A stretch of 64,000 nt of DNA from an uncultured Gemmatimonadaceae bacterium (GTDB lineage: Bacteria > Gemmatimonadota > Gemmatimonadetes > Gemmatimonadales > Gemmatimonadaceae), in assembly GCA_963829055.1 (NCBI GenBank), contig CAWHHI010000008.1, positions 320,001 through 384,000 on the forward strand. Direction: 5' to 3'. The stretch's first letter is position 1. Every line of letters begins with the position of its first letter. The translations under genes were made by a program, and so were the position numbers. The notes under the pieces were generated by a model that did not search any database, had not been told where the DNA came from, and saw only the letters and a program-made list of their open reading frames with translations. This document shows, in pieces, positions 1-64,000 of this stretch.

Positions 1-46
1 TCGACGCTCGGTGGATGAAGACCCTCGGCGTGGAGGAACCTCGATC

Positions 47-842
47 GTGATCGCGCTGTGTGATGGCGTCGAGATCGGCTACGACGATGTCGGCACCGGG
101 ATGCCGGTGGCGTTCATTCACGGCTTTCCGCACAACCGGACGCTCTGGGCGCCGCAGGTGAGCGCGCTGGTGGATCGAGCGCGATGCATTGCGCTCGACC
201 TCCGCGGCTTCGGCGAGAGCTCGAAGAACGGCCCGTTCACCATCGACCAGTTCGCTGACGACGTCGCGATGCTGCTCCGGACGCTCGGGATCGAGCGCGC
301 CGTGGTCGCCGGGCTGTCGATGGGCGGCTACGTCGCGTTCGCGTTCTGGCGTCGCCATCGCGAGATGGTGCGCGCGCTCGTGCTGGCGGACACGCGCGCG
401 GGCGCGACAGCGAGGAGACGCGAGCGAAGCGAATCGCGCTGATCGATGCTCGCGCGCACACGCGGCAGCGGCGCCGTCGCGGACGGTCAGATCATCGGGA
501 TGATCGGCAAGTCCACGCGCGACAAGCGTCCTGCGCTGATCGACGACGTGCATCGCATGCTCGAGCAGCGCGTCGGTGGACGGAATCGCGGTGCGCTCGA
601 GGCCATGATGGGCCGCATCGACTCGACGCCGACGCTCGCGACGATCGACGTGCCGACGCTGGTGGTCGTTGGCGCGGAGGATGTGCTCACGCCGGTCAGC
701 GAGGCGGAGATCCTGCACGACGCGATTCGCGGAAGCGCACTCGAGGTGATCGAGCACGCCGGCCACGTGAGCAACCTCGAGCGGCCGGCGGCGTTCAACC
801 ACGTGCTGAGCGAGTTTCTGGCCGCGCTTGGACTACGCCTGA
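47..842 (+). CDS. Alpha/beta fold hydrolase (frameshifted near 415-445 and the 3' end)
   Basis: FIHGFP oxyanion motif, DLRGFGES, GLSMGG nucleophile elbow, VGAEDV and HAGHVSNLE; GGAGG at 32-36 before GTG 47; joins ORFs 11..442 and 446..889. Confidence 0.9.
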
Positions 843-851
843 GCGCGAGCC

Positions 852-1115
<264 letters not shown>

Positions 1116-1218
1116 TGCGGGCTCTGAGGGTAGCGATGGAGGTCGTTCGGTTATGATATCCGGCGCGGTGCCGGCCAGACAAGGGCGCGAGCCGAGCTCG
1201 CGTAAGTTATCATCCGCC

Positions 1219-1708
1219 ATGCGCCTCACGGTCAACGGCCGCATCTGCCAGCTCGACGTCGCCCCGGACGCCACGCTGCTCTCGGTTCTTCGGGACCAGC
1301 TTTATCTCACCGGCGCCAAGCCGTCGTGCGAGCGAGGCGAATGCGGTGCATGCACCGTGCTCGTCGCCGATCCCGACGGCAAGCCTGAGCCCGTCTACTC
1401 GCTGCCTCGCGCTCGCGCACGCCTACGAGGACGACTCCGTCACGACTATCGAAGGGCTCGCCGTCCGGCTCGGCGGCCTCATCCGGTGCAGGCCGCATTC
1501 ATCGAGCACGACGCCGTGCAGTGCGGGTTCTGCACGCCCGGACAGGTGCTCGCCGCAGTCGCGCTGCTTGCCGCGCGATCCCGACCCGTCGGACGAGGCG
1601 ATCGTGCAGGCCATGAGCGGCAACCTGTGTCGGTGCGGCACCTACCCGAAGATCGTTCGCGCGATCCACAGCGCCGCGTCGGCGATGCGAGGATCCAATG
1701 GCGATTGA
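1219..1708 (+). CDS. Xanthine dehydrogenase family (2Fe-2S) small subunit (frameshifted)
   Basis: [33 protein letters not shown] and [11 protein letters not shown] spread over two frames. Confidence 0.9.
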
Positions 1709-4134
1709 TACGCAGGGACACGCGTGACGCGCGGGCACGTTCCCCCGGCGGTTCGTCACGACCACGGTCGAGGTCGAGGGCCGCGAGGAGACGAAGGTCG
1801 TCGAGCTGCCCGAACACGAGCCGACGCCATGGGACGAGGACGCCGAGCTGCACATCGTCGGCCAGCGCGCGACCCGCGTGGATGCGCCGGAGAAGGTCGC
1901 GGCCGGGCTCGCTACACGGCGGACCTAACGCGTCCGCGGGCTGCTGCACGCCGCCATCCTTCGCTCGACGATCGCGCGCGGCGCGCGTGAGCCTCGACCT
2001 CGCGCCGGCGCGCGCCGTCGCCGGCGTCGTCGACGTCATTGGCAGCGCGGAGCTCGAGCGACGGATCCGACTCGCCGGCGGCGCGCTGTTCGACACGAGC
2101 GATTGCGTACGCGGGTCAGCCGCTCGCCGCGGTGTGTGCCGAGACCGCCGACGCCGCGTGGCGCGGCGTCGAGGCCATCGTCGCGCGCTACGAGCCGGAG
2201 CCGCACGTCGGGACCTTCGACGCCGCCGTGGCCGAGGGCGCGCCGACGGTGCGCCGATCGTCGAAGAAGCCTGCGTCCGACGACCCGGCGACGGTCGCCA
2301 AACCTGGCGCCCGGCGTCGCCGGACATCGTCGAGCGCGGCGACGTCACGCGCGGCCTGGCCGAGGCGGACGTCGTCGTTAGGCGCGAGTACCGCACGCCG
2401 GTGCAGCTGCACACGGCGCTCGAGCCGCACGGCGCCGTCGCCGAGTGGGACGGCGACCGGCTGACGATCTGGGAGTCGACGCAGGCGGTCTTCCGCGTTC
2501 GCGAGCAGGTCGCGCTCGGCCTCGGGATCAGCCAGTCGTCCGTGCGGGTCATCAAGGAGCACATGGGCGGCGGCTTCGGCGCGAAGACGTCGGCCGGCGC
2601 GCACACCTTCGTCGCGGCGATGCTCGCCCGTCGCACGGGTCGTCCGGTGCGCTGCGTCAACGACCGCGAGGCCGAACAGACCGACACCGGCAACCGTCCA
2701 TCGCACGGCAGCAGCGCGTCACGTTAGGCGCCCGGCGCGACGGCCGGCTCACCGCCATCGTCTGCGAGGCCGACGTGCCGCTCGGCATCGGCGGCTGGGA
2801 GGGCGGGCCGGCGGGCATGTTCCACGAGATGTACTCGTGTCCCAACGTGCGCACCGTGGAATCGCTTCGCCTGGGTGAACACGCCGGCGATGACGGCGTT
2901 CCGCGCGCCGGGCCACGTCGAGGGCGCGTTCGCGCTCGAGAGCGCAATGGATGCGCTCGCGCGCGAGCTCGGCATGGACCCGCTCGAGCTCCGCCGGGTC
3001 AACTTCGCCGAGCGCGACGAGAAGAAGGACCGGCCGTTCTCGAGCAACCGGCTGCGCGAGTGCTACGACCGCGGCGCCGCGACGGTTCGATTGGGACGCG
3101 CCGCGCGCGTCGAGCGGACGGTGGCGTCGCGGCAAGGGGATGGCGGCGCAGGTCTGGGGCGCGGGCGGCGGCCCACCCGCGTACGCGATCGTCAAGATCA
3201 ACGGCGACGGCTCGGCCGACGTGCTCACGGGCACGCAGGACCTCGGCACCGGCTCGCGGACGATCCTCGCGCAGATCGCCGCCGAGTCGTTAGGCGCGCG
3301 GCTCGCAGGACGTGCGCATCGTGCTCGGCGACACCGAGCGGACGCCGTACACGGGCCCATCGTGGGGATCGATGACGACGGCGTCGGTCGGCCCGGCGGT
3401 GCGCGTGTCGCGGCCGAGGATGCGCTGCGCCAACTGCTCGAGGCGGCGTCGGAGGTGCTCGACGTCCATCGTCACGGCTGACGACGCGACGGACAGCGTC
3501 ATCGCGACGGAGGACGGCACCGGCATCGATCACGTTCCGCTCGTTCTGCGACCGGCTCGGCGACGTCATGATCCTCGGACGCGGCGCGCGCGGCCCGAAT
3601 CCCGACAGGCGTCGGGCTGGCGAGCTTCGGCGCGCAGTTCGCCGAGGTCGAGGTCGACGTCGACACGGGCGTGGTTCGCGTGCTCCGCATCGTCGCGGTG
3701 CACGACGCGGGACGCATCATCAACCCGACGCTGGCCGAGAGCCAGGTCGAGGGCGGCATCATCCAGGGGCTCGGCTACGCGCTGTTCGAGGAGCGCGTGC
3801 TCGACCCGGCGACCGGCCGGCATGCTCAACGCGAACATGCACGACTACAAGATCCCGACGATCGGCGACGTGCCGCGGATCGACGTCGAGCTGCTGGACG
3901 TCGCCGGATCCGACGGCGAATCACACGGGCGCGCGCGGCCTCGCGGAGCCGCCGATCATCCCGACGGCGCCGGCGATCGCGAACGCGGTGGCGAACGCGA
4001 TCGGCGTCGAGGTGCACGAGCTCCCGCTGACGCCGTGGCGCGTGTTAGGCGCCTTCGTCATCCCGAGCGTAGAACCCTGTCATCCCGAGCGCAGGACCTT
4101 GTCATCCCGAGCGGCAGCGAGGGATCTCCTGTGA
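1698..4134 (+). CDS. Xanthine dehydrogenase family molybdopterin-binding large subunit (multiple frameshifts)
   Basis: HTALEPH, MGGGFGAK, AFRAPG, QDLGTG, DAGRIINP...QVEGGIIQGLG, DYKIPT and GARGLAEPP motifs in successive frames. Confidence 0.88.
4057..4130. repeat. Three direct copies of GTCATCCCGAGCG with 22-bp period (REP-like element arms)
   Basis: Copies start at 4057, 4079 and 4101; the last continues GCAGCGAGGGATC, like the elements at 15259 and 52306. Confidence 0.85.
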
Positions 4135-4352
4135 TGCTCCGGTAGCCTGTTCGCACCACGAGTACAGTCGAACGCGCAGACTCCAACTACGCAACGCAGA
4201 CCGACACAGGCGGCCGCGACGCGGCGCATCGCAGACACACGCAGAAAACAGCCGCTCGGGACGCCGACGGTGCACCAGGCCTTGGCGAGGGACCGCATTG
4301 GGACGCATGAGAGGCTGCGAACGTCCGCCGTCTTCACCCCCGCGCAACAACG

Positions 4353-4670
4353 CTAGCCCAACGCTCTCCACGGCGGCGGGTCGCCGCGCTTCCGCTTCAG
4401 CTCGGGGTTGTAGCGGTAGAACGTCGCCGTCTTGCCGATGACCTGCACGACCGTGGAGTCCGTTGCGGTCGCGAGCTCCGCCGCCGCTTCCTTCGCCGTG
4501 AGATCGACGTTGCGTCCGAGCTGGACCTTCACCAGCTCGTGTGTCCGCAGCGCGTCGTCGAGTGACTGAATGACCGTTGGACTCAGGCCGTGCTGGCCGA
4601 CGTGCACCAGGGCCGTGAGATGATGCGCTTCCGCGCGGAGCTCGGCGCGGTCGCGCCCGGACAGGGTCAT
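4353..4670 (-). CDS. yhbY: YhbY/CRM-domain RNA-binding protein
   Basis: LRAEAHHL, VGQHGL, HELVKV, VQVIGK..FYR. Confidence 0.92.
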   Translation of the reverse strand: MTLSGRDRAELRAEAHHLTALVHVGQHGLSPTVIQSLDDALRTHELVKVQLGRNVDLTAKEAAAELATATDSTVVQVIGKTATFYRYNPELKRKRGDPPPWRALG

Positions 4671-5230
4671 CGTGGTTCTCCGGTCTTCACGAAATAGGGC
4701 CGAGGGTCGAGGGCGTCACCGTCCCACCAGCGCGCGTCGAAGCGTGCGCGCATCAGCTGGAAATGTAGGTGCGGGGTGTCCGGAGGCGCGTTGCCCGTGG
4801 TGCCGACGTAGCCAATGACTTCGCCCTGCGTGAGCTTCGCGCCTTCGGTGAGCCCCGGCCGAAACGTATCGAGGTGCGCGTAGTAAAACATCCAGTGCCG
4901 CGCGCTGTCCGTCGCGTAGATGGACCGCCCGCCCGGGCCCGTTTCGCGGATGCGATAGACGTTGCCGTCCGCGACCGCCATGACAGGCGTCCCGCGCGCC
5001 GCGAGAAAATCGATTGCGCGGTGCGTGCGGTCCCCGCGGGCCGCGTTGAACGTGTCGGGCACGCGAGCAGGCGACACGCCCGCCACCGGTACCATCAGCG
5101 CTGGCGGCGCGTCGGCGGACGTGGGCGACGGTGGTGCCGGCGCTCGCGCCGGCCGGCTCGCGCAGCCCGCCGCGAAGAACAGCAGCGAGCAGGCGCAAGC
5201 CGGTACACCCGGTATCCGGCGAAGCCGCAA
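4667..5230 (-). CDS. M23 family metallopeptidase, probable lipoprotein
   Basis: HRAIDF, YYAHL, IGYVGTTGNA, PHLHF; lipobox-like FAAGC. Confidence 0.9.
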   Translation of the reverse strand: MRLRRIPGVPACACSLLFFAAGCASRPARAPAPPSPTSADAPPALMVPVAGVSPARVPDTFNAARGDRTHRAIDFLAARGTPVMAVADGNVYRIRETGPGGRSIYATDSARHWMFYYAHLDTFRPGLTEGAKLTQGEVIGYVGTTGNAPPDTPHLHFQLMRARFDARWWDGDALDPRPYFVKTGEPR

Positions 5231-5245
5231 CGACTGCCTAACGAT

Positions 5246-5927
5246 CTACCCCGCGTAGCAGTACGTGCATTTTCCCTTCTCCTGCGCGCGGTGCACGGCG
5301 AGCACGCCGGACGGTACGAGGGTGAACCCGGGGATGAGCCCCTTCTCCATCTCCGCCTTCGCCGCGTCCGCGGTCATCCCCAGTTTCTGTCGCCAGGATT
5401 CCGCTGATGACGGTGTGCGCCACGTTGCACACGACGAACGTCACACCGCGGTCCTGCAGCTTCTCGATCGCCATCCCGGGGAATGGAACGTCGCCAGCCT
5501 TGGAGTGGAAGAAAATGTTTCGCGTGGCAGGCGCCTTCGTGGCCGGGTCCGTGATGCTGACGAACTCGCCGAGCTTGTACTTCGCCCAGATGGCGTCGTT
5601 ATACGCCATGGGGATCGAGAAGTGACGCAAGCCGATCACCGCGTTCAGATCCTTGTCGGTCCCGCCGTACGTCGACTTCATCGTGTCCAGCCAATTCATC
5701 GCATAGCCGAGAACCCACCCCGAATTCACGGCGGTCGCGTCGAAGTACTGGCGGTTCTTCCCTTTGAGATTGTCCAGCCACTTGTCGTCGAACGGCGAGC
5801 TTGGCAGCAGCGAGTCGGCATGCAACAGCGCGGGCGCTGCCAACAGCGCGACGGTGCTGGCGCCGACCTGCGTGAGAAATCCGCGGCGCGCGCTGTCGTT
5901 GGGGGAGTCGGAATCGTGGGTACTCAT
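5246..5927 (-). CDS. Tat-exported DsrE-like protein (frameshift near the C-terminus)
   Basis: ARRGFL twin-arginine signal; LQDRGVTFVVCNVAH; alternative frame ends GKCTYCYAG*. Confidence 0.65.
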
Positions 5928-6138
5928 GGCTGCTTTCTCCTTCCGAGGGGTGCGGTCGATGGTCCTGACGGCGACGCCCGGACCTCTCGACCCGGTATGA
6001 CGATACGGGTTCTGGGCTGAGACGCAACTGCCCAATCGGCGATCGGATGTCGGCAGAAAAAAGCCGACACCGACGCCGCCGATACCTAATCGCCAAACCG
6101 GGCTGGAAGCGGACACGCCGTTCGTCGCTGGCCGCTCC

Positions 6139-7477
<1,339 letters not shown>

Positions 7478-7481
7478 TTGT

Positions 7482-7570
7482 CTGACTCCCTACGCCGGTG
7501 CGAACCGGATCAGGTTCAACGGGACTCTCTCAGCCGTATGACTCCGAATGAGCCATGGCACCCCGGTCAG
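7482..7570 (-). promoter_or_regulatory. TPP riboswitch
   Basis: Minus strand reads GGGGTGCC...GGCTGAGAGAGTCCCGTTGAACCTGATCCGG...ACCGGCGTAGGGAG immediately upstream of thiC. Confidence 0.95.
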
Positions 7571-7606
7571 CGGCGAATACTAGCAGCACGGTTGCTACAA
7601 CTACTA

Positions 7607-7651
7607 GCTGGTGGCTGGGTGCTCGTGCTTGTTGCTGGGTGACGCTGGGTG
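7607..7651. repeat. Left arm of a perfect 45-bp inverted repeat
   Basis: GCTGGTGGCTGGGTGCTCGTGCTTGTTGCTGGGTGACGCTGGGTG is the exact reverse complement of 8233-8277. Confidence 0.95.
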
Positions 7652-7722
7652 CGGCGGCGATACGGATCGTACGCGCGACGCCGTGATGACGGTTCGACGA
7701 CGCCGCCTGCGTACACTCAGGC

Positions 7723-8212
7723 ATGGAAGAACCCGAAGGACTTCTCGAGTGGGCAGTCAGCGTCCCGGACGTCATGCGCGACGATCCGATCTGGCGACTA
7801 CCAGCCTATCGGTACGCGCTGTTCCTCGGAGATCTCGTGCAGAACGATGCCCCGGCGATACAGCGCGACCCTCGAACACGGCGTCATCTCGACCAGCTAC
7901 TCGACGCCGTTGGGATCGATCAGCGCGAATATCGCCGAGGGTTACTCGCGAACGACGGGGCCAGAGCGGGCGAAGTTCTTCGAGTATGCACACAGCTCAG
8001 CGCGCGAAGCCAGGGACTGGCTATTCAAGGTGCGGCATGCGCTGGACCCTAACGTGGCAACCGCGCGTATACAGCTCGCAACACGGATCATGAAAATCCT
8101 GACGGTCGCGATTCCACGCGAACGAGCGGACCCAGAATCTCGCGCGCGCCGATGGGAGCGACGCCCGCCCGCGTCGGGCGAAGCGCCCGAGCCGCCGGCG
8201 ACCGGGACCTGA
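7723..8212 (+). CDS. Four helix bundle protein (23S rRNA IVP-like family; frameshift near 7912)
   Basis: IWRLPAYRYAL...DQLLDAVG joined to SISANIAEGYSR...FFEYAHSSAREARDW. Confidence 0.88.
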
Positions 8213-8232
8213 CGCGAGTTGTGTGTCGCCCT

Positions 8233-8277
8233 CACCCAGCGTCACCCAGCAACAAGCACGAGCACCCAGCCACCAGC
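8233..8277. repeat. Right arm of the 45-bp inverted repeat
   Basis: CACCCAGCGTCACCCAGCAACAAGCACGAGCACCCAGCCACCAGC. Confidence 0.95.
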
Positions 8278-8290
8278 CCCGCCGTTGTCG

Positions 8291-9260
8291 TTAGGCAGCG
8301 ACCTCAGCCTGCAGCGGAAATCCATGCTGCTTCCGTCCGATATCGGCCTCATGCTTCGCCGTCGTCTTGTACAGCTCGAATCGTCCGTCGGCCGCGAGAC
8401 CGGCAACCCGCGCACGCAGCGCCTGCCATTTCGTCGTCCGACATCGGAACAAAGCCCGCAGCGATGCGCACGTTCTGACGCAGCACGCGCATCGAGTCGA
8501 TGCCGCTTACCGTCGTCGTCACCGGGAGACTCATCGCGTAGCGTAGCGCCTCCTCGGCCGTCACGACGCGTTTGCGGACTGCGTCGCCCTCGCCGCCCAT
8601 GCTCTTCATGCCGAGGATCGCGAGGCCCTGGCGTCTCGCTTCCGGCAACACCGCCTGCTCGAACGAACGGAACGACGCGTCGAAGCAGTTGAGCGGCATC
8701 TGCACCGAGTCGAACGGGAAGCCGTGCGACAGCATCTCCAGATGGATCTCCGGCAGTTTGTGTCCGGTAAAGCCCACGTAGCGCACGAGCCCGCGCTCCT
8801 TCGCTTCAACGAGCGCCTCGATCACACCGCCTGACGCGAAGTGGTGCTCGGGATCGTTAGGGTACACGCACTCGTGTACCTGCCAGAGATCGAGGTGGTC
8901 GGTCTTGAGGCGCTTGAGGCTTTGCGTCAGCTGGCGCATGGCGACTTTGCGGTCGCGGCCGTGGGTGCAGACTTTCGTCATGAGGAAGACCTGGTCACGA
9001 CGATCGACCAGCGCCTTCCCCATGATCTCCTCGCTCTCGCCCTCGTTGTACTCCCACGCGTTGTCCATGAACGTGATGCCGCGATCGATCGCCGCGTGCA
9101 CGATCCGGATCGCCTCGCGCTGGTTGCCCACGACCCCGAGATGATAGCCGCCGAGTGCGAGGGCGCTGACGGTTTCGGCCGCGCGACCGAAGGGGCGCTT
9201 GGGAATCTCACCGTCACTGGCGCGCGGGACGCTCGTCCGGCGCGATTTCGTCGTAGGCAT
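8291..9260 (-). CDS. Aldo/keto reductase (frameshift near the 3' end)
   Basis: LALGG, GITFMDNAWEY, FLMTK, SLKRLKTDHLDLWQVH, GFTGH. Confidence 0.92.
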
Positions 9261-9340
9261 GGCGGTCCTGGCAGCTGGAGGGCAGGTCGAAGACTGTGAT
9301 CCAGGTCGCAGGAACTGCGCCGACGGGCGCGTGCCCGTGT

Positions 9341-9500
9341 GTCATTCCGAGCGGTGTTGTCATTCCGAGCGGAGGGCCGAAGGCGCGCGGGTGCCCTCGG
9401 GCGCATGAGGAATCCTCGGCGTCCCGGTAGAGAGCCCTCTACCCGTTATGGTCTCGATTCCTCGACTCCGCCGCTGCGCGGCTCCGCTCGGAATGACAAC
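9341..9500. repeat. Palindromic REP/MITE-like element, subtype A (GTCATTCC)
   Basis: 18-bp terminal IR GTTGTCATTCCGAGCGGA (9356) / TCCGCTCGGAATGACAAC (9483); extra left arm at 9341; internal GAGGAATC...GATTCCTC. Confidence 0.85.
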
Positions 9501-9569
9501 ACGACACGGACTGGAAACCAATGCCAGGGTCCGGTGTACGATCAACCAACCAAGAACCTTACGGACCCC

Positions 9570-10061
9570 ATGACTATGACCTCCTTGCTTCGTTCGAGTC
9601 GTTCCCTGCTCGGTGCTCTCGCGTTGCTGCCATTGCTCGCAGCGTGTGACAGCGTCACCGGCACCGATGATCTCAGTCGCGCGCAGTCCGAGCTCGACCG
9701 CAACTGGAATCGCTTCGAGAGCTCAGCACCGTTGAGCTACTCGTACACTGTGCGCGTCAACTGCGAATGCCCCTCCGAGATCACGCGCCCGGTGGTGGTG
9801 TGGGTCGATCGCGGATCGATCGAGTATCAGTACTACGAGGACACGGGGCGCCCGGTCCCGCTCTCGATCTCGAACTCGTTCCCGAGCGCCGAGCAGCTCT
9901 TCGACGCGATTCAGGATGGCATCGACCGCCGCGCCGACAACATCGACGTGCAGTACGACTTCACGTACGGCTATCCGACGAGCGTCTACATCGACTATGA
10001 CCGCCGCGTGTCGGATGAGGAGCTCTCGTTGACGACGCGCGGGTTGACGCGCTGGGACTGA
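9570..10061 (+). CDS. Lipoprotein, DUF6174-like
   Basis: Lipobox LAAC; YSYTVRVNCEC and VQYDFTYGYPTSVYID..SDEE. Confidence 0.75.
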   Translation: MTMTSLLRSSRSLLGALALLPLLAACDSVTGTDDLSRAQSELDRNWNRFESSAPLSYSYTVRVNCECPSEITRPVVVWVDRGSIEYQYYEDTGRPVPLSISNSFPSAEQLFDAIQDGIDRRADNIDVQYDFTYGYPTSVYIDYDRRVSDEELSLTTRGLTRWD

Positions 10062-10065
10062 GCGA

Positions 10066-10194
10066 GTCGATTCCGAGCGGAGGACCGAGGGACGGGAGTC
10101 GAGGAATCGCGATCTCCCGCAGAGGGGCCCTCTACCGCGTATGATCGCGATTCCTCGACTCCCCGGTCCTCCGGTCCCCAGTCCCCGGAATGAC
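10066..10194. repeat. Palindromic element, subtype A, between convergent genes
   Basis: GGAGTCGAGGAATCGCGATC...GATCGCGATTCCTCGACTCC stem; ends GGAATGAC. Confidence 0.8.
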
Positions 10195-10199
10195 CCGCG

Positions 10200-11634
10200 T
10201 TAGGCAGCCCTGTCGATACACGCCGGCCGGCTGTTCAGCGCCGGGTTGTTCTCCTCGGCCTGCGGGACCGGCAGGTTCACGTCAGCACCGTAGTTACCGC
10301 CCCGGTAGTGCTCGCCCACCGGGAAGACCTGGTCCGCCGTCCGACCGTACTGGCGGATCAGCCGGCGCATGTCACCCAGCCGCTGGCCGCGGCTGAACGT
10401 CCAGAACGCCTTCTCGCGGAAGTAGAGATCCTCCGCCAGCTTCTGCGTCGCCGGAACCGCCAGCGCCGCCATCGCCGTGGGCTGGATCTCCCCGAGCTTC
10501 GGTGGCGTTGCGCGCAGGGCGTTGAGGATCGTCATCGTCCCCACGATGTCGCCCGCCTTGAGCCGCCCCTCCGCCTCGATCAGCCGCGCGTCGAGCCCGT
10601 TCACGACGGGCACGGGCGTTAGGCGGCCCCAGAGCGTCGTCGTCCGCGCGAACGTCTTCCCGTCCTGCGACTTCGTCGTGTCACGCCCATTGGACGCGAG
10701 CACGTACTGCGCGGGAACGCGCGGATCCTTCGCCGACACGAACGGGATCGCGTTTCGCACGAGCAGGTTCCGTGCGTTCCCCTCGAGACTGTCGCCAACC
10801 GCATACCGCAGCTGGCTGTTCGGTTGGCTCCAGAGAATGTTGCTGCCCGACGTCACCGCGAACGTGACCTCGTAGCTGAAGCTCGTCGGCACGGCGGTCG
10901 TCGGTACGAGCGCGGCCGCCTCCGCCTGCCGATTCAGTCCAACGAGTGCACGAGCTTTCGTCACCAGCAACGCGCGACGGATCTTCGTCCCGTCCGCATC
11001 CGTCGCGGTCTGCACGAGGGCGAGCCCCGAATCCGCGGACGCAATGGCCACCTGGAACACCTCGGCCCCGGTGCGCGGTGTGTCGTACTCGATCTCGGCG
11101 TTACTGCCATTGGTCAGCGGAATGCCGTTACAGAAGTCGCTCGCCATCTGCATCTCCGCGAACGCGCGAGCGAAGTACAGCTCGGCGATGCGCGCGACCT
11201 CCGTCGGACGGAACTCGTTCATCGACTTGATCGCCTGCGTCGACGACGTGCGGACGCGCGCCAGGTCGCGGAACATGCCCTCCACGGTGCCGTTGTTCGT
11301 CTGGGTGGAACGCTGATCCGTCTCGTCGTTCTGCACGAACGTCGAGCTCGTGGACCACTCGTCCGCGAGCAAACCGCCGAACAACCAACTGCTCCCCTCT
11401 CCGTTGGATCCGCGCAGTCGCCTGACGAAGACGTCCGAGCGCGCCGAAGTAGAGCGCCTGCGCGCCCTCGATGGAGTTCACCGCGATCGGATCGATGATG
11501 TCGGGGTCGGTCGCTTCGAGAAGCGAGTCCTTCGTGCCACAGGCAACGAGCCCGCCCATCAGCGGGAGGACGGCTACGGCCACGGCTCCGACGGCGTTCC
11601 GGAGCCGGCCGCTCAACGCGATTGTATTCATCAT
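10200..11634 (-). CDS. RagB/SusD family lipoprotein 1 (frameshift near 11400-11440)
   Basis: Lipobox LVAC; GGLLADEW, ARLIEAE, REKAFW..GQRLGDMRRLIRQY; directly downstream of susC. Confidence 0.88.
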
Positions 11635-11659
11635 GGGTCGATTGAGTCGTCGTTAGGCG

Positions 11660-14600
11660 TCAGAAGCCGAGGGACATGCGGAGGATGTAGTACGACGCCG
11701 GGCCGGCCGTCTGAAAATCCGACGGGACGTCGCGCGTCGTCGTGCTCGTGACCAGATAGTCGTTCTCCGGATCGAGCCCGCGGTACTTGGTCCAGGTCCC
11801 GAGGTTGCGCGCCGTGACGATGATGTCCGCGCTGCGGGCGCGCAGCAGGTTCGCGAACCGCGGTGCCAGCGCATACCGCATCGTGACCTCGCGCAGCTTG
11901 AGGAACGTGCCGTCCTGCATGAAGCCGTCGAGCGTCTTCGCGGGGTGGTTGAGGTGCGCCACCGCCATCGCCTGCTCCTCGAACGACGCGTCAGGGTTCA
12001 TCATGCCGTTGCAGTTCTGACGGCTCGCACAGCGAATGCGCTCGGTGTTGTTGTACGCCTTGTAGCCACCGCGATAATCCAGTAGCGCCTGCAGCCGCAG
12101 CCGGCGGCTGAACAGGTCGACGCCGTTCGTGAGCGTGACGATGTTCCTCGGCTGCGTATAGCCGCGGAACACGGCCGAGTCGCCGACGAAAACCTCGCAC
12201 GCGGCCGTGTCGTCCTTCGAGTAAGGTCCGCAGCCAGTGGCCGTCAGGATGCCGTCGTTGTTCTTGTCGTTCCAGCCCGTGATGGGACGCGCCCACCAAC
12301 CGAACATCGGATAGCCCTGAACGACGCGCGTCTCGACGTTGATCTGCTGCGGCGTGCCGCCGAGATCGAGCAGCTTGTTCCGGTTCGTCGACGCATTGAG
12401 CGTCACGTCCCAGGCGAACGTCCGGCGATTCAACACCTGCGCGTTCCCGAGGAACTCGAGACCCTGGTTCATCGTGGCGCCCAGGTTGCGGCGTACGGTC
12501 GTGCCGGCCTCGTTGTTCTGTCCGCCCACGCCGGCGGATGGCGCGACGATCGCGCTGATCAGCGCGTCCTGCGTCTTCTTGTGATAGAACGTCAGGTCGA
12601 GGCTGAGCCGGTTGTTCGCGAGCTTCGTCTCGAATCCCGCCTCGAACTCGGTGGACTTCTCGGGCTTGAGCGCGGTGTTGCCGAGCAGGTTGTAGCGCAC
12701 GCCCGGCTGGTCGGTCGAGAGAATGTTCACCGGGTTCGCCTCGAACGTGCGCAGCGCGTCGTTAGGTCCGGGCTGTACGCCCGACGCGCCGTAGGCCGAG
12801 CGGAGCCGGAGCGAGTTGAGCCACGAGAGCTGCGGGAAGAAGCTCTCGTCGGAAAGAATCCACGAGATGCCCGCCTTCGGATACCAGACGCTCTGGAAGT
12901 CCGTCCCGAACGCGCTGTTCTGGTCGGAGCGAACGGCGGCGGTCACGAACAGCCGATCGTTGAAGCCCAGCGCCTCTTCCGCGAAGAAGCCGAGCGTCTT
13001 CTGCAGCGTCGTCGCGCTTGCCGCGTTAGGCTCGGCGCCTGCGGCCGGCGTCTGCGTGCCAGGCGGCAGGTTGGTGCCCTCGCCGGCATTCTGGCTGGAG
13101 CTGTAGTTCACGTATTGCACGCCCGCCGTCGTCTTGGCGTTCAGCCATGGCCGTGGGTTGAACGATCCAGTGCTCGACAGGTTCGCGGTGAGGTTTCGGA
13201 TGTTCGTGCGTCCCTCACCAGCGAAGCCGAGCCGGTAGGTGGAGTTCAGCGGTGGCGCCTCGCCACGATAGCGCAGATCGACGTCCGCGCGATCCGTGAA
13301 GTCGTTTCCGATGGTGACGCGCGTCTGGTTCCAGCTGAAGGGCCGGTAGTTCGCGTCGCCGGACAGGATGAAGCGGTTCACGCCCTGCTCGACCTTCTCC
13401 TGCCACGTGTACCCCGGCGTCCAGGCGCGATAGCCGTTGCACGGCGTCGCGGGCGTCACGGCTACGTTGCAGTTGTCCTTGTAGCCCGGGCCGCCGAACA
13501 GGTGCGAGCCCAGTCCCGCTGTCGCGTTCGACTCGAGTGTGTAGCGCTGATTCAGGTTGATGTACCCGCTCGACACGGCGAGGTCGAGCTTCGGGCCTAA
13601 CGAGGCGCCGACGTTCGCGCGGATGCTGTTCTTGCCGAGCGTGTTCGGGCGGTCCGTCCAGTCGTGGAGCGGGATTCCCTGCTCCTTGAACCGACGCCGC
13701 TCGAAATCCGGAAGCTCCAGCGTGCCGACTTCCTCCTCGCGCTCAGCGGAGACGAAGTACCGGATCGCGTCGGATCCGGCCGACACCTGCGCGCCTGCCT
13801 GCCAGCGGTTGCCGCTCCCGATCGGCGTCGCATCCGGATCATGCGCCGGCGCGTAGACGCGCAGGCTGTCGAACGCACAGCTGCCCGCCGACACCTGCGG
13901 AAGCGTGCATTCGCGATACGCGGTCGATCCCGGCGAGTGGCCAGCGAGCGTGTAGTTCCACGGATACGTGTTGCGGTCTTCGAGATAGCCGCCTTCACCG
14001 TAGACATTCCAGCGTGGCGCGCCGGCGCGGCCCTTCTTGGTCGTGATCACGATGACGCCGTTCGCGGCGTCGGTGCCGTACAGCGTCGCGGCCGACGGCC
14101 CCTTCACGACCTCGATGTTCTCGATCTCCTCGGGATTGATATCGCCGACGCGGCTGGCGTTACCACCGCCGGTGCCGTAGCGGTTGCTCCCAATGTCGCT
14201 CGTCATGCGGATGCCATCGATCACGTAGATCGGATCGTTGGACAGGTTGAGCGAGTTCTGGCCGCGGATACGCACACGCGAGCCCGTGCCCGTCTGCGTC
14301 CCCGTCTGCACCGCGACGCCCGCGGTCCGCGAGTTGATCAGGTCGTCCACACTGCGAACCGGTGCCTCGTCGACGACCTTCGCCGCATCGATCTGCGCGA
14401 CCGAGTTGCCGATCTCGACGCGGCGCTGTTCGCCGGTAGCGGTGGTTACGACCGGCGCCAGGCTGACCGCTACCGCCCCGAGCGCGAAGTCGACGGTCGC
14501 TTCCTCATTGGCCACGACGGTGACCTGCTTCTTCTGCTCCGCGTAGCCGACGCGAAGCACACGGACCTGCTGGACTTGAGGCACGACGCCACGAATGAGT

Positions 14601-14812
14601 GCGCGGCCGTCGGCGCCCGTGAGCGCACCCTGCGTCGTGCCCACGATCTGCACCTGTGCCTGCGCGATCGGCTGCTGAGTTGCGGCGTCGGTCACGCGCA
14701 CGGTGATCCTGCCCTGCTGTGCCTCCGCCGCGGCGGTGAACACGGCCAGTGAGGCACTCACGGCGAGTGCCCATGGAATCCTGCGACTGACGATGGACGT
14801 GAGAGTTTGCAT
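11660..14812 (-). CDS. SusC/RagA family TonB-dependent outer membrane transporter 1
   Basis: Intact ORF; RIRGQNSL..PIYVIDG, DINPEEIENIEVVKGPSAATLYGTDAANGVIVITTKKG, LKPEKS, C-terminal Phe. Confidence 0.95.
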   Translation of the reverse strand: MQTLTSIVSRRIPWALAVSASLAVFTAAAEAQQGRITVRVTDAATQQPIAQAQVQIVGTTQGALTGADGRALIRGVVPQVQQVRVLRVGYAEQKKQVTVVANEEATVDFALGAVAVSLAPVVTTATGEQRRVEIGNSVAQIDAAKVVDEAPVRSVDDLINSRTAGVAVQTGTQTGTGSRVRIRGQNSLNLSNDPIYVIDGIRMTSDIGSNRYGTGGGNASRVGDINPEEIENIEVVKGPSAATLYGTDAANGVIVITTKKGRAGAPRWNVYGEGGYLEDRNTYPWNYTLAGHSPGSTAYRECTLPQVSAGSCAFDSLRVYAPAHDPDATPIGSGNRWQAGAQVSAGSDAIRYFVSAEREEEVGTLELPDFERRRFKEQGIPLHDWTDRPNTLGKNSIRANVGASLGPKLDLAVSSGYINLNQRYTLESNATAGLGSHLFGGPGYKDNCNVAVTPATPCNGYRAWTPGYTWQEKVEQGVNRFILSGDANYRPFSWNQTRVTIGNDFTDRADVDLRYRGEAPPLNSTYRLGFAGEGRTNIRNLTANLSSTGSFNPRPWLNAKTTAGVQYVNYSSSQNAGEGTNLPPGTQTPAAGAEPNAASATTLQKTLGFFAEEALGFNDRLFVTAAVRSDQNSAFGTDFQSVWYPKAGISWILSDESFFPQLSWLNSLRLRSAYGASGVQPGPNDALRTFEANPVNILSTDQPGVRYNLLGNTALKPEKSTEFEAGFETKLANNRLSLDLTFYHKKTQDALISAIVAPSAGVGGQNNEAGTTVRRNLGATMNQGLEFLGNAQVLNRRTFAWDVTLNASTNRNKLLDLGGTPQQINVETRVVQGYPMFGWWARPITGWNDKNNDGILTATGCGPYSKDDTAACEVFVGDSAVFRGYTQPRNIVTLTNGVDLFSRRLRLQALLDYRGGYKAYNNTERIRCASRQNCNGMMNPDASFEEQAMAVAHLNHPAKTLDGFMQDGTFLKLREVTMRYALAPRFANLLRARSADIIVTARNLGTWTKYRGLDPENDYLVTSTTTRDVPSDFQTAGPASYYILRMSLGF

Positions 14813-15258
14813 CCGTTCGAGCCCTCCGCTGAAGGGAACGCGAGCGGCCGCCCCGACTGCGGAGCGCCGCGGGTCCAGCACCGGATCGGTCTGGCGGCGT
14901 CAGGTGGCGTTGCCTAACGACTCGCCGCCGAACTGTCGAGGTCGCGGAGACTCGGCCGAGTCCGGGCCAGCCGGACCGACCGCGCGCCTGGGGTTGGTGT
15001 TCGCTTGGTGCCTGACGAGCTGCCTGACGAGTGGCCGAGCAGACACGGCGGCGCCGGCGCGGGCGCCGCGGTGACTCGGGACTGGGACGAGACCCACTCG
15101 CGCCGCACAAACTCCGTTTCGTCGCGGCGCCTCACAATTCGTTAGGGACGCGCCGCATTTCGAGAGTGGCGAAGCCAACGAGCAACAGGGCTACCTGATG
15201 CCGTGACAAGGCGAGCCGGGCGATTGAGGCGCGTGTCCTCCCGAGGAGCGCCAGCGGT

Positions 15259-15369
15259 TGTCATCCCGAGCGACAGCGAGGGACCTTGTGTGAAGTCATC
15301 GTGGCCGAGACCGGCCACGATGACTTCACAGAAGGTCCCTCGTCGCTCGCTGCACTCCTCGGGATGACA
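15259..15369. repeat. Palindromic element, subtype B (GTCATCCC)
   Basis: TGTCATCCCGAG...CTCGGGATGACA termini; inner perfect stem TGTGAAGTCATCGTGGCCG/CGGCCACGATGACTTCACA. Confidence 0.88.
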
Positions 15370-15383
15370 GGTTCCCGGATGCA

Positions 15384-15422
15384 CGAAGCCCCTGAATCGT
15401 CACCGACGATTCAGGGGCTTCG
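15384..15422 (-). terminator. Stem-loop downstream of susD2, probable terminator
   Basis: CGAAGCCCCTGAATCGTC-acc-GACGATTCAGGGGCTTCG perfect stem; weak U-tract. Confidence 0.6.
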
Positions 15423-15476
15423 CTTCACGCGTTAGGCGTGGAACAGTCGCCTAGGGGTTTCTGTTACAGCGTTGTG

Positions 15477-16915
15477 TTACGGGTTTCTGTCGATACAGGC
15501 CGGGGCGCCGTTCAGCTCCGGGTTGTTCTCCTCTGCCTGCGTCACCGGGAGGTTCACATCCGGGCCGTACTGGCCACCGCGATAGTGCTCGCCAACCGGG
15601 AAGACCTGGTTGACCGTGCGGCCGTACTGACGAACCTGACGACGCATGTCGCCGAGGCGGAAGCCACGGCCGAACTCCCAGAACGCCTTCTCGCGGAAGA
15701 AGAGGCTGGTCGCCGCGTCCTGCGTCGCCGGAGTCGGCAGCGGCCGCCATGGCCGCTGGCTGCACTTCACCGAGCTTCGGCGGAGCAGCGCGCAGCGCAT
15801 TGAGGATCGCCATCATGCCGGGGATGTCATTGGCCTTGAGCTTGCCTTCCGCCTCGATCAGACGCGCGTCGATACCGTTGTAGATCGCGACGGTCGTGCT
15901 GCGTGCCCACAACGTCGTCGTCCGCGATGGAATCGACCCGTCCTGCGACAGCGTGGTGTCCTTTCCATTCGACGAGATCGTGTAACTGCGACGGCACGCG
16001 CGGATCCTGTGCCGAGTAGAACGGAATCGCGTTCTTCACGAGCAGGTTGTGACCGCGGCCCTCGAGCGAGTCACCGACCGTATAGCGACGCTGGCTGGAT
16101 GGCTGATTCCAGAGCGTGTTGTCGCCCGAGCTCGTGCGCGAACGTGATGTCGTACGTGAACGTGTTAGGCACCGCGGTGGTCGTGACCAGCGCCGCGGCC
16201 TCGGCGATCTGGCCGAGCCCGAGGAGCGCACGAGCCTTCGTCACGAGCAGCGCGCGACGCACCAGCAGATCGCCAGCCGCGGTCGCAGTCGCCGGAATCA
16301 GGGCCAGGCCCGGAGTCAGCCGAGGCAACCGCCGCGGTGAACACGAATGCGCCCGGACGCGGTATGTCGTAGACGATCGTGCCGGTGGAATCGATGCCGG
16401 ACAGCGGGATGCCGTTGCAGTAAGTCGTTCGCCAACTGCTGCTCGGCATACGCTCGCACGAAATACATCTCCGCGATACGCGTCGCCTCGGTTGGGCGCC
16501 ACTGCTTCAGGCCGCGAATGCGCCTCGTTGGCCGACGTGCGTGCCCGTGCCAGCTGACGGTACATCGTGTTGACCGTGCCGTTGTTGATCTGGATCGAGC
16601 GCTGATCCGTCTCGTCGTTCTGCACGAACGTGGAGCTCGTGGACCACTCGTCCGCGAGCAAGCCGCCGAAGAGCCAGCGTGCTGCCTTCGCCGGCCGTGC
16701 TCGGTCCGATCGTCTTCAGTCGCCCGAGCGCGCCGTTGTAGATCGCGAGCGCGCCTTCCGCGGAGTTGGCGTTCTCCGGAACGAATGAGGTCGGGGTCGA
16801 CCGCCTCGAGCAGGTTGTCCGTGGCATTGCAGGCGCCGAGCAGCGGGATGAGCGCCACCGTCGAGATTCCGACGGCGACGCGCACCCGCGCGGCGATAGT
16901 GTTGTATAGTCTCAT
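15477..16915 (-). CDS. RagB/SusD family lipoprotein 2 (several frameshifts)
   Basis: Lipobox LGAC; LADEWSTSSTFVQNDETDQRS identical to susD1; FREKAFW..RLGDMRR. Confidence 0.86.
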
Positions 16916-16941
16916 GGAATCAGCTAGTCGTCGTTAGGGTC

Positions 16942-19900
16942 TTAGAAGCCGATGTTGAAGCGCACGGTCCAGTAGCTCGCGAGGCCGATCGTCTGGAAGT
17001 CAGACGGAACGTCGCCGCCACCGGTGGCCGTGTAGTCGTTCTCCGGATCGATGCCGCGATACTTCGACCACGTGCCGAGGTTACGGCCGGAGAAGATCAT
17101 GTCGGCGTTCCGGGCCCGCATCAGGCTGGCGACGCGCGTCGGCATCGACCATCGGACCGACATCTCGCGCAGCTTGACGAAGTCACCGTCCTGGTAGAAC
17201 CCATCGAGCGTCTTCGGACGGGTCGTCGCGCGTGGCAACGACCATCGCCTGCTCCTCGAGCGAGGAGTTCGGATTCTCGAGACCGTTGCAGTTCTGGCGG
17301 CTCGTGCAGCGAATGCGCTCGGTGTTGTTGTACGCCTTGTAGCCGCCGCGGTAGTCGAACAGCGCCTGGACGCGCAGCTTGCGGTTCAGGAACTCGAACC
17401 CGGGCGTCGCGGTGACGATGTGGCGCGGCTGCGTGTAGCCACGGAAGATCGACGGAATCGCCGACGAACACCTCGTTCAACGCCGGATTGGCGTTGTACG
17501 TGAGGATGCCGTCCTTGTTCTTGTCCTCGTAGCCCGTTGATCGGCTGCGCCCACCAGCCGAACAGCGGGTACCCCTCGACCACGCGCGTGCTGACTCCGA
17601 TCTGCGGCGGCGTGCCGCCGAGGTCGAGCAGCTTGTTGGCGTTCGTGCGAGCCGTTGATCGTGATGTCGAACGCGAACGACTTGCGATCGATGATCTGCG
17701 CGTTCGTGAGCATCTCGAAACCGTGGTTACGCACCGCGCCGAGGTTCTGCAGCACGGTCGTCGCGCCCGTGCCGACCGACGGCGCGATGACGGCCGCGAT
17801 GAGCGCGTCCTTCGTGCGCTTCTGGTACGCGGTGACGTCGAGGCTCAGGCGGTTGTTGAGCATCTTCATCTCGAAGCCGCCCTCGAGCTCCGTCGTGCGC
17901 TCCGGCTTGAGATCCGTCGTTGCCTAACGCGTTGTTCGTCAGCGTGGGCGTGTCGACGCCCTTCACGTTGACGGCAGCGCGTGGAGATGGTGCGAAGCGC
18001 GTCGTTCGGTCCCGGCTGAACGCCGGCGGCGCCGTACGCCGAGCGCAGACGCAGCGAGTTGAGCCAGCCCCACTGCGGGAAGAAGCCTTCGTCGCTGATG
18101 ACGTAGCTGGCGGCGAACTTCGGGTACCACACGCTCTGGAAGTCCGTACCGAACGCGCTGTTCTGGTCCGTACGAACCGCGGCGGTGAGGAACAGGCGGT
18201 CATGAATGCCCGCCGATTCCTCGATGAAGAAGCCGAGGGTCTTCGTGAGCGTCGTCGTTTCCGTGACGTCCGTAGCGGAACGCGTGATCGTCGACGAGCA
18301 CGTCTGCGCGCCCGGGGGCAGCTCGGTACCGCCGCACTGGTTGCCGTCGAACTGATAGTTCACGTACTGGGTGCCGACCGTGGTGCGAGAGTTCAACCAC
18401 GACAGCGGGTTGAAGTTCGCGCCCGACGTCAGGTCGAGCGTCGTGTTACGAATGTTGTTGCGGCCGTTGTACTTGAAGCCGAGACGGTAGTTCGTCGTGA
18501 TCGGCGGACCTTCGCCACGATACAGGAGGTTGTCGTCGACGCGATCCGTGAGGTCCGTGCCGAACGTGAGGCGGGTCTGGTTCCACGTGAACGGACGCCA
18601 CGTGGCGTTCGTGCTGCCGATGAACCGGTTGATGCCCTGCCCCGTCTTCTCCTGCCAGGTGTAGCCCGGCGTCCACGCGCGGTAGCCGTTGAGCGGCGTG
18701 CCCGTGGTGGCAACGGTGCCGTTCTCCTTGTAGCCCTGACCGCCGAACGCCTGCGAGCCGATACCGGCCGTCGCGTTCGACTCCAGCGTGTAGCGCTGGT
18801 TCAGGTTGATGTAGCCGACGTTCAGCGCGAGGTCGAGCTTCGAGCCCACCGACGCGTTGACGTTCGTGCGGACCGTGTTGCGGGCGAGCGCGTTCGGACG
18901 CTTCGTCCAATCGCGAATCGGCACCTTCTCGGCGGTGAGCCGGCGGACTTCGAAGTCCGGAAGCTCGAGCACGCCCGTTTCCTCTTCGCGCTCACCCGAC
19001 ACGAAGTAGCGAATGCTCTCCGTACCAGCGGACAGGTTGGCGCCGACCTGGTAGCGATTGCCGGTGCCGATCGGGGTCGCGTCCGTGTCGAAGAACGGGC
19101 TGTAGATGCGGACGCTGTCCACCTTGCAGGCGCCGGACGACACGAGCGGCAGCGTGCAGGAGGCGGCGCTACGGGGGCCGCCGGTCGCAGCGTCCTTGCC
19201 CGTCAGCGTGTAGTTCCACGGATACGTGTTGCGATCGTCGAGGTAGCCGCCCTCGCCGTACGTGTTCCAGCGCGCCGAGCCGGCGCGGCCCTTCTTGGTC
19301 GTGATCACGATGACGCCGTTCGCGGCGTCGGTGCCGTACAGCGTCGCCGCCGACGGCCCCTTCACGATCTCGACGTTCTCGATCTCGTCCGGGTTCAGGT
19401 CGCCGACGCGGCTGGCGTTGTTGCCACCCGTGCCGAAGCCGGAGCCGAGGTTGCTCGTCATGCGGATCCCGTCGATGACGTAGATCGGATCGTTCGAGAG
19501 GCTGAGCGAGCTCGCGCCGCGGATACGGACGCGCGACCCGGTTCCCGTCTGCGTGCCGGTCTGCACCGCCACGCCTGCCGTCCGCGAGTTGATCAGGTCA
19601 TCGATGCTTCTGATCGGCGCTTCCGCCGCGATCTTCGACGGCGTCGATCTGCGCAATGGAGTTGCCCTGCTCGACCGTGCGCTGGTCGCCCGTGGCCGTC
19701 GTGACGACGGGCGACAGGCTGATCGCGACCGCGCCGATCGCGAAGTCGACCGTGACTTCCTGGTCGCGCGCGTAACCGTGACCTGCTTCTTCTGCTCCGC
19801 CGTATCCGACGCGGAGCACGCGAACCTGGTGACGTACCGGCGGGAACGCCGCGAAGGAGGAACCGCCCTTCAGGGCCCGTCAGGCCGCCGAGCGTGGTCC

Positions 19901-20063
19901 CAACGATTTGCACCTGAGCCTGACTCACTGGTTGCTGATTCGCGACGTCGGTGACGCGGACCATGACCCGGCCCTGCTGTGCCTGGGCGGTGAACGAAGT
20001 GGCGCACAGCGCCACCGCTATCCCGGCCGCCCATCGAACAGAAATCGACGGGAGAGATCTCAT
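16942..20063 (-). CDS. SusC/RagA family transporter 2 (several frameshifts)
   Basis: Same plug motif (KGPSAATLYGTDAANGVIVITTKKG); ends NIGF; GGAGGG upstream of ATG. Confidence 0.92.
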
Positions 20064-20087
20064 CCTAACTACCCTCCTGACTGGTGG

Positions 20088-20123
20088 GAAAAAAAACGAC
20101 CCCGCCCATTTTGGCGGGTCGTT
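20088..20123 (-). terminator. Intrinsic terminator inside the susC2 5' leader
   Basis: Minus strand AACGACCCGCCA-AAA-TGGGCGGGGTCG followed by about 8 T, ending about 25 nt before the start codon. Confidence 0.7.
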
Positions 20124-20225
20124 GAGGAATCAATCTGAACGGCTCGGTCCTGACCCGTCGCAACGCGGGGTGAGGCGCACGCGATGTGACCAAACGCCGT
20201 TAGGGCATGTTGAGTTGTGTCAGCT

Positions 20226-20254
20226 AGGTTACCGACCGTCGCCACGCCCGTCAA
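20226..20254 (-). promoter_or_regulatory. Sigma70-type promoter for susC2
   Basis: TTGACG-17 bp-TAACCT on the minus strand. Confidence 0.6.
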
Positions 20255-20375
20255 CGGGCGTCGCGTCGTCACCTGTAAGGATTCGGTGAATGGGCGTTCA
20301 CGGTCGGCCAAGGCATGACAAACCGACCGAAAAACGCGCTTTGTCCCAGCCTGATTAGTAGCTTCCAACGGCAAT

Positions 20376-20408
20376 AAAAAGGGGCCCGGCTGAGTGAGCC
20401 GGGCCCCT
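20376..20408 (-). terminator. Intrinsic terminator
   Basis: AGGGGCCCGGCT/AGCCGGGCCCCT stem followed by TTTTT on the minus strand. Confidence 0.8.
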
Positions 20409-20470
20409 CGTGTTTTGCCAATCCCTGAGCCGTGTGGGACCGCCCCCGGATACCCGCCGGCGTCCCTCCG

Positions 20471-21597
20471 CTAGCGGTTCTCCCACGCGAAGCCGGTCGC
20501 CATTCGCTCGAGCCGTCGCGGGTCCTTTGGCGTTCGTCCGTCCATGATCCGAAGCACGCTCGTTCCGCCAAGGCTCGGCCCGTATCCCTTGGTCGCCAGG
20601 TCGTCGATCCCGTCGCCGTCGCCGTCGAGCGCGTAGACCGCTTCGTGGCCCCGGAACCGGTAGTCGCGGAGACGAAGCGGACTGAGCTTCCCCGCGTCGT
20701 CGATGAGGATCGACGATCTCGCGCACCCACTCGTACTCGCCCGCCCACGCCGTCGCGACGACGATCGCTCGGCCGCCCGGGAAGCAGCCCGGCACCGCCG
20801 TCGACCGGTACTTGAGCGACTTGAGCAGGCGCTCGTACGGCGGTTTCTCGCCGAGCCGAAGCACCTCCTCGAGGGAGTCACGGACCGCCTTCACGCGCGC
20901 GTCGAGCGGGGGCGGCAGCGGACCGCGAACACATGCCGTGTCGGTCAACGCTTCGCTGGCCGAATCCACCAGCTGGGCCGTGACCGGAAGCGGTTCGACC
21001 GTGCGCGCCAGCGAATCCACGCGCGGTGCCGTCGCAACCGTCGCGACGATGCGCCCGTTCCACGTATCGAAGCCGTTGATCGTCGCGTCGTCCGCGCCCC
21101 ACGGTCCGCGCAGTCGGAAGCGGGTACCCGTCGGAAACGGCGTGCGCGCCGCGACCGCCAGCTTGTACGCGGCGAGCCGCGCCGGGTTGCGCCGCACTTC
21201 CATGTCTACACGCCCAATGTCCACGAGCAGACGCTTGCCGCGAGCAGCGGCGAGGAACCAGCCCTGCGTCACCGGCGGGAATACGAGCTTGTCGGCGATG
21301 GAATCCGCCAGCGGTGGCAGCACCTTGGGTCGCGCCCGCGCAGCGGGCCGGTTGCGACGCACCGTCGCCGCGACCGCGCTGTCGATCGAGCCCCGCAGGC
21401 TGCCGACGCCGGTCGCGAGCGCAGTGTCGGACTGGGGACTGGGGACTGGGGACTGGGGACTGGACGCCACGAGGGTGGAGTCGACGGTGGCGCTGTCGGA
21501 GTCCGCGACAGCCGCCGCGCGCGACTCGCAGGCCGCGACGGCGATGACCGTCAGGCACGGAGATCCCGAGTCGGGCGGCGCGGTCCAGAATGGTCAA
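20471..21597 (-). CDS. Hypothetical lipoprotein (frameshifted)
   Basis: VIAVAAC lipobox-like; SPQSPVPSPQS linker encoded by heptamer repeats; DGDGDGIDD Ca-binding-like motif; start codon uncertain. Confidence 0.6.
21429..21463. repeat. (GGACTGG)x5 heptamer array
   Basis: Five exact copies. Confidence 0.9.
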
Positions 21598-21693
21598 GCG
21601 AGTTCGCAGGCGAGTGTGGATGCGATCACGCGATGCGTCGATCGGCTGAATCGCGATAGTGAACGCGCGTGGCTGACATAAATTGGTCTGCCG

Positions 21694-21723
21694 AGTCCCC
21701 AGTCCCTCAGTCCCCAGTCCCCA
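21694..21723. repeat. AGTCCCC heptamer array, about 4 copies, inverted relative to 21429
   Basis: AGTCCCC AGTCCCT C AGTCCCC AGTCCCC. Confidence 0.85.
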
Positions 21724-21727
21724 CGTG

Positions 21728-22742
21728 ATGGTCCACCAGTTCGCGTACAGCCCGGGCAACGTCCGAGGACGACGCCGAGCGGCAACTCGCAGCGCCCGGC
21801 TCCGCGCCGCTTGGCGGCGGGACGGACCTGATGGTGTGCATTCGCGAAGACCTCGCGCGCCCTGACGTGCTCGTTGACCTCACGCGCATCCCCGACGCCC
21901 GCGAGCTCACCTGGCGGGACGACGGTGGCCTCCGCATTGGCGGCTCCGTTCGGCTCGCGCAGCTGGCGCGCGACCCGCGCGTCCGCGAGCGATTCGGTGC
22001 ACTCGCCCAGGCCTGCGAGAGCGTCGGAACGCCCGCGCTCCGCACCATGGGGACGATTGCGGGCAATCTTTGTCAACGTCCGCGCTGCTGGTACCTCCGA
22101 AGTGGCTTCGCCTGCCACAAGCACGGGGGCGACTCGTGCCCCGCCGCGTCGGGCGAGAACCAGTACCACGCGATCTTCGGCGGCGGTCCGTGCTACATCG
22201 TGCACCCGTCGGACCCGGCGGTGGCCCTGACCGCGCTCGAGGCGGAGGTGGAGATTCGGAGCGCCCGTTCGGCGGCCAGCGCCGGCGGCGAGGCTGCTGC
22301 TCACGTTAGGCGTGTGCCGATCGCCGAGTTCTTCGTCTTGCCGAGCGAGCGCCTGGACCACGAGACGGTCCTGGGCGCGGGCGAGTACGTGAGCGCCATC
22401 GAGATCCCGGGTGGCTCCGCGGGTGGCGTGCAGTGGTTCGAGAAGGTGATGCAGCGTGCCGCGTGGGACTTCGCGCTGGTGTCGCTGGCGGCGGTGCGCC
22501 GTGAGGACGGTGCGGTGCGCCTCGTGTTCGGCGGCGTGGCGCCGAAGCCGTGGCGGGTGTCGGAGTCGGTGGAGGAGGACGTGGCGTCGGGTGGACTGTC
22601 GGAGGACGACATTGCGACGTTGGCGGAGCGGGCGATGTACGACGCGAAGCCGCTGGCGAAGAACGGCTACAAGGTGGAGATGGCGGCGGCGGTGTTGAGG
22701 AGAGGCATTGGCAAGATCCTGATCGACGACCTGCGGCGTTGA
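21728..22742 (+). CDS. Xanthine dehydrogenase family FAD-binding subunit (YagS-like; N-terminal frameshift)
   Basis: GGTDL-like motif, LRTMGTIAGNLCQRPRCWY, HPSD, WDFALVS, GGVAPKPWR, NGYKV. Confidence 0.92.
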
Positions 22743-22835
22743 GTGTTGCCATGACACACCACCATGACACACCACACTGTCGTCTTTCCAGCGCCTGAAC
22801 TCAGTCGTAGTTCGTGTTCGAGTTCTCGACCGCCC

Positions 22836-23588
22836 ATGGACGAACATCTCTACGACGCGTTTTTTCGCCTGGAACGATCGCATTGGTGGTTCGTCGCGAG
22901 GCAGCAGATCCTTCTTCGATTGACGCGCCGGTTTTTACCGCCGGGCGGAAAGTTCCTGGACGTCGGGTGTGGCACCGGAGACTACCTCGAGACGGCATCG
23001 CGAGAATTCAATGGGCACGGGATCGATTGCTCCGCTACGGCCGTTCGGATTTGTCGTGAGCGCGGGCTGACGAACGTCACGGCAACCACGCTGGAAGACC
23101 TCACAGAGCAGCCACAGGCTCAATTCAACGCTGTCATGTTCTTCGACGTCATCGAGCACCTCGACGACGACACCGGCGCACTGGCGGCCGCAAGACGAGT
23201 CCTCGTGCCCGGGGGCGTCGTGATGGTGACCGTGCCGGCGTATCAATTTTTGTGGTCTCGTCACGATGACGAGAACCAGCATCGGCGACGGTATGCCGCC
23301 CGTCAGCTACGGGCGCGCCTCAAGACCGCTGGGTATCGCGTCGAGATGCTGACTTACTTCAACACGCTGCTGTTTCCGCTAGCGGTGGCTCGGCGTACCG
23401 CACAGCGTTTTTTTCCACAACCCGATTATGACGAGCTGGCAATGCCTCGCGGGTGGAGGAACGCTTGCCTGCGCCGGGTGTTCGGGGTGGAGGCCCCTTT
23501 CGTCAAACGGGCTAGCGCGTACGAGTTGTTTCCGTTCGGACTATCGATTGCCGCGGTCGGCCGATTCGTCGGTGGGCCAGTCAATTGA
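22836..23588 (+). CDS. Class I SAM-dependent methyltransferase
   Basis: HWWFVARQ, LDVGCGTG, FDVIEHLDDD, TVPAYQFLWSRHD...HRRRY. Confidence 0.9.
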   Translation: MDEHLYDAFFRLERSHWWFVARQQILLRLTRRFLPPGGKFLDVGCGTGDYLETASREFNGHGIDCSATAVRICRERGLTNVTATTLEDLTEQPQAQFNAVMFFDVIEHLDDDTGALAAARRVLVPGGVVMVTVPAYQFLWSRHDDENQHRRRYAARQLRARLKTAGYRVEMLTYFNTLLFPLAVARRTAQRFFPQPDYDELAMPRGWRNACLRRVFGVEAPFVKRASAYELFPFGLSIAAVGRFVGGPVN

Positions 23589-23597
23589 GCGACCGGC

Positions 23598-24656
23598 ATG
23601 GTCGAAGGCCACAGCGTGCCTAACGACGTCGCAGGCCCGCGGAATCGTGACCGCCTTCTCGTAGCCCTTGGAGTCGCGTGTGCTGCGGCAGCCATCGCGA
23701 CGTACGCGATTCGTTTAAATGGCGATCCGAACAACGCCAGCGACTTCACATGGTACTGGCGCGCCGGCCGCGCCATTCTCGAGGGGCGGAGTCCGTATCG
23801 GGTGATCAACCCGGACGGCCCGTACCCCAGAAACGCCGGCTTTCTGTATCCATTGCCCGCTGCGCTCATCGCCGCGCCGTTCGCGCTCTTCCCGCTATGG
23901 CACGGCATGGCCGCGTTTTCCGCTTTGCCGCAGGCACTCTGGCATTCGTGATGACGCGAGACGGATACTGGCGGCTTCCGTTGCTCATGTCATTCCCAAT
24001 GCTGTGGTGCGTCCAGTCAGGACAATGGACCCCGCTCGTCGTTGCTGCCGCGTTGTCACCGGTGCTTGCGTGCCTAGCCGTAGGCAAACCGACGATTGCC
24101 GCGGCGGCATTCGCGCACAGCCCGACTCGTCGCTTCGCCGCGTCGGCGACTGCCATCCTGCTGCTCGCATTGGCACTCGCTCCCGGGTGGCCGTCGGAAT
24201 ACCTGGCGGAGATTCGCGTTCGCGCAGCGGTGAACTACAGCATTCCCTTTCTGGTTTTCCCGGGACCGCTGCTCCTGCTAGCCGTGGCTCGGTGGCGCCG
24301 GTCTGAGGCGCGTTTGCTGCTGGCGCTGGCCTGTGTCCCACAGACCATGCTCTTCTACGATCAGTTACCGCTTCTGGTTCTCGCGCGCTCGTTCCGAGAA
24401 GCACTCGTGATGGCGGTGGCCAGCTACGTACCGATCGCCGTCATCTTCTTTGCCGCGCCCGCCGAATGACAGCGTCGCCGCCACGCTCGTCATAACTAGT
24501 CCGGTAATCGTCTGCTTGTACTATCTGCCGTGTCTCGTGGCGGTGCTCCTGCGGCCTAACGTCGGGAATGTGCCTGCGTTCGTCGACCGCTTGGCTCGGT
24601 ACGCCCCTCAGTGGCTTCGCGGCGTTCCGTCAACCGCGGGACTGCGACAGGGCTAG
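23598..24656 (+). CDS. GT-C/GT87-like polytopic membrane protein, paralog 1 (frameshifted)
   Basis: SDFTWYW..GRSPY..YPLPA; GQW; KPT; RWRRSEARLL..PQ..FYDQLPL; YLP..LLRPN. Confidence 0.65.
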
Positions 24657-24717
24657 CCTTATTTCTGTCCGCCGAGCTGGTAGCCGGCGACTGTCAGGCG
24701 CTCGTCGAAGCGACGAC

Positions 24718-25730
24718 TCATTCTGGCAGCGGCTGACCGCGAGCCCACCGCGGTAGTACACCGGCTGCCTTCTCGACCCATGCCGGTATCCTTCCCTCGT
24801 TAGGTCGTCTCAGGATCAGGTAGAGGGCCGGCAAGTAAACGCAGACGAACACGGCTATTCCGTTGTTGCGGAAGTACGTCACCAGGTCGTCCTTGGGCCC
24901 CAGCGCGTAGTACGCGAGCGCGAGGTCGGTGCCGATGACGAGTGCATAGGTCTGGAAACGGGTTCGTGCGATGACGAACAACGGCAGCACTTCATAGACG
25001 AACGGTGATTGTGGCACGATGGCCATCGCGACGAGCAGCCTCGCCTCGGGGCGCCGCCAACGGCAGAGCGCCAGAAGCGCGAGAAACCCGCCGGGTCCGC
25101 GCAGCGGCGAGTAATGAATCGGGGTGCCCGATGTCGGCGAGTCGCCGAGAGCCGCTAACCACTGTTTGGGCCAGTCGGGGATTATCAGCAGGCATAACGC
25201 CGCGAACAGCAGCATGGCTACCGCAGTCCAGAGCGTAGGTCGGTACAGCCAGGATGGCCAAGCCAATGTTCGGCTTGATGGCACCGACGGCCGAGAGGGA
25301 CGGCGCGAAAACCGCCGCCGCGAGCAGCATGGACCATTGGCCCTGCACGGCTCCGTGCGCGAACGCGGCACTGAGAAAGATTGGGAGGTAATGATACGAC
25401 CGCTGCGTCACTACCCAGGCGAGCAGCGCACTGGTTACGCCCGAGAAAACCGCCGTTGCTACGTCCGAAGCGAAGACTGTGAACGGTGCGGCCGCAACGA
25501 ACGCGGGAAGCGGGTAGTAGGTCCCTACGAACGGGTTCTGCCCGTTGAGGAGTGTTTTGGCGGCGAGCCAGCTCCAGGTGAAAGTCCGGCGGCGCGCCAA
25601 ACTGTGGGCGATGTATCGCGAACCACGAGGCACCCGCCGCGAAGAGCCCGACGCCGAGTGCGATGCGCAGCCGGTGCACTCGACGCGGGAGACGGCGGGC
25701 GGTCAGCCTCCCGGGCGGGACGGTCTCCAT
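24718..25730 (-). CDS. GT-C/GT87-like membrane protein, paralog 2 (frameshifted)
   Basis: PDF/TWSW..GQNPF..YYPLPA; GQW; KPNIG; RWRRPEARLL; YLPAL..RRPNEG. Confidence 0.65.
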
Positions 25731-25733
25731 CGC

Positions 25734-26785
25734 CTAACGATTTCCGCGGAGTGAAAGGCACGGCGACCCCGCCATGCGTGGTGGGGGCCGTAGGCGTGAA
25801 TACGCGCTGCATGATCGGGAGATCGACGCTGAGCAGCAACACCAGCAGCAGCGCGGCACCCACCACCGACGCCATGAGCGCAGGCTCTCGATACAGCTTC
25901 TCGGGGTTCTGCGCGGCGCTGTCGTCTTTCATCGCGACGTGCAGGTACAACGCCATCACCAGCGCGATTGCGGGAAAGGCGAGAATCATCTCGAGGCGAT
26001 ATCGCATGCAGAACGCGCCGAAGAAAAGCATGGCCGACGACGCGTAGAACATCACCGACACGAGCAACCGTTCGCCGGTGAAGTAGCGAAACGACTTCCG
26101 ATACGCAGTTGCCCGGGTCGCATCGCCAATGTTCCTGAACTCGGCGAATCGTTTGAGTGCCATGAAGTAGCAGCCAATCATCCAGTAGCTGAGCAGCAAC
26201 GACGCTGGCGCGACGGTGACCGAGGTGACAATGAACCACCCGGCAAGCATCCGAATCGGGTTGTTGATGGCCTCGCTGAGTACGTCCACATATGGCAGAT
26301 CCTTACTTCGCACGGGCGGGATGTTGTACAATGCATCCCATTACCCAGAGCGACAGCACGGACAGTGTGAACGGCATGGAGATGGAAGACGCCACGGCGA
26401 TGCCCGCAACCATCAGCGCGATCCACTGCGCGTATCCGAGAGCCACGTTCACCTGACCGGAGGGAACTGGCCGCCGATGCTTCGTGGGGTGGAAGCGATC
26501 GAACGGCGCGTCGATCAGCTCGTTGAGCGTGTAGTTGCTCGATGCGATGAGGCACACCGAGGCAAGTCCGACGACGATCCTCCACCCGAATCCCGCGCGA
26601 TCCACGAACGGGTCGGTACCGAGCGCGATCACGATGCCCGGGAACACGAACACGTTCTTGAACCAATGGTCGACACGGGCGATCGCGACGTGCCCACGCC
26701 AGGTCGGAGTACCACGGCTTGCGCCGATGGTGTTCGCCTGCTCGCTGCCCGGCTCGCGCGCCTGTTGGCCAACTTCAGGTGTCAT
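25734..26785 (-). CDS. UbiA family prenyltransferase, polyprenyl-phosphate phosphoribosyltransferase-like (frameshifted; 3' end approximate)
   Basis: RVDHWFKN, NYTLNELIDAPFDRFHPTKHRRPVPSG, KRFAE. Confidence 0.82.
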
Positions 26786-27001
26786 GGTCAATCGGAGAGG
26801 GCATGGGCCGGGCGTGGGGAGTGCGTTACGAACGGCACGCTGAATCGACATCGACTACAGCATACCCCAATGTAATCAGACGACCGAGCGTTCGACGACG
26901 TTGCGCGCTGCTCAATGCTTATGGTAGCGCGTCTGTCTCTGTGGGTGTCATGTTCCGGCAGCAGCCTGATCAACGAGATCGTCCCGAATCCGACCGAACT
27001 G

Positions 27002-27983
27002 ATGGCGACGAATGCAGTGGCCATGACCTCGAGCGTGGCAAGCGAGAGCACCGACGTCAAACCACCGTTATGGGTGCGGCTCCTCATCGCCGCGGCCGTA
27101 GCGGCTATCGCCGTGGTCCTGGCTGATCACCCACTCTCCGACGACTTCGCGCAGGTCTGGATGGCTGCCCGAGTCATGCTGGGAGGGGGTGACCCGTACA
27201 CGCTCGTTGGACCAGGGCTGCTTCATGACTCCGCCCTATCCGCTCTACTACCCGGAGACCGCGGGGGTGGCGGTTCTGCCGCTCACTCCATTGCCGTTGC
27301 ACATCGCCCGCGTGACCTTCGCGGCGGGCGGCGCCGCGGTCTTTCGCGATGATGCTCACCCGCGACGGGCTTTCAAAGTTACCGTGGCTCCTGAGTTACG
27401 CGTTTCTGAGCTGCCTCTACGTGGTACAATGGACGACCTGGCTCGCGGCGGCCGCCGTGTACCCGGTGATCGGGTTCCTTGCGTCCGCAAAGCCGAACGC
27501 GGGGATCGCCGCTCTTGCTTCGAATGCGTCACGGCGCTCGCTGCTCATCATCGCTCGCGGGTTGCGCCGTGGTGGGGGTGGTGTCGCTCGCGATGGATCC
27601 CGGTTGGCCCATGCAATGGTTCCCGATGACGCGGAACGTGCCGCACTTCCGCACGCTCGCTGCTCGTTCATCCGGCCGGCGTGTTGCTGCTCGCAAGCCT
27701 GCTTCGGTGGCGCCGCCCCGAGGCAAGAGCGCTCGCGGCGCTCGCGGTCATCCCGCACAATCCCCTGCCTCACAACATCTTGCTGCTCGCGGTGGGGCGA
27801 TGGACGGTCGGCGAGTCGGCGGTGCTCTCGGTGCTCTCGTGGTGCGTGGTACCGCTCATCTGGCCCGGCGGGCAACAATCGGCTGATTTCGCCGCGCTGA
27901 GCATCGTATCGGGGCGCGCGAGTCTCTTCCTGCTTTATCTGCCGGCACTAGCGATGTTGCTGAGAAAGCCGAATTCGGCGTAG
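27002..27983 (+). CDS. GT-C/GT87-like membrane protein, paralog 3 (frameshifted)
   Basis: DDFAQVW..GGDPY..LYYP; VQW; KPNAG; RWRRPEAR; YLPAL..RKPN. Confidence 0.62.
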
Positions 27984-28151
27984 GGCGATGCGCTCGCGCT
28001 CGTTCGTGGGCCGCGCTCCGGACAGCGCGCTTCACGCTATATCTCAGCATTGTGCAAAACGAACCCTGGTCTCGCGTCGGCAGGCGTGATCGACGTTAGG
28101 CGTGAACGGCCGGGCGAACCTCTTCGGACAGGATCAGAGGAACAGAAGCAT

Positions 28152-29435
28152 ATGCAGAAGCTGTGGGCAATCGTGCAGCGGGAGTATCTGGAACGCGTGC
28201 GAACGCGTTGGTTCGCCATCGCTACGGTGTTCGGGCCAATCGTGTTCGGCGCGCTCATGTACCTCCCGGCATATGCCGCCATGAGGTCCAACGCATCGGT
28301 AGACGTCGCGCGCATTCAGATTCTCGACGCGACCGCTACCGAATTGGGGCAGCGTGTCGCGAATGAGCTCAACGGCGGTCTGACCGGTGACACCACGCGC
28401 ACGCGGGTCGTTAGGCTGGATCCGGCGTCGCTGACGGCTGCCGAGTCGACCGCGACGAAAGCGGTGCTCGCCAAAGACATCAAGGGGTATCTCGTCCTGG
28501 ACCATAACGCGTTGATTGGACGAGGCGCGCGCTACGCGGGAACGAATGCCACGTCGCTCACGGACATGAGGCGGATCGAAGGCGCGGTGAACCGTGAGGT
28601 GCTCGCACAGCAGTTGCGCACGGCGGGGCTCTCGTCCACCGATGCGGAGCGGCTCAAGGGAATGCGATTCGAGCTTCGGGCGGACCGCATAACGGCGACC
28701 GGTCGTGGAGGATCAGGGCAGATAAGCATCCTCATCGCGCTGTCGATCGCGTTCCTGCTCTACATGACGATCTTCATCTACGGCCAGAACGTCCTGCGCG
28801 GCGTGATGGAGGAGAAGCAGACGCGGGTCGCCGAGATCGTGATCTCGAGCGTGCGATCCACCACGCTGCTTGCCGGAAAGGTGCTCGGCGTAGGCGCGGT
28901 GGGGCTCACGCAACTCCTCATCTGGATTGGTGTGAGCTTCGCCATGGCTCGCTACCGTGCATCGTTGCTGAACATGATGGGCATCGACGCATCGCCGGTG
29001 CAGTTTCCGTCCACATCCATCGGACAGGTCGCACTGCTTGTCGTGTTCTTCATGCTCGGCTACACGTTCTACGCGGCCCTGTTCGCGGCCATCGGCGCGA
29101 TGGTGAATACGGAACAGGAAGCGCAGCAGGCACAGTTGCCGGTGGTCATGCTGTTGATCGTGAGCATCATGTTCCTGCAACCGGTATTGAACGCACCGGA
29201 CGGCAAGTTGGCGAATACGCTCACGTGGCTTCCGTTCTCGTCGCCCATCGTGATGCCACTGCGTATGAGCGCGGTGACTGTGCCCGCCTGGGAGATCGCG
29301 GCGTCGATATTCGCCTTGATGGCAGGCTGCTACATCGCGGTCTGGCTCGCGGCGCGTATTTACCGAACAGGCTTACTCATGTACGGCAAGCGACCGTCGA
29401 TCGGAGAGCTTGCGCGATGGGTCAGACAGGGGTGA
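28152..29435 (+). CDS. ABC-2 type permease (NatB/YhaP-like)
   Basis: REYLERVR, GVMEEKQTRVAE, LLAGKVLG, RIYRTGLLMYGK; intact ORF. Confidence 0.92.
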   Translation: MQKLWAIVQREYLERVRTRWFAIATVFGPIVFGALMYLPAYAAMRSNASVDVARIQILDATATELGQRVANELNGGLTGDTTRTRVVRLDPASLTAAESTATKAVLAKDIKGYLVLDHNALIGRGARYAGTNATSLTDMRRIEGAVNREVLAQQLRTAGLSSTDAERLKGMRFELRADRITATGRGGSGQISILIALSIAFLLYMTIFIYGQNVLRGVMEEKQTRVAEIVISSVRSTTLLAGKVLGVGAVGLTQLLIWIGVSFAMARYRASLLNMMGIDASPVQFPSTSIGQVALLVVFFMLGYTFYAALFAAIGAMVNTEQEAQQAQLPVVMLLIVSIMFLQPVLNAPDGKLANTLTWLPFSSPIVMPLRMSAVTVPAWEIAASIFALMAGCYIAVWLAARIYRTGLLMYGKRPSIGELARWVRQG

Positions 29436-29465
29436 CCGCGGGCGGTCTATCGTGCAACGCGGAAT

Positions 29466-29843
29466 TCAGCGGAGGAACGTTCCCACTGATCTCTGTCGAT
29501 CGAACGTGAGACTATCGACACGCCATCCGGCCGATTCGTCGCTCGTCACACACGTGTACCATTCTGGACGCGTGCTGCCTCGTGGCTCGAAGAAGCCGCG
29601 GACCGTATAGCGATTCAGTCGCTGTTGCGATACACGGATCAGATCCCCCGTAGGAAACGGAATCCGGGCAGCTTCGGGTCGGACGTGTCGAATCGCAGCT
29701 CGGCACTCGGCGTACGCCTCGACTGTCCGATCGACACGCGGCCTCGCGCGAACGTTCGCCATGAGCCAGACAGCGTTCGCGACGACAAGGCCCGCAAACA
29801 GCAGCCACCAATTGTTGAAACGGGATGTCACGTCTGCGTTCAT
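29466..29843 (-). CDS. Hypothetical membrane-anchored protein
   Basis: One N-terminal hydrophobic helix and two Cys; directly downstream of the GT2 gene. Confidence 0.45.
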   Translation of the reverse strand: MNADVTSRFNNWWLLFAGLVVANAVWLMANVRARPRVDRTVEAYAECRAAIRHVRPEAARIPFPTGDLIRVSQQRLNRYTVRGFFEPRGSTRPEWYTCVTSDESAGWRVDSLTFDRQRSVGTFLR

Positions 29844-29879
29844 CGCATCAACGTGAAGGACGGTGACGCCACCGTCCTG

Positions 29880-30714
29880 TCAGCGTGATCGGCTCGCGCG
29901 TAGCCAGTCGGAGGCGGCAGGAGCATCGACGCGCGCCTCGCGGTCGGCTGCGATCGAACACGCGCTGGTAGTCGGCGCGCACGGTGTTCTCGAGGACTGC
30001 GCTCTGGTAGTCGCCTGAAGCTGATGCCACTTGATGCGAAACACGTCGACCACGCTGCACTGCATCGCGAAGGAGACGAACCGTCGACGTCTCGTTTTGC
30101 CGGAGCTGCACCGGGATTCGCTTGATGTCGAGCTTGTGCTTGAGCGCGAGATAGACCAGCTCGACGTCGAACGAGAATCGCTCGAGTCGCTGGAGTCGGA
30201 ATAGCTCGTCGGCAATGTCGCCGCGCATCCCCTTGAGACCACACTGGGTGTCGAAGAATCCGCCGGTCACCAGTCGCCCAACGAACTGAGAGAAGATCGT
30301 CGACGCGAGCCGCCGCTGCAACGACAGGTCAGCGAGGTAGACCGAGTCGGGGAGCGTGCGATCGCCGATGACGACGTGAAAGCCGTAATCGCGAATGTAC
30401 CCCACGATCACGGGCAGCAGCTCGAGATCGTACGGGAGATCGACATCGGTGAACACCCGCACATTGCCGCGGGCGGCACGCATTCCGCTCGCGACGGCCG
30501 CGCCCTTGCCGCGGTTGGTCGGTAGCCTGATGAGCCGCGCGCCAAGGGCGGGGTCCCACGGCTGCTCGGTAAAGTCGCCGCCGCCATCGTCCACGACGAT
30601 GATCTCCGACGAGAGCCCAGTTCCGCGCAAAAACGCATCGAGGCGCACGACCGACGCGACAGCGAGTGGCGCCGAGCGGTAGCACGGCAGTATGACGGAC
30701 AGGTCTGGGTTCAT
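29880..30714 (-). CDS. GT2 glycosyltransferase, polyprenol-phosphate sugar synthase (DPM1/ALG5-like)
   Basis: SVILPCY, IIVVDDG, NRGKGAAV, FTDVDL, DTQCGLK, FSFDVE. Confidence 0.88.
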
Positions 30715-30899
30715 CCTGCTTCGTCGAGACGGATCGCTGAGGCGCATGGGGTCACATTCAGACGACCTGGATGGGTCGCAGTTGCGCCGCCCGGCCTCGA
30801 ATGTCGCAGACGTCCTTGGACGCAGCAACGGATACGCACCTTCCCGCCCCGATTCGTTGCCTGCGGTGACGGGCGCGGTCGGCAGTCGTAAGTTCTAGC

Positions 30900-31908
30900 G
30901 TGCGCTCCCCTTCTCCAACAACTGCTCGGCTGCCTACACCGCAATCTCGCGCCGCCACGATCCGTGTTCGGCTGGCATTCGCCCTGGTCATCGGGGTTTC
31001 TGAGCGCGCTGTACGTGCTTCTATATGCACGGGCCAACCCGGACTTCGTGAGTGACTTCGACCAGGTCTGGGCGGGCGCGAGAGCGTTATGGCACGGTCA
31101 GAACCCATACATCGTCGTCGGGCCTGGACGCGCATTCCACTGGCATTGGCCACTCTACTACCCGCTGCCAGCGCTGGTGCTGACCGCGCCGCTCGGTCTC
31201 ATTGCGGTGGTGCCGGCGAGAATGGTCTTCGCCGGCGTGTCAGCAGCGCTCCTCGCATTCGCGATCACTCGCGATGGCTTCGCACGCTGGCCGCTCTTCA
31301 TCAGCATCGCGTTCATGGTGAACGTGGAGCTCGTGCAGTGGTCGAACCTGCTCGCTGCAGCAATGCTACTCCCGGCACTCGGCGGTATCGCGGTCGCGAA
31401 GCCGAACATTGGGCTCGCCATGGGTGCACACGCCGACCGCGTGAGCTCCATCCGCTGGCTCGTCGCGGGAAGCGCGATTCTCATCGCGTCCAGCTTCGCG
31501 GTCTTCCCGGGCTGGCTCGGTTACTGGATCGAGAATGCTCGGAGCGCGCCCCATGTCACGCCTCTCCTTCTCCGCCCCGGCGGTCCGCTGCTGCTGGTGG
31601 CGTTGGTACGTTGGCGTCGTCCCGAGGCGAGGCTGCTCGTCGCCCTCGCCTGCACGCCGCTCACGCCGACGTTCTATGACCCAGTGCTTCTCTATCTCGT
31701 GACACGATCATTCCGCGAGGCGCTCACCCTCACGGTGTGCACGTTCGTGCTGTTCTTCATCGTGGCGTTCAACTCTCCGCTGCCGACGGCCGCGGCGTGG
31801 GGCGATCTCGTCGCGACCGCGTCCATCTGGGTCATCTATCTCCCCTGTCTCGTCATGGTGCTCTTGCGCCCTAACGAGGCTCCCGCATCCGCGGAGCGAG
31901 CAGCATGA
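30900..31908 (+). CDS. GT-C/GT87-like membrane protein, paralog 4
   Basis: SDFDQVW..GQNPY..LYYPLPA; VQW; KPNIG; RWRRPEARLL; YLPCL..RPNE. Confidence 0.68.
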
Positions 31909-32947
31909 CGATGGGGCGAACCGAGACAGAAACGCTCGCATCAGACACGCTTCCGGACAGGCTTCCGCTTGGACTCCGGTGCGTGCTCGCCACGGCGCTC
32001 GGCTCCTGGGGAGCGTTCATCACGTACTTCTCCTTCGCTGTCGCGCCGCAGCATCTCGCGAAGGATTTCTCGTGGCCGTGGCGAGCCGCACGGGTGCTAC
32101 TCGAGGGGCACAACCCGTACGACGTGATCCAGGCGACCGGCCCCTACCCGTTCAACGTCGGGCTGTTCTATCCGCTGCCCGCGGCGGTTGCCGTGCTTCC
32201 GTTCGCACGACTCAGCCCCGTGCTGGCAGGGACGCTTTTCATTTTCGTATCCGCGACGCTGCTCGCGTTCGGTCTCACGAGCCGTCGGCAGGACCTGCAC
32301 AAGCTGCCGCTGTTCGCGAGCGCACCATTTTGCATGGCTGCGGTGCTTGGTCAGTGGGCGCCCCTCATGACCGCCGCCGCGCTGCAACCGGCACTGCAGT
32401 TCCTGCTCGCGGCGAAGCCGAATCTTGGGCTAGCATGCTGGATCTATCGGCCGAGTATTCGCGGAGCCATCGCCGCGGCGGTGTTCGCGCTGCTGACGTT
32501 GTTGATCATTCCCACGTGGCCGCTCGACTGGCGGCACGCGCTGGAAGCGGCGCCGCGGTACAAGGGCCCAATCATGCGTGGCGCAACGGGGCTGCTGCTC
32601 CTCGTGGCGGCAGTACGCTGGCGCCGACGCGAAGGGCGTCTATTTCTCGCCATGTCCTTCGTGCCGCAACTGACGTCTGTTCTACGATCAGCTGCCGCTC
32701 TGGCTCGTCCCGAACACCGTCTGGCGGTCGCTGCGGCCTAACGTTCCTCAGCTGGGTCGCCTGGTCGCAGTGGTATCCGAGTCGGGCGCTTCCGTCGAAC
32801 GTCGCCGCGGCGGAACCCTGGGTGTTCTGGCTCCTGTACATTCCCACGCTCGTGCTCGTCCTGCTGCTTCCGAGCCACGAGTCGTCGATGCCTGCTCGCG
32901 CGGATGCAGCAGCACACGACGTCGCGAGCCCGCCAGCGACTACCTAA
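31905..32947 (+). CDS. GT-C/GT87-like membrane protein, paralog 5 (3' frameshifts)
   Basis: KDFSWPW..GHNPY..FYPLPA; GQW; KPNLG; RWRRREGRL; ATGA overlap with paralog 4. Confidence 0.68.
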
Positions 32948-34553
32948 CGAGTGCCCGACGGTCCTGCTGCCGCGGCCTTCGTGCCCGAGGTAGCGCCCAC
33001 GGGTGGCTCGATGCCGACCTGGTCGAACCGCGGGTCCGAGCGGATCGCGTCGAATCCCGGATCGCGCAGCGCGCTCCGAAGCTCGGCACCACGAGGCCGG
33101 GCACGCGAGAGCGCGTCGAATGCCTTGTCACGAGTCCCAAGAGCCGTGAGGCCGAGGCTCAGATACACCGCATCGCGGACGCCGAGCGTGCTGCCTGCTT
33201 TCAACTTCGCGTTCGACAATCGGCGAGCATCGGCCTTCGCGGCATCGAACTCCCGCGAGTAGGCGTTGACGTAGAACTCGAGTGCCTCGCCCCACGCGGC
33301 GCCACTCAGGCGCCGAGCAGTTTCAGCATCGCTGAACGCGTCGCGGAATTCATCCATGTGCATCCGTACGCGCGCCCGAAGCGCGTATGCAAGCGGGTCG
33401 TACGAGTCCGCACCAATGCTTGCGTTCACGAGCGCGCACGCATTGACGTATCGTCGCGCCAGATATTCCAGCTCGGCGAGCAATCGCAGCGATACCGCGC
33501 GGTCGCGCTCGAAGCCGAGCGCTTGCCTGAGCTGAGCTTCGGCAGCCTGGTCGCGTCCCATTCGCAGCAACGTGATCGCGTACTCCTGACGCGCGTCAGC
33601 GCTACGCGGCGCGACCTTGATCGCGCGCTCGTGCGCCCGGATCGCGCCGGCATAGAGACGGGGATCACGCACTCGCTCGAAGATCGCGCGGCCGGTCCAT
33701 GCGTCAGCGGTCGCGCTGTCGGCGAGCAGCGCGCGATCGACCAGTGCTTCTCCCTCGCGCAGCGCCGCGAGCTGCCCGAGTGGACCAACTCGACCGCGCC
33801 GCTCGAGGGCGGTGGCGTAGGCCCGGACAAGCCGTCCGAGCACGAGTGCCGACTTGGGCGCTTTGTCCAGGGCGCGTTCGAACGCTGCACGGGCTGAGTC
33901 TCCAGCCCAGAGGTCGTACTGCGTCAGGAAGTAGTCGCCACGAGCCAGGTTGTCGTACGCCGCCGGATCGGAGACAGGACGGCGGACGTTAGGCCGCGCA
34001 GCTCTGCAGTACCTCGGCGACGGCGGCGACAACCTGATCCTCGATCGACGCCAGGGAGGTCTGCGGATACAGGAACTCCCGCTCCCAGCGAGGCATCTCG
34101 CCGCCACGCGCGAGGATACGCATCGTGATCGACGCGCCGCCGCGCTGCGAAGTCATGGTGCCTGTGACCATGAACTTCGCGCCCACCAATTCCGCCAACT
34201 GATTTACCCGACCCTGCCGCTTCCGCCGACGCTCGTTCGGCGCTGCCGACGGTAGGCGTGAAGATCCCAGGGACGCCCGACAGACCGTTCGCGATCCCGC
34301 GTGCGATGGCCCAGGGCAGATGGACCTGTGCGCCATCACTGAGGCGCGCTTCAGGCGCGAGAACAGCGACAACGGTTCCTGCCGACGACGCGGGACGACC
34401 AATGAGATCCGCGAACGGAACCCGAGCGTCGACGCGACACGGCGGAGGCGGCGCGATGCGAGGCGTCTGCGCGCCCGCACGCGTGAGCCCCAGGCCGCCA
34501 ATGAGCACACCCAGAGTCACGCGCCCGAAGGCGCGCCCACCTTGCATTGCCAT
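32944..34553 (-). CDS. Exported TolB-like/TPR repeat protein (frameshifted)
   Basis: Signal-peptide-like N-terminus; DPAAYDNLARG, TPR-like helices, DPGFDAIRSDPRF. Confidence 0.65.
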
Positions 34554-34592
34554 TGTCGTTAGGCCGTCGAGGCTGGAGATCCGTGCGGACCG

Positions 34593-35790
34593 CTAGCGAA
34601 CCAGGATGAGGCGTTTAAGAGTCGTGGGCCCCGGCCCAACCGGCCCAGTCGTCGTCATCGGCTTGAATATGCCTGTAATCGACGCCGGCGGATTGTTCGG
34701 ATCCGGCGTTCCGCCGCCGTTAGGCATCACCTTCGTCAGCGTGAAGGACCCGAGCATCTGGACAGTGACCTCGGCCGGCGCCGTTACAGCCGCTGATAGC
34801 AGAGATGGAAAGCCGCCTTGATATCGACGCCGGTCGTCCCGTCCTGATTCAGGCAATCGCCGTTGCTGGTAAGGGTATAACACACGTAGTACTGCTCGTT
34901 GCCGTTGCGCTCGACGCCCTGGAGCGTCGGACCTACCATGTTGCCCGTCTGGACCTCGAGCACGTCTCCGATTCCCAGGGTATAGCAGGTCTGCTCCGGC
35001 AATATTGTCGCGGTATTCGTTACCGCCACCCTGCGGCGGGATCCCATCCGGGTTCAGCGTCCCATCGGCCGAACGCTTGCGCGGTAGCTTCACTGCCTGG
35101 TAGTTGCCTGGCGCCGTCGAACCTGGCGGCGGGTCATCCACCGTCGTCTGGTTACCGTTGCCCGCGCCCATCTTGAGGTTGAATGTCCGGTCAGCGACGG
35201 ACATGTTGTTCAAGACCTCGCGGTCCTCGTCGGTGAACGGCCGCGTCAGATTGTGCCGCGGTGTTCGCCAGTCCTCGGGCGGTGTTGACTTTCTGCATCA
35301 GGATCACGTACGGGATCGACCACGGTCGGATGCAGTTCGAGTTATTGACCGGAGCATTTGCCCAGGCCGTCGCTCGAGCCTTGACGCGCGGCGCGGCAAT
35401 GCCAAATGCGCCCATGATCATCTTGTTGGTGCCGTGGCTGACGACGACGTGCACGGCGTTAGGCACCGTCGAACCGCTCACGAGTGTGAACGTGCTCGTC
35501 GCGTCGTCCCACGTGCCCAGCTGCACGCTGTCCACGGTTACCAGATCGTACATGGCCCGATTGAGCTGAGCGATCGCCGTAGCGGTGTCGACGGCAGCGG
35601 CTCTGGGGTGCGGCGGGTTCAACTGCACTGCACCCGCGAGCGCACCGGCGTCGGCTGACGTCTGCAGCTCGTTCCGCATCGTCCAGATGCGACTCATGTC
35701 GATGGCCATCGCCGCCGCGCCCATCAGAACCATGAACAGGAGTCCGAACAGCACGACGAACACGCCCTTCCGATTCTTCATCCGACGCAT
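34593..35790 (-). CDS. tadG: TadG-like pilus tip/adhesin protein (frameshifted)
   Basis: KGVFVVLFG...AIDMSR...ELQTSADAGALAGA Tad N-terminal motif. Confidence 0.78.
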
Positions 35791-35844
35791 CGCATCCTCC
35801 GGGTAAGTACAGTCCCGGCCTTCGCTCGCCTGCACGCGTCTTCA

Positions 35845-36780
35845 CTACTGCCCGATCTTCCCGAACTCATGATGACCTGGACCAGCGCCGGTCCCATGAT
35901 CACGATGAACAAGGCCGGCAGAATGAACAGCACCAGCGGGAACGTCATCTTGAGCGGCGCCTGCTTTGCCTTCTTCTCCGCGGTCTGACGGCGCTTGCGC
36001 CGGAGCGTCTCGGCCGACACGCGAAGCACCGTCGCAATGCTCGTACCCCACTTCTCGCTCTGAATCATGCTCGAGACGAGCGCGCGCATCTCCTCGACGC
36101 CCGTGCGCTGCCAGAGCGAGCGCAGCGCGGTGTCGCGCGGGATGCCGGCGTTCGTCTTTCGGTTCACGACCGCCAGCTCGTGCGCGAGGTCCGTGTGCGC
36201 CGAGCCGAATCTCACGGGCCACGCGAAGGATCGCCGCGTCGAGACTGACGCCGGCTTCGACGCAGACGACCAGGAGGTCCAGCGCATCCGGGAACCGACC
36301 GCCGAATGCGCTCCTGCCGCTGCCGCACGAGCCGGTCCAGGAAACCCATCGGGAATGATCCAGCCGCGCAGAACATCGACGACGCCAATGCTGAGCGCGT
36401 ACATCGAAGAAGCTGATCCTCGGGCCACGAAGGCGATCGCGAGCACCGGGAGGATCGACGAACGAGACCACTCGAACGAAGAAAGAACGTCGCCGGCGCG
36501 GTTGGCGTATCGAACCCCGCCTGAATCAGCTTCTCCTGACGACGCGACGTCGTCGGTCGGACTGCCCGGGCAACGTATCCAGCAGCCACTGGCGGAGGCC
36601 GACGCGACTGCGGTCCTTGATCGGGCCGAAGCACGATCGTCGGACGCGGAACCGTCGTCCATCGACGCCCGCGCGCGCCAGCACGGCTCGCCGCTGTGCG
36701 ATCGTCAGATGAGCGCAGCCCGCCGACGATGACGGCGAGCACGACCAACGACCAGGAGAACGATGAGCTGAAATGGGCAT
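35845..36780 (-). CDS. tadC: TadC, type II secretion F family (frameshifted)
   Basis: PDALDLLVVCVEAG, QSEKWGTS, KMTFPLVLFILP. Confidence 0.88.
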
Positions 36781-36790
36781 GGCTCGGACC

Positions 36791-37773
36791 TCAGATATCG
36801 ATGTCGGCGATCTTCATCATCATGTAGTACCCCGCCATGACCATGAACCCGGCGAACACGAACACGATAGACGCCCGTGGGCTGACTCGCCAGCATCGGC
36901 TCCATGAACTTCGCGGTTGATCAGGTTGATGAGGACGAACACGACCAACGGGCAACAGCCGACAGAATGCGCGCCGACATCTTCGACTCCGCCGTCAGCG
37001 TCTCGATGTCGGCCTTCAGCGCCGCCCGCTCGCGCATGAGCGTGCCGATGTTCCCGAGCACCTCGCTCAGGTTACCACCGGTCTCGCGCTGAATCAGCAT
37101 CGCCGTCACGAACATCTTGAGATCCAAACTATCAATGCGGCTCTGCAGGGCAAGCAGCGCGGTGCGGACTTCCATGCCGAGTCGCTGCTCCTCGTAGAAT
37201 CGCGAGAACTCCGGACCGAGCGGTCGCGTGATCTCTTCGCCAATGAACTTCATCGCGGCCTGGAACGAGTACCCGGCCTTCATCGCGCTCACCAGCATGT
37301 CGATCGCGTCCGGCAACTGATCCCGGAACAGTCGAGATGCGCTTCTTCTGCTTGCCACGGAGCCAGCCAGATCGGGATCAGGAATCCGACAACGCCGCCG
37401 AGAAAGCCAACGATGGCTCCCCGGAAGAGCCAGCCGAGCGCGAATCCGACGACCGTCGACGACAGATGCACACGCGGAGCAGGAAGCTCGCCGGCGTCGT
37501 CTGCTCGAGCCCCGCCTTCTGGAGCTGCTCGGCGACGACCGACGTGATACCGCGGCCAGCCAGCAACCTGTCGAGCGCCGGCAGATCGCTGACGTTCGCC
37601 TCGCGAAGGATGCTCCGAACACTGTCGGCGTAGAGCGATCGCGCTCTCGCAGCCGGTCGAGCGCAGCATCGGCCTGCGCGAGAGCCGCGGCGGTTGATGA
37701 ACAGGTACCCGCCGATCAGCACGCCGACGATGCCGAGAAGACACCGCGCGAGCAGTCAGTAGCTGCGACCCAT
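36791..37773 (-). CDS. tadB: TadB, type II secretion F family (frameshifted)
   Basis: QLPDAID...KAGYS, IQRETGGNLSEVL, LTAESKMSA. Confidence 0.9.
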
Positions 37774-37778
37774 GCAGT

Positions 37779-39275
37779 CTACTCCGATTCGAACATCCGC
37801 GGCGGCAGCTCGACGCCGGCCACCCGGAGTCGGTCGGTAAACGTCGGCCGAACGCCGGTCGCCTCGAACTGGCCGACGATCCGGCCTTCCGGCGAGATGC
37901 CGCGGCGCTTGAAGCGGTAGATCTCCTGCGTCGTCACGACCTCGCCTTCCATGCCGGTGACTTCGGTGACGCTCACGACCCGTCGCGTTCCGTCCGACAG
38001 ACGCGACGCCTGGATGATCACGTCGAGCGCCGACGTAGATCTGCTCGCGCATCGCGCGGTTCGGCAGGTTGGTTCCCGCCATGAGGATCATCGTCTCGAG
38101 ACGCGCCAGCGCGTCGCGCGGCGTAGTTCGCGTGAACCGTCGTCAGCGATCCTTCGTGACCGGTGTTCATCGCCTGGAGCATGTCGAGCGCCTCCGCGCC
38201 GCGAACCTCACCGACGATGATTCGATCGGGGCGCATACGCAACGCGTTCTTCACGAGGTCGCGGGCCACGACTTCGCCGCGGCCTTCGGAGTTTGGCGGC
38301 CGTGTCTCGAGCCGAACCACGTGCTCCTGCTGCAGCCGGAGCTCGGCGGCGTCCTCGATCGTGACGACGCGCTCGTCCGCCGGAATGAACGAGCTGAGCG
38401 CGTTGAGCAGCGTCGTTTTGCCCGGAGCCGGTACCGCCGGAGATCAGCATATTCAGCCGCGCCTTCACGCAGCCGGCGAGCAGCTGCAGCATCTCCATCG
38501 TCAGTGCGCCGTTCGCGATCAGCTGCTCGACCGTGAGGTCGGCGCCGAATCGACGGATCGACAGCACCGGTCCGTCGAGCGCCAGCGGCGGAATGATCGC
38601 GTTGACGCGCGAGCCGTCGGGGAGACGGGCGTCGACCATCGGCGACGACTCGTCGACGCGACGGCCGACGCGGCTCACGATGCGGTCGATGACCGCCAGC
38701 AGGTGCGCGTCGTTCCGGAACTGCGCGCCGACGCGCGAGAGCTTACCCTTTCGCTCGATGAAGATGTCCTTCGCGCTGTTGACGAGGATGTCCGAGATCG
38801 TCGGGTCGCGGAACAGCGGCTCGATCGGGCCCGAGGCCGGTGATCTCCCAGACGATCTGCTCGACGATCTCCTCGCGCTCCGTCTGGCTGAGCGGCGTCG
38901 ATTCCTCGCGGAGGAACTCACCGACGGCGAGCCGGATCTGGTGGACGACCTCGACTTCATCCTTGATCTGCTCGAGCGCCTCGAGGTCGAGGCGCTCGAT
39001 GAGCCGGTGGTGCAGGTCGATCTTGAGCTGATCGACGGCGCTGAGCTTTTCCGTCGCTCGCGTCCGCGCGTCGAGTACATGCTCGACCCAGGCGCGCATC
39101 GAGCGACTCGATCGCCGACAGCGCGCCGTCTGAATGGCGGCGCGGGCGGCGCCGCCGCAAGGCGGCCATTCGAGCTGCTCCAGCTCCGGAGATTCGGGCG
39201 CGGCAGCGCGGCGGCTTCGCGGCGCCGTGCCGTTCGAGCTGGCTTTCGCCCCGAGAGTCGATCCATCAGCGACAT
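37779..39275 (-). CDS. cpaF: CpaF/TadA pilus ATPase (frameshifted)
   Basis: [25 protein letters not shown] Walker [25 protein letters not shown]. Confidence 0.95.
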
Positions 39276-39279
39276 GTTC

Positions 39280-40487
39280 AGCTCCTCTTCCGCGCGAACA
39301 GGTTCTTGAGACGCGATCCGCCCGGCGCCGTTCTGGTCTGTGCGCGCCATTGGTCTGCCGAGGCTGACGCCTCCACCGAGCTTGCCGCAAGCTGCGCGAA
39401 CGCCCAGCCGAGCTTCGACGCCCGGGTCGAACTCGGCGACCGGCACGCCGTTCGTGAGCGCGCCGGACGCCACGCGATAGTCGTTAGGCAGCTTGAAGAA
39501 GATCGCGGCCTTGAGCACGTCTTCCGCGTCCGCCGGAGAGAGCACCTCGCCCGACTGGAAGCGGTTGACGACGACGCAGACCTTGTCCTTCGAGTAGCCG
39601 AGGCGGCGGCACAGCTTGACCGTGCGCTGCGTGCTGCGGAGCGCCGCCGACGCTCAGCTGCGTCACGAGGACGATCCGGTCCGCCGCGTCCAGCGCCGCG
39701 AGCGTTCGATCGTTGAGCTGATGCTCGCAGTCGAGCACCGTGAACAGAAAGTTGCTGCCGCAGGTGCTGGATGATCGTGGTGACCGTGTTCGCGTCGACC
39801 TGCTCGTCCGCCTCGGGGCTGTCCGGCGCCGGCAGGACCCAGACACCGCCACGACGTCGGCGTCAGCAGCGAATTCAGCAGCTCCGCATCGATGCGGTCG
39901 ATCTTCGCGACCAGGTCGCCAAGGTCGTAGGACGGATTCGAGGTTCAGCAGGACGCGAATGTCGCCCGCCCCGATGACCAGGTCCGCGAGCGCGGCGCGA
40001 GCACCCGGGTGATTCTTGGCGAAGCCATACGCGAGGTTCGTCGCAACCGTGCTCACGCCGAGCCCACCCTTCGGCGCTGTACACGGCGATGATCTCGCCG
40101 TGATCCGACGGTCGACTGCGTGCGCCGCATCAGATCGATCGACGGCCGCCGGCAAGGTCCTTCGGGTCGGGCGGAGCGACGAGGAACTCCTGAATGCCGG
40201 CGCGCATGGCGCGCAGCATCACATCCGGCTCCTGCTTTGGGTGCGGTGCCGATGACCGCCGTGTAGCGCTCACGACGAATCTCCCGCTCGAGCGTGGCCA
40301 GCTGAAGATCGGCGACGCCGTCGAGCGGGAGGATCACGAGATCGACGTGCTTCTGGCGAAGCTGATCGATCGCCGCCTCCACGTCATCCACACTGTGGAA
40401 TTTCGTGAACCCGAACCGGGCGAGCACCTCCGTCGCCGGCTCTTCCGGTCCGGCCGCGCGACCAACGAGCAATGCCTCTCGTGCCAT
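39280..40487 (-). CDS. cpaE: CpaE/TadZ (receiver-like domain plus MinD-like ATPase; frameshifted)
   Basis: [14 protein letters not shown] deviant Walker A; N-terminal receiver-like fold. Confidence 0.82.
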
Positions 40488-40527
40488 ATCTGCTCGATAT
40501 ACCTGGTCTGATTCGACTCGCCGCGTG

Positions 40528-41687
40528 CTACGGGCGCGCGCTGGTTAGGCGGCAGGCGCTTCTTCAGCGCGTCGAGTGCCGGCTTCGTCGTATCAGGCTT
40601 GCAACCGCATCACGTCCTCGGCGCGCGGGCGCAGCGGATCGACGATGATCGGGTGTGACGATCACGATCAGCTCCGACTCGTTCTTCTGGAACCGCGTGC
40701 TCGAGAACAGCTGACCGAGGATCGGGATGTCCATGAGCAGCGGGATGCCGGTCTTGACGCGCTCATCCTCGTTGGAGAACAGGCCCGACAGGACGAGGCT
40801 CGTGTTCCGCCTGACGTCGACGGTGCTCTCGATGCGGCGCGTGCGGAGCGCCGGAATGCGGAAGCCCTGGAGCAGGACGGCGTTCGACGAAGTCGAGGCT
40901 CGACACCTCGGGCATCACCTGCAGCTTGATCAGGCTGTCACTCACGATCTCCGGCGTGAACCTGAGCCGGATACCGAACTCCCGGAATTGAATGGATACA
41001 CGCCGATTGGCCACCCGGACCGCCACTGCCGCCCTGCACAACCGGGATCGGCATCTCGCCACCGGCGAGGAACGTCGCCAGCTCGCGGTTCGCCGTCATG
41101 ATCGTCGGCTCGGCCAGCAGGTGAGCATTGCCGTTCTGTTCCTGCGCGTCGAGGAACGCCAGCAGGTCGTCGGTGCCGAAATCGGTGAGAACGGTGAGGT
41201 ACCGCGTTAGCGACGGGATCGTGACCCTGCCGGTGATCGGGTCGATCGTACGCGTCGCTGCCGAAGTTCCCACTGCCAACGCGAACGTTCTTGTCGCGGT
41301 AGATCGCCGAGACGCCCGATCTCGCGGAGCGCATCGCGTCGGACTTCGGCGAACTTCACGGCCAGCGCGATCTGCATGCGGTCCGCGGCGCGTGTGAACC
41401 TGAACGCGGAAATGCACCCGGCGTCCGCTCTGCAGCCAGAGAATGATGTCGCCTTCACCGGCGGCGGCGGCGTTGATGACGATCTCGCGCTCCGATACGA
41501 CGACGGCGTCGACGATCGCCGGGTTCGCGACCGTGACGCGCGTGATGACTTCCGCCGCCCGGTATGGGTAGGAACGCCCGAGGGGCAGGTCGAGGCGCGT
41601 GACCGCGGTTTCCTGCGCGAACGCACGCTGCGACACGAACATCATCGCGGCGAAGAAGCCGAGCATGCGAATGGCGCGCCGGTACAC
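40528..41687 (-). CDS. cpaC: CpaC/RcpA secretin (frameshifted)
   Basis: VANPAIVD, LAEPTI, FLAGGEMPIP, FREFGIRLRFTP, PEVSSLD. Confidence 0.88.
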
Positions 41688-41764
41688 GTCGCTCTTGCCG
41701 ATCAAGCGAGTGCTCCTTGTGAGGTGATGAGGTTGGGAATGTGCTTCACGCCGAGTGCGCACGC

Positions 41765-42722
41765 GCTCACGGCGTCTTCGAGGAGTCGCGCTTCGCAGCC
41801 GAATCCTTCTGGAACTTGAGATCCGTTGCGCTCGTTCCGCGGAACACCTTGACGTTGAACGAGTCGGGTCGCGCCGGCTTCGGGTGGCGGCGCCTGAACG
41901 ACCGGCGGCGGCGAGTGGTGACTGACGCGGTGCCGGAGCTGGCGATCGTTGCGCGGTGCGGCGCGGTTCCGGCGCTTCGCGTCGCGGCAGCGGGACGGTG
42001 CGCGAGCGCTTGATGTCGGTGAGCACGTCGCTGGCGTTGGCGCCGTTGGTGCTGATGCTGTCCGGGTCGCCGTAGCCGCGCAGCACGAGCTGCAGCGCGC
42101 CCTGCGCGGCGGCGATCGCCAGCCTCTCGGCCTCGCTCCGGCGTGACCTCGATCGAGGCGACGCGCGGCGCTGATCGGGCGGCCGTCCTGGGCGCGCTCC
42201 GGCGCGGCGCCGATGGCCAGCACGCGCATGTTCGACATGAACAGCTTGGCGGTGCTCTTGCCGGCGTTCTCGGGGTCGTCGATGACGACCATGATGTCGA
42301 CGCGGCTGTTCGGCTGGACCATGCCGGCGAGGCTGGCGACGTCGTTGATGCGGATGCCGTAGGCGCGCTTGCCCGGGGTGATCTTGACCTCGAGCCCGGC
42401 GCCGGTGCCCTCCGGGGCGAGCCGCCCGGGGACGAGCGCCTCGCCCTTGTAGACGGCCACGCGGGTGACGCGGTCGGCCACCGAGTCGACGTTCGTGTAG
42501 GCGCCCGCCGGCTGCGTGCCCGCCGGCCACTGCGCCACGACGACCGCCATGCGGTCGACCTTGACGCCCTCGGGCATGTCCTTCGGCCGCGACCACGACC
42601 GGCACGGTCGCGATGCGGCTACTCGCCTTGGTCGCCTCGAGGACGCGGTACACACCGAAGGTCGCGATGACCGCGACGACGAGAGCGAGGTAGAAAATCA
42701 CTGTGTAGCGCTTCGCAGCCAT
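41765..42722 (-). CDS. cpaB: Flp pilus assembly protein CpaB (frameshifted; 3' end approximate)
   Basis: N-terminal TM, SAF domain, PGKRAYGIRI..AGMVQPNSRVDI, NMRVLAIG. Confidence 0.88.
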
Positions 42723-42784
42723 AGGTCACCGCGTCGGATCGGAAGAGCGTGAGAAAACAGCGTGCGTGATGAAGGACGATTGAA

Positions 42785-43253
42785 GCGGCAGAACAGATCA
42801 AGTGCAGGCGCCGGCAAGTGCGCCGGCGCATTCCCAGCGAAAGGTCACCGACCGGGTCAACGGTGAGGGCCGGCACCGGCAGGAATCGGGAGAGCGTAGC
42901 GAGGGGGATCGGATGGGCAGTGACGGTCACGGTGATGTACTCGTTGTTGGTACCGCCCGTGTTCACCGAGACCTTGGTCAAATCCAACCCGTTGAACCCG
43001 TACGTCGTCGCGTAGCTCTGGACCTTATCCTTGACGGCGGTCCTGTAATCTCCGATCGCGTAATTCTTCCATTTCGAACCGTACCGTGCCCCTTCGCGGA
43101 GGCCGAGTCGAGTGCGTTCATCTGCCCGTAGGCTCGGCTGAAGTCGATCACGCCGAACACGATCAAGGCCAGGAACGGGACGACGAGCGCGAACTCGACG
43201 ATCACCGCGCCTCTGCGAGCAACCAAACGGCGCCGCTTGATACTCTTGCTCAT
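42785..43253 (-). CDS. tadE: TadE-like pseudopilin (frameshifted; 3' end approximate)
   Basis: RRGAVIVEFALVVPFL. Confidence 0.8.
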
Positions 43254-43263
43254 GGTGCCGTCC

Positions 43264-43711
43264 TCAGGAGGTTCCGGTGCGTTCCCAGCGGTACCGCACC
43301 GACCGGGTGACAGTGAACGGGGAAAGACCCAGGAACTTTCCAAGCACGGGCAGCGGAACCGGGTGCGCCGTCACCGTAACGGTGACGTACTCCGGCGCGG
43401 TAGGTATGTCGGGCACGACCGTCACGGTGGTCATGTCCAGACTCTTGTATCCGAAGACGGCGGATGTCTGTTGCATCTTGGCTTTGACCGCGGTGGTGGC
43501 CGTGGCCAAGTCGGTTATGAGGTCCTTCCTCGTCGACGCGGTTCGAGCTCCCTCGCGAAGCGCAGCATTGATCGCGTTGAGCTCCGAGTAGGCGCGACTG
43601 AAGTCAATGACGCGCGAAAATCGTGATGAACAGAAACGGCACGACCAGCGCGAATTCGACGATGACCGCGCCGCGCCTGCCTCGACTGGTTCGTGTTCGA
43701 TGTCGCAGCAT
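43264..43711 (-). CDS. tadE: TadE-like pseudopilin, second paralog (frameshifted)
   Basis: RRGAVIVEFALVVPFL; YVTVTVTAHP shared with the neighbouring paralog. Confidence 0.8.
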
Positions 43712-43721
43712 TGCCCCTCGT

Positions 43722-44265
43722 TCAGTACGAAAGAATCCCGGGAATCCAGCCAATCAACAACGCACCGCAGGCGAGTGCGACGCCGTAGGGAAGGTAAGCC
43801 TTGCGCTGCTCGTCCGCCGACACTTTCCCCAGCGGTGCGAGCGAAAACATGGACAGGGACATCGCCACCCGTTCCACGCCCTCACGCGTCCTGCGCTGCC
43901 AGATGAGCGCGCCGAGCGACAACACTCCGCCTGCGAGCGCCGCGACGAGTGCTGCTCGCCAGGCGCCACCAGGACCGAGCCACGCCGCGGCTGCCGCAAA
44001 CAGCTTCACGTCGCCAGCTCCCATGCCACCGGCGACATGGAACATGATCCAGATCGAGAACCCGAGCGCGAGACCAGCCGAGGGCCCGAACCAGCCCCGG
44101 CCAAACCGGCTCGAGCGCGATGGAGAACGCAAACCCCGTGACAACGAGTACCGCGACCAGTGCATTGGGGATTCGCCGCCAACGTACATCGGTGACGCAG
44201 GCGGAGAGCAACAAAATGGTGTAGACCACACCCGCCGCGAGCCGCCACTCAGATCCGGCAAACAC
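43722..44265 (-). CDS. cpaA: Prepilin peptidase CpaA/TadV (A24; frameshifted)
   Basis: TDVRWRRIPN, MGAGDVKL, LPYGVAL. Confidence 0.9.
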
Positions 44266-44498
44266 TCACGGCCTCCACAGACTTCGTTATCCCGCGTCGA
44301 AGCTCCTGACTAACCATCGTTAGGCGGTGAGCAGTAGCCGTCACCGATTACTCCGAGCCCTTCAATACGACAACGCGCCGACTCGACAGACGTCCGCGCG
44401 GGGAACCCACACTCCGCGGAAGCGCCATTGTAGCACGCTCCTCGGCGGAGTAAAACAGGCGATCGTCGTTAGATCGGCGAATCGCCGTTAGATCAGCG

Positions 44499-44678
44499 TT
44501 AGACGGTCGTGATCTGACTCGTCCGAGCCGCGAACCAGCTCTTGATGCTGCTTCCGAAGACCGTGACGACACCGATCAGGAGCACGGCGATGAGCGCGAC
44601 GAGCAGCCCGTACTCCGTAACCGCGATACCTTCGTCCGACCGAACGAACTTCTGTAGCCCTCCGGCAATTCGACGCAT
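44499..44678 (-). CDS. flp: Flp pilin 2 (59 aa; absent from the ORF track)
   Basis: Hand translation: MRRIAGGLQKFVRSDEG/IAVTEYGLLVALIAVLLIGVVTVFGSSIKSWFAARTSQITTV. Confidence 0.92.
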   Translation of the reverse strand: MRRIAGGLQKFVRSDEGIAVTEYGLLVALIAVLLIGVVTVFGSSIKSWFAARTSQITTV

Positions 44679-44800
44679 GTGAAACGCTCCCGGTGCGGTA
44701 CGGTGCCGCGATTCGAGCTACGACGGCGTAGCGCGTGATATGGTACGTCGCGAGGATCTGACAACCTGAACCCGAGTACCGCAACCAACGAGCAGAGTAC

Positions 44801-44837
44801 AGCGATCCGTCGCAGTCAGTGACTGCGACGGATCGCT
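44801..44837. terminator. Perfect hairpin between the two flp genes
   Basis: AGCGATCCGTCGCAGTCA-G-TGACTGCGACGGATCGCT; no U-tract. Confidence 0.6.
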
Positions 44838-44846
44838 CACTCGCAA

Positions 44847-45026
44847 TTAGACGGTCGTGATCTGACTCGTCCGAGCGGCGAACCAGCTCTTGATGCTGCT
44901 TCCGAAGACCGTGACGACACCGATCAGGAGAACGGCGACGAGCGCGACGAGCAGCCCGTACTCCGTGACCGCGATACCTTCGTCCGACTTGATGAACTTG
45001 CTGGTAACGCTGCGAATCTGATTCAT
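44847..45026 (-). CDS. flp: Flp pilin 1 (59 aa)
   Basis: MNQIRSVTSKFIKSDEG/IAVTEYGLL; GAGGGGG upstream. Confidence 0.93.
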   Translation of the reverse strand: MNQIRSVTSKFIKSDEGIAVTEYGLLVALVAVLLIGVVTVFGSSIKSWFAARTSQITTV

Positions 45027-45672
45027 TTGAGCCCCCTCATGAGTTTTGTGAAACAACACCAATGTCGGCGAGGCAATAGCGATTCGCCTGGTCGTTCACT
45101 TCCCCGCGCCGAAACCACCTTCGACCAACCATCAAGTTCGCGCGAGGTTCGGTAGAACGAAAAGGCGCGTTGGTTTCGCAGGGTCGAGAAGCGGTACATG
45201 TTAATCGACTAACCTGCACCCCGCCACAGAAGTCAATCGCCGACCTCGTATTGCCCGGCGCCCTCTGCAAGAACGGTATCACTGCGATTCCCAACACGTT
45301 GGCGATGTCCTGCCCGCCCCAAACCGGTCGCTCTGCCTCACCGCACCGGATCGGAACATAGGATGGTAACCCAACTGTTAACCGCTTCTGATTGCAACTG
45401 ACTTTCTCACCGACTCGCCCATCTGTGCTCGAGCGCCGCGAAACTGGAATCGGTGTAGAATCGGTGTATTTGTCCGGTCACCGGCACCCATTGGACTTGG
45501 GAACCGTGAGTCAGGTCACGACCCGGTTTCCCTGCAATCGTTGCGGCCGACCGACACATAGTGTTGCATTCATGGCACGGTTTCACCACCGAAGATTGCC
45601 ACGGTAGCTCCTCCTCGAGTGCTACTCGAGTAGACGATTGAAACCCCCTGTCAGGGCACTCGTCGAACCGCA

Positions 45673-46144
45673 ATGAACGTTCAGTCCAGGTCCTCGCTCA
45701 CTCCTCGCCAGCAGATAGCGGCCGCGGCGGCCATCGGCACGGTGGCCGGCCTCCTTGCCTACGCGTTCCTGCAACGTCCGGGATTGGGGGCGACTACTTC
45801 TTCGTGTGGAGCGCTGCCCGATCATTGCTCGCGGGCAAGAACCCGTATCACGTCATCGCGGTCGGGCCGGAGAATCCAGGGAACGATGTGTTCCTCTACC
45901 CACTCCCGGCCCTGCTGCTCATCGCCCCGCTCGCGTGGCTTCCGTTGCCCATCTCGGGCGGATACTCCTCACCTGGTTTCACCGCCTCGGACCTGGCGAC
46001 TACTACGTCCAGAAGGCCATACCGTACGCGATGGGTATCTACTTCGTCGCCCTGGCCATCGTTCTGTTGCCCGAACCAAAGCCCGCGCCAGAGTCAACGG
46101 AGTCCCAAACGACTGACCCGATCGGAGCGGTCGTGGCGCCGTGA
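45673..46144 (+). pseudogene. GT-C/GT87-like paralog 6, central part missing
   Basis: N-terminal DYFFVW..GKNPY..LYPLPA joins almost directly to a C-terminal-type helix; QW, KPN and RWRR blocks are absent. Confidence 0.5.
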
Positions 46145-47210
46145 GCAACGGCGCCAGCATCGCGCTCCAGGACTTGCCTCAGCGGGTCTGGGCGCGGGCC
46201 ATGACCGCGCTTCGTGCCGAAGAGGCCACTCGGTCATCGATCCAGGAGGTTCCCTGGCGACAGCGCGCGATGACGGCGTTGGCGATCGGTCTCGCGAGTG
46301 GGTTGCTCGCCTACTACTCCGTCCAGCGCCCGGGTGCGGTGCCGGATTTTCTCTACCCCTGGACGGGCATCCGGCTGTTCCTCGACGGCACCAATCCCTA
46401 CGTCGCTATGCGCGCGAACGCGAGCACCGCCATACGACGAGGCGCTGTTCTACCCGTTCACGGCGCCGCTCGCGCTGCTTCCATTCGCTCGACTGTCACT
46501 GGCGACCGCGGCAAGCGTGTTCTTTGGGTTGTCATCCGCCGCGCTCGCGTACGTCATCACGCGCGACGGCCTGTGGAGAGTGCACGTGTTCATGAGCGCC
46601 CCGTTCGTGACGGCCGCGCTCCTCGTGCAGTTCTCCCCGCTGCTCATGGCCGCGACGTTTCTGCCAGCGGTTGGGTTCCTGACCACGTTGAAGCCGAACA
46701 TCGGGCTGCCCCTGCTCGCTCTACCGCCCGACCTGGAAAGCCGTCGTCGGCAGCGCGGTGTTCGTGGCGATCACCCTGGCCGTGTTTCCGCGCTGGCCTC
46801 TCGGTTGGCTGGATAGCATCCGCCACGATGCTCAGGTCGGCTCCCATGCCATCCCAATGCTGCAGCTCGGGGGAGCGCTGCTCGCGCTGGCGGTGCTCCG
46901 CTGGCGGCGCCCCGCCGGGCGGCTTCTCCTGGCCATGAGCATCATCCCGCAGCAGCTCTTCTTCTACGATCAGCTGCCGCTCTGGCTCATCCCGCGGACG
47001 CGACAACAATCCATCGCGCTCACGGGATGCAGCCAACTCGCGTTCATCCTGTACTACCTCATGCGCACGCCGGGAGCGCCGGTGGTCCGGTCGGCCTACC
47101 CGTACGTGATCGCGCTCATCTATCTACCGGCCCTCGCGATCCTGCTTCGTCAGCCAAAACGTGAGCAGGGAGAGCCGTCCGAGTTGTCAAAGAGTAGCGC
47201 AGCGGCCTGA
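46141..47210 (+). CDS. GT-C/GT87-like membrane protein, paralog 7 (frameshifted)
   Basis: PDFLYPW..GTNPY..FYP; VQF; KPNIG; RWRRPAGRLL..PQQLFFYDQLPL; YLPAL. Confidence 0.68.
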
Positions 47211-47216
47211 CGCGAA

Positions 47217-48479
47217 TCAGCGCGACATCGAGAACGAGAATGGCTCCTGCACGAGCTGCTTGACCTTTTTCCCGCCGACATCGGCCGGGACAAATCTCAT
47301 CTGCGGCAGCGCAGTCCTCACCGACTCGGTGAACAGGTCGTGCGACGACTTCAGGATCTTGAGCGAGCCGACCTCGGCGCGCCCGGTCGTGTCGACCACG
47401 AACTGTGCGAGGACTTCTCCTTCCACAGCTGCCTGGCGCAGCAGGTTCGGGTACCGCGGCATCGCAGATCCGGGGGCCGGCTTGACTGGCACCTCTACCT
47501 GGAACTCGAAGTAGGGTTCCTGCGCGAGTACCGGCAACGGCCCCTTCGCGGACTGCGCGACAGGCTTGGCCCGCGGCGTGTTTGGAGATTCCATCTCGCA
47601 CGCCACGACCAGCACCGCCGCGGACGCGACAGCGAACAGAGAGGTGAGCCCGACACGATACCGCGGTGTTGACTGGCGCATCGAACGGATCCTCCGGCCC
47701 AGGAGAGAGGTTGACTCGGTGAGTGCGGCGGCCAGCAATCCACCGCGATCGGCGCGCTGCGCCACGGCGAGCAGGAGCGATCCGTACTTCCGCGCGTCGG
47801 GATAGACGCGCAGCACGCGCAGATCGCAGTCGAGCTCCATCGCGGAGCGAAGCCGGTAGAGCTGGAACCAGAGCGCCGGATTCCACGGCGCGCAGACGGC
47901 AGCCGCGACGGCTGCGAGCACGAGCCGCGGGTCGCCCCGCTCGAGGTGCTCGCGCTCGTGCCTGAGTACGAGCGCACGTAGCGGCCTCTCCATCCCGAGC
48001 ACCCATTCGGGTACGACTACCACCGGCGTGCGGAACCCGACCACTGCCGGGCCAGCATCACGCGAGACGAGCACAGGGTGCCCGTCGACAGTGGCAGCGC
48101 GCCAGGCGTGGCGCCGACGGGTAAGCGCTCGTGACGCAGCGACGAAGCGGACGGTGAGCGCAACGGTGAGAAGTGCCCACACGGTACCGACGATCATCCC
48201 GACATGACTCGTCGCGGAACTGATCGACACGCGCGGAAGCATCACGGCGAGTGGCGCGACGATCCCGCCGGAAACAGCCGCGCTCTCATCGAGCGACGGG
48301 ATCCAGCCTAACGCCTGCGCGAGCGACAGGAGCGGGAGGCCGAGCGACAGGATCATCGTCGCCAGCCAGACGAGGCGTGCCTGAACGCGCCAGAGGCGGA
48401 GCGCCCGCTCGGCGCCGAGTGCGGCGAGCGTGAGCAGCGCGCTCACGGCGGCGATGTGGAGCATCCACTGGAGGATCAT
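47217..48479 (-). CDS. M56 family (BlaR1-like) metallopeptidase fused to a TonB C-terminal domain
   Basis: HEREH zinc motif, PWNP, ELDCD; PRYP..EGEVLAQFVVDTTG..FVPA TonB_C. Confidence 0.9.
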   Translation of the reverse strand: MILQWMLHIAAVSALLTLAALGAERALRLWRVQARLVWLATMILSLGLPLLSLAQALGWIPSLDESAAVSGGIVAPLAVMLPRVSISSATSHVGMIVGTVWALLTVALTVRFVAASRALTRRRHAWRAATVDGHPVLVSRDAGPAVVGFRTPVVVVPEWVLGMERPLRALVLRHEREHLERGDPRLVLAAVAAAVCAPWNPALWFQLYRLRSAMELDCDLRVLRVYPDARKYGSLLLAVAQRADRGGLLAAALTESTSLLGRRIRSMRQSTPRYRVGLTSLFAVASAAVLVVACEMESPNTPRAKPVAQSAKGPLPVLAQEPYFEFQVEVPVKPAPGSAMPRYPNLLRQAAVEGEVLAQFVVDTTGRAEVGSLKILKSSHDLFTESVRTALPQMRFVPADVGGKKVKQLVQEPFSFSMSR

Positions 48480-48907
48480 CGCTTCCCTTCTCCTCGCCCG
48501 CGGCGCGGCGGTTTCGTGGTGGAGGTCTCGCCTTCCGTCGCCTGGTCGGCGAGGCGCTCACCGAGCGCGGCGTGCAGCCGCTTCAGCTCTTCGCCGGAGA
48601 GCGGGTGGTCGGAGACCAGGTGCGACACGAGCATCGCGGCGTCACCTCCGAACATCTTGTCGATCAGCTTCGCAACGGCGCTCCGGCCCGCGGTCTTCCG
48701 AGCGACGCGCGGGAAGTACCGGTGGGCCTTGCCCTCGCCCTCGTGCCTAACGAACCCCTTGGCTTCGAGATTCCGGAGGATGGTGAGGACGGTGGTATAG
48801 GCGAGGTCGGCGGGCAGTCGGTCACGCACCTCGGTGACCGTGGCCGAGCCGGTCTCCCAGAGGACGCCCATGACGTCGAGCTCGCGTTCGCCAAATTCAG
48901 GTGGCAC
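48476..48907 (-). CDS. BlaI/MecI/CopY family repressor
   Basis: RELDVMGVLW, LAYTTVLTILRNLEAKG. Confidence 0.92.
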   Translation of the reverse strand: MPPEFGERELDVMGVLWETGSATVTEVRDRLPADLAYTTVLTILRNLEAKGFVRHEGEGKAHRYFPRVARKTAGRSAVAKLIDKMFGGDAAMLVSHLVSDHPLSGEELKRLHAALGERLADQATEGETSTTKPPRRGRGEGKR

Positions 48908-48919
48908 GGACAGGAACCT

Positions 48920-48977
48920 ACTAAGAGGATAGTTGAACCTATGAGCGGAACTCGGGTTTGTCAACTATGCGCATAGT
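48920..48977 (-). promoter_or_regulatory. blaI-like promoter with two candidate operators
   Basis: TTGACA (48959-64)-17 bp-TAGGTT (48936-41) on minus; ACTA-N6-TAGT at 48920 and 48964. Confidence 0.65.
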
Positions 48978-49246
48978 AGTTGCGGCTGCATGCAGAACGT
49001 CACTGCTTCGGCAAGCATCCAGAACGAAGGTGTTTTTGAGAAGAGGCCGGAAACAACTGAAACGGCCTGATCTGATCGCGTCCGGGTCGGGTCCTTGAGC
49101 CGGGGCCTATTGAAAAGGGGAACGGCTCGTTGCGCCGCCGTCTGTACGATCATTGGCCCGATCCGCCCGATCCGGTGTTTCCGGCCGTTTCCGTTCACAC
49201 CCGCGGTTCTGGATGCTAACCGACGACAGGGTGGCGCAGGAGCCAG

Positions 49247-49942
49247 CTATCTAACGGGCGCAAGTGCACGGTCGCCGTACCCGCGGAGTACGAACTGCAA
49301 CGAGCCCTGCGTAGCGGCGATCGCCAGCTTCTCGGCCTGGTCCGGCGTGACTTCGAGCGACGCCACCGCGGCGCGAACCGGACGACCGTCCTTAGTTCGC
49401 TGGCCCCCGGTCCTCATCGCAAGCACACGCATGTCCGACAAGAACAACCTGGCGACGCGCCGGCCAGTTCCGGGATTGTCGGCGACGACCATGACATCGA
49501 CGTGCGTGTTCGGCAGAATCAGGCCCGCGAGAGCGGCGACGTCGTCGACGCGGATACCGTAGGCGCGTTTGCCCGGAGCAATCCTGACCTCTGTCCCGGT
49601 GCCCTCGGGCACGAGGCGGTCCGGCACGAAGGCCTCGCCTCTGTATACGACCATGTCCGTGACGCGGTTCGCCACCGAGTCGATGCTCGTGTACGCGCCG
49701 ACGGGCCGGGTGCCCGCCGGCCACTGCGTCACAGCGATCGCCGTGCGGTCCACGGCCACACCTTCGGGCAGGTCCTTCAGGGCGACTACTAAGGGCAGCG
49801 TCGCAACGCGTCGAGATGCATTGGGCGCATCCAGCGTATCCCTGAAGACCAGCAAGGCCAGCGTTGCCAGCGCCGCCGCGACCGCGTGGCGCTTGACCGC
49901 CGATCTCGCTCCCCTAGGCTCCAAGATCCTTCCGCCCGTCAT
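49247..49942 (-). CDS. cpaB: Stand-alone CpaB paralog
   Basis: PEGVAVDR..QWPAGTRP.GAY, PGKRAYGIRV, closely matching the operon cpaB. Confidence 0.85.
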   Translation of the reverse strand: MTGGRILEPRGARSAVKRHAVAAALATLALLVFRDTLDAPNASRRVATLPLVVALKDLPEGVAVDRTAIAVTQWPAGTRPVGAYTSIDSVANRVTDMVVYRGEAFVPDRLVPEGTGTEVRIAPGKRAYGIRVDDVAALAGLILPNTHVDVMVVADNPGTGRRVARLFLSDMRVLAMRTGGQRTKDGRPVRAAVASLEVTPDQAEKLAIAATQGSLQFVLRGYGDRALAPVR

Positions 49943-50071
49943 TGGTCAGAACAACTCGCCGCGGTAAGCAGGCCAAGCGCGATCGCGACCCGCCTCAGGA
50001 TGTTGAGCACGTGCACTCATTTGGGGGAGAACAACACGATACGGCGGTCGGGCCAGCGGTCAACAGGAGAA

Positions 50072-50095
50072 TTCTTCAACACTTTCGTTGAAGAA
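50072..50095. promoter_or_regulatory. Probable SufR operator
   Basis: TTCTTCAAC-N6-GTTGAAGAA palindrome just upstream of sufR; contains the CAAC-N6-GTTG motif known for cyanobacterial SufR. Confidence 0.7.
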
Positions 50096-50123
50096 GGCCG
50101 GAATCCAGAGTATTCTTCTCCCC

Positions 50124-50854
50124 ATGCTCCCTGTCGCCCCAACGCTCGCCTGGCTTTCGCGGTATCCGCGGCGACGTGCTGGTCGCGGTCAAGAAGGCAC
50201 AGCCCGTCACCGCCAACGGAGCTCGGCGCACAGTTCGGCCTCACGGCGAACGCGCTGCGCCGGCACCTCAAGGAGCTCGAGAGCGAAGGGCTCGTGCGCT
50301 GCGCTCGGCAGGTGCGCGGGGTTGGCGGACCGCGTACTCGCTCTACTCGCTGACTGAAGCAGGGCGAGGCGTTGTTCCCTCGCGCGTACGACACGACGCT
50401 CACGACGCTGCTCGACACCGTGCGCGCAGCAGCGCGGCACCGACGGCGTGGTCGAGCTCTTCCGTGCACAGTGGGAACGCGTCGCCGGCGGCGCGAAAGA
50501 GCAGCTCGCCGCGCTGCCGCTCAACGAGCGAGCGCAGTTGCTCGCGGAGCTGCTGACGTCACACGGCTACATGGCCGAGGCGGGCGCGAGCGCCGACGGC
50601 GAGCGAGACGCTCATCCGCGAGCACAACTGCGTGCTTCGCGCGGTCGCCGAGAAGTTTCCGGAAGTGTGCGTCGCCGAAGAGCGGTTTCTCGCGGAGTTC
50701 CTCGGCGCGGTGGTGGAGCGGCGACAGCACATCGCGAGTGGCGCGAGCTGCTGCGAGTACTGTGTGAAGGAACGACGGGAATCGGGAATACGGGAATCGG
50801 GAACTCGGCAACGCGTCGACGAACGACTCAACACGTCACTACGACGGCAGCCCA

Positions 50855-50858
<4 letters not shown>
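50124..50858 (+). CDS. sufR: SufR-like Fe-S regulator (frameshifted)
   Basis: HTH (GLTANALRRHLKELESEG), FPRAY, EHNC, C-terminal CCEY; first gene of the suf operon. Confidence 0.78.
50776..50806. repeat. CGGGAAT heptamer array
   Basis: CGGGAATCGGGAATACGGGAATCGGGAA; related copies at 54632-54654. Confidence 0.75.
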
Positions 50859-52293
<1,435 letters not shown>

Positions 52294-52305
52294 GCACGCG
52301 ACACG

Positions 52306-52414
52306 GTCATCCCGAGCGCGCAGCGAGGGACCTTCTGTGAATCTCAGGGGCAAGACGCGAGCTACGATGCATCAGCACTCGGTCCCTCGTCGCTCCGCGT
52401 ACCTCGGGATCGAC
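52306..52414. repeat. Palindromic element, subtype B, between sufB and sufC
   Basis: GTCATCCCGAGCG..GCGAGGGACC...GGTCCCTCGTCGC..CTCGGGATCGAC. Confidence 0.8.
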
Positions 52415-52434
52415 ACCAATACACACGTACTCAA

Positions 52435-53239
52435 ATGCTAGAGATCAGAAATCTTCACGCCAGCGTTGGCGATAAGCCAATCCTTCGCGGCATCAGCCTC
52501 ACGGTGAACGCCGGCGAGGTGCACGCGGTCATGGGGCCTAACGGGTCCGGCAAGAGCACGCTCGCGCAGGTGCTCGCCGGACACCCGGCGTACGAGGTCA
52601 CCGGCGGCGAGGTGTACTACGACGGCGAGAATCTGCTCGAGATGGATCCCGAGGAGCGCGCGCAGAAGGGCGTCTTCCTCGCGTTCCAGTATCCGGTCGA
52701 GATCCCCGGCGTCATCGAACGCGTACTTCCTGCGCTCGGCGTACAACGAGATCCGCAAGGCGCGCGGCGAGGACGAGGTCGATCCGCTCGACTTCCTCGA
52801 CGTCATGGACGAGAAGCTCCAGCTCGTGCACATGAGCGAGGACATGCTGCAGCGCTCGGTGAACACGGGCTTCTCCGGCGGCGAGAAGAAGCGCAACGAG
52901 ATTCTGCAGATGGCGGTGCTCGATCCGAGGCTCGCGATTCTCGACGAGACGGATTCGGGTCTCGACATCGACGCGCTGCGCATCGTCGCCGACGGCGTGA
53001 ACGCCATGCGGCGGCCGGACAACGCGACGATCGTCGTCACGCACTATCAGCGGCTGCTCAACTACATCGTGCCGGACTTCGTCCACGTGCTCGCGGACGG
53101 CCGCATCGTCAGGTCCGGCGGCAAGGAGCTCGCGCTGGAGCTGGAGGCGAAGGGCTACGACTGGGTCACGGAGGCCACGGCTGCGTGGGAAGCCGGAGCG
53201 GCAGCGGCGAGACTCGGTGCAGATCGGGCGGCCGGCACA

Positions 53240-53243
<4 letters not shown>
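52435..53243 (+). CDS. sufC: Fe-S cluster assembly ATPase SufC (frameshifted)
   Basis: [41 protein letters not shown]. Confidence 0.96.
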
Positions 53244-55880
<2,637 letters not shown>

Positions 55881-55881
<1 letters not shown>

Positions 55882-56318
55882 TGTCATTCCGAGGAGCGCA
55901 GCGGCGAGGAATCCGATCATCTCGTAGAGGCGGCCCCTCTGCCGGACAGTCGGATTCCTCGACTGCGCTCGGCTGCGACCTCGCTCGGAATGACGAGTTC
56001 ATCGAAGTCGCGCGGCTCGACGACGTACCCGAGATGGGCGTGCTCGGCGTCGAAGGGCCCGACGGGCGCGGGGTGTGTCTCGTGCGGTTCGGCGGGCGGT
56101 GGCGGCGTTCGCGGACGAGTGTACGCACCAGGCCTTCCCGCTCTCGGCCGGCGAGGTGCACCCGGACGGCACGCTCGAGTGCGTGTGGCACGGCGCGCGG
56201 TTCGACTGCCTAACGGGCGCCGTGCGGCAGCGATCCGGCGACGGATGCTCTCACCGCTTACCCGGTGCGCGTCGATGACGATCGCGTGTTCGTCGGACCG
56301 GCGGAGGTGACACCGTGA
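55881..56318 (+). CDS. Rieske-type ferredoxin (frameshifted)
   Basis: CTHQAFPLS...[10 protein letters not shown]. Confidence 0.88.
55882..55994. repeat. Palindromic element, subtype A, overlapping the Rieske gene start
   Basis: GTCATTCCGAG...GAGGAATCCGA...TCGGATTCCTC...CTCGGAATGAC. Confidence 0.85.
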
Positions 56319-56781
56319 GCAGCAACTCCAACCCGGATTCAGACGCCCGACTCTCGGGGCTCTATCAGGAAGCTCATCCTCGACCACTACCGGCGGCCCC
56401 GGAACAAGGGGACGCTCGCGTCTGCCGACCGGAACTCGGCGAGCCTGCGGAATCCACTCTGCGGGGACGAGGTCGAGGTGCAGGTCGAGATGCACGACGG
56501 CCACGTGGCGGACGTGCAAGTTCAGCGGTCGCGGCTGTTCCATTTCGCAGGCTTCGGCGTCTATGATGACCGAGCTCGTGAAGGGGCGGACGCCCGACGA
56601 GGTTCACGCGCTCGGCGAGCGGTTCGCGGACATGATTCGTGGGGACGCGACCGCGGCCAGCGATGAGGTGCTCGGTCAGGCGCGCGCGTTGTCGGGGGTC
56701 TCGCGATTCCCGACGCGCGTGCGATGCGCGATGATCGCGTGGGAAGCAATGGCACGAGCTGCGGCAGAACCGGCACCGTAG
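56315..56781 (+). CDS. sufU: SufU/IscU scaffold (frameshifted)
   Basis: LYQE.ILDHY, NPLCGD, GCSISQASAS, RVRCA. Confidence 0.9.
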
Positions 56782-56818
56782 TTGGCGCTTTTCGCCGGCA
56801 CTCTCACTTTCAGAGGAC

Positions 56819-57804
56819 ATGGCACAGCACGATCTCGTCGTCGTTGCCGGTGGCGGCGGCTTCATTGGTGGACATCTCGGTGGCGGCGCTCCGGGCAGAA
56901 GGGCGCCGCATTCGCGTCGTGGACGTGAAGCCGATGGACGAGTGGTATCAGCGGTTCGACGACGTCGAGAACGTCGTCGCCGACCTGCAGCGTCGCGAGG
57001 CGTGCATCGCCGCCTGCGACGGAGCGGCCGAGGTCTATCAGCTCGCGTGCGACATGGGCGGCATGGGCTTCATCGAGCACAACAAGGCGTTATGCATGTT
57101 GTCGGTGCTGATCAACACGCACATGCTGGAAGCCGCGCGCGATGCTGGCGTTAGGCGCTTCTTCTACTCGTCGTCCGCGTGCGTGTACAACGCGGACAAG
57201 CAGACGAGGCCCGACCTGGTCGCGCTCCGGGAGGAGGACGCGTATCCCGGCGATGCCCGAGGATGGCTACGGCTGGGAGAAGCTGTTCTCGGAGCGCATG
57301 TGCCGGCACTTCCGCGAGGACTTCGGTCTCGTGACGCGCGTGGCGCGCTATCATAACGCGTACGGCCCGCATGGCACGTGGGAGGGTGGCCGGGAGAAGG
57401 CACCGGCGGCGATCTGCCGGAAGGTGATCGCGGCCAAGGTGAGCGGGAAACACGAGATCCCGATCTGGGGCGACGGGAATCAGTCGCGGTCGTTCATGTA
57501 CATCTCGGACTGCGTGCGCGGGACGCGGGCGATCATGGACAGCGACATCATCGAGCCGATCAACCTCGGGTCGAGCGAGCTGGTGACGATCAACCAGCTG
57601 GTGTCGATCGTGGAGGGGATCGCGGGGATCGAGTTGAAGCGGACGTACGACCTGACGGCGCCGAAGGGCGTGAACGGGCGGAACTCGGACAACACGAAGA
57701 TCCGCGAGTACCTCGGCTGGGAGCCGTCGGTGGCGCTACGCGATGGGCTCGAGAAGACGTATCGGTGGATCTACGACGACTACGTCGCCAAGTACGGAAG
57801 CTGA
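56819..57804 (+). CDS. NAD-dependent epimerase, GDP-mannose 3,5-epimerase-like (frameshifted)
   Basis: GGGGFIGG, CDMGGMGFI, YSSSACVY, YGWEK, REKAPAA, GRNSDN. Confidence 0.9.
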
Positions 57805-58364
57805 GACTCCTCGTTCAAGTCGACGGAGTGCCTCGAATCCACGCGGGCCATCGAGCCACTCGACGCTCGAGCCAAGACGGCACGAGTCCCTTGTTCGGTC
57901 GTCGCAGCACGAGGAAGAGAGCCGGGAGGTAGATCAGCAGCACGCCCGCCGCGCCGGATACACGGAGCCATACCTCCTACGAAGGCGTGACACCAGGAGC
58001 GCAAGGGGCACGCGGCGGCGGCACGGGGGACCACACGGCGCGGCTCAACACGCGATGGTAGTTCACGAATGTTCGCTCTTCGGCGTACTCACGACGCGCA
58101 GCACCATTGCCACCGTGCGGATGCCCGGCACGGGATGGCGCCGACGAGCAGGTCCGCGCGTGCGCCCATGCCCGCTGGCGAAAGAGTCCGGAGAACGCTA
58201 CGATCACAGCGGCGAAGCGGGTCGGCAGCGCAGACATGACACATCACTCTTGCCAAAGAGATCTGTCAGTCTGCAAGGCCACCCGCTTCGTCACGTCATG
58301 AGCTCGCCTGATTCACCAGACGAGAAATGGCCAAAGTCCAGTCAAGCGCTTAGGAACCGAGGGC

Positions 58365-59417
58365 ATGCGGTACATTCATCAAGCCGACTTGCAAGAGGTC
58401 CTCGAAATCGGACGGCGGCGATTTCGAGGCGCTTCGAGGCGCGACCCTGCTCGTAACCGGCGCGACCGGGTTCGTCGGCTCATGGATTCTGGAGACGGCG
58501 GCTTTTGCTAACACCGCCGCGAGCGCGGGAATTCGTCTCGTTGCTCTGGTGCCGCCCGGAATTGACGCTACACAGGTCAGCCGACTGCACGGAGTGCGTG
58601 TCGTGGAGGGCGACATTCGAACTCTCGATCTTCGAGAGCTCGTGCGCCAGGCTCCTGAGGTCGCGGCGGTTGACGCCGTGGTCCACGCGGCTATCGCCGT
58701 GGACGCAACGACCGTCGCCGCGAACCCGATGCCAACGCTCGAGACGGCCGTGGAGGGAACACGACGTGCGCTTGCCGTCGCTCGGGAAAGCGGGGCGCGT
58801 CGGTTTCTCTTTCTCAGCTCTGGTGCCGTCTACGGAAAGTGCCCCCCTGACCTCACGCGTATCCCCGAGTCGTACTGTGGCGGTCCTGATACGACAGACC
58901 CGTTGGCGGTATACGCCGAGGGGAAGCGAATCGGCGAAATGATGTGTGCATGTACGACTCGCGCGCACGGACTGGAGACCGTCATGGCGAGGGGATTTGC
59001 GTTCGTCGGGCCACACCTGCCCATCGATCGCCACTTCGCGCTCGGCAATTTCATCCGCGACGCGCTTCGTGGCGGGCCTGTGGTTGTCGCGAGCGACGGC
59101 ACTCCAATCCGTTCATACCAGTACGCGGCAGACATGGCGGCCTGGCTTTGGGCGCTGCTCGTTCGCGGTGAAAGCGGCCGTGCTTACAACGTCGGCGCCT
59201 CGCGCGAGATCTCCGTTGGTGAGCTTGCGCGGCTCGTCGCCGCTGCTGCCGGGAACGGTTCCACGGTCGAAGTGCGCCGTCCGGCAGTTCCGGGGCTACT
59301 CCCGAGCGATACTTGCCGGATGTGAGCCTCGCGACCGAGACGCTCGGTTTGCGCGAGACCGTGACCCTCGAAGAGAGTATCGAACGCACACTCCGATGGC
59401 ACCGGAGCTTCCAGTGA
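58365..59417 (+). CDS. NAD-dependent epimerase/dehydratase (frameshifted)
   Basis: VTGATGFVG, LSSGAVYG, YAEGK, RGFAFVGP. Confidence 0.88.
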
Positions 59418-60472
59418 GCGGGGACGTATCGCCACCGCATCGTTACCAGTGACCTCGAAGCGATCGGCGGAACTCAGCTTCCGTGGGAGCTGCTCGATGG
59501 AGCAACGGTGGCGATTACCGGCGCGTCCGGGCTCGTTGCATCATATCTCGCCGAGGCGCTGCTCTTTCGAAATGAATCGTATGGTTCGCGAATTCGGGTG
59601 GTCGCGGCCGTTCGCAATCCGTCGGCTGCGCGCGAGCGGTTCTCCGCGTACCGTGGACGCGACGACATAGAGATCGTAGAGCATGACGCCGCCGGGCCAC
59701 TCGAATACGTTGGACGCATTAACTATCTCGTGCACGCAGCCGGCAATGCGACCCCGAGCTCCTTTGGCCGCGACCCAATCGGCACCTACGCGCCTAACGT
59801 CGTCGGGACTCACCATTTGATGCAGCGAGCGCATGCAGACGCGCTCGGCAGCGGTGCTCTTTCTGAGCAGCGGGGCGGTTCATGGTGCTCTTGCCCCTGA
59901 TGCCCCGATCTTGCGGGAGGATGTTTATGGAATTGTCGATCCGCTCGACCCTCGAGCGAGTTATGCCGAGTCCAAACGCATGGGAGAGACGATCTGCCGA
60001 AGCTGGTGGGTGCAGCATGGAGTGCCCGTGCGGATGGCGCGCCTAGGGCACACCTACGGCCCCGGGATGCGGCGCTCGGACGAGCGCGCGTTCGCCCAGT
60101 TCGTCTTCAGTGCGATCGACGGGAAGGACATCGTATTGAACAGCGACGGCTCGGCAGTTCGCCCGTACTGCTATCTTGCCGACGCCACTGCTGCATTACT
60201 TCGGGTGCTACTCGTTGGCTCCAACGGAGAGGCATACCTGGTCGCAAACACGTCGGCCTCGTGCTCGATCCGTGAGCTGGCGGATCTGGTTGCGAGCCTC
60301 GCACCGACACCGATCAGCGTACGGCGCGCTACAGCCGCTCCGCCGGCCGAGTACTTGCCCAATCGGGACCCGGCGCACCCGCTCGATATCTCGAAAATAC
60401 GTGCGCTCGGCTGGGAGCCACGCACGGGCCTCCGTGAAGGGTTCCGTCAAGACGATCGAGAGTTACCAATGA
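59414..60472 (+). CDS. NAD-dependent epimerase/decarboxylase (frameshifted)
   Basis: ITGASGLVA, YAESKR, HTYGPG, LGWEPR. Confidence 0.86.
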
Positions 60473-61402
60473 CTGCTCGCCCCAGTGACCTGCGCCAGCA
60501 ATACCTGAGTGGAGCGCTCGACAAGCATGAGTACGCGCGTCGGATCGGCGAGCACCACCTAACGCTGCGGGACCTGGCGGGGTTGCTGAAGGGATCGGAC
60601 ATTTCAACGATCGAGTTGAGTGCTGACGGAGTAACATTTGTCAGCCGCTTTGGTGGGGCGCGATTTCCGTGCGACCCTGTGGATCGCGGGCTTCCGCCCG
60701 TTGTTGCACTCAACTTCGGCAGCTACGAGTCGAAGGACTTCGAGATGCTGCTGGCGCTCGTGCCACGCGGCGCGACGTTCGTCGATGTCGGAGCGAACAT
60801 CGGTTGGTATTCAGTGCACGTCGCGGTCGCCGATCCTACCGCGCGCGCAATCGCGATCGAGCCAATTCCGAGCTCATTTCGCTGGCTCTCCGCGGCGGTC
60901 GCCGCAAACGCCCTACCTAACGTGATAACGATCGAATGTAGCGGTGGGCGCAGAACGCGGTGAGTTGACGCTCTTCGTGGATGCGACGATCTCCGGCGCG
61001 GCGTCAGCGGCTCCGTCAACCGGTCCGTCAGGCCTCGAACAGGTAACGTGTCCCGTCGTCACAATTGATGACGTCGTCGCCGAACACGGTGGCCGAGCCG
61101 ACGTTCTGAAGCTCGATATCGAGGGCGCGGAGCTTTTCGCACTCCGCGGCGCAGCGAGCGTTCTCGCGATGCAACGTCCGATTGTCTTCTGCGAGATGCT
61201 CCGAAAGCTCGCGCGGCCGTTCGGCTACCACCCGAACGACATTATCACTCTCATGCGCGGACACGGCTACGATTGCTACCGGGCGGATGGGGTCGACTCA
61301 TTCCATTCGAGTCAATGGACGACGAAACGATCGAGACGAACTTCTACTTTCTGCACCAGGATGCTCACGCGCACGAGCGCGCAAAGTTCGTCAGTTCGCT
61401 GA
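60469..61402 (+). CDS. FkbM family methyltransferase (frameshifted; 3' end approximate)
   Basis: DVGANIG, IEP, KLDIEGAE. Confidence 0.88.
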
Positions 61403-61415
61403 GCAGGTCGTTGCC

Positions 61416-62370
61416 TCAGAAGTTCAGTCGTTCGAGTTCGTGGACTAGCGGCCGGTTCTTCACATAGGTGTAGATCGGCGCCCACGTATTCGCCGACGAC
61501 GCCGATGAAGATCAACTGAATTGCGGAGAGGAAGAAGAAGCCAATCACCATCGGCGCGATCCCAAGATTGAAGCTGTTCCAAAGCGCAATCTTCGCGACC
61601 AGGTAGCCGAAACCAACCAGCATGCTCAGGACGGCGCCGTCGCCACTCCGGTGAGAGTTGCCATGCGAAGCGGGATCTTCGAGTGGTTGACGATTCCCTG
61701 GAACGCGACGTCGAATAGTTCGTACGTGCTGATCTTGCTCTTGCCGGCTCGCCGCACTTCCTGACGGTAGGGGATCTTCACGCCTTGTAGCCCGTTTCCG
61801 CGACGAGCCCGCGAAAGAACGGGTACGGGTCCGCGATCTGGCGGAGCGAGGATGATGCGTTGGTCGTAGATGCCGAAGCCGGTCGCCTGATGAACGACCT
61901 CTACGTCGGCGACCTTCGCCAACCATCGATAGTACGTGTCGCGCACTTTGTACATGAACCAGTGTTCGTCGCTCTCGAGCTTGACGCCAAGTGCAATACG
62001 CGCTCCGGCGGCCCAAGCAGCCAGGAGTTGCGGAATCAGCGCGGGCGGGTCCTGAAAGTCGGCCCGATGCCAATGACTGCGTCGCCTCGTGCTTGCAACA
62101 GGCCATATACCGGTGACCGAATCGGGCCGAAGTTTCGCGTGTTGAGGATCACCTTCACAGCCGGGTCGGCAGCTGCCGAGCTCACGCAAGATCGCCGGCG
62201 TGCTGTCCGTCGATCCGTTATCGATGAACAAGTGCTCGTACCGATACGCTGGCAGACGGTCAATTCGCGCTTCACCGCGAGATAGATCTCGCGGACGTTA
62301 GGCTCCTCGTTGTAGCACGGAGTGACGACGGTAATGAGCGGATTCGACGATGGTTGGGGAGTTTGAGACT
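61416..62370 (-). CDS. GT2 glycosyltransferase, GtrB-like (frameshifted)
   Basis: VVTPCYNE, IDNGSTD, RNFG, ADFQDPP, two C-terminal TMs, IGVVGEY. Confidence 0.86.
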
Positions 62371-62420
62371 TGCAGCCCACGAAGGCGTTGTTCGCGATCG
62401 AAGTCGCGCTGTTTCGCGAT

Positions 62421-63769
62421 CTACAACGTCTTCCTGTGGGGCTGTTGGACCTGGAGCAACGCGAGTGGAAGGCTCTCGCGCCGATGACGAGTGCCGCGTA
62501 CCCTCCAACGGTGCGCTCGGCCGAGCGTCCGACAGCGACCGCAAATGTCCCCGCTGTCACGATCAGAGCGCCGTGATCGCGGTTTCCATGAGCGACTCTT
62601 CTCGCCACGCTCGAAGGTAGCTTCCGAAAGACTGAGTAAGCAGCCATGCAAGGTTGGTCGCACCGACGACGAGAGATCCACCGGGCCGGTAGCGCCCGCG
62701 ATGCGACCGTCGGAGACAGACCTCCGACGAACGACACAACGGCTGCCGCGGCGATAGCTCCGCAAGTTGCGACGGCCACCGCTTGGAGCGTTGCCCTCGT
62801 CGCGAGGCGACGGAGTTCGATTGCGCCGCCGCGCGAAAGCAACAAGGCAGTACTGTGGGTATCTCGCCCGCAGCCACGCAATACTGAGCAGTCTAGCGGT
62901 GCCGTGGCAATTGCGAACGTCATGCCTACCCGCCCCGCCGCGACGGCGCCCTGTGTCACTAGAACGATCGCGGTGACGCTCTGTGGCGCCACCCACCGGC
63001 GAGCCATGTCGCGCCTGTGCGCCACTGCACTTCACCGAGCCCACCGGTTCTCTCAGTGCCGTGCCGGACCTGCGAGCGGCCTTCGACGACCAAGCCTGGG
63101 TGGCGTAAGCGAAGCCATCCCCCGTTATCGACACCCACGCAAGCGAAAACGCGGGCAACACCCCACGGGGCACCCAGCCCAAGAATCGCAATCCAGAGCG
63201 CTCAGGGCGGAGACCCACGTCTGTAGGAGCTCGCATCCGTTGCACACGAAGTAGGCCGCCGCAGCCCTCGATTGCACACAGCGATGGAATGAGCGGCAGG
63301 TACGCAGCCGTGACACCGCACCGTGATGCAGCCACGGCAGCAAAGCTGGTCGCCCAACCTCGCCCGCCTGTGGGAAGATCAACGCGATACTCCCCAACCG
63401 CATCCAACGACACCTAACGTCAATGCAACGCGGCCGTACCAGCGCTGCCCATCGTGTATCGCACGATGACACGCGAGCGCAGCGATGCGGAGTCGCCGGC
63501 CAACCCGCCGCGAGCATTCCATCGAGGAAAGCGGATTCATGGCTCGCCACCTGCACCATAAGCGTCCCGACGCCGAGCTCCATGAGCTGCGTCAGCGCCT
63601 GCAGGTTCCAGAGAATGAAAAATACTCCCTGTTCGGCAGGCGGTCGTCTGGTCGCGACGAGCCAAAGCGTCACTGGCGCTGCGAGTAGGAGCGACAACCG
63701 CGTCAGGAGAACGAACGCAACAGCAAGATCAAAGTGCGCAGCGGCCCTGCCCCGCCATGACATTGTCAT
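62421..63769 (-). CDS. Probable polysaccharide flippase (Wzx-like; frameshifted)
   Basis: Polytopic; EQGVFFIL..LQAL.QLMELG; located in a sugar-nucleotide cluster. Confidence 0.55.
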
Positions 63770-63818
63770 CGGATTTCTCGAGACCGACAGCTGAAAATCG
63801 CGATGCAATGGCTCTCGA

Positions 63819-64000
63819 CTAGTTGATCTCGTAGAGCGTGATAATAGCCCGGTCCTCGCCGAGCAACTCGCGAATCTGGCTGACGATTTCGGTCTGGAAC
63901 ACTCTTGAGAGAATCAAGATTGGCTCGCGTCTGCCTTGCAGTGCCGATGGTGCGACAATTGGTCGACCGGCCACGGTTCTTACCATGGTACTTGGTATTC
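63819..64000 (-). CDS. 3' end of a CDS, possibly a C-methyltransferase-type tail (partial)
   Basis: VAGRPIVAPSAL..PILILSRVFQTEIVSQI...EIN*; runs off the window. Confidence 0.4.
   Translation of the reverse strand, partial: IPSTMVRTVAGRPIVAPSALQGRREPILILSRVFQTEIVSQIRELLGEDRAIITLYEIN

What the first reader, a model, noticed from the sequence alone, without database searches (positions are those of the whole stretch)
1924..63419. Highly iterated non-palindromic heptamer CGTTAGG/CCTAACG imposed across the window
Seen: a manual scan found at least 53 exact copies, about 1 per 1.2 kb. CGTTAGG on + has 31 copies (e.g. 2376, 2722, 3288, 8289, 10198, 13024, 28409, 34718, 51128, 55519, 62296) and CCTAACG has 22 (e.g. 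1924, 6731, 13596, 24555, 31870, 48746, 52537, 60916). The next base is usually C. Nearly every TTAGG/CCTAA pentamer I noticed sits in this context. It occurs inside conserved genes (thiC, sufB, sufC, sufS, susC), where it forces codons rare at this GC content (TTA-GGC, CCT-AAC). It also clusters at stop codons and gene junctions (5237, 8289, 10198, 11651, 16932, 25733, 32943, 34557). Rough calculation: at about 68% GC (eyeballed), the zero-order expectation is about 7 copies on both strands. Established: dispersed motifs like this are known as DNA-uptake sequences (Neisseria, Pasteurellaceae), cyanobacterial HIP1, and Chi/KOPS, the last two being strand-polarised. Inference: the near-balanced strand use fits an uptake-sequence-like, nucleoid-protein or DNA-modification/repair signal better than Chi/KOPS. 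I do not recognise this motif as described.
Basis: partly seen in the sequence, partly recalled or inferred. Interest (0 to 1): 0.88.

Follow-up and report, generated by a model that had tools for sequence, protein, structure and literature searches.

The report
Integron core word written genome-wide
One eight-letter DNA word, identical to the boundary signal of integron gene cassettes, has been written thousands of times into this soil bacterium's genes against its own codon habits, and also into some relatives, their phages and a second phylum; this looks like a "self tag" whose reader is still unknown.

Summary
The window holds 53 exact CGTTAGG (3.6 expected) and the 7.8-Mb genome holds 6,391, about one per 1.2 kb. 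The count in genes is about 11 times any codon-preserving null. The word is also present in short-read contigs of independent public runs and at orthologous sites in congeners, so it is not an artefact.

It is a free-standing 8-mer, CGTTAGGC. It is strand-symmetric with no replichore polarity, occurs in all four stop-free frames, and is spaced more evenly than chance. It arose by in-situ substitution and is conserved above background.

- **Main finding:** the word equals the 3' end (R' core plus the preceding C) of integron attC sites in relatives' cassette arrays. More than 99% of copies here are solitary.
- **Not tracking it:** integron integrase, AddAB-like nucleases, TopIB, ComEC, PilQ and Tad. 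RecC was found in 1 of 41 genomes. ComP and DNA methylases were not found.
- **Where else:** patchily within this order, genome-wide in Chthoniobacterales (as TCGTTAGGC), and in two unrelated phage contigs.

Best reading (about 0.35): a kin/self tag maintained by biased DNA exchange, like DUS/USS, with its specificity borrowed from the integron core.

This scan found the same word before on other genomes. I found nothing in print.

The parts
1924..1930 (-). word copy (GCGTTAGGT), intergenic by crude ORF calls
   Evidence: conserved in G001 and G002, CCTAACA in G005
2376..2382 (+). word copy in MoCoBD ORF 1987-2727+, read NNC-GTT-AGG
   Evidence: conserved in G001, G002, G005
2722..2728 (+). 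word copy overlapping the stop codon (CGT-TAG-G) of ORF 1987-2727+
   Evidence: conserved in G001, G002, G005
3288..3294 (+). word copy in ORF 3140-3481+, read NCG-TTA-GGN
   Evidence: conserved in G001, G002, G005
5237..5243 (-). word copy overlapping the stop codon (CGT-TAG-G) of ORF 5238-6155-
6462..6468 (+). word copy in thiC (ORF 6139-6852-), read CCT-AAC-GNN
6731..6737 (-). word copy in thiC, read NCG-TTA-GGN
   Evidence: present in public-run contigs
6803..6809 (-). word copy in thiC, read NCG-TTA-GGN
   Evidence: present in public-run contigs
8048..8054 (-). word copy, intergenic
8289..8295 (+). word copy, intergenic (downstream of aldo/keto reductase ORF)
   Evidence: CGTTAGG in G004, TGTCAGG in G005
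8855..8861 (+). word copy in aldo/keto reductase ORF 8349-9260-, read CCT-AAC-GNN
   Evidence: conserved in G003, G004, G005; in a public-run contig with 0 differences
10198..10204 (+). word copy overlapping the stop codon (CC-TAA-CG) of ORF 10200-11384-
10617..10623 (+). word copy in ORF 10200-11384-, read NNC-CTA-ACG
   Evidence: present in G005, CGTGCTC and TGTCGAG in G003 and G004
11651..11657 (+). word copy, intergenic (just past the end of the TonB-receptor ORF)
   Evidence: present in G004 and G005, CGGTCGG in G003
12760..12766 (+). word copy in TonB-dependent receptor ORF 11660-14881-, read CCT-AAC-GNN
13024..13030 (+). word copy in TonB-dependent receptor ORF, read CCT-AAC-GNN
13596..13602 (-). 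word copy in TonB-dependent receptor ORF, read NCG-TTA-GGN
14913..14919 (-). word copy, intergenic
15140..15146 (+). word copy, intergenic
15430..15436 (+). word copy, intergenic
16932..16938 (+). word copy, intergenic
17923..17929 (-). word copy in Plug-domain ORF 17866-19656-, read NNC-GTT-AGG
20198..20204 (+). word copy, intergenic
22304..22310 (+). word copy in FAD_binding_5 ORF 21831-22742+, read NNC-GTT-AGG
23619..23625 (-). word copy in ORF 23598-23951+, read CCT-AAC-GNN
24555..24561 (-). word copy, intergenic
24798..24804 (+). word copy in ORF 24718-25266-, read CCT-AAC-GNN
25733..25739 (-). word copy in ORF 25525-26331-, read NCG-TTA-GGN
28094..28100 (+). word copy in ABC-2 transporter ORF 28086-29435+, read NNC-GTT-AGG
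28409..28415 (+). word copy in ABC-2 transporter ORF, read NNC-GTT-AGG
31870..31876 (-). word copy in ORF 30964-31908+, read CCT-AAC-GNN
32737..32743 (-). word copy overlapping the stop codon (CC-TAA-CG) of ORF 31905-32741+
32943..32949 (-). word copy overlapping the stop codon (CGT-TAG-G) of TPR ORF 32944-34032-
33987..33993 (+). word copy overlapping the stop codon (CC-TAA-CG) of ORF 33989-34198-
34557..34563 (+). word copy, intergenic
34718..34724 (+). word copy, intergenic
35457..35463 (+). word copy in TadE/G-like ORF 35191-35835-, read CCT-AAC-GNN
39482..39488 (+). word copy, no ORF called (lies in the T2SSE-like frame 38208-39545-)
44318..44324 (+). word copy, intergenic
48307..48313 (-). 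word copy in BlaR1/TonB_C ORF 47217-48479-, read NCG-TTA-GGN
48746..48752 (-). word copy in penicillinase-repressor ORF 48476-48964-, read NNC-GTT-AGG
51128..51134 (+). word copy, no ORF called by my model
52537..52543 (-). word copy, no ORF called by my model
53377..53383 (+). word copy in ORF 52805-53599+, read NNC-GTT-AGG
55118..55124 (+). word copy, no ORF called by my model
55519..55525 (+). word copy in short ORF 55400-55567-, read CCT-AAC-GNN
56209..56215 (-). word copy, no ORF called by my model
57149..57155 (+). word copy, intergenic
59793..59799 (-). word copy, intergenic
60558..60564 (-). word copy in epimerase ORF 59833-60963+, read NNC-CTA-ACG
60916..60922 (-). word copy in epimerase ORF 59833-60963+, read CCT-AAC-GNN
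62296..62302 (+). word copy, intergenic
63413..63419 (-). word copy, intergenic

Best explanation
CGTTAGG(C) is a real, free-standing genomic signature word. In sequence it is the isolated R' core site of integron attC sites together with the C that precedes it. It has been written about 6,400 times into this Gemmatimonadaceae-type genome by point substitution in place, against GC and codon preference, and it is kept by a force acting on the DNA itself. Most likely it works as a kin/self tag. An unidentified sequence-specific protein would read the double-stranded word in either orientation when DNA is exchanged (uptake or recombination of incoming DNA). Alleles carrying the word would then be transferred and fixed preferentially, as with the molecular drive plus selection proposed for DUS and USS. 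One tag per few hundred bases would suffice, which fits the even spacing. The specificity was probably borrowed from the cassette boundary shared by the soil integron pool. SHOWN: the excess, the anatomy, in-situ origin, conservation and turnover, identity with attC ends, patchy phylogeny, and presence in phages and in a second phylum. INFERRED: that a protein reads it, that the step is DNA exchange, and that the match to attC is causal.
For: Density is 1 per 1.2 kb, with 3,237 copies on + and 3,154 on -. There is no conserved flank beyond about 8-9 bp. There is no replichore polarity: 1,260/1,172 where GC skew is positive and 1,750/1,771 where it is negative. All four stop-free frames are used (1,631, 1,239, 801 and 560), plus 503 copies at stop codons and 1,639 intergenic. 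The count in CDS is 11 times the codon-preserving nulls. Gaps under 100 bp number 149 against 509 expected, while gaps of 400-1,600 bp are enriched; G014 shows the same pattern. Copies sit in permissive places: at stops, about 2x in the 100 nt downstream, and about 1.5x upstream of starts. Conservation in congeners is 19/20 against 45% of control 7-mers at 85% identity or more, and 9/16 against 26% at 78-85%. Orthologous non-word sites are GC-rich synonyms such as CGCTCGG or CGGTCGG that differ at 2-4 positions. Between genera, 4 of 54 (G014) and 4 of 8 (G010) words share G000's exact position, against about 0.03 expected. Treangen et al. (PMC2397512, abstract and passages read) describe the same pattern for DUS: permissive locations, high conservation, and too many differences for single mutations. 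ComEC and a PilQ-like secretin are present. The flank differs between phyla: T at -1 in 91-94% of Chthoniobacterales copies, against a mix of G and T here. The word is identical to attC 3' ends in arrays of this order and of other phyla. Integrons recruit cassettes from transformed ssDNA (PMC12614218, abstract).
Against: No uptake bias has been measured. ComEC (40/41) and PilQ-like (40/41) are universal in the order and so do not track the word. ComP_DUS was found in 0 of 8 word-rich genomes. Two unrelated phage contigs carry the word at 1.0 and 2.5 per kb inside terminase and capsid genes, with no DNA similarity to this genome. DUS, by contrast, are absent from recently acquired genes (PMC2397512). 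This favours a reader acting inside the cell, unless these phages are long-resident prophages. No dialects were seen within the order: a word-poor relative (G008, 100 kb) has no other hyper-abundant word. Spacing in the Chthoniobacterales sample is near-exponential. Word-rich genomes have small or no cassette arrays near intI, which weakens the idea that uptake is aimed at cassettes.
Confidence: 0.35

Rival explanations
1. The word is an intracellular 'self' signal. Any replicon carrying it is spared or helped by a host DNA-processing machine (a helicase-nuclease or a defence system), in the way Chi works. Chromosome and phages alike would then be selected to carry it.
For: Two unrelated phage contigs (different TerS/TerL PHROGs) are studded with the word: 30 copies in 12.2 kb and 19 in 18.3 kb, each against 1.0 expected. 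Copies lie inside structural genes and the flanks resemble the Gemmatimonadaceae type. The density is similar to that of Chi-like motifs (recalled). Even spacing fits diminishing returns.
Against: There is no strand polarity relative to GC skew. RecC (PF04257) was found in 1 of 41 relatives and not in G000. AddAB-like PDDEXK_1 pairs were found in 4 of 8 word-rich, 3 of 8 intermediate and 11 of 25 word-poor genomes, and not in G001, G002, G005 or G014. No known system reads such a word. This reading gives no reason for the identity with attC.
Confidence: 0.2
2. The integron integrase, or a protein derived from it, reads the solitary words as double-stranded R boxes. They might serve as attG-like landing sites, nicking sites or swivels. 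The genome-wide spread would be a by-product or an exaptation of integron recombination.
For: The word is 8/8 identical to the attC 3' end. Within attC-like sites of arrays it appears in 19 of 22, 5 of 6 and 6 of 7 cases (G027, G025), and in 24/24, 22/22, 19/21, 19/20, 9/10 and 3/3 cases in arrays of other phyla. Recombination occurs between the first and second base of GTTRRRY (PMC8876359, passages read). The same word occurs in two phyla that both hold integrons. The minor attC variants CGTTAGGT and TGTTAGGC are also the commonest one-off variants genome-wide.
Against: IntI over the curated cut-off was found in 4 of 8 word-rich, 4 of 8 intermediate and 16 of 25 word-poor relatives, and in 2 of 5 further word-rich genomes. 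G014, the densest relative, has only fragments. More than 99% of copies lack the inverse core and hairpin that IntI needs on attC. Most copies lie inside genes, where cassette insertion would be harmful. I could find no step by which site-specific recombination would create words by substitution.
Confidence: 0.15
3. The words are binding sites of a nucleoid-associated or chromosome-structuring protein, kept by selection for regular coverage, as has been proposed for HIP1.
For: Short gaps are 3x depleted and gaps of 400-1,600 bp are enriched. The word is independent of orientation. It is conserved above background. HIP1 is quasi-periodic and under purifying selection (PMC13756078, passages read).
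Against: Spacing is near-exponential in the Chthoniobacterales sample. The distribution is sharply patchy even within one genus: about 3,500-4,100 copies against 66. This reading gives no reason for identity with attC or for phage enrichment. No candidate protein is known.
Confidence: 0.12
4. The word is the target of a DNA methyltransferase or modification system, and its excess comes from biased very-short-patch-type repair.
For: HIP1 is recognised by two methylases (PMC13756078, abstract).
Against: No PF01555, PF02384 or PF00145 methyltransferase was found in G000. The three regex candidates are RsmD-type or PD40 proteins. A one-step repair bias cannot build a roughly 50-fold excess from neighbours that each number only 10-800. 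PF02086, PF05869 and PF07669 were not searched on their own.
Confidence: 0.05
5. The excess is an artefact of composition, codon usage or basecalling.
For: The assembly has 1-base indel errors, for example in thiC at about 6840.
Against: Shuffles and codon-preserving nulls fall far below the observed counts. The same sites appear in five congeners assembled in 260-1,170 contigs. The words are present in contigs of 4 public runs from 4 studies. There are thousands of copies in other genomes.
Confidence: 0.01

Closest known systems
DNA uptake sequences: DUS of Neisseriaceae and USS of Pasteurellaceae
   Same: A short non-palindromic word at about 1 per kb on both strands, inside genes in permissive positions. 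It is highly conserved yet turns over, is clade-specific with flank 'dialects', and is spaced more evenly than chance. New copies differ from their orthologues at several positions (PMC2397512).
   Different: No competence phenotype or uptake bias is known. No ComP_DUS homologue was found. The core machinery does not track the word. Phages are enriched rather than devoid. The same word is shared by two phyla. The word equals the integron core site.
Integron recombination core site (R' box GTTRRRY of attC and attI; secondary attG sites)
   Same: Identical sequence: CGTTAGGC is the 3' end of attC in cassette arrays of this order and of Acidobacteriota, Armatimonadota and Gammaproteobacteria records. 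TAG and TAA inside the core serve as stop codons, as described for cassettes (PMC8876359).
   Different: Copies are solitary, on both strands, inside core genes, without an inverse core or hairpin, and not in arrays next to intI. IntI does not track them. They arise by substitution, not insertion.
HIP1 (GCGATCGC) of cyanobacteria
   Same: A hyper-abundant octamer found in coding and non-coding DNA. It is conserved, quasi-evenly spaced, and its function is unresolved (PMC13756078).
   Different: The word here is not palindromic. No cognate methyltransferases were found. It is restricted to patches of one order plus Chthoniobacterales rather than spread across a phylum.
Chi sites of RecBCD/AddAB
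   Same: An over-represented 5-8-mer that is also adopted by phages of the host (the phage point is recalled from Bobay et al. 2013, not read here).
   Different: There is no replication polarity. RecC is essentially not found and AddAB does not track the word. The excess is far stronger and forces rare codons.

Membership tests
DNA uptake sequence (DUS/USS) | Hyper-abundant short word, about 1 per kb, equal on both strands, genome-wide | tested here: met
   6,391 copies (3,237 on +, 3,154 on -) in 7.78 Mb; no polarity
DNA uptake sequence (DUS/USS) | Preferential uptake of word-bearing DNA by competent cells | not testable with these tools
   Needs uptake or transformation assays
DNA uptake sequence (DUS/USS) | Competence machinery and a specific receptor (ComP for DUS) | tested here: inconclusive
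   ComEC in 40/41 and a PilQ-like secretin in 40/41 genomes, present in both word-rich and word-poor ones. ComP_DUS PF16732 was found in 0 of 8 word-rich genomes.
DNA uptake sequence (DUS/USS) | Rare or absent in recently acquired DNA and mobile elements | tested here: not met
   Two phage contigs carry 1.0 and 2.5 words per kb. The word-free stretches at contig ends are uninterpretable.
Integron attC site | R' core GTTRRRY at the 3' end | tested here: met
   The word is GTTAGGC preceded by C, identical to attC ends in arrays
Integron attC site | Paired inverse core (RYYYAAC) 50-130 nt upstream that forms a hairpin; same-strand arrays next to intI | tested here: not met
   Close (-,+) pairs are not enriched. 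Only about 2 attC-like sites lie near the intI at C20:208041-208958.
Integron attC site | Dependence on an integron integrase | tested here: not met
   IntI over the cut-off in 4/8 word-rich, 4/8 intermediate and 16/25 word-poor genomes, and in 2/5 further word-rich genomes
Chi | Orientation bias with replication direction | tested here: not met
   1,260/1,172 and 1,750/1,771 in windows of positive and negative GC skew
Chi | Cognate RecBCD or AddAB present | tested here: not met
   RecC in 1/41 genomes. PDDEXK_1 pairs not found in the word-rich genomes G001, G002, G005 and G014.
HIP1-type iterated palindrome | Palindromic word recognised by cognate methyltransferases | tested here: not met
   The word is not a palindrome. 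No PF01555, PF02384 or PF00145 match in G000.
KOPS / architecture-imparting sequences | Strand skew that switches at origin and terminus | tested here: not met
   Spearman rho 0.17 between GC skew and word strand bias over 145 windows of 50 kb
REP/MITE-type dispersed repeat | Conserved sequence extending beyond the core; intergenic insertion | tested here: not met
   Flanks show only codon periodicity. Orthologous sites differ by substitutions without indels.

The most novel reading that the evidence does not exclude
These bacteria have a DNA-exchange specificity (uptake or post-entry recombination) aimed at the universal integron cassette boundary CGTTAGGC. A reader that evolved to favour cassette-bearing DNA from the soil gene pool has, by molecular drive, overwritten whole chromosomes in two phyla and the genomes of their phages with the integron core site. 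This would be the first uptake-type tag outside Proteobacteria and a direct mechanistic link between natural transformation and integrons.
Probability: 0.15. Interest if true: 0.92.

Novelty: new variant of a known kind. Interest (0 to 1): 0.76.

Why it matters
Hyper-abundant genomic words are few: DUS, USS, HIP1 and Chi. Each has opened a chapter of DNA-exchange or repair biology.

This one is as strong as DUS or USS. It lies in little-studied soil phyla. It recurs patchily, which gives natural contrasts for finding its reader: for example one genus with about 4,000 copies in three species and 66 in a fourth.

It is shared by phages, which makes it useful for host assignment. It is letter-for-letter the integron cassette boundary, which hints at an unrecognised link between integrons and genome-wide DNA recognition.

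It also matters in practice. The word distorts codon statistics: 55% of all TTA codons lie inside it. It creates about 7% of stop codons. It flags foreign or chimeric DNA in assemblies.

Tried and rejected
1. Base modification via assembly errors. I asked whether candidate frameshift junctions lie near words. The count was 58 against 30 expected, but the test is confounded because the word itself contains stop codons and marks gene ends. Dropped.
2. thiC as a cassette-like insertion bounded by words. The left boundary is not at a word. Rejected.
3. Candidate readers or partners that do not track the word:
   - ComEC.
   - IntI.
   - RecC.
   - AddAB-like genes.
   - PilQ.
   - ComP_DUS.
   - Tad RcpC: found in 3 of 8 word-rich genomes and in several word-poor ones.
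   - TopIB PF01028: found in 8/8 word-rich relatives (G014 only as a fragment), 3/8 intermediate and 8/25 word-poor. It is also present in word-poor G293 and not found in word-rich G419, and the paralogue types are inconsistent. A weak association, not explanatory.
4. GTA or prophage packaging drive. No HK97 capsid or TerL ATPase was found in G000.
5. Methyltransferases. None found.
6. 'Dialects' in word-poor relatives. None in a 100-kb sample of G008. In G021 the top 8-mer is CGTCAGGC at only 36 against 8.7 expected.
7. Cross-phylum HGT screen for a shared reader. A pilot on 166 kb of G419 gave median 38% and maximum 62% amino-acid identity, with no outlier. It is underpowered without whole genomes.
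8. Viral scan. 77 of the 80 fetched loci have fewer than 0.8 words per kb and are mostly chance pairs.
9. Genome-collection scan. Many hits are attC arrays or unrelated tandem repeats.
10. Read laying. Parts of the stretch without long contig pieces say nothing.
11. Literature. Searches found no paper describing this word as a genome-wide signal.

Full report
OBSERVATION.

The expectation from 100 dinucleotide-preserving shuffles is 3.62 (sd 1.88, largest 9). The window is G000:C8:320001-384000 of a 7,784,024-base, 20-contig assembly of 66.7% GC.

Genome-wide there are 6,391 copies, 3,237 on + and 3,154 on -, or one per 1.2 kb. The next base is C in 78% of copies and T in 13%. Position -1 is G or T and position -2 is C or G. 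Further out only codon periodicity is seen, so this is a free-standing 8-mer and not part of a longer repeat. 86% of all TTAGG pentamers lie in this context. The other fifteen NNTTAGG words have 6-462 copies each. One-off variants are not enriched apart from TGTTAGGC (435), CGTTAGGT (827) and CGTTAGGG (428).

In my crude ORF set (7,328 ORFs, 78% of the genome) there are 4,265 copies in CDS. Five within-gene synonymous shuffles gave 361-409, and three resamplings from genome-wide codon usage gave 261-278. 55% of all TTA codons (1,638 of 2,965) and 19% of CTA codons lie inside the word.

NOT AN ARTEFACT.

The assembly does carry 1-base indels. thiC is split near 6840, and contigs of four public runs from four studies all lack one letter at 6840 or 6841. 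The same contigs carry the words, however. Pieces with no differing letter cover the words at 6731, 6803 and 8855, and none of the 40 differing places shown lies in a word (170 more were not shown).

Five congeners assembled in 260-1,170 contigs have the word at orthologous sites.

ANATOMY.

- **Frames.** All four stop-free frames are used: NCG-TTA-GGC 1,631, CCT-AAC-G 1,239, C-CTA-ACG 801 and C-GTT-AGG 560. In the two remaining frames the word supplies the stop codon: CC-TAA-CG 283 and CGT-TAG-G 220. 1,639 copies are intergenic.
- **Orientation.** Orientation relative to transcription is balanced. So is orientation relative to GC skew: 1,260/1,172 against 1,750/1,771, with rho 0.17 over 145 windows.
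- **Gene ends.** 305 of 4,089 ORFs of 600 nt or more end in the word. Density is about 2x in the 100 nt after stops and about 1.5x before starts.
- **Spacing.** Short gaps are depleted: 149 observed against 509 expected below 100 bp, and 259 against 468 at 100-200 bp. Gaps of 400-1,600 bp are enriched. Inverted close pairs are not enriched.
- **Word-free stretches.** Three stretches of 31-50 kb have no word. All are at contig ends and carry housekeeping genes at GC 0.66-0.73. They may be chimeric joins. I draw nothing from them.

EVOLUTION.

In alignments with congeners, word sites are conserved at 19 of 20 where block identity is 85% or more, against 45% of all 7-mers. At 78-85% identity the figures are 9 of 16 against 26%, and below 78% they are 3 of 12 against 18%.

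Where one species lacks the word, it has a GC-rich sequence without indels, such as CGGTCGG, CGTCGGG or CGTTCGG. Words are therefore gained and lost by substitution in place, mostly at the T, T and A positions and against the compositional bias.

Between genera, G014 (median 63% amino-acid identity) shares 4 of its 54 aligned words with G000. The low-density G010 shares 4 of its 8. About 0.03 would be expected by chance. The commonest orthologous alternative is CG-CTC-GG, which is the preferred Leu codon. The trait is therefore old. Most copies are lineage-specific, and a few sites persist.

DISTRIBUTION.

I inferred the taxon of G000. Multi-kb syntenic matches of 70-79% identity link it to records titled Gemmatimonadaceae.

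- **Close relatives.** Among 41 relatives, 8 genomes have 2,501-6,360 copies of the 8-mer: all 7 of the genus plus G014. Five have 345-605, three have 173-194, and 25 have 65 or fewer, below their reversed-word control.
- **Phylum sample.** In a sample of 401 genomes, 8 have 1,000 or more copies and 9 have 400-999. All are in two families of this order. None of the 135 genomes of the other nine families exceeds 70. One genus holds three species with 3,479-4,141 copies and one with 66. The tallies include rows for unpublished genomes: G013 in the 41, and G085, G124 and G203 in the 401.
- **No dialect.** A 100-kb sample of word-poor G008 has no other hyper-abundant word.
- **Second phylum.** A scan of the genome collection plus whole-genome counts show the same word genome-wide in records titled Chthoniobacterales or Verrucomicrobiae: 4,562 copies in 3.2 Mb, 5,186 in 4.3 Mb, 1,465 in 2.4 Mb and 1,155 in 3.2 Mb. 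Their proteins are distant from G000, with median 38% identity and RpoB/RpoC-size ORFs at about 54%. There the word is a 9-mer, with T at -1 in 91-94% of copies, and spacing is near-exponential.

THE INTEGRON LINK.

This lead came from an earlier AI note. I tested it here.

In word-poor relatives the few copies cluster on one strand at intervals of about 500-650 bp. Each is the 3' end of an attC hairpin of about 85 nt: 5' GCCTAAC-A ... C-GTTAGGC 3', folding at -18 to -39 kcal/mol. Within such arrays the attC end is CGTTAGGC in 19 of 22, 5 of 6 and 6 of 7 cases in this order. In records of Acidobacteriota, Capsulimonadaceae, Blastocatellia and Arenimonas the figures are 24/24, 22/22, 19/21, 19/20, 9/10 and 3/3. 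Those loci were ascertained by holding three copies of the word.

GTTRRRY is the 7-bp core shared by attI and attC, with the crossover between its first two bases (PMC8876359, passages read). The genome-wide word is thus the cassette boundary, letter for letter.

In G000, however, only about two attC-like sites lie near the one intI (C20:208041-208958, 265.7 bits), and more than 99% of copies are solitary.

WHAT DOES NOT TRACK IT.

| Candidate | Word-rich | Intermediate | Word-poor |
|---|---|---|---|
| IntI over cut-off | 4 of 8 (G014 fragments only) | 4 of 8 | 16 of 25 |
| IntI, further word-rich genomes | 2 of 5 | - | - |
| AddAB-like PDDEXK_1 | 4 of 8 | 3 of 8 | 11 of 25 |
| TopIB (PF01028) | 8 of 8 (one a fragment) | 3 of 8 | 8 of 25 |

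- RecC was found in 1 of 41 genomes.
- ComEC was found in 40 of 41 and a PilQ-like secretin in 40 of 41.
- ComP_DUS was found in 0 of 8 word-rich genomes.
- TopIB is also present in word-poor G293 and was not found in word-rich G419.
- Tad RcpC was found in 12 of 41 genomes with no pattern.
- G000 has no PF01555, PF02384 or PF00145 methyltransferase.
- G000 has no HK97 capsid or TerL ATPase.

PHAGES.

It gave mostly chance pairs, but 3 loci had 0.8 or more words per kb. I examined two of them and both are phage:

- L165 has TerL and TerS, with 30 words in 12.2 kb.
- L111 has TerS, TerL, a protease, a major head protein, an adaptor and two methyltransferases, with 19 words in 18.3 kb.

Each has 1.0 word expected. 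The words lie on both strands and inside structural genes. The two contigs have different terminase families, Gemmatimonadaceae-type flanks and no DNA similarity to G000.

INTERPRETATION.

Shown: a strong force at the DNA level writes and keeps one 8-mer in every kind of sequence context. It acts in a patchy set of lineages of two phyla and in their phages, and the word is the integron core site.

Inferred: a sequence-specific reader exists.

The anatomy matches DUS and USS point for point: density, symmetry, permissive sites, conservation with turnover, and multi-substitution gains (PMC2397512, abstract and passages read). Integrons are known to recruit cassettes from transformed ssDNA (PMC12614218, abstract only). 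I therefore rank a DNA-exchange tag first, at 0.35.

Phage enrichment and the lack of any tracking competence gene keep an intracellular 'self' signal (0.20), an IntI-derived reader (0.15) and a structural-site reading (0.12) alive. Methylation and repair (0.05) and artefact (0.01 or less) are poorly supported.

PRIOR WORK.

This scan reported the same word before on other genomes. Four literature searches found no paper describing it. Supplements were not consulted.

Noticed in passing
window 9340-9500 (also 10070-10160): A REP/MITE-like element with inverted ends TGTCATTCCGAGCGG ... CCGCTCGGAATGACA. It is multi-copy in all five congeners searched and is the source of the other over-represented 8-10-mers of the genome, such as TCGGAATGA and TCCGCTCGGA.
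   Followed up: partly
window 6821-6849 (thiC): thiC is split into two frames. Contigs of four public runs lack one letter at 6840/6841, so this is an assembly indel and not a pseudogene. Chorismate synthase is split in the same way elsewhere.
   Followed up: yes
G000:C6:5440-55038, C6:591808-623330, C11:1-44055: Three stretches of 31-50 kb without a single word. All lie at contig ends, have GC 0.66-0.73 and carry housekeeping genes (trp and aro operons, ftsK, greA). They may be chimeric joins with another organism.
   Followed up: partly
window 36000-47000: A Tad/Flp pilus locus (TadE/G, T2SSF, CpaF-like, secretin N domain, RcpC) with fragmentary ORFs. It holds only 2 words in 11 kb, against about 9 at the genome's mean density, so it may be a recent arrival.
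   Followed up: no
L349-L357 (G419:C17), L263, L267: In Chthoniobacterales records the word is a 9-mer, TCGTTAGGC, with T at -1 in 91-94% of copies. Spacing there is close to exponential, unlike in Gemmatimonadaceae.
   Followed up: partly
L236-L238, L284-L286 (Haliangium record), L229, L277, L295: Very dense same-strand arrays of CGTTAGGC without an inverse core, for example 147 copies in 10.5 kb. They occur in a Haliangium MAG, cyanobacteria and Thermoguttaceae. They look like tandem repeats of some other kind.
   Followed up: no
G000:C4:50478-51122 and C19:85120-85710: Two paralogous bacterial type IB topoisomerases (PF01028) occur in every genome of the genus. The family is otherwise rare: 1 of 14 control genomes has it.
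   Followed up: partly
L069-L073 (G021:C3): In G021 the top-ranked 8-mer is CGTCAGGC (36 against 8.7 expected), one letter from the word. It could be chance codon usage or a decayed relative of the word.
   Followed up: no
L111:933, 2237, 5016; L165:3709, 7075: In the phage contigs several genes end exactly in the word (CC-TAA-CG). The share is higher than in the host.
   Followed up: no
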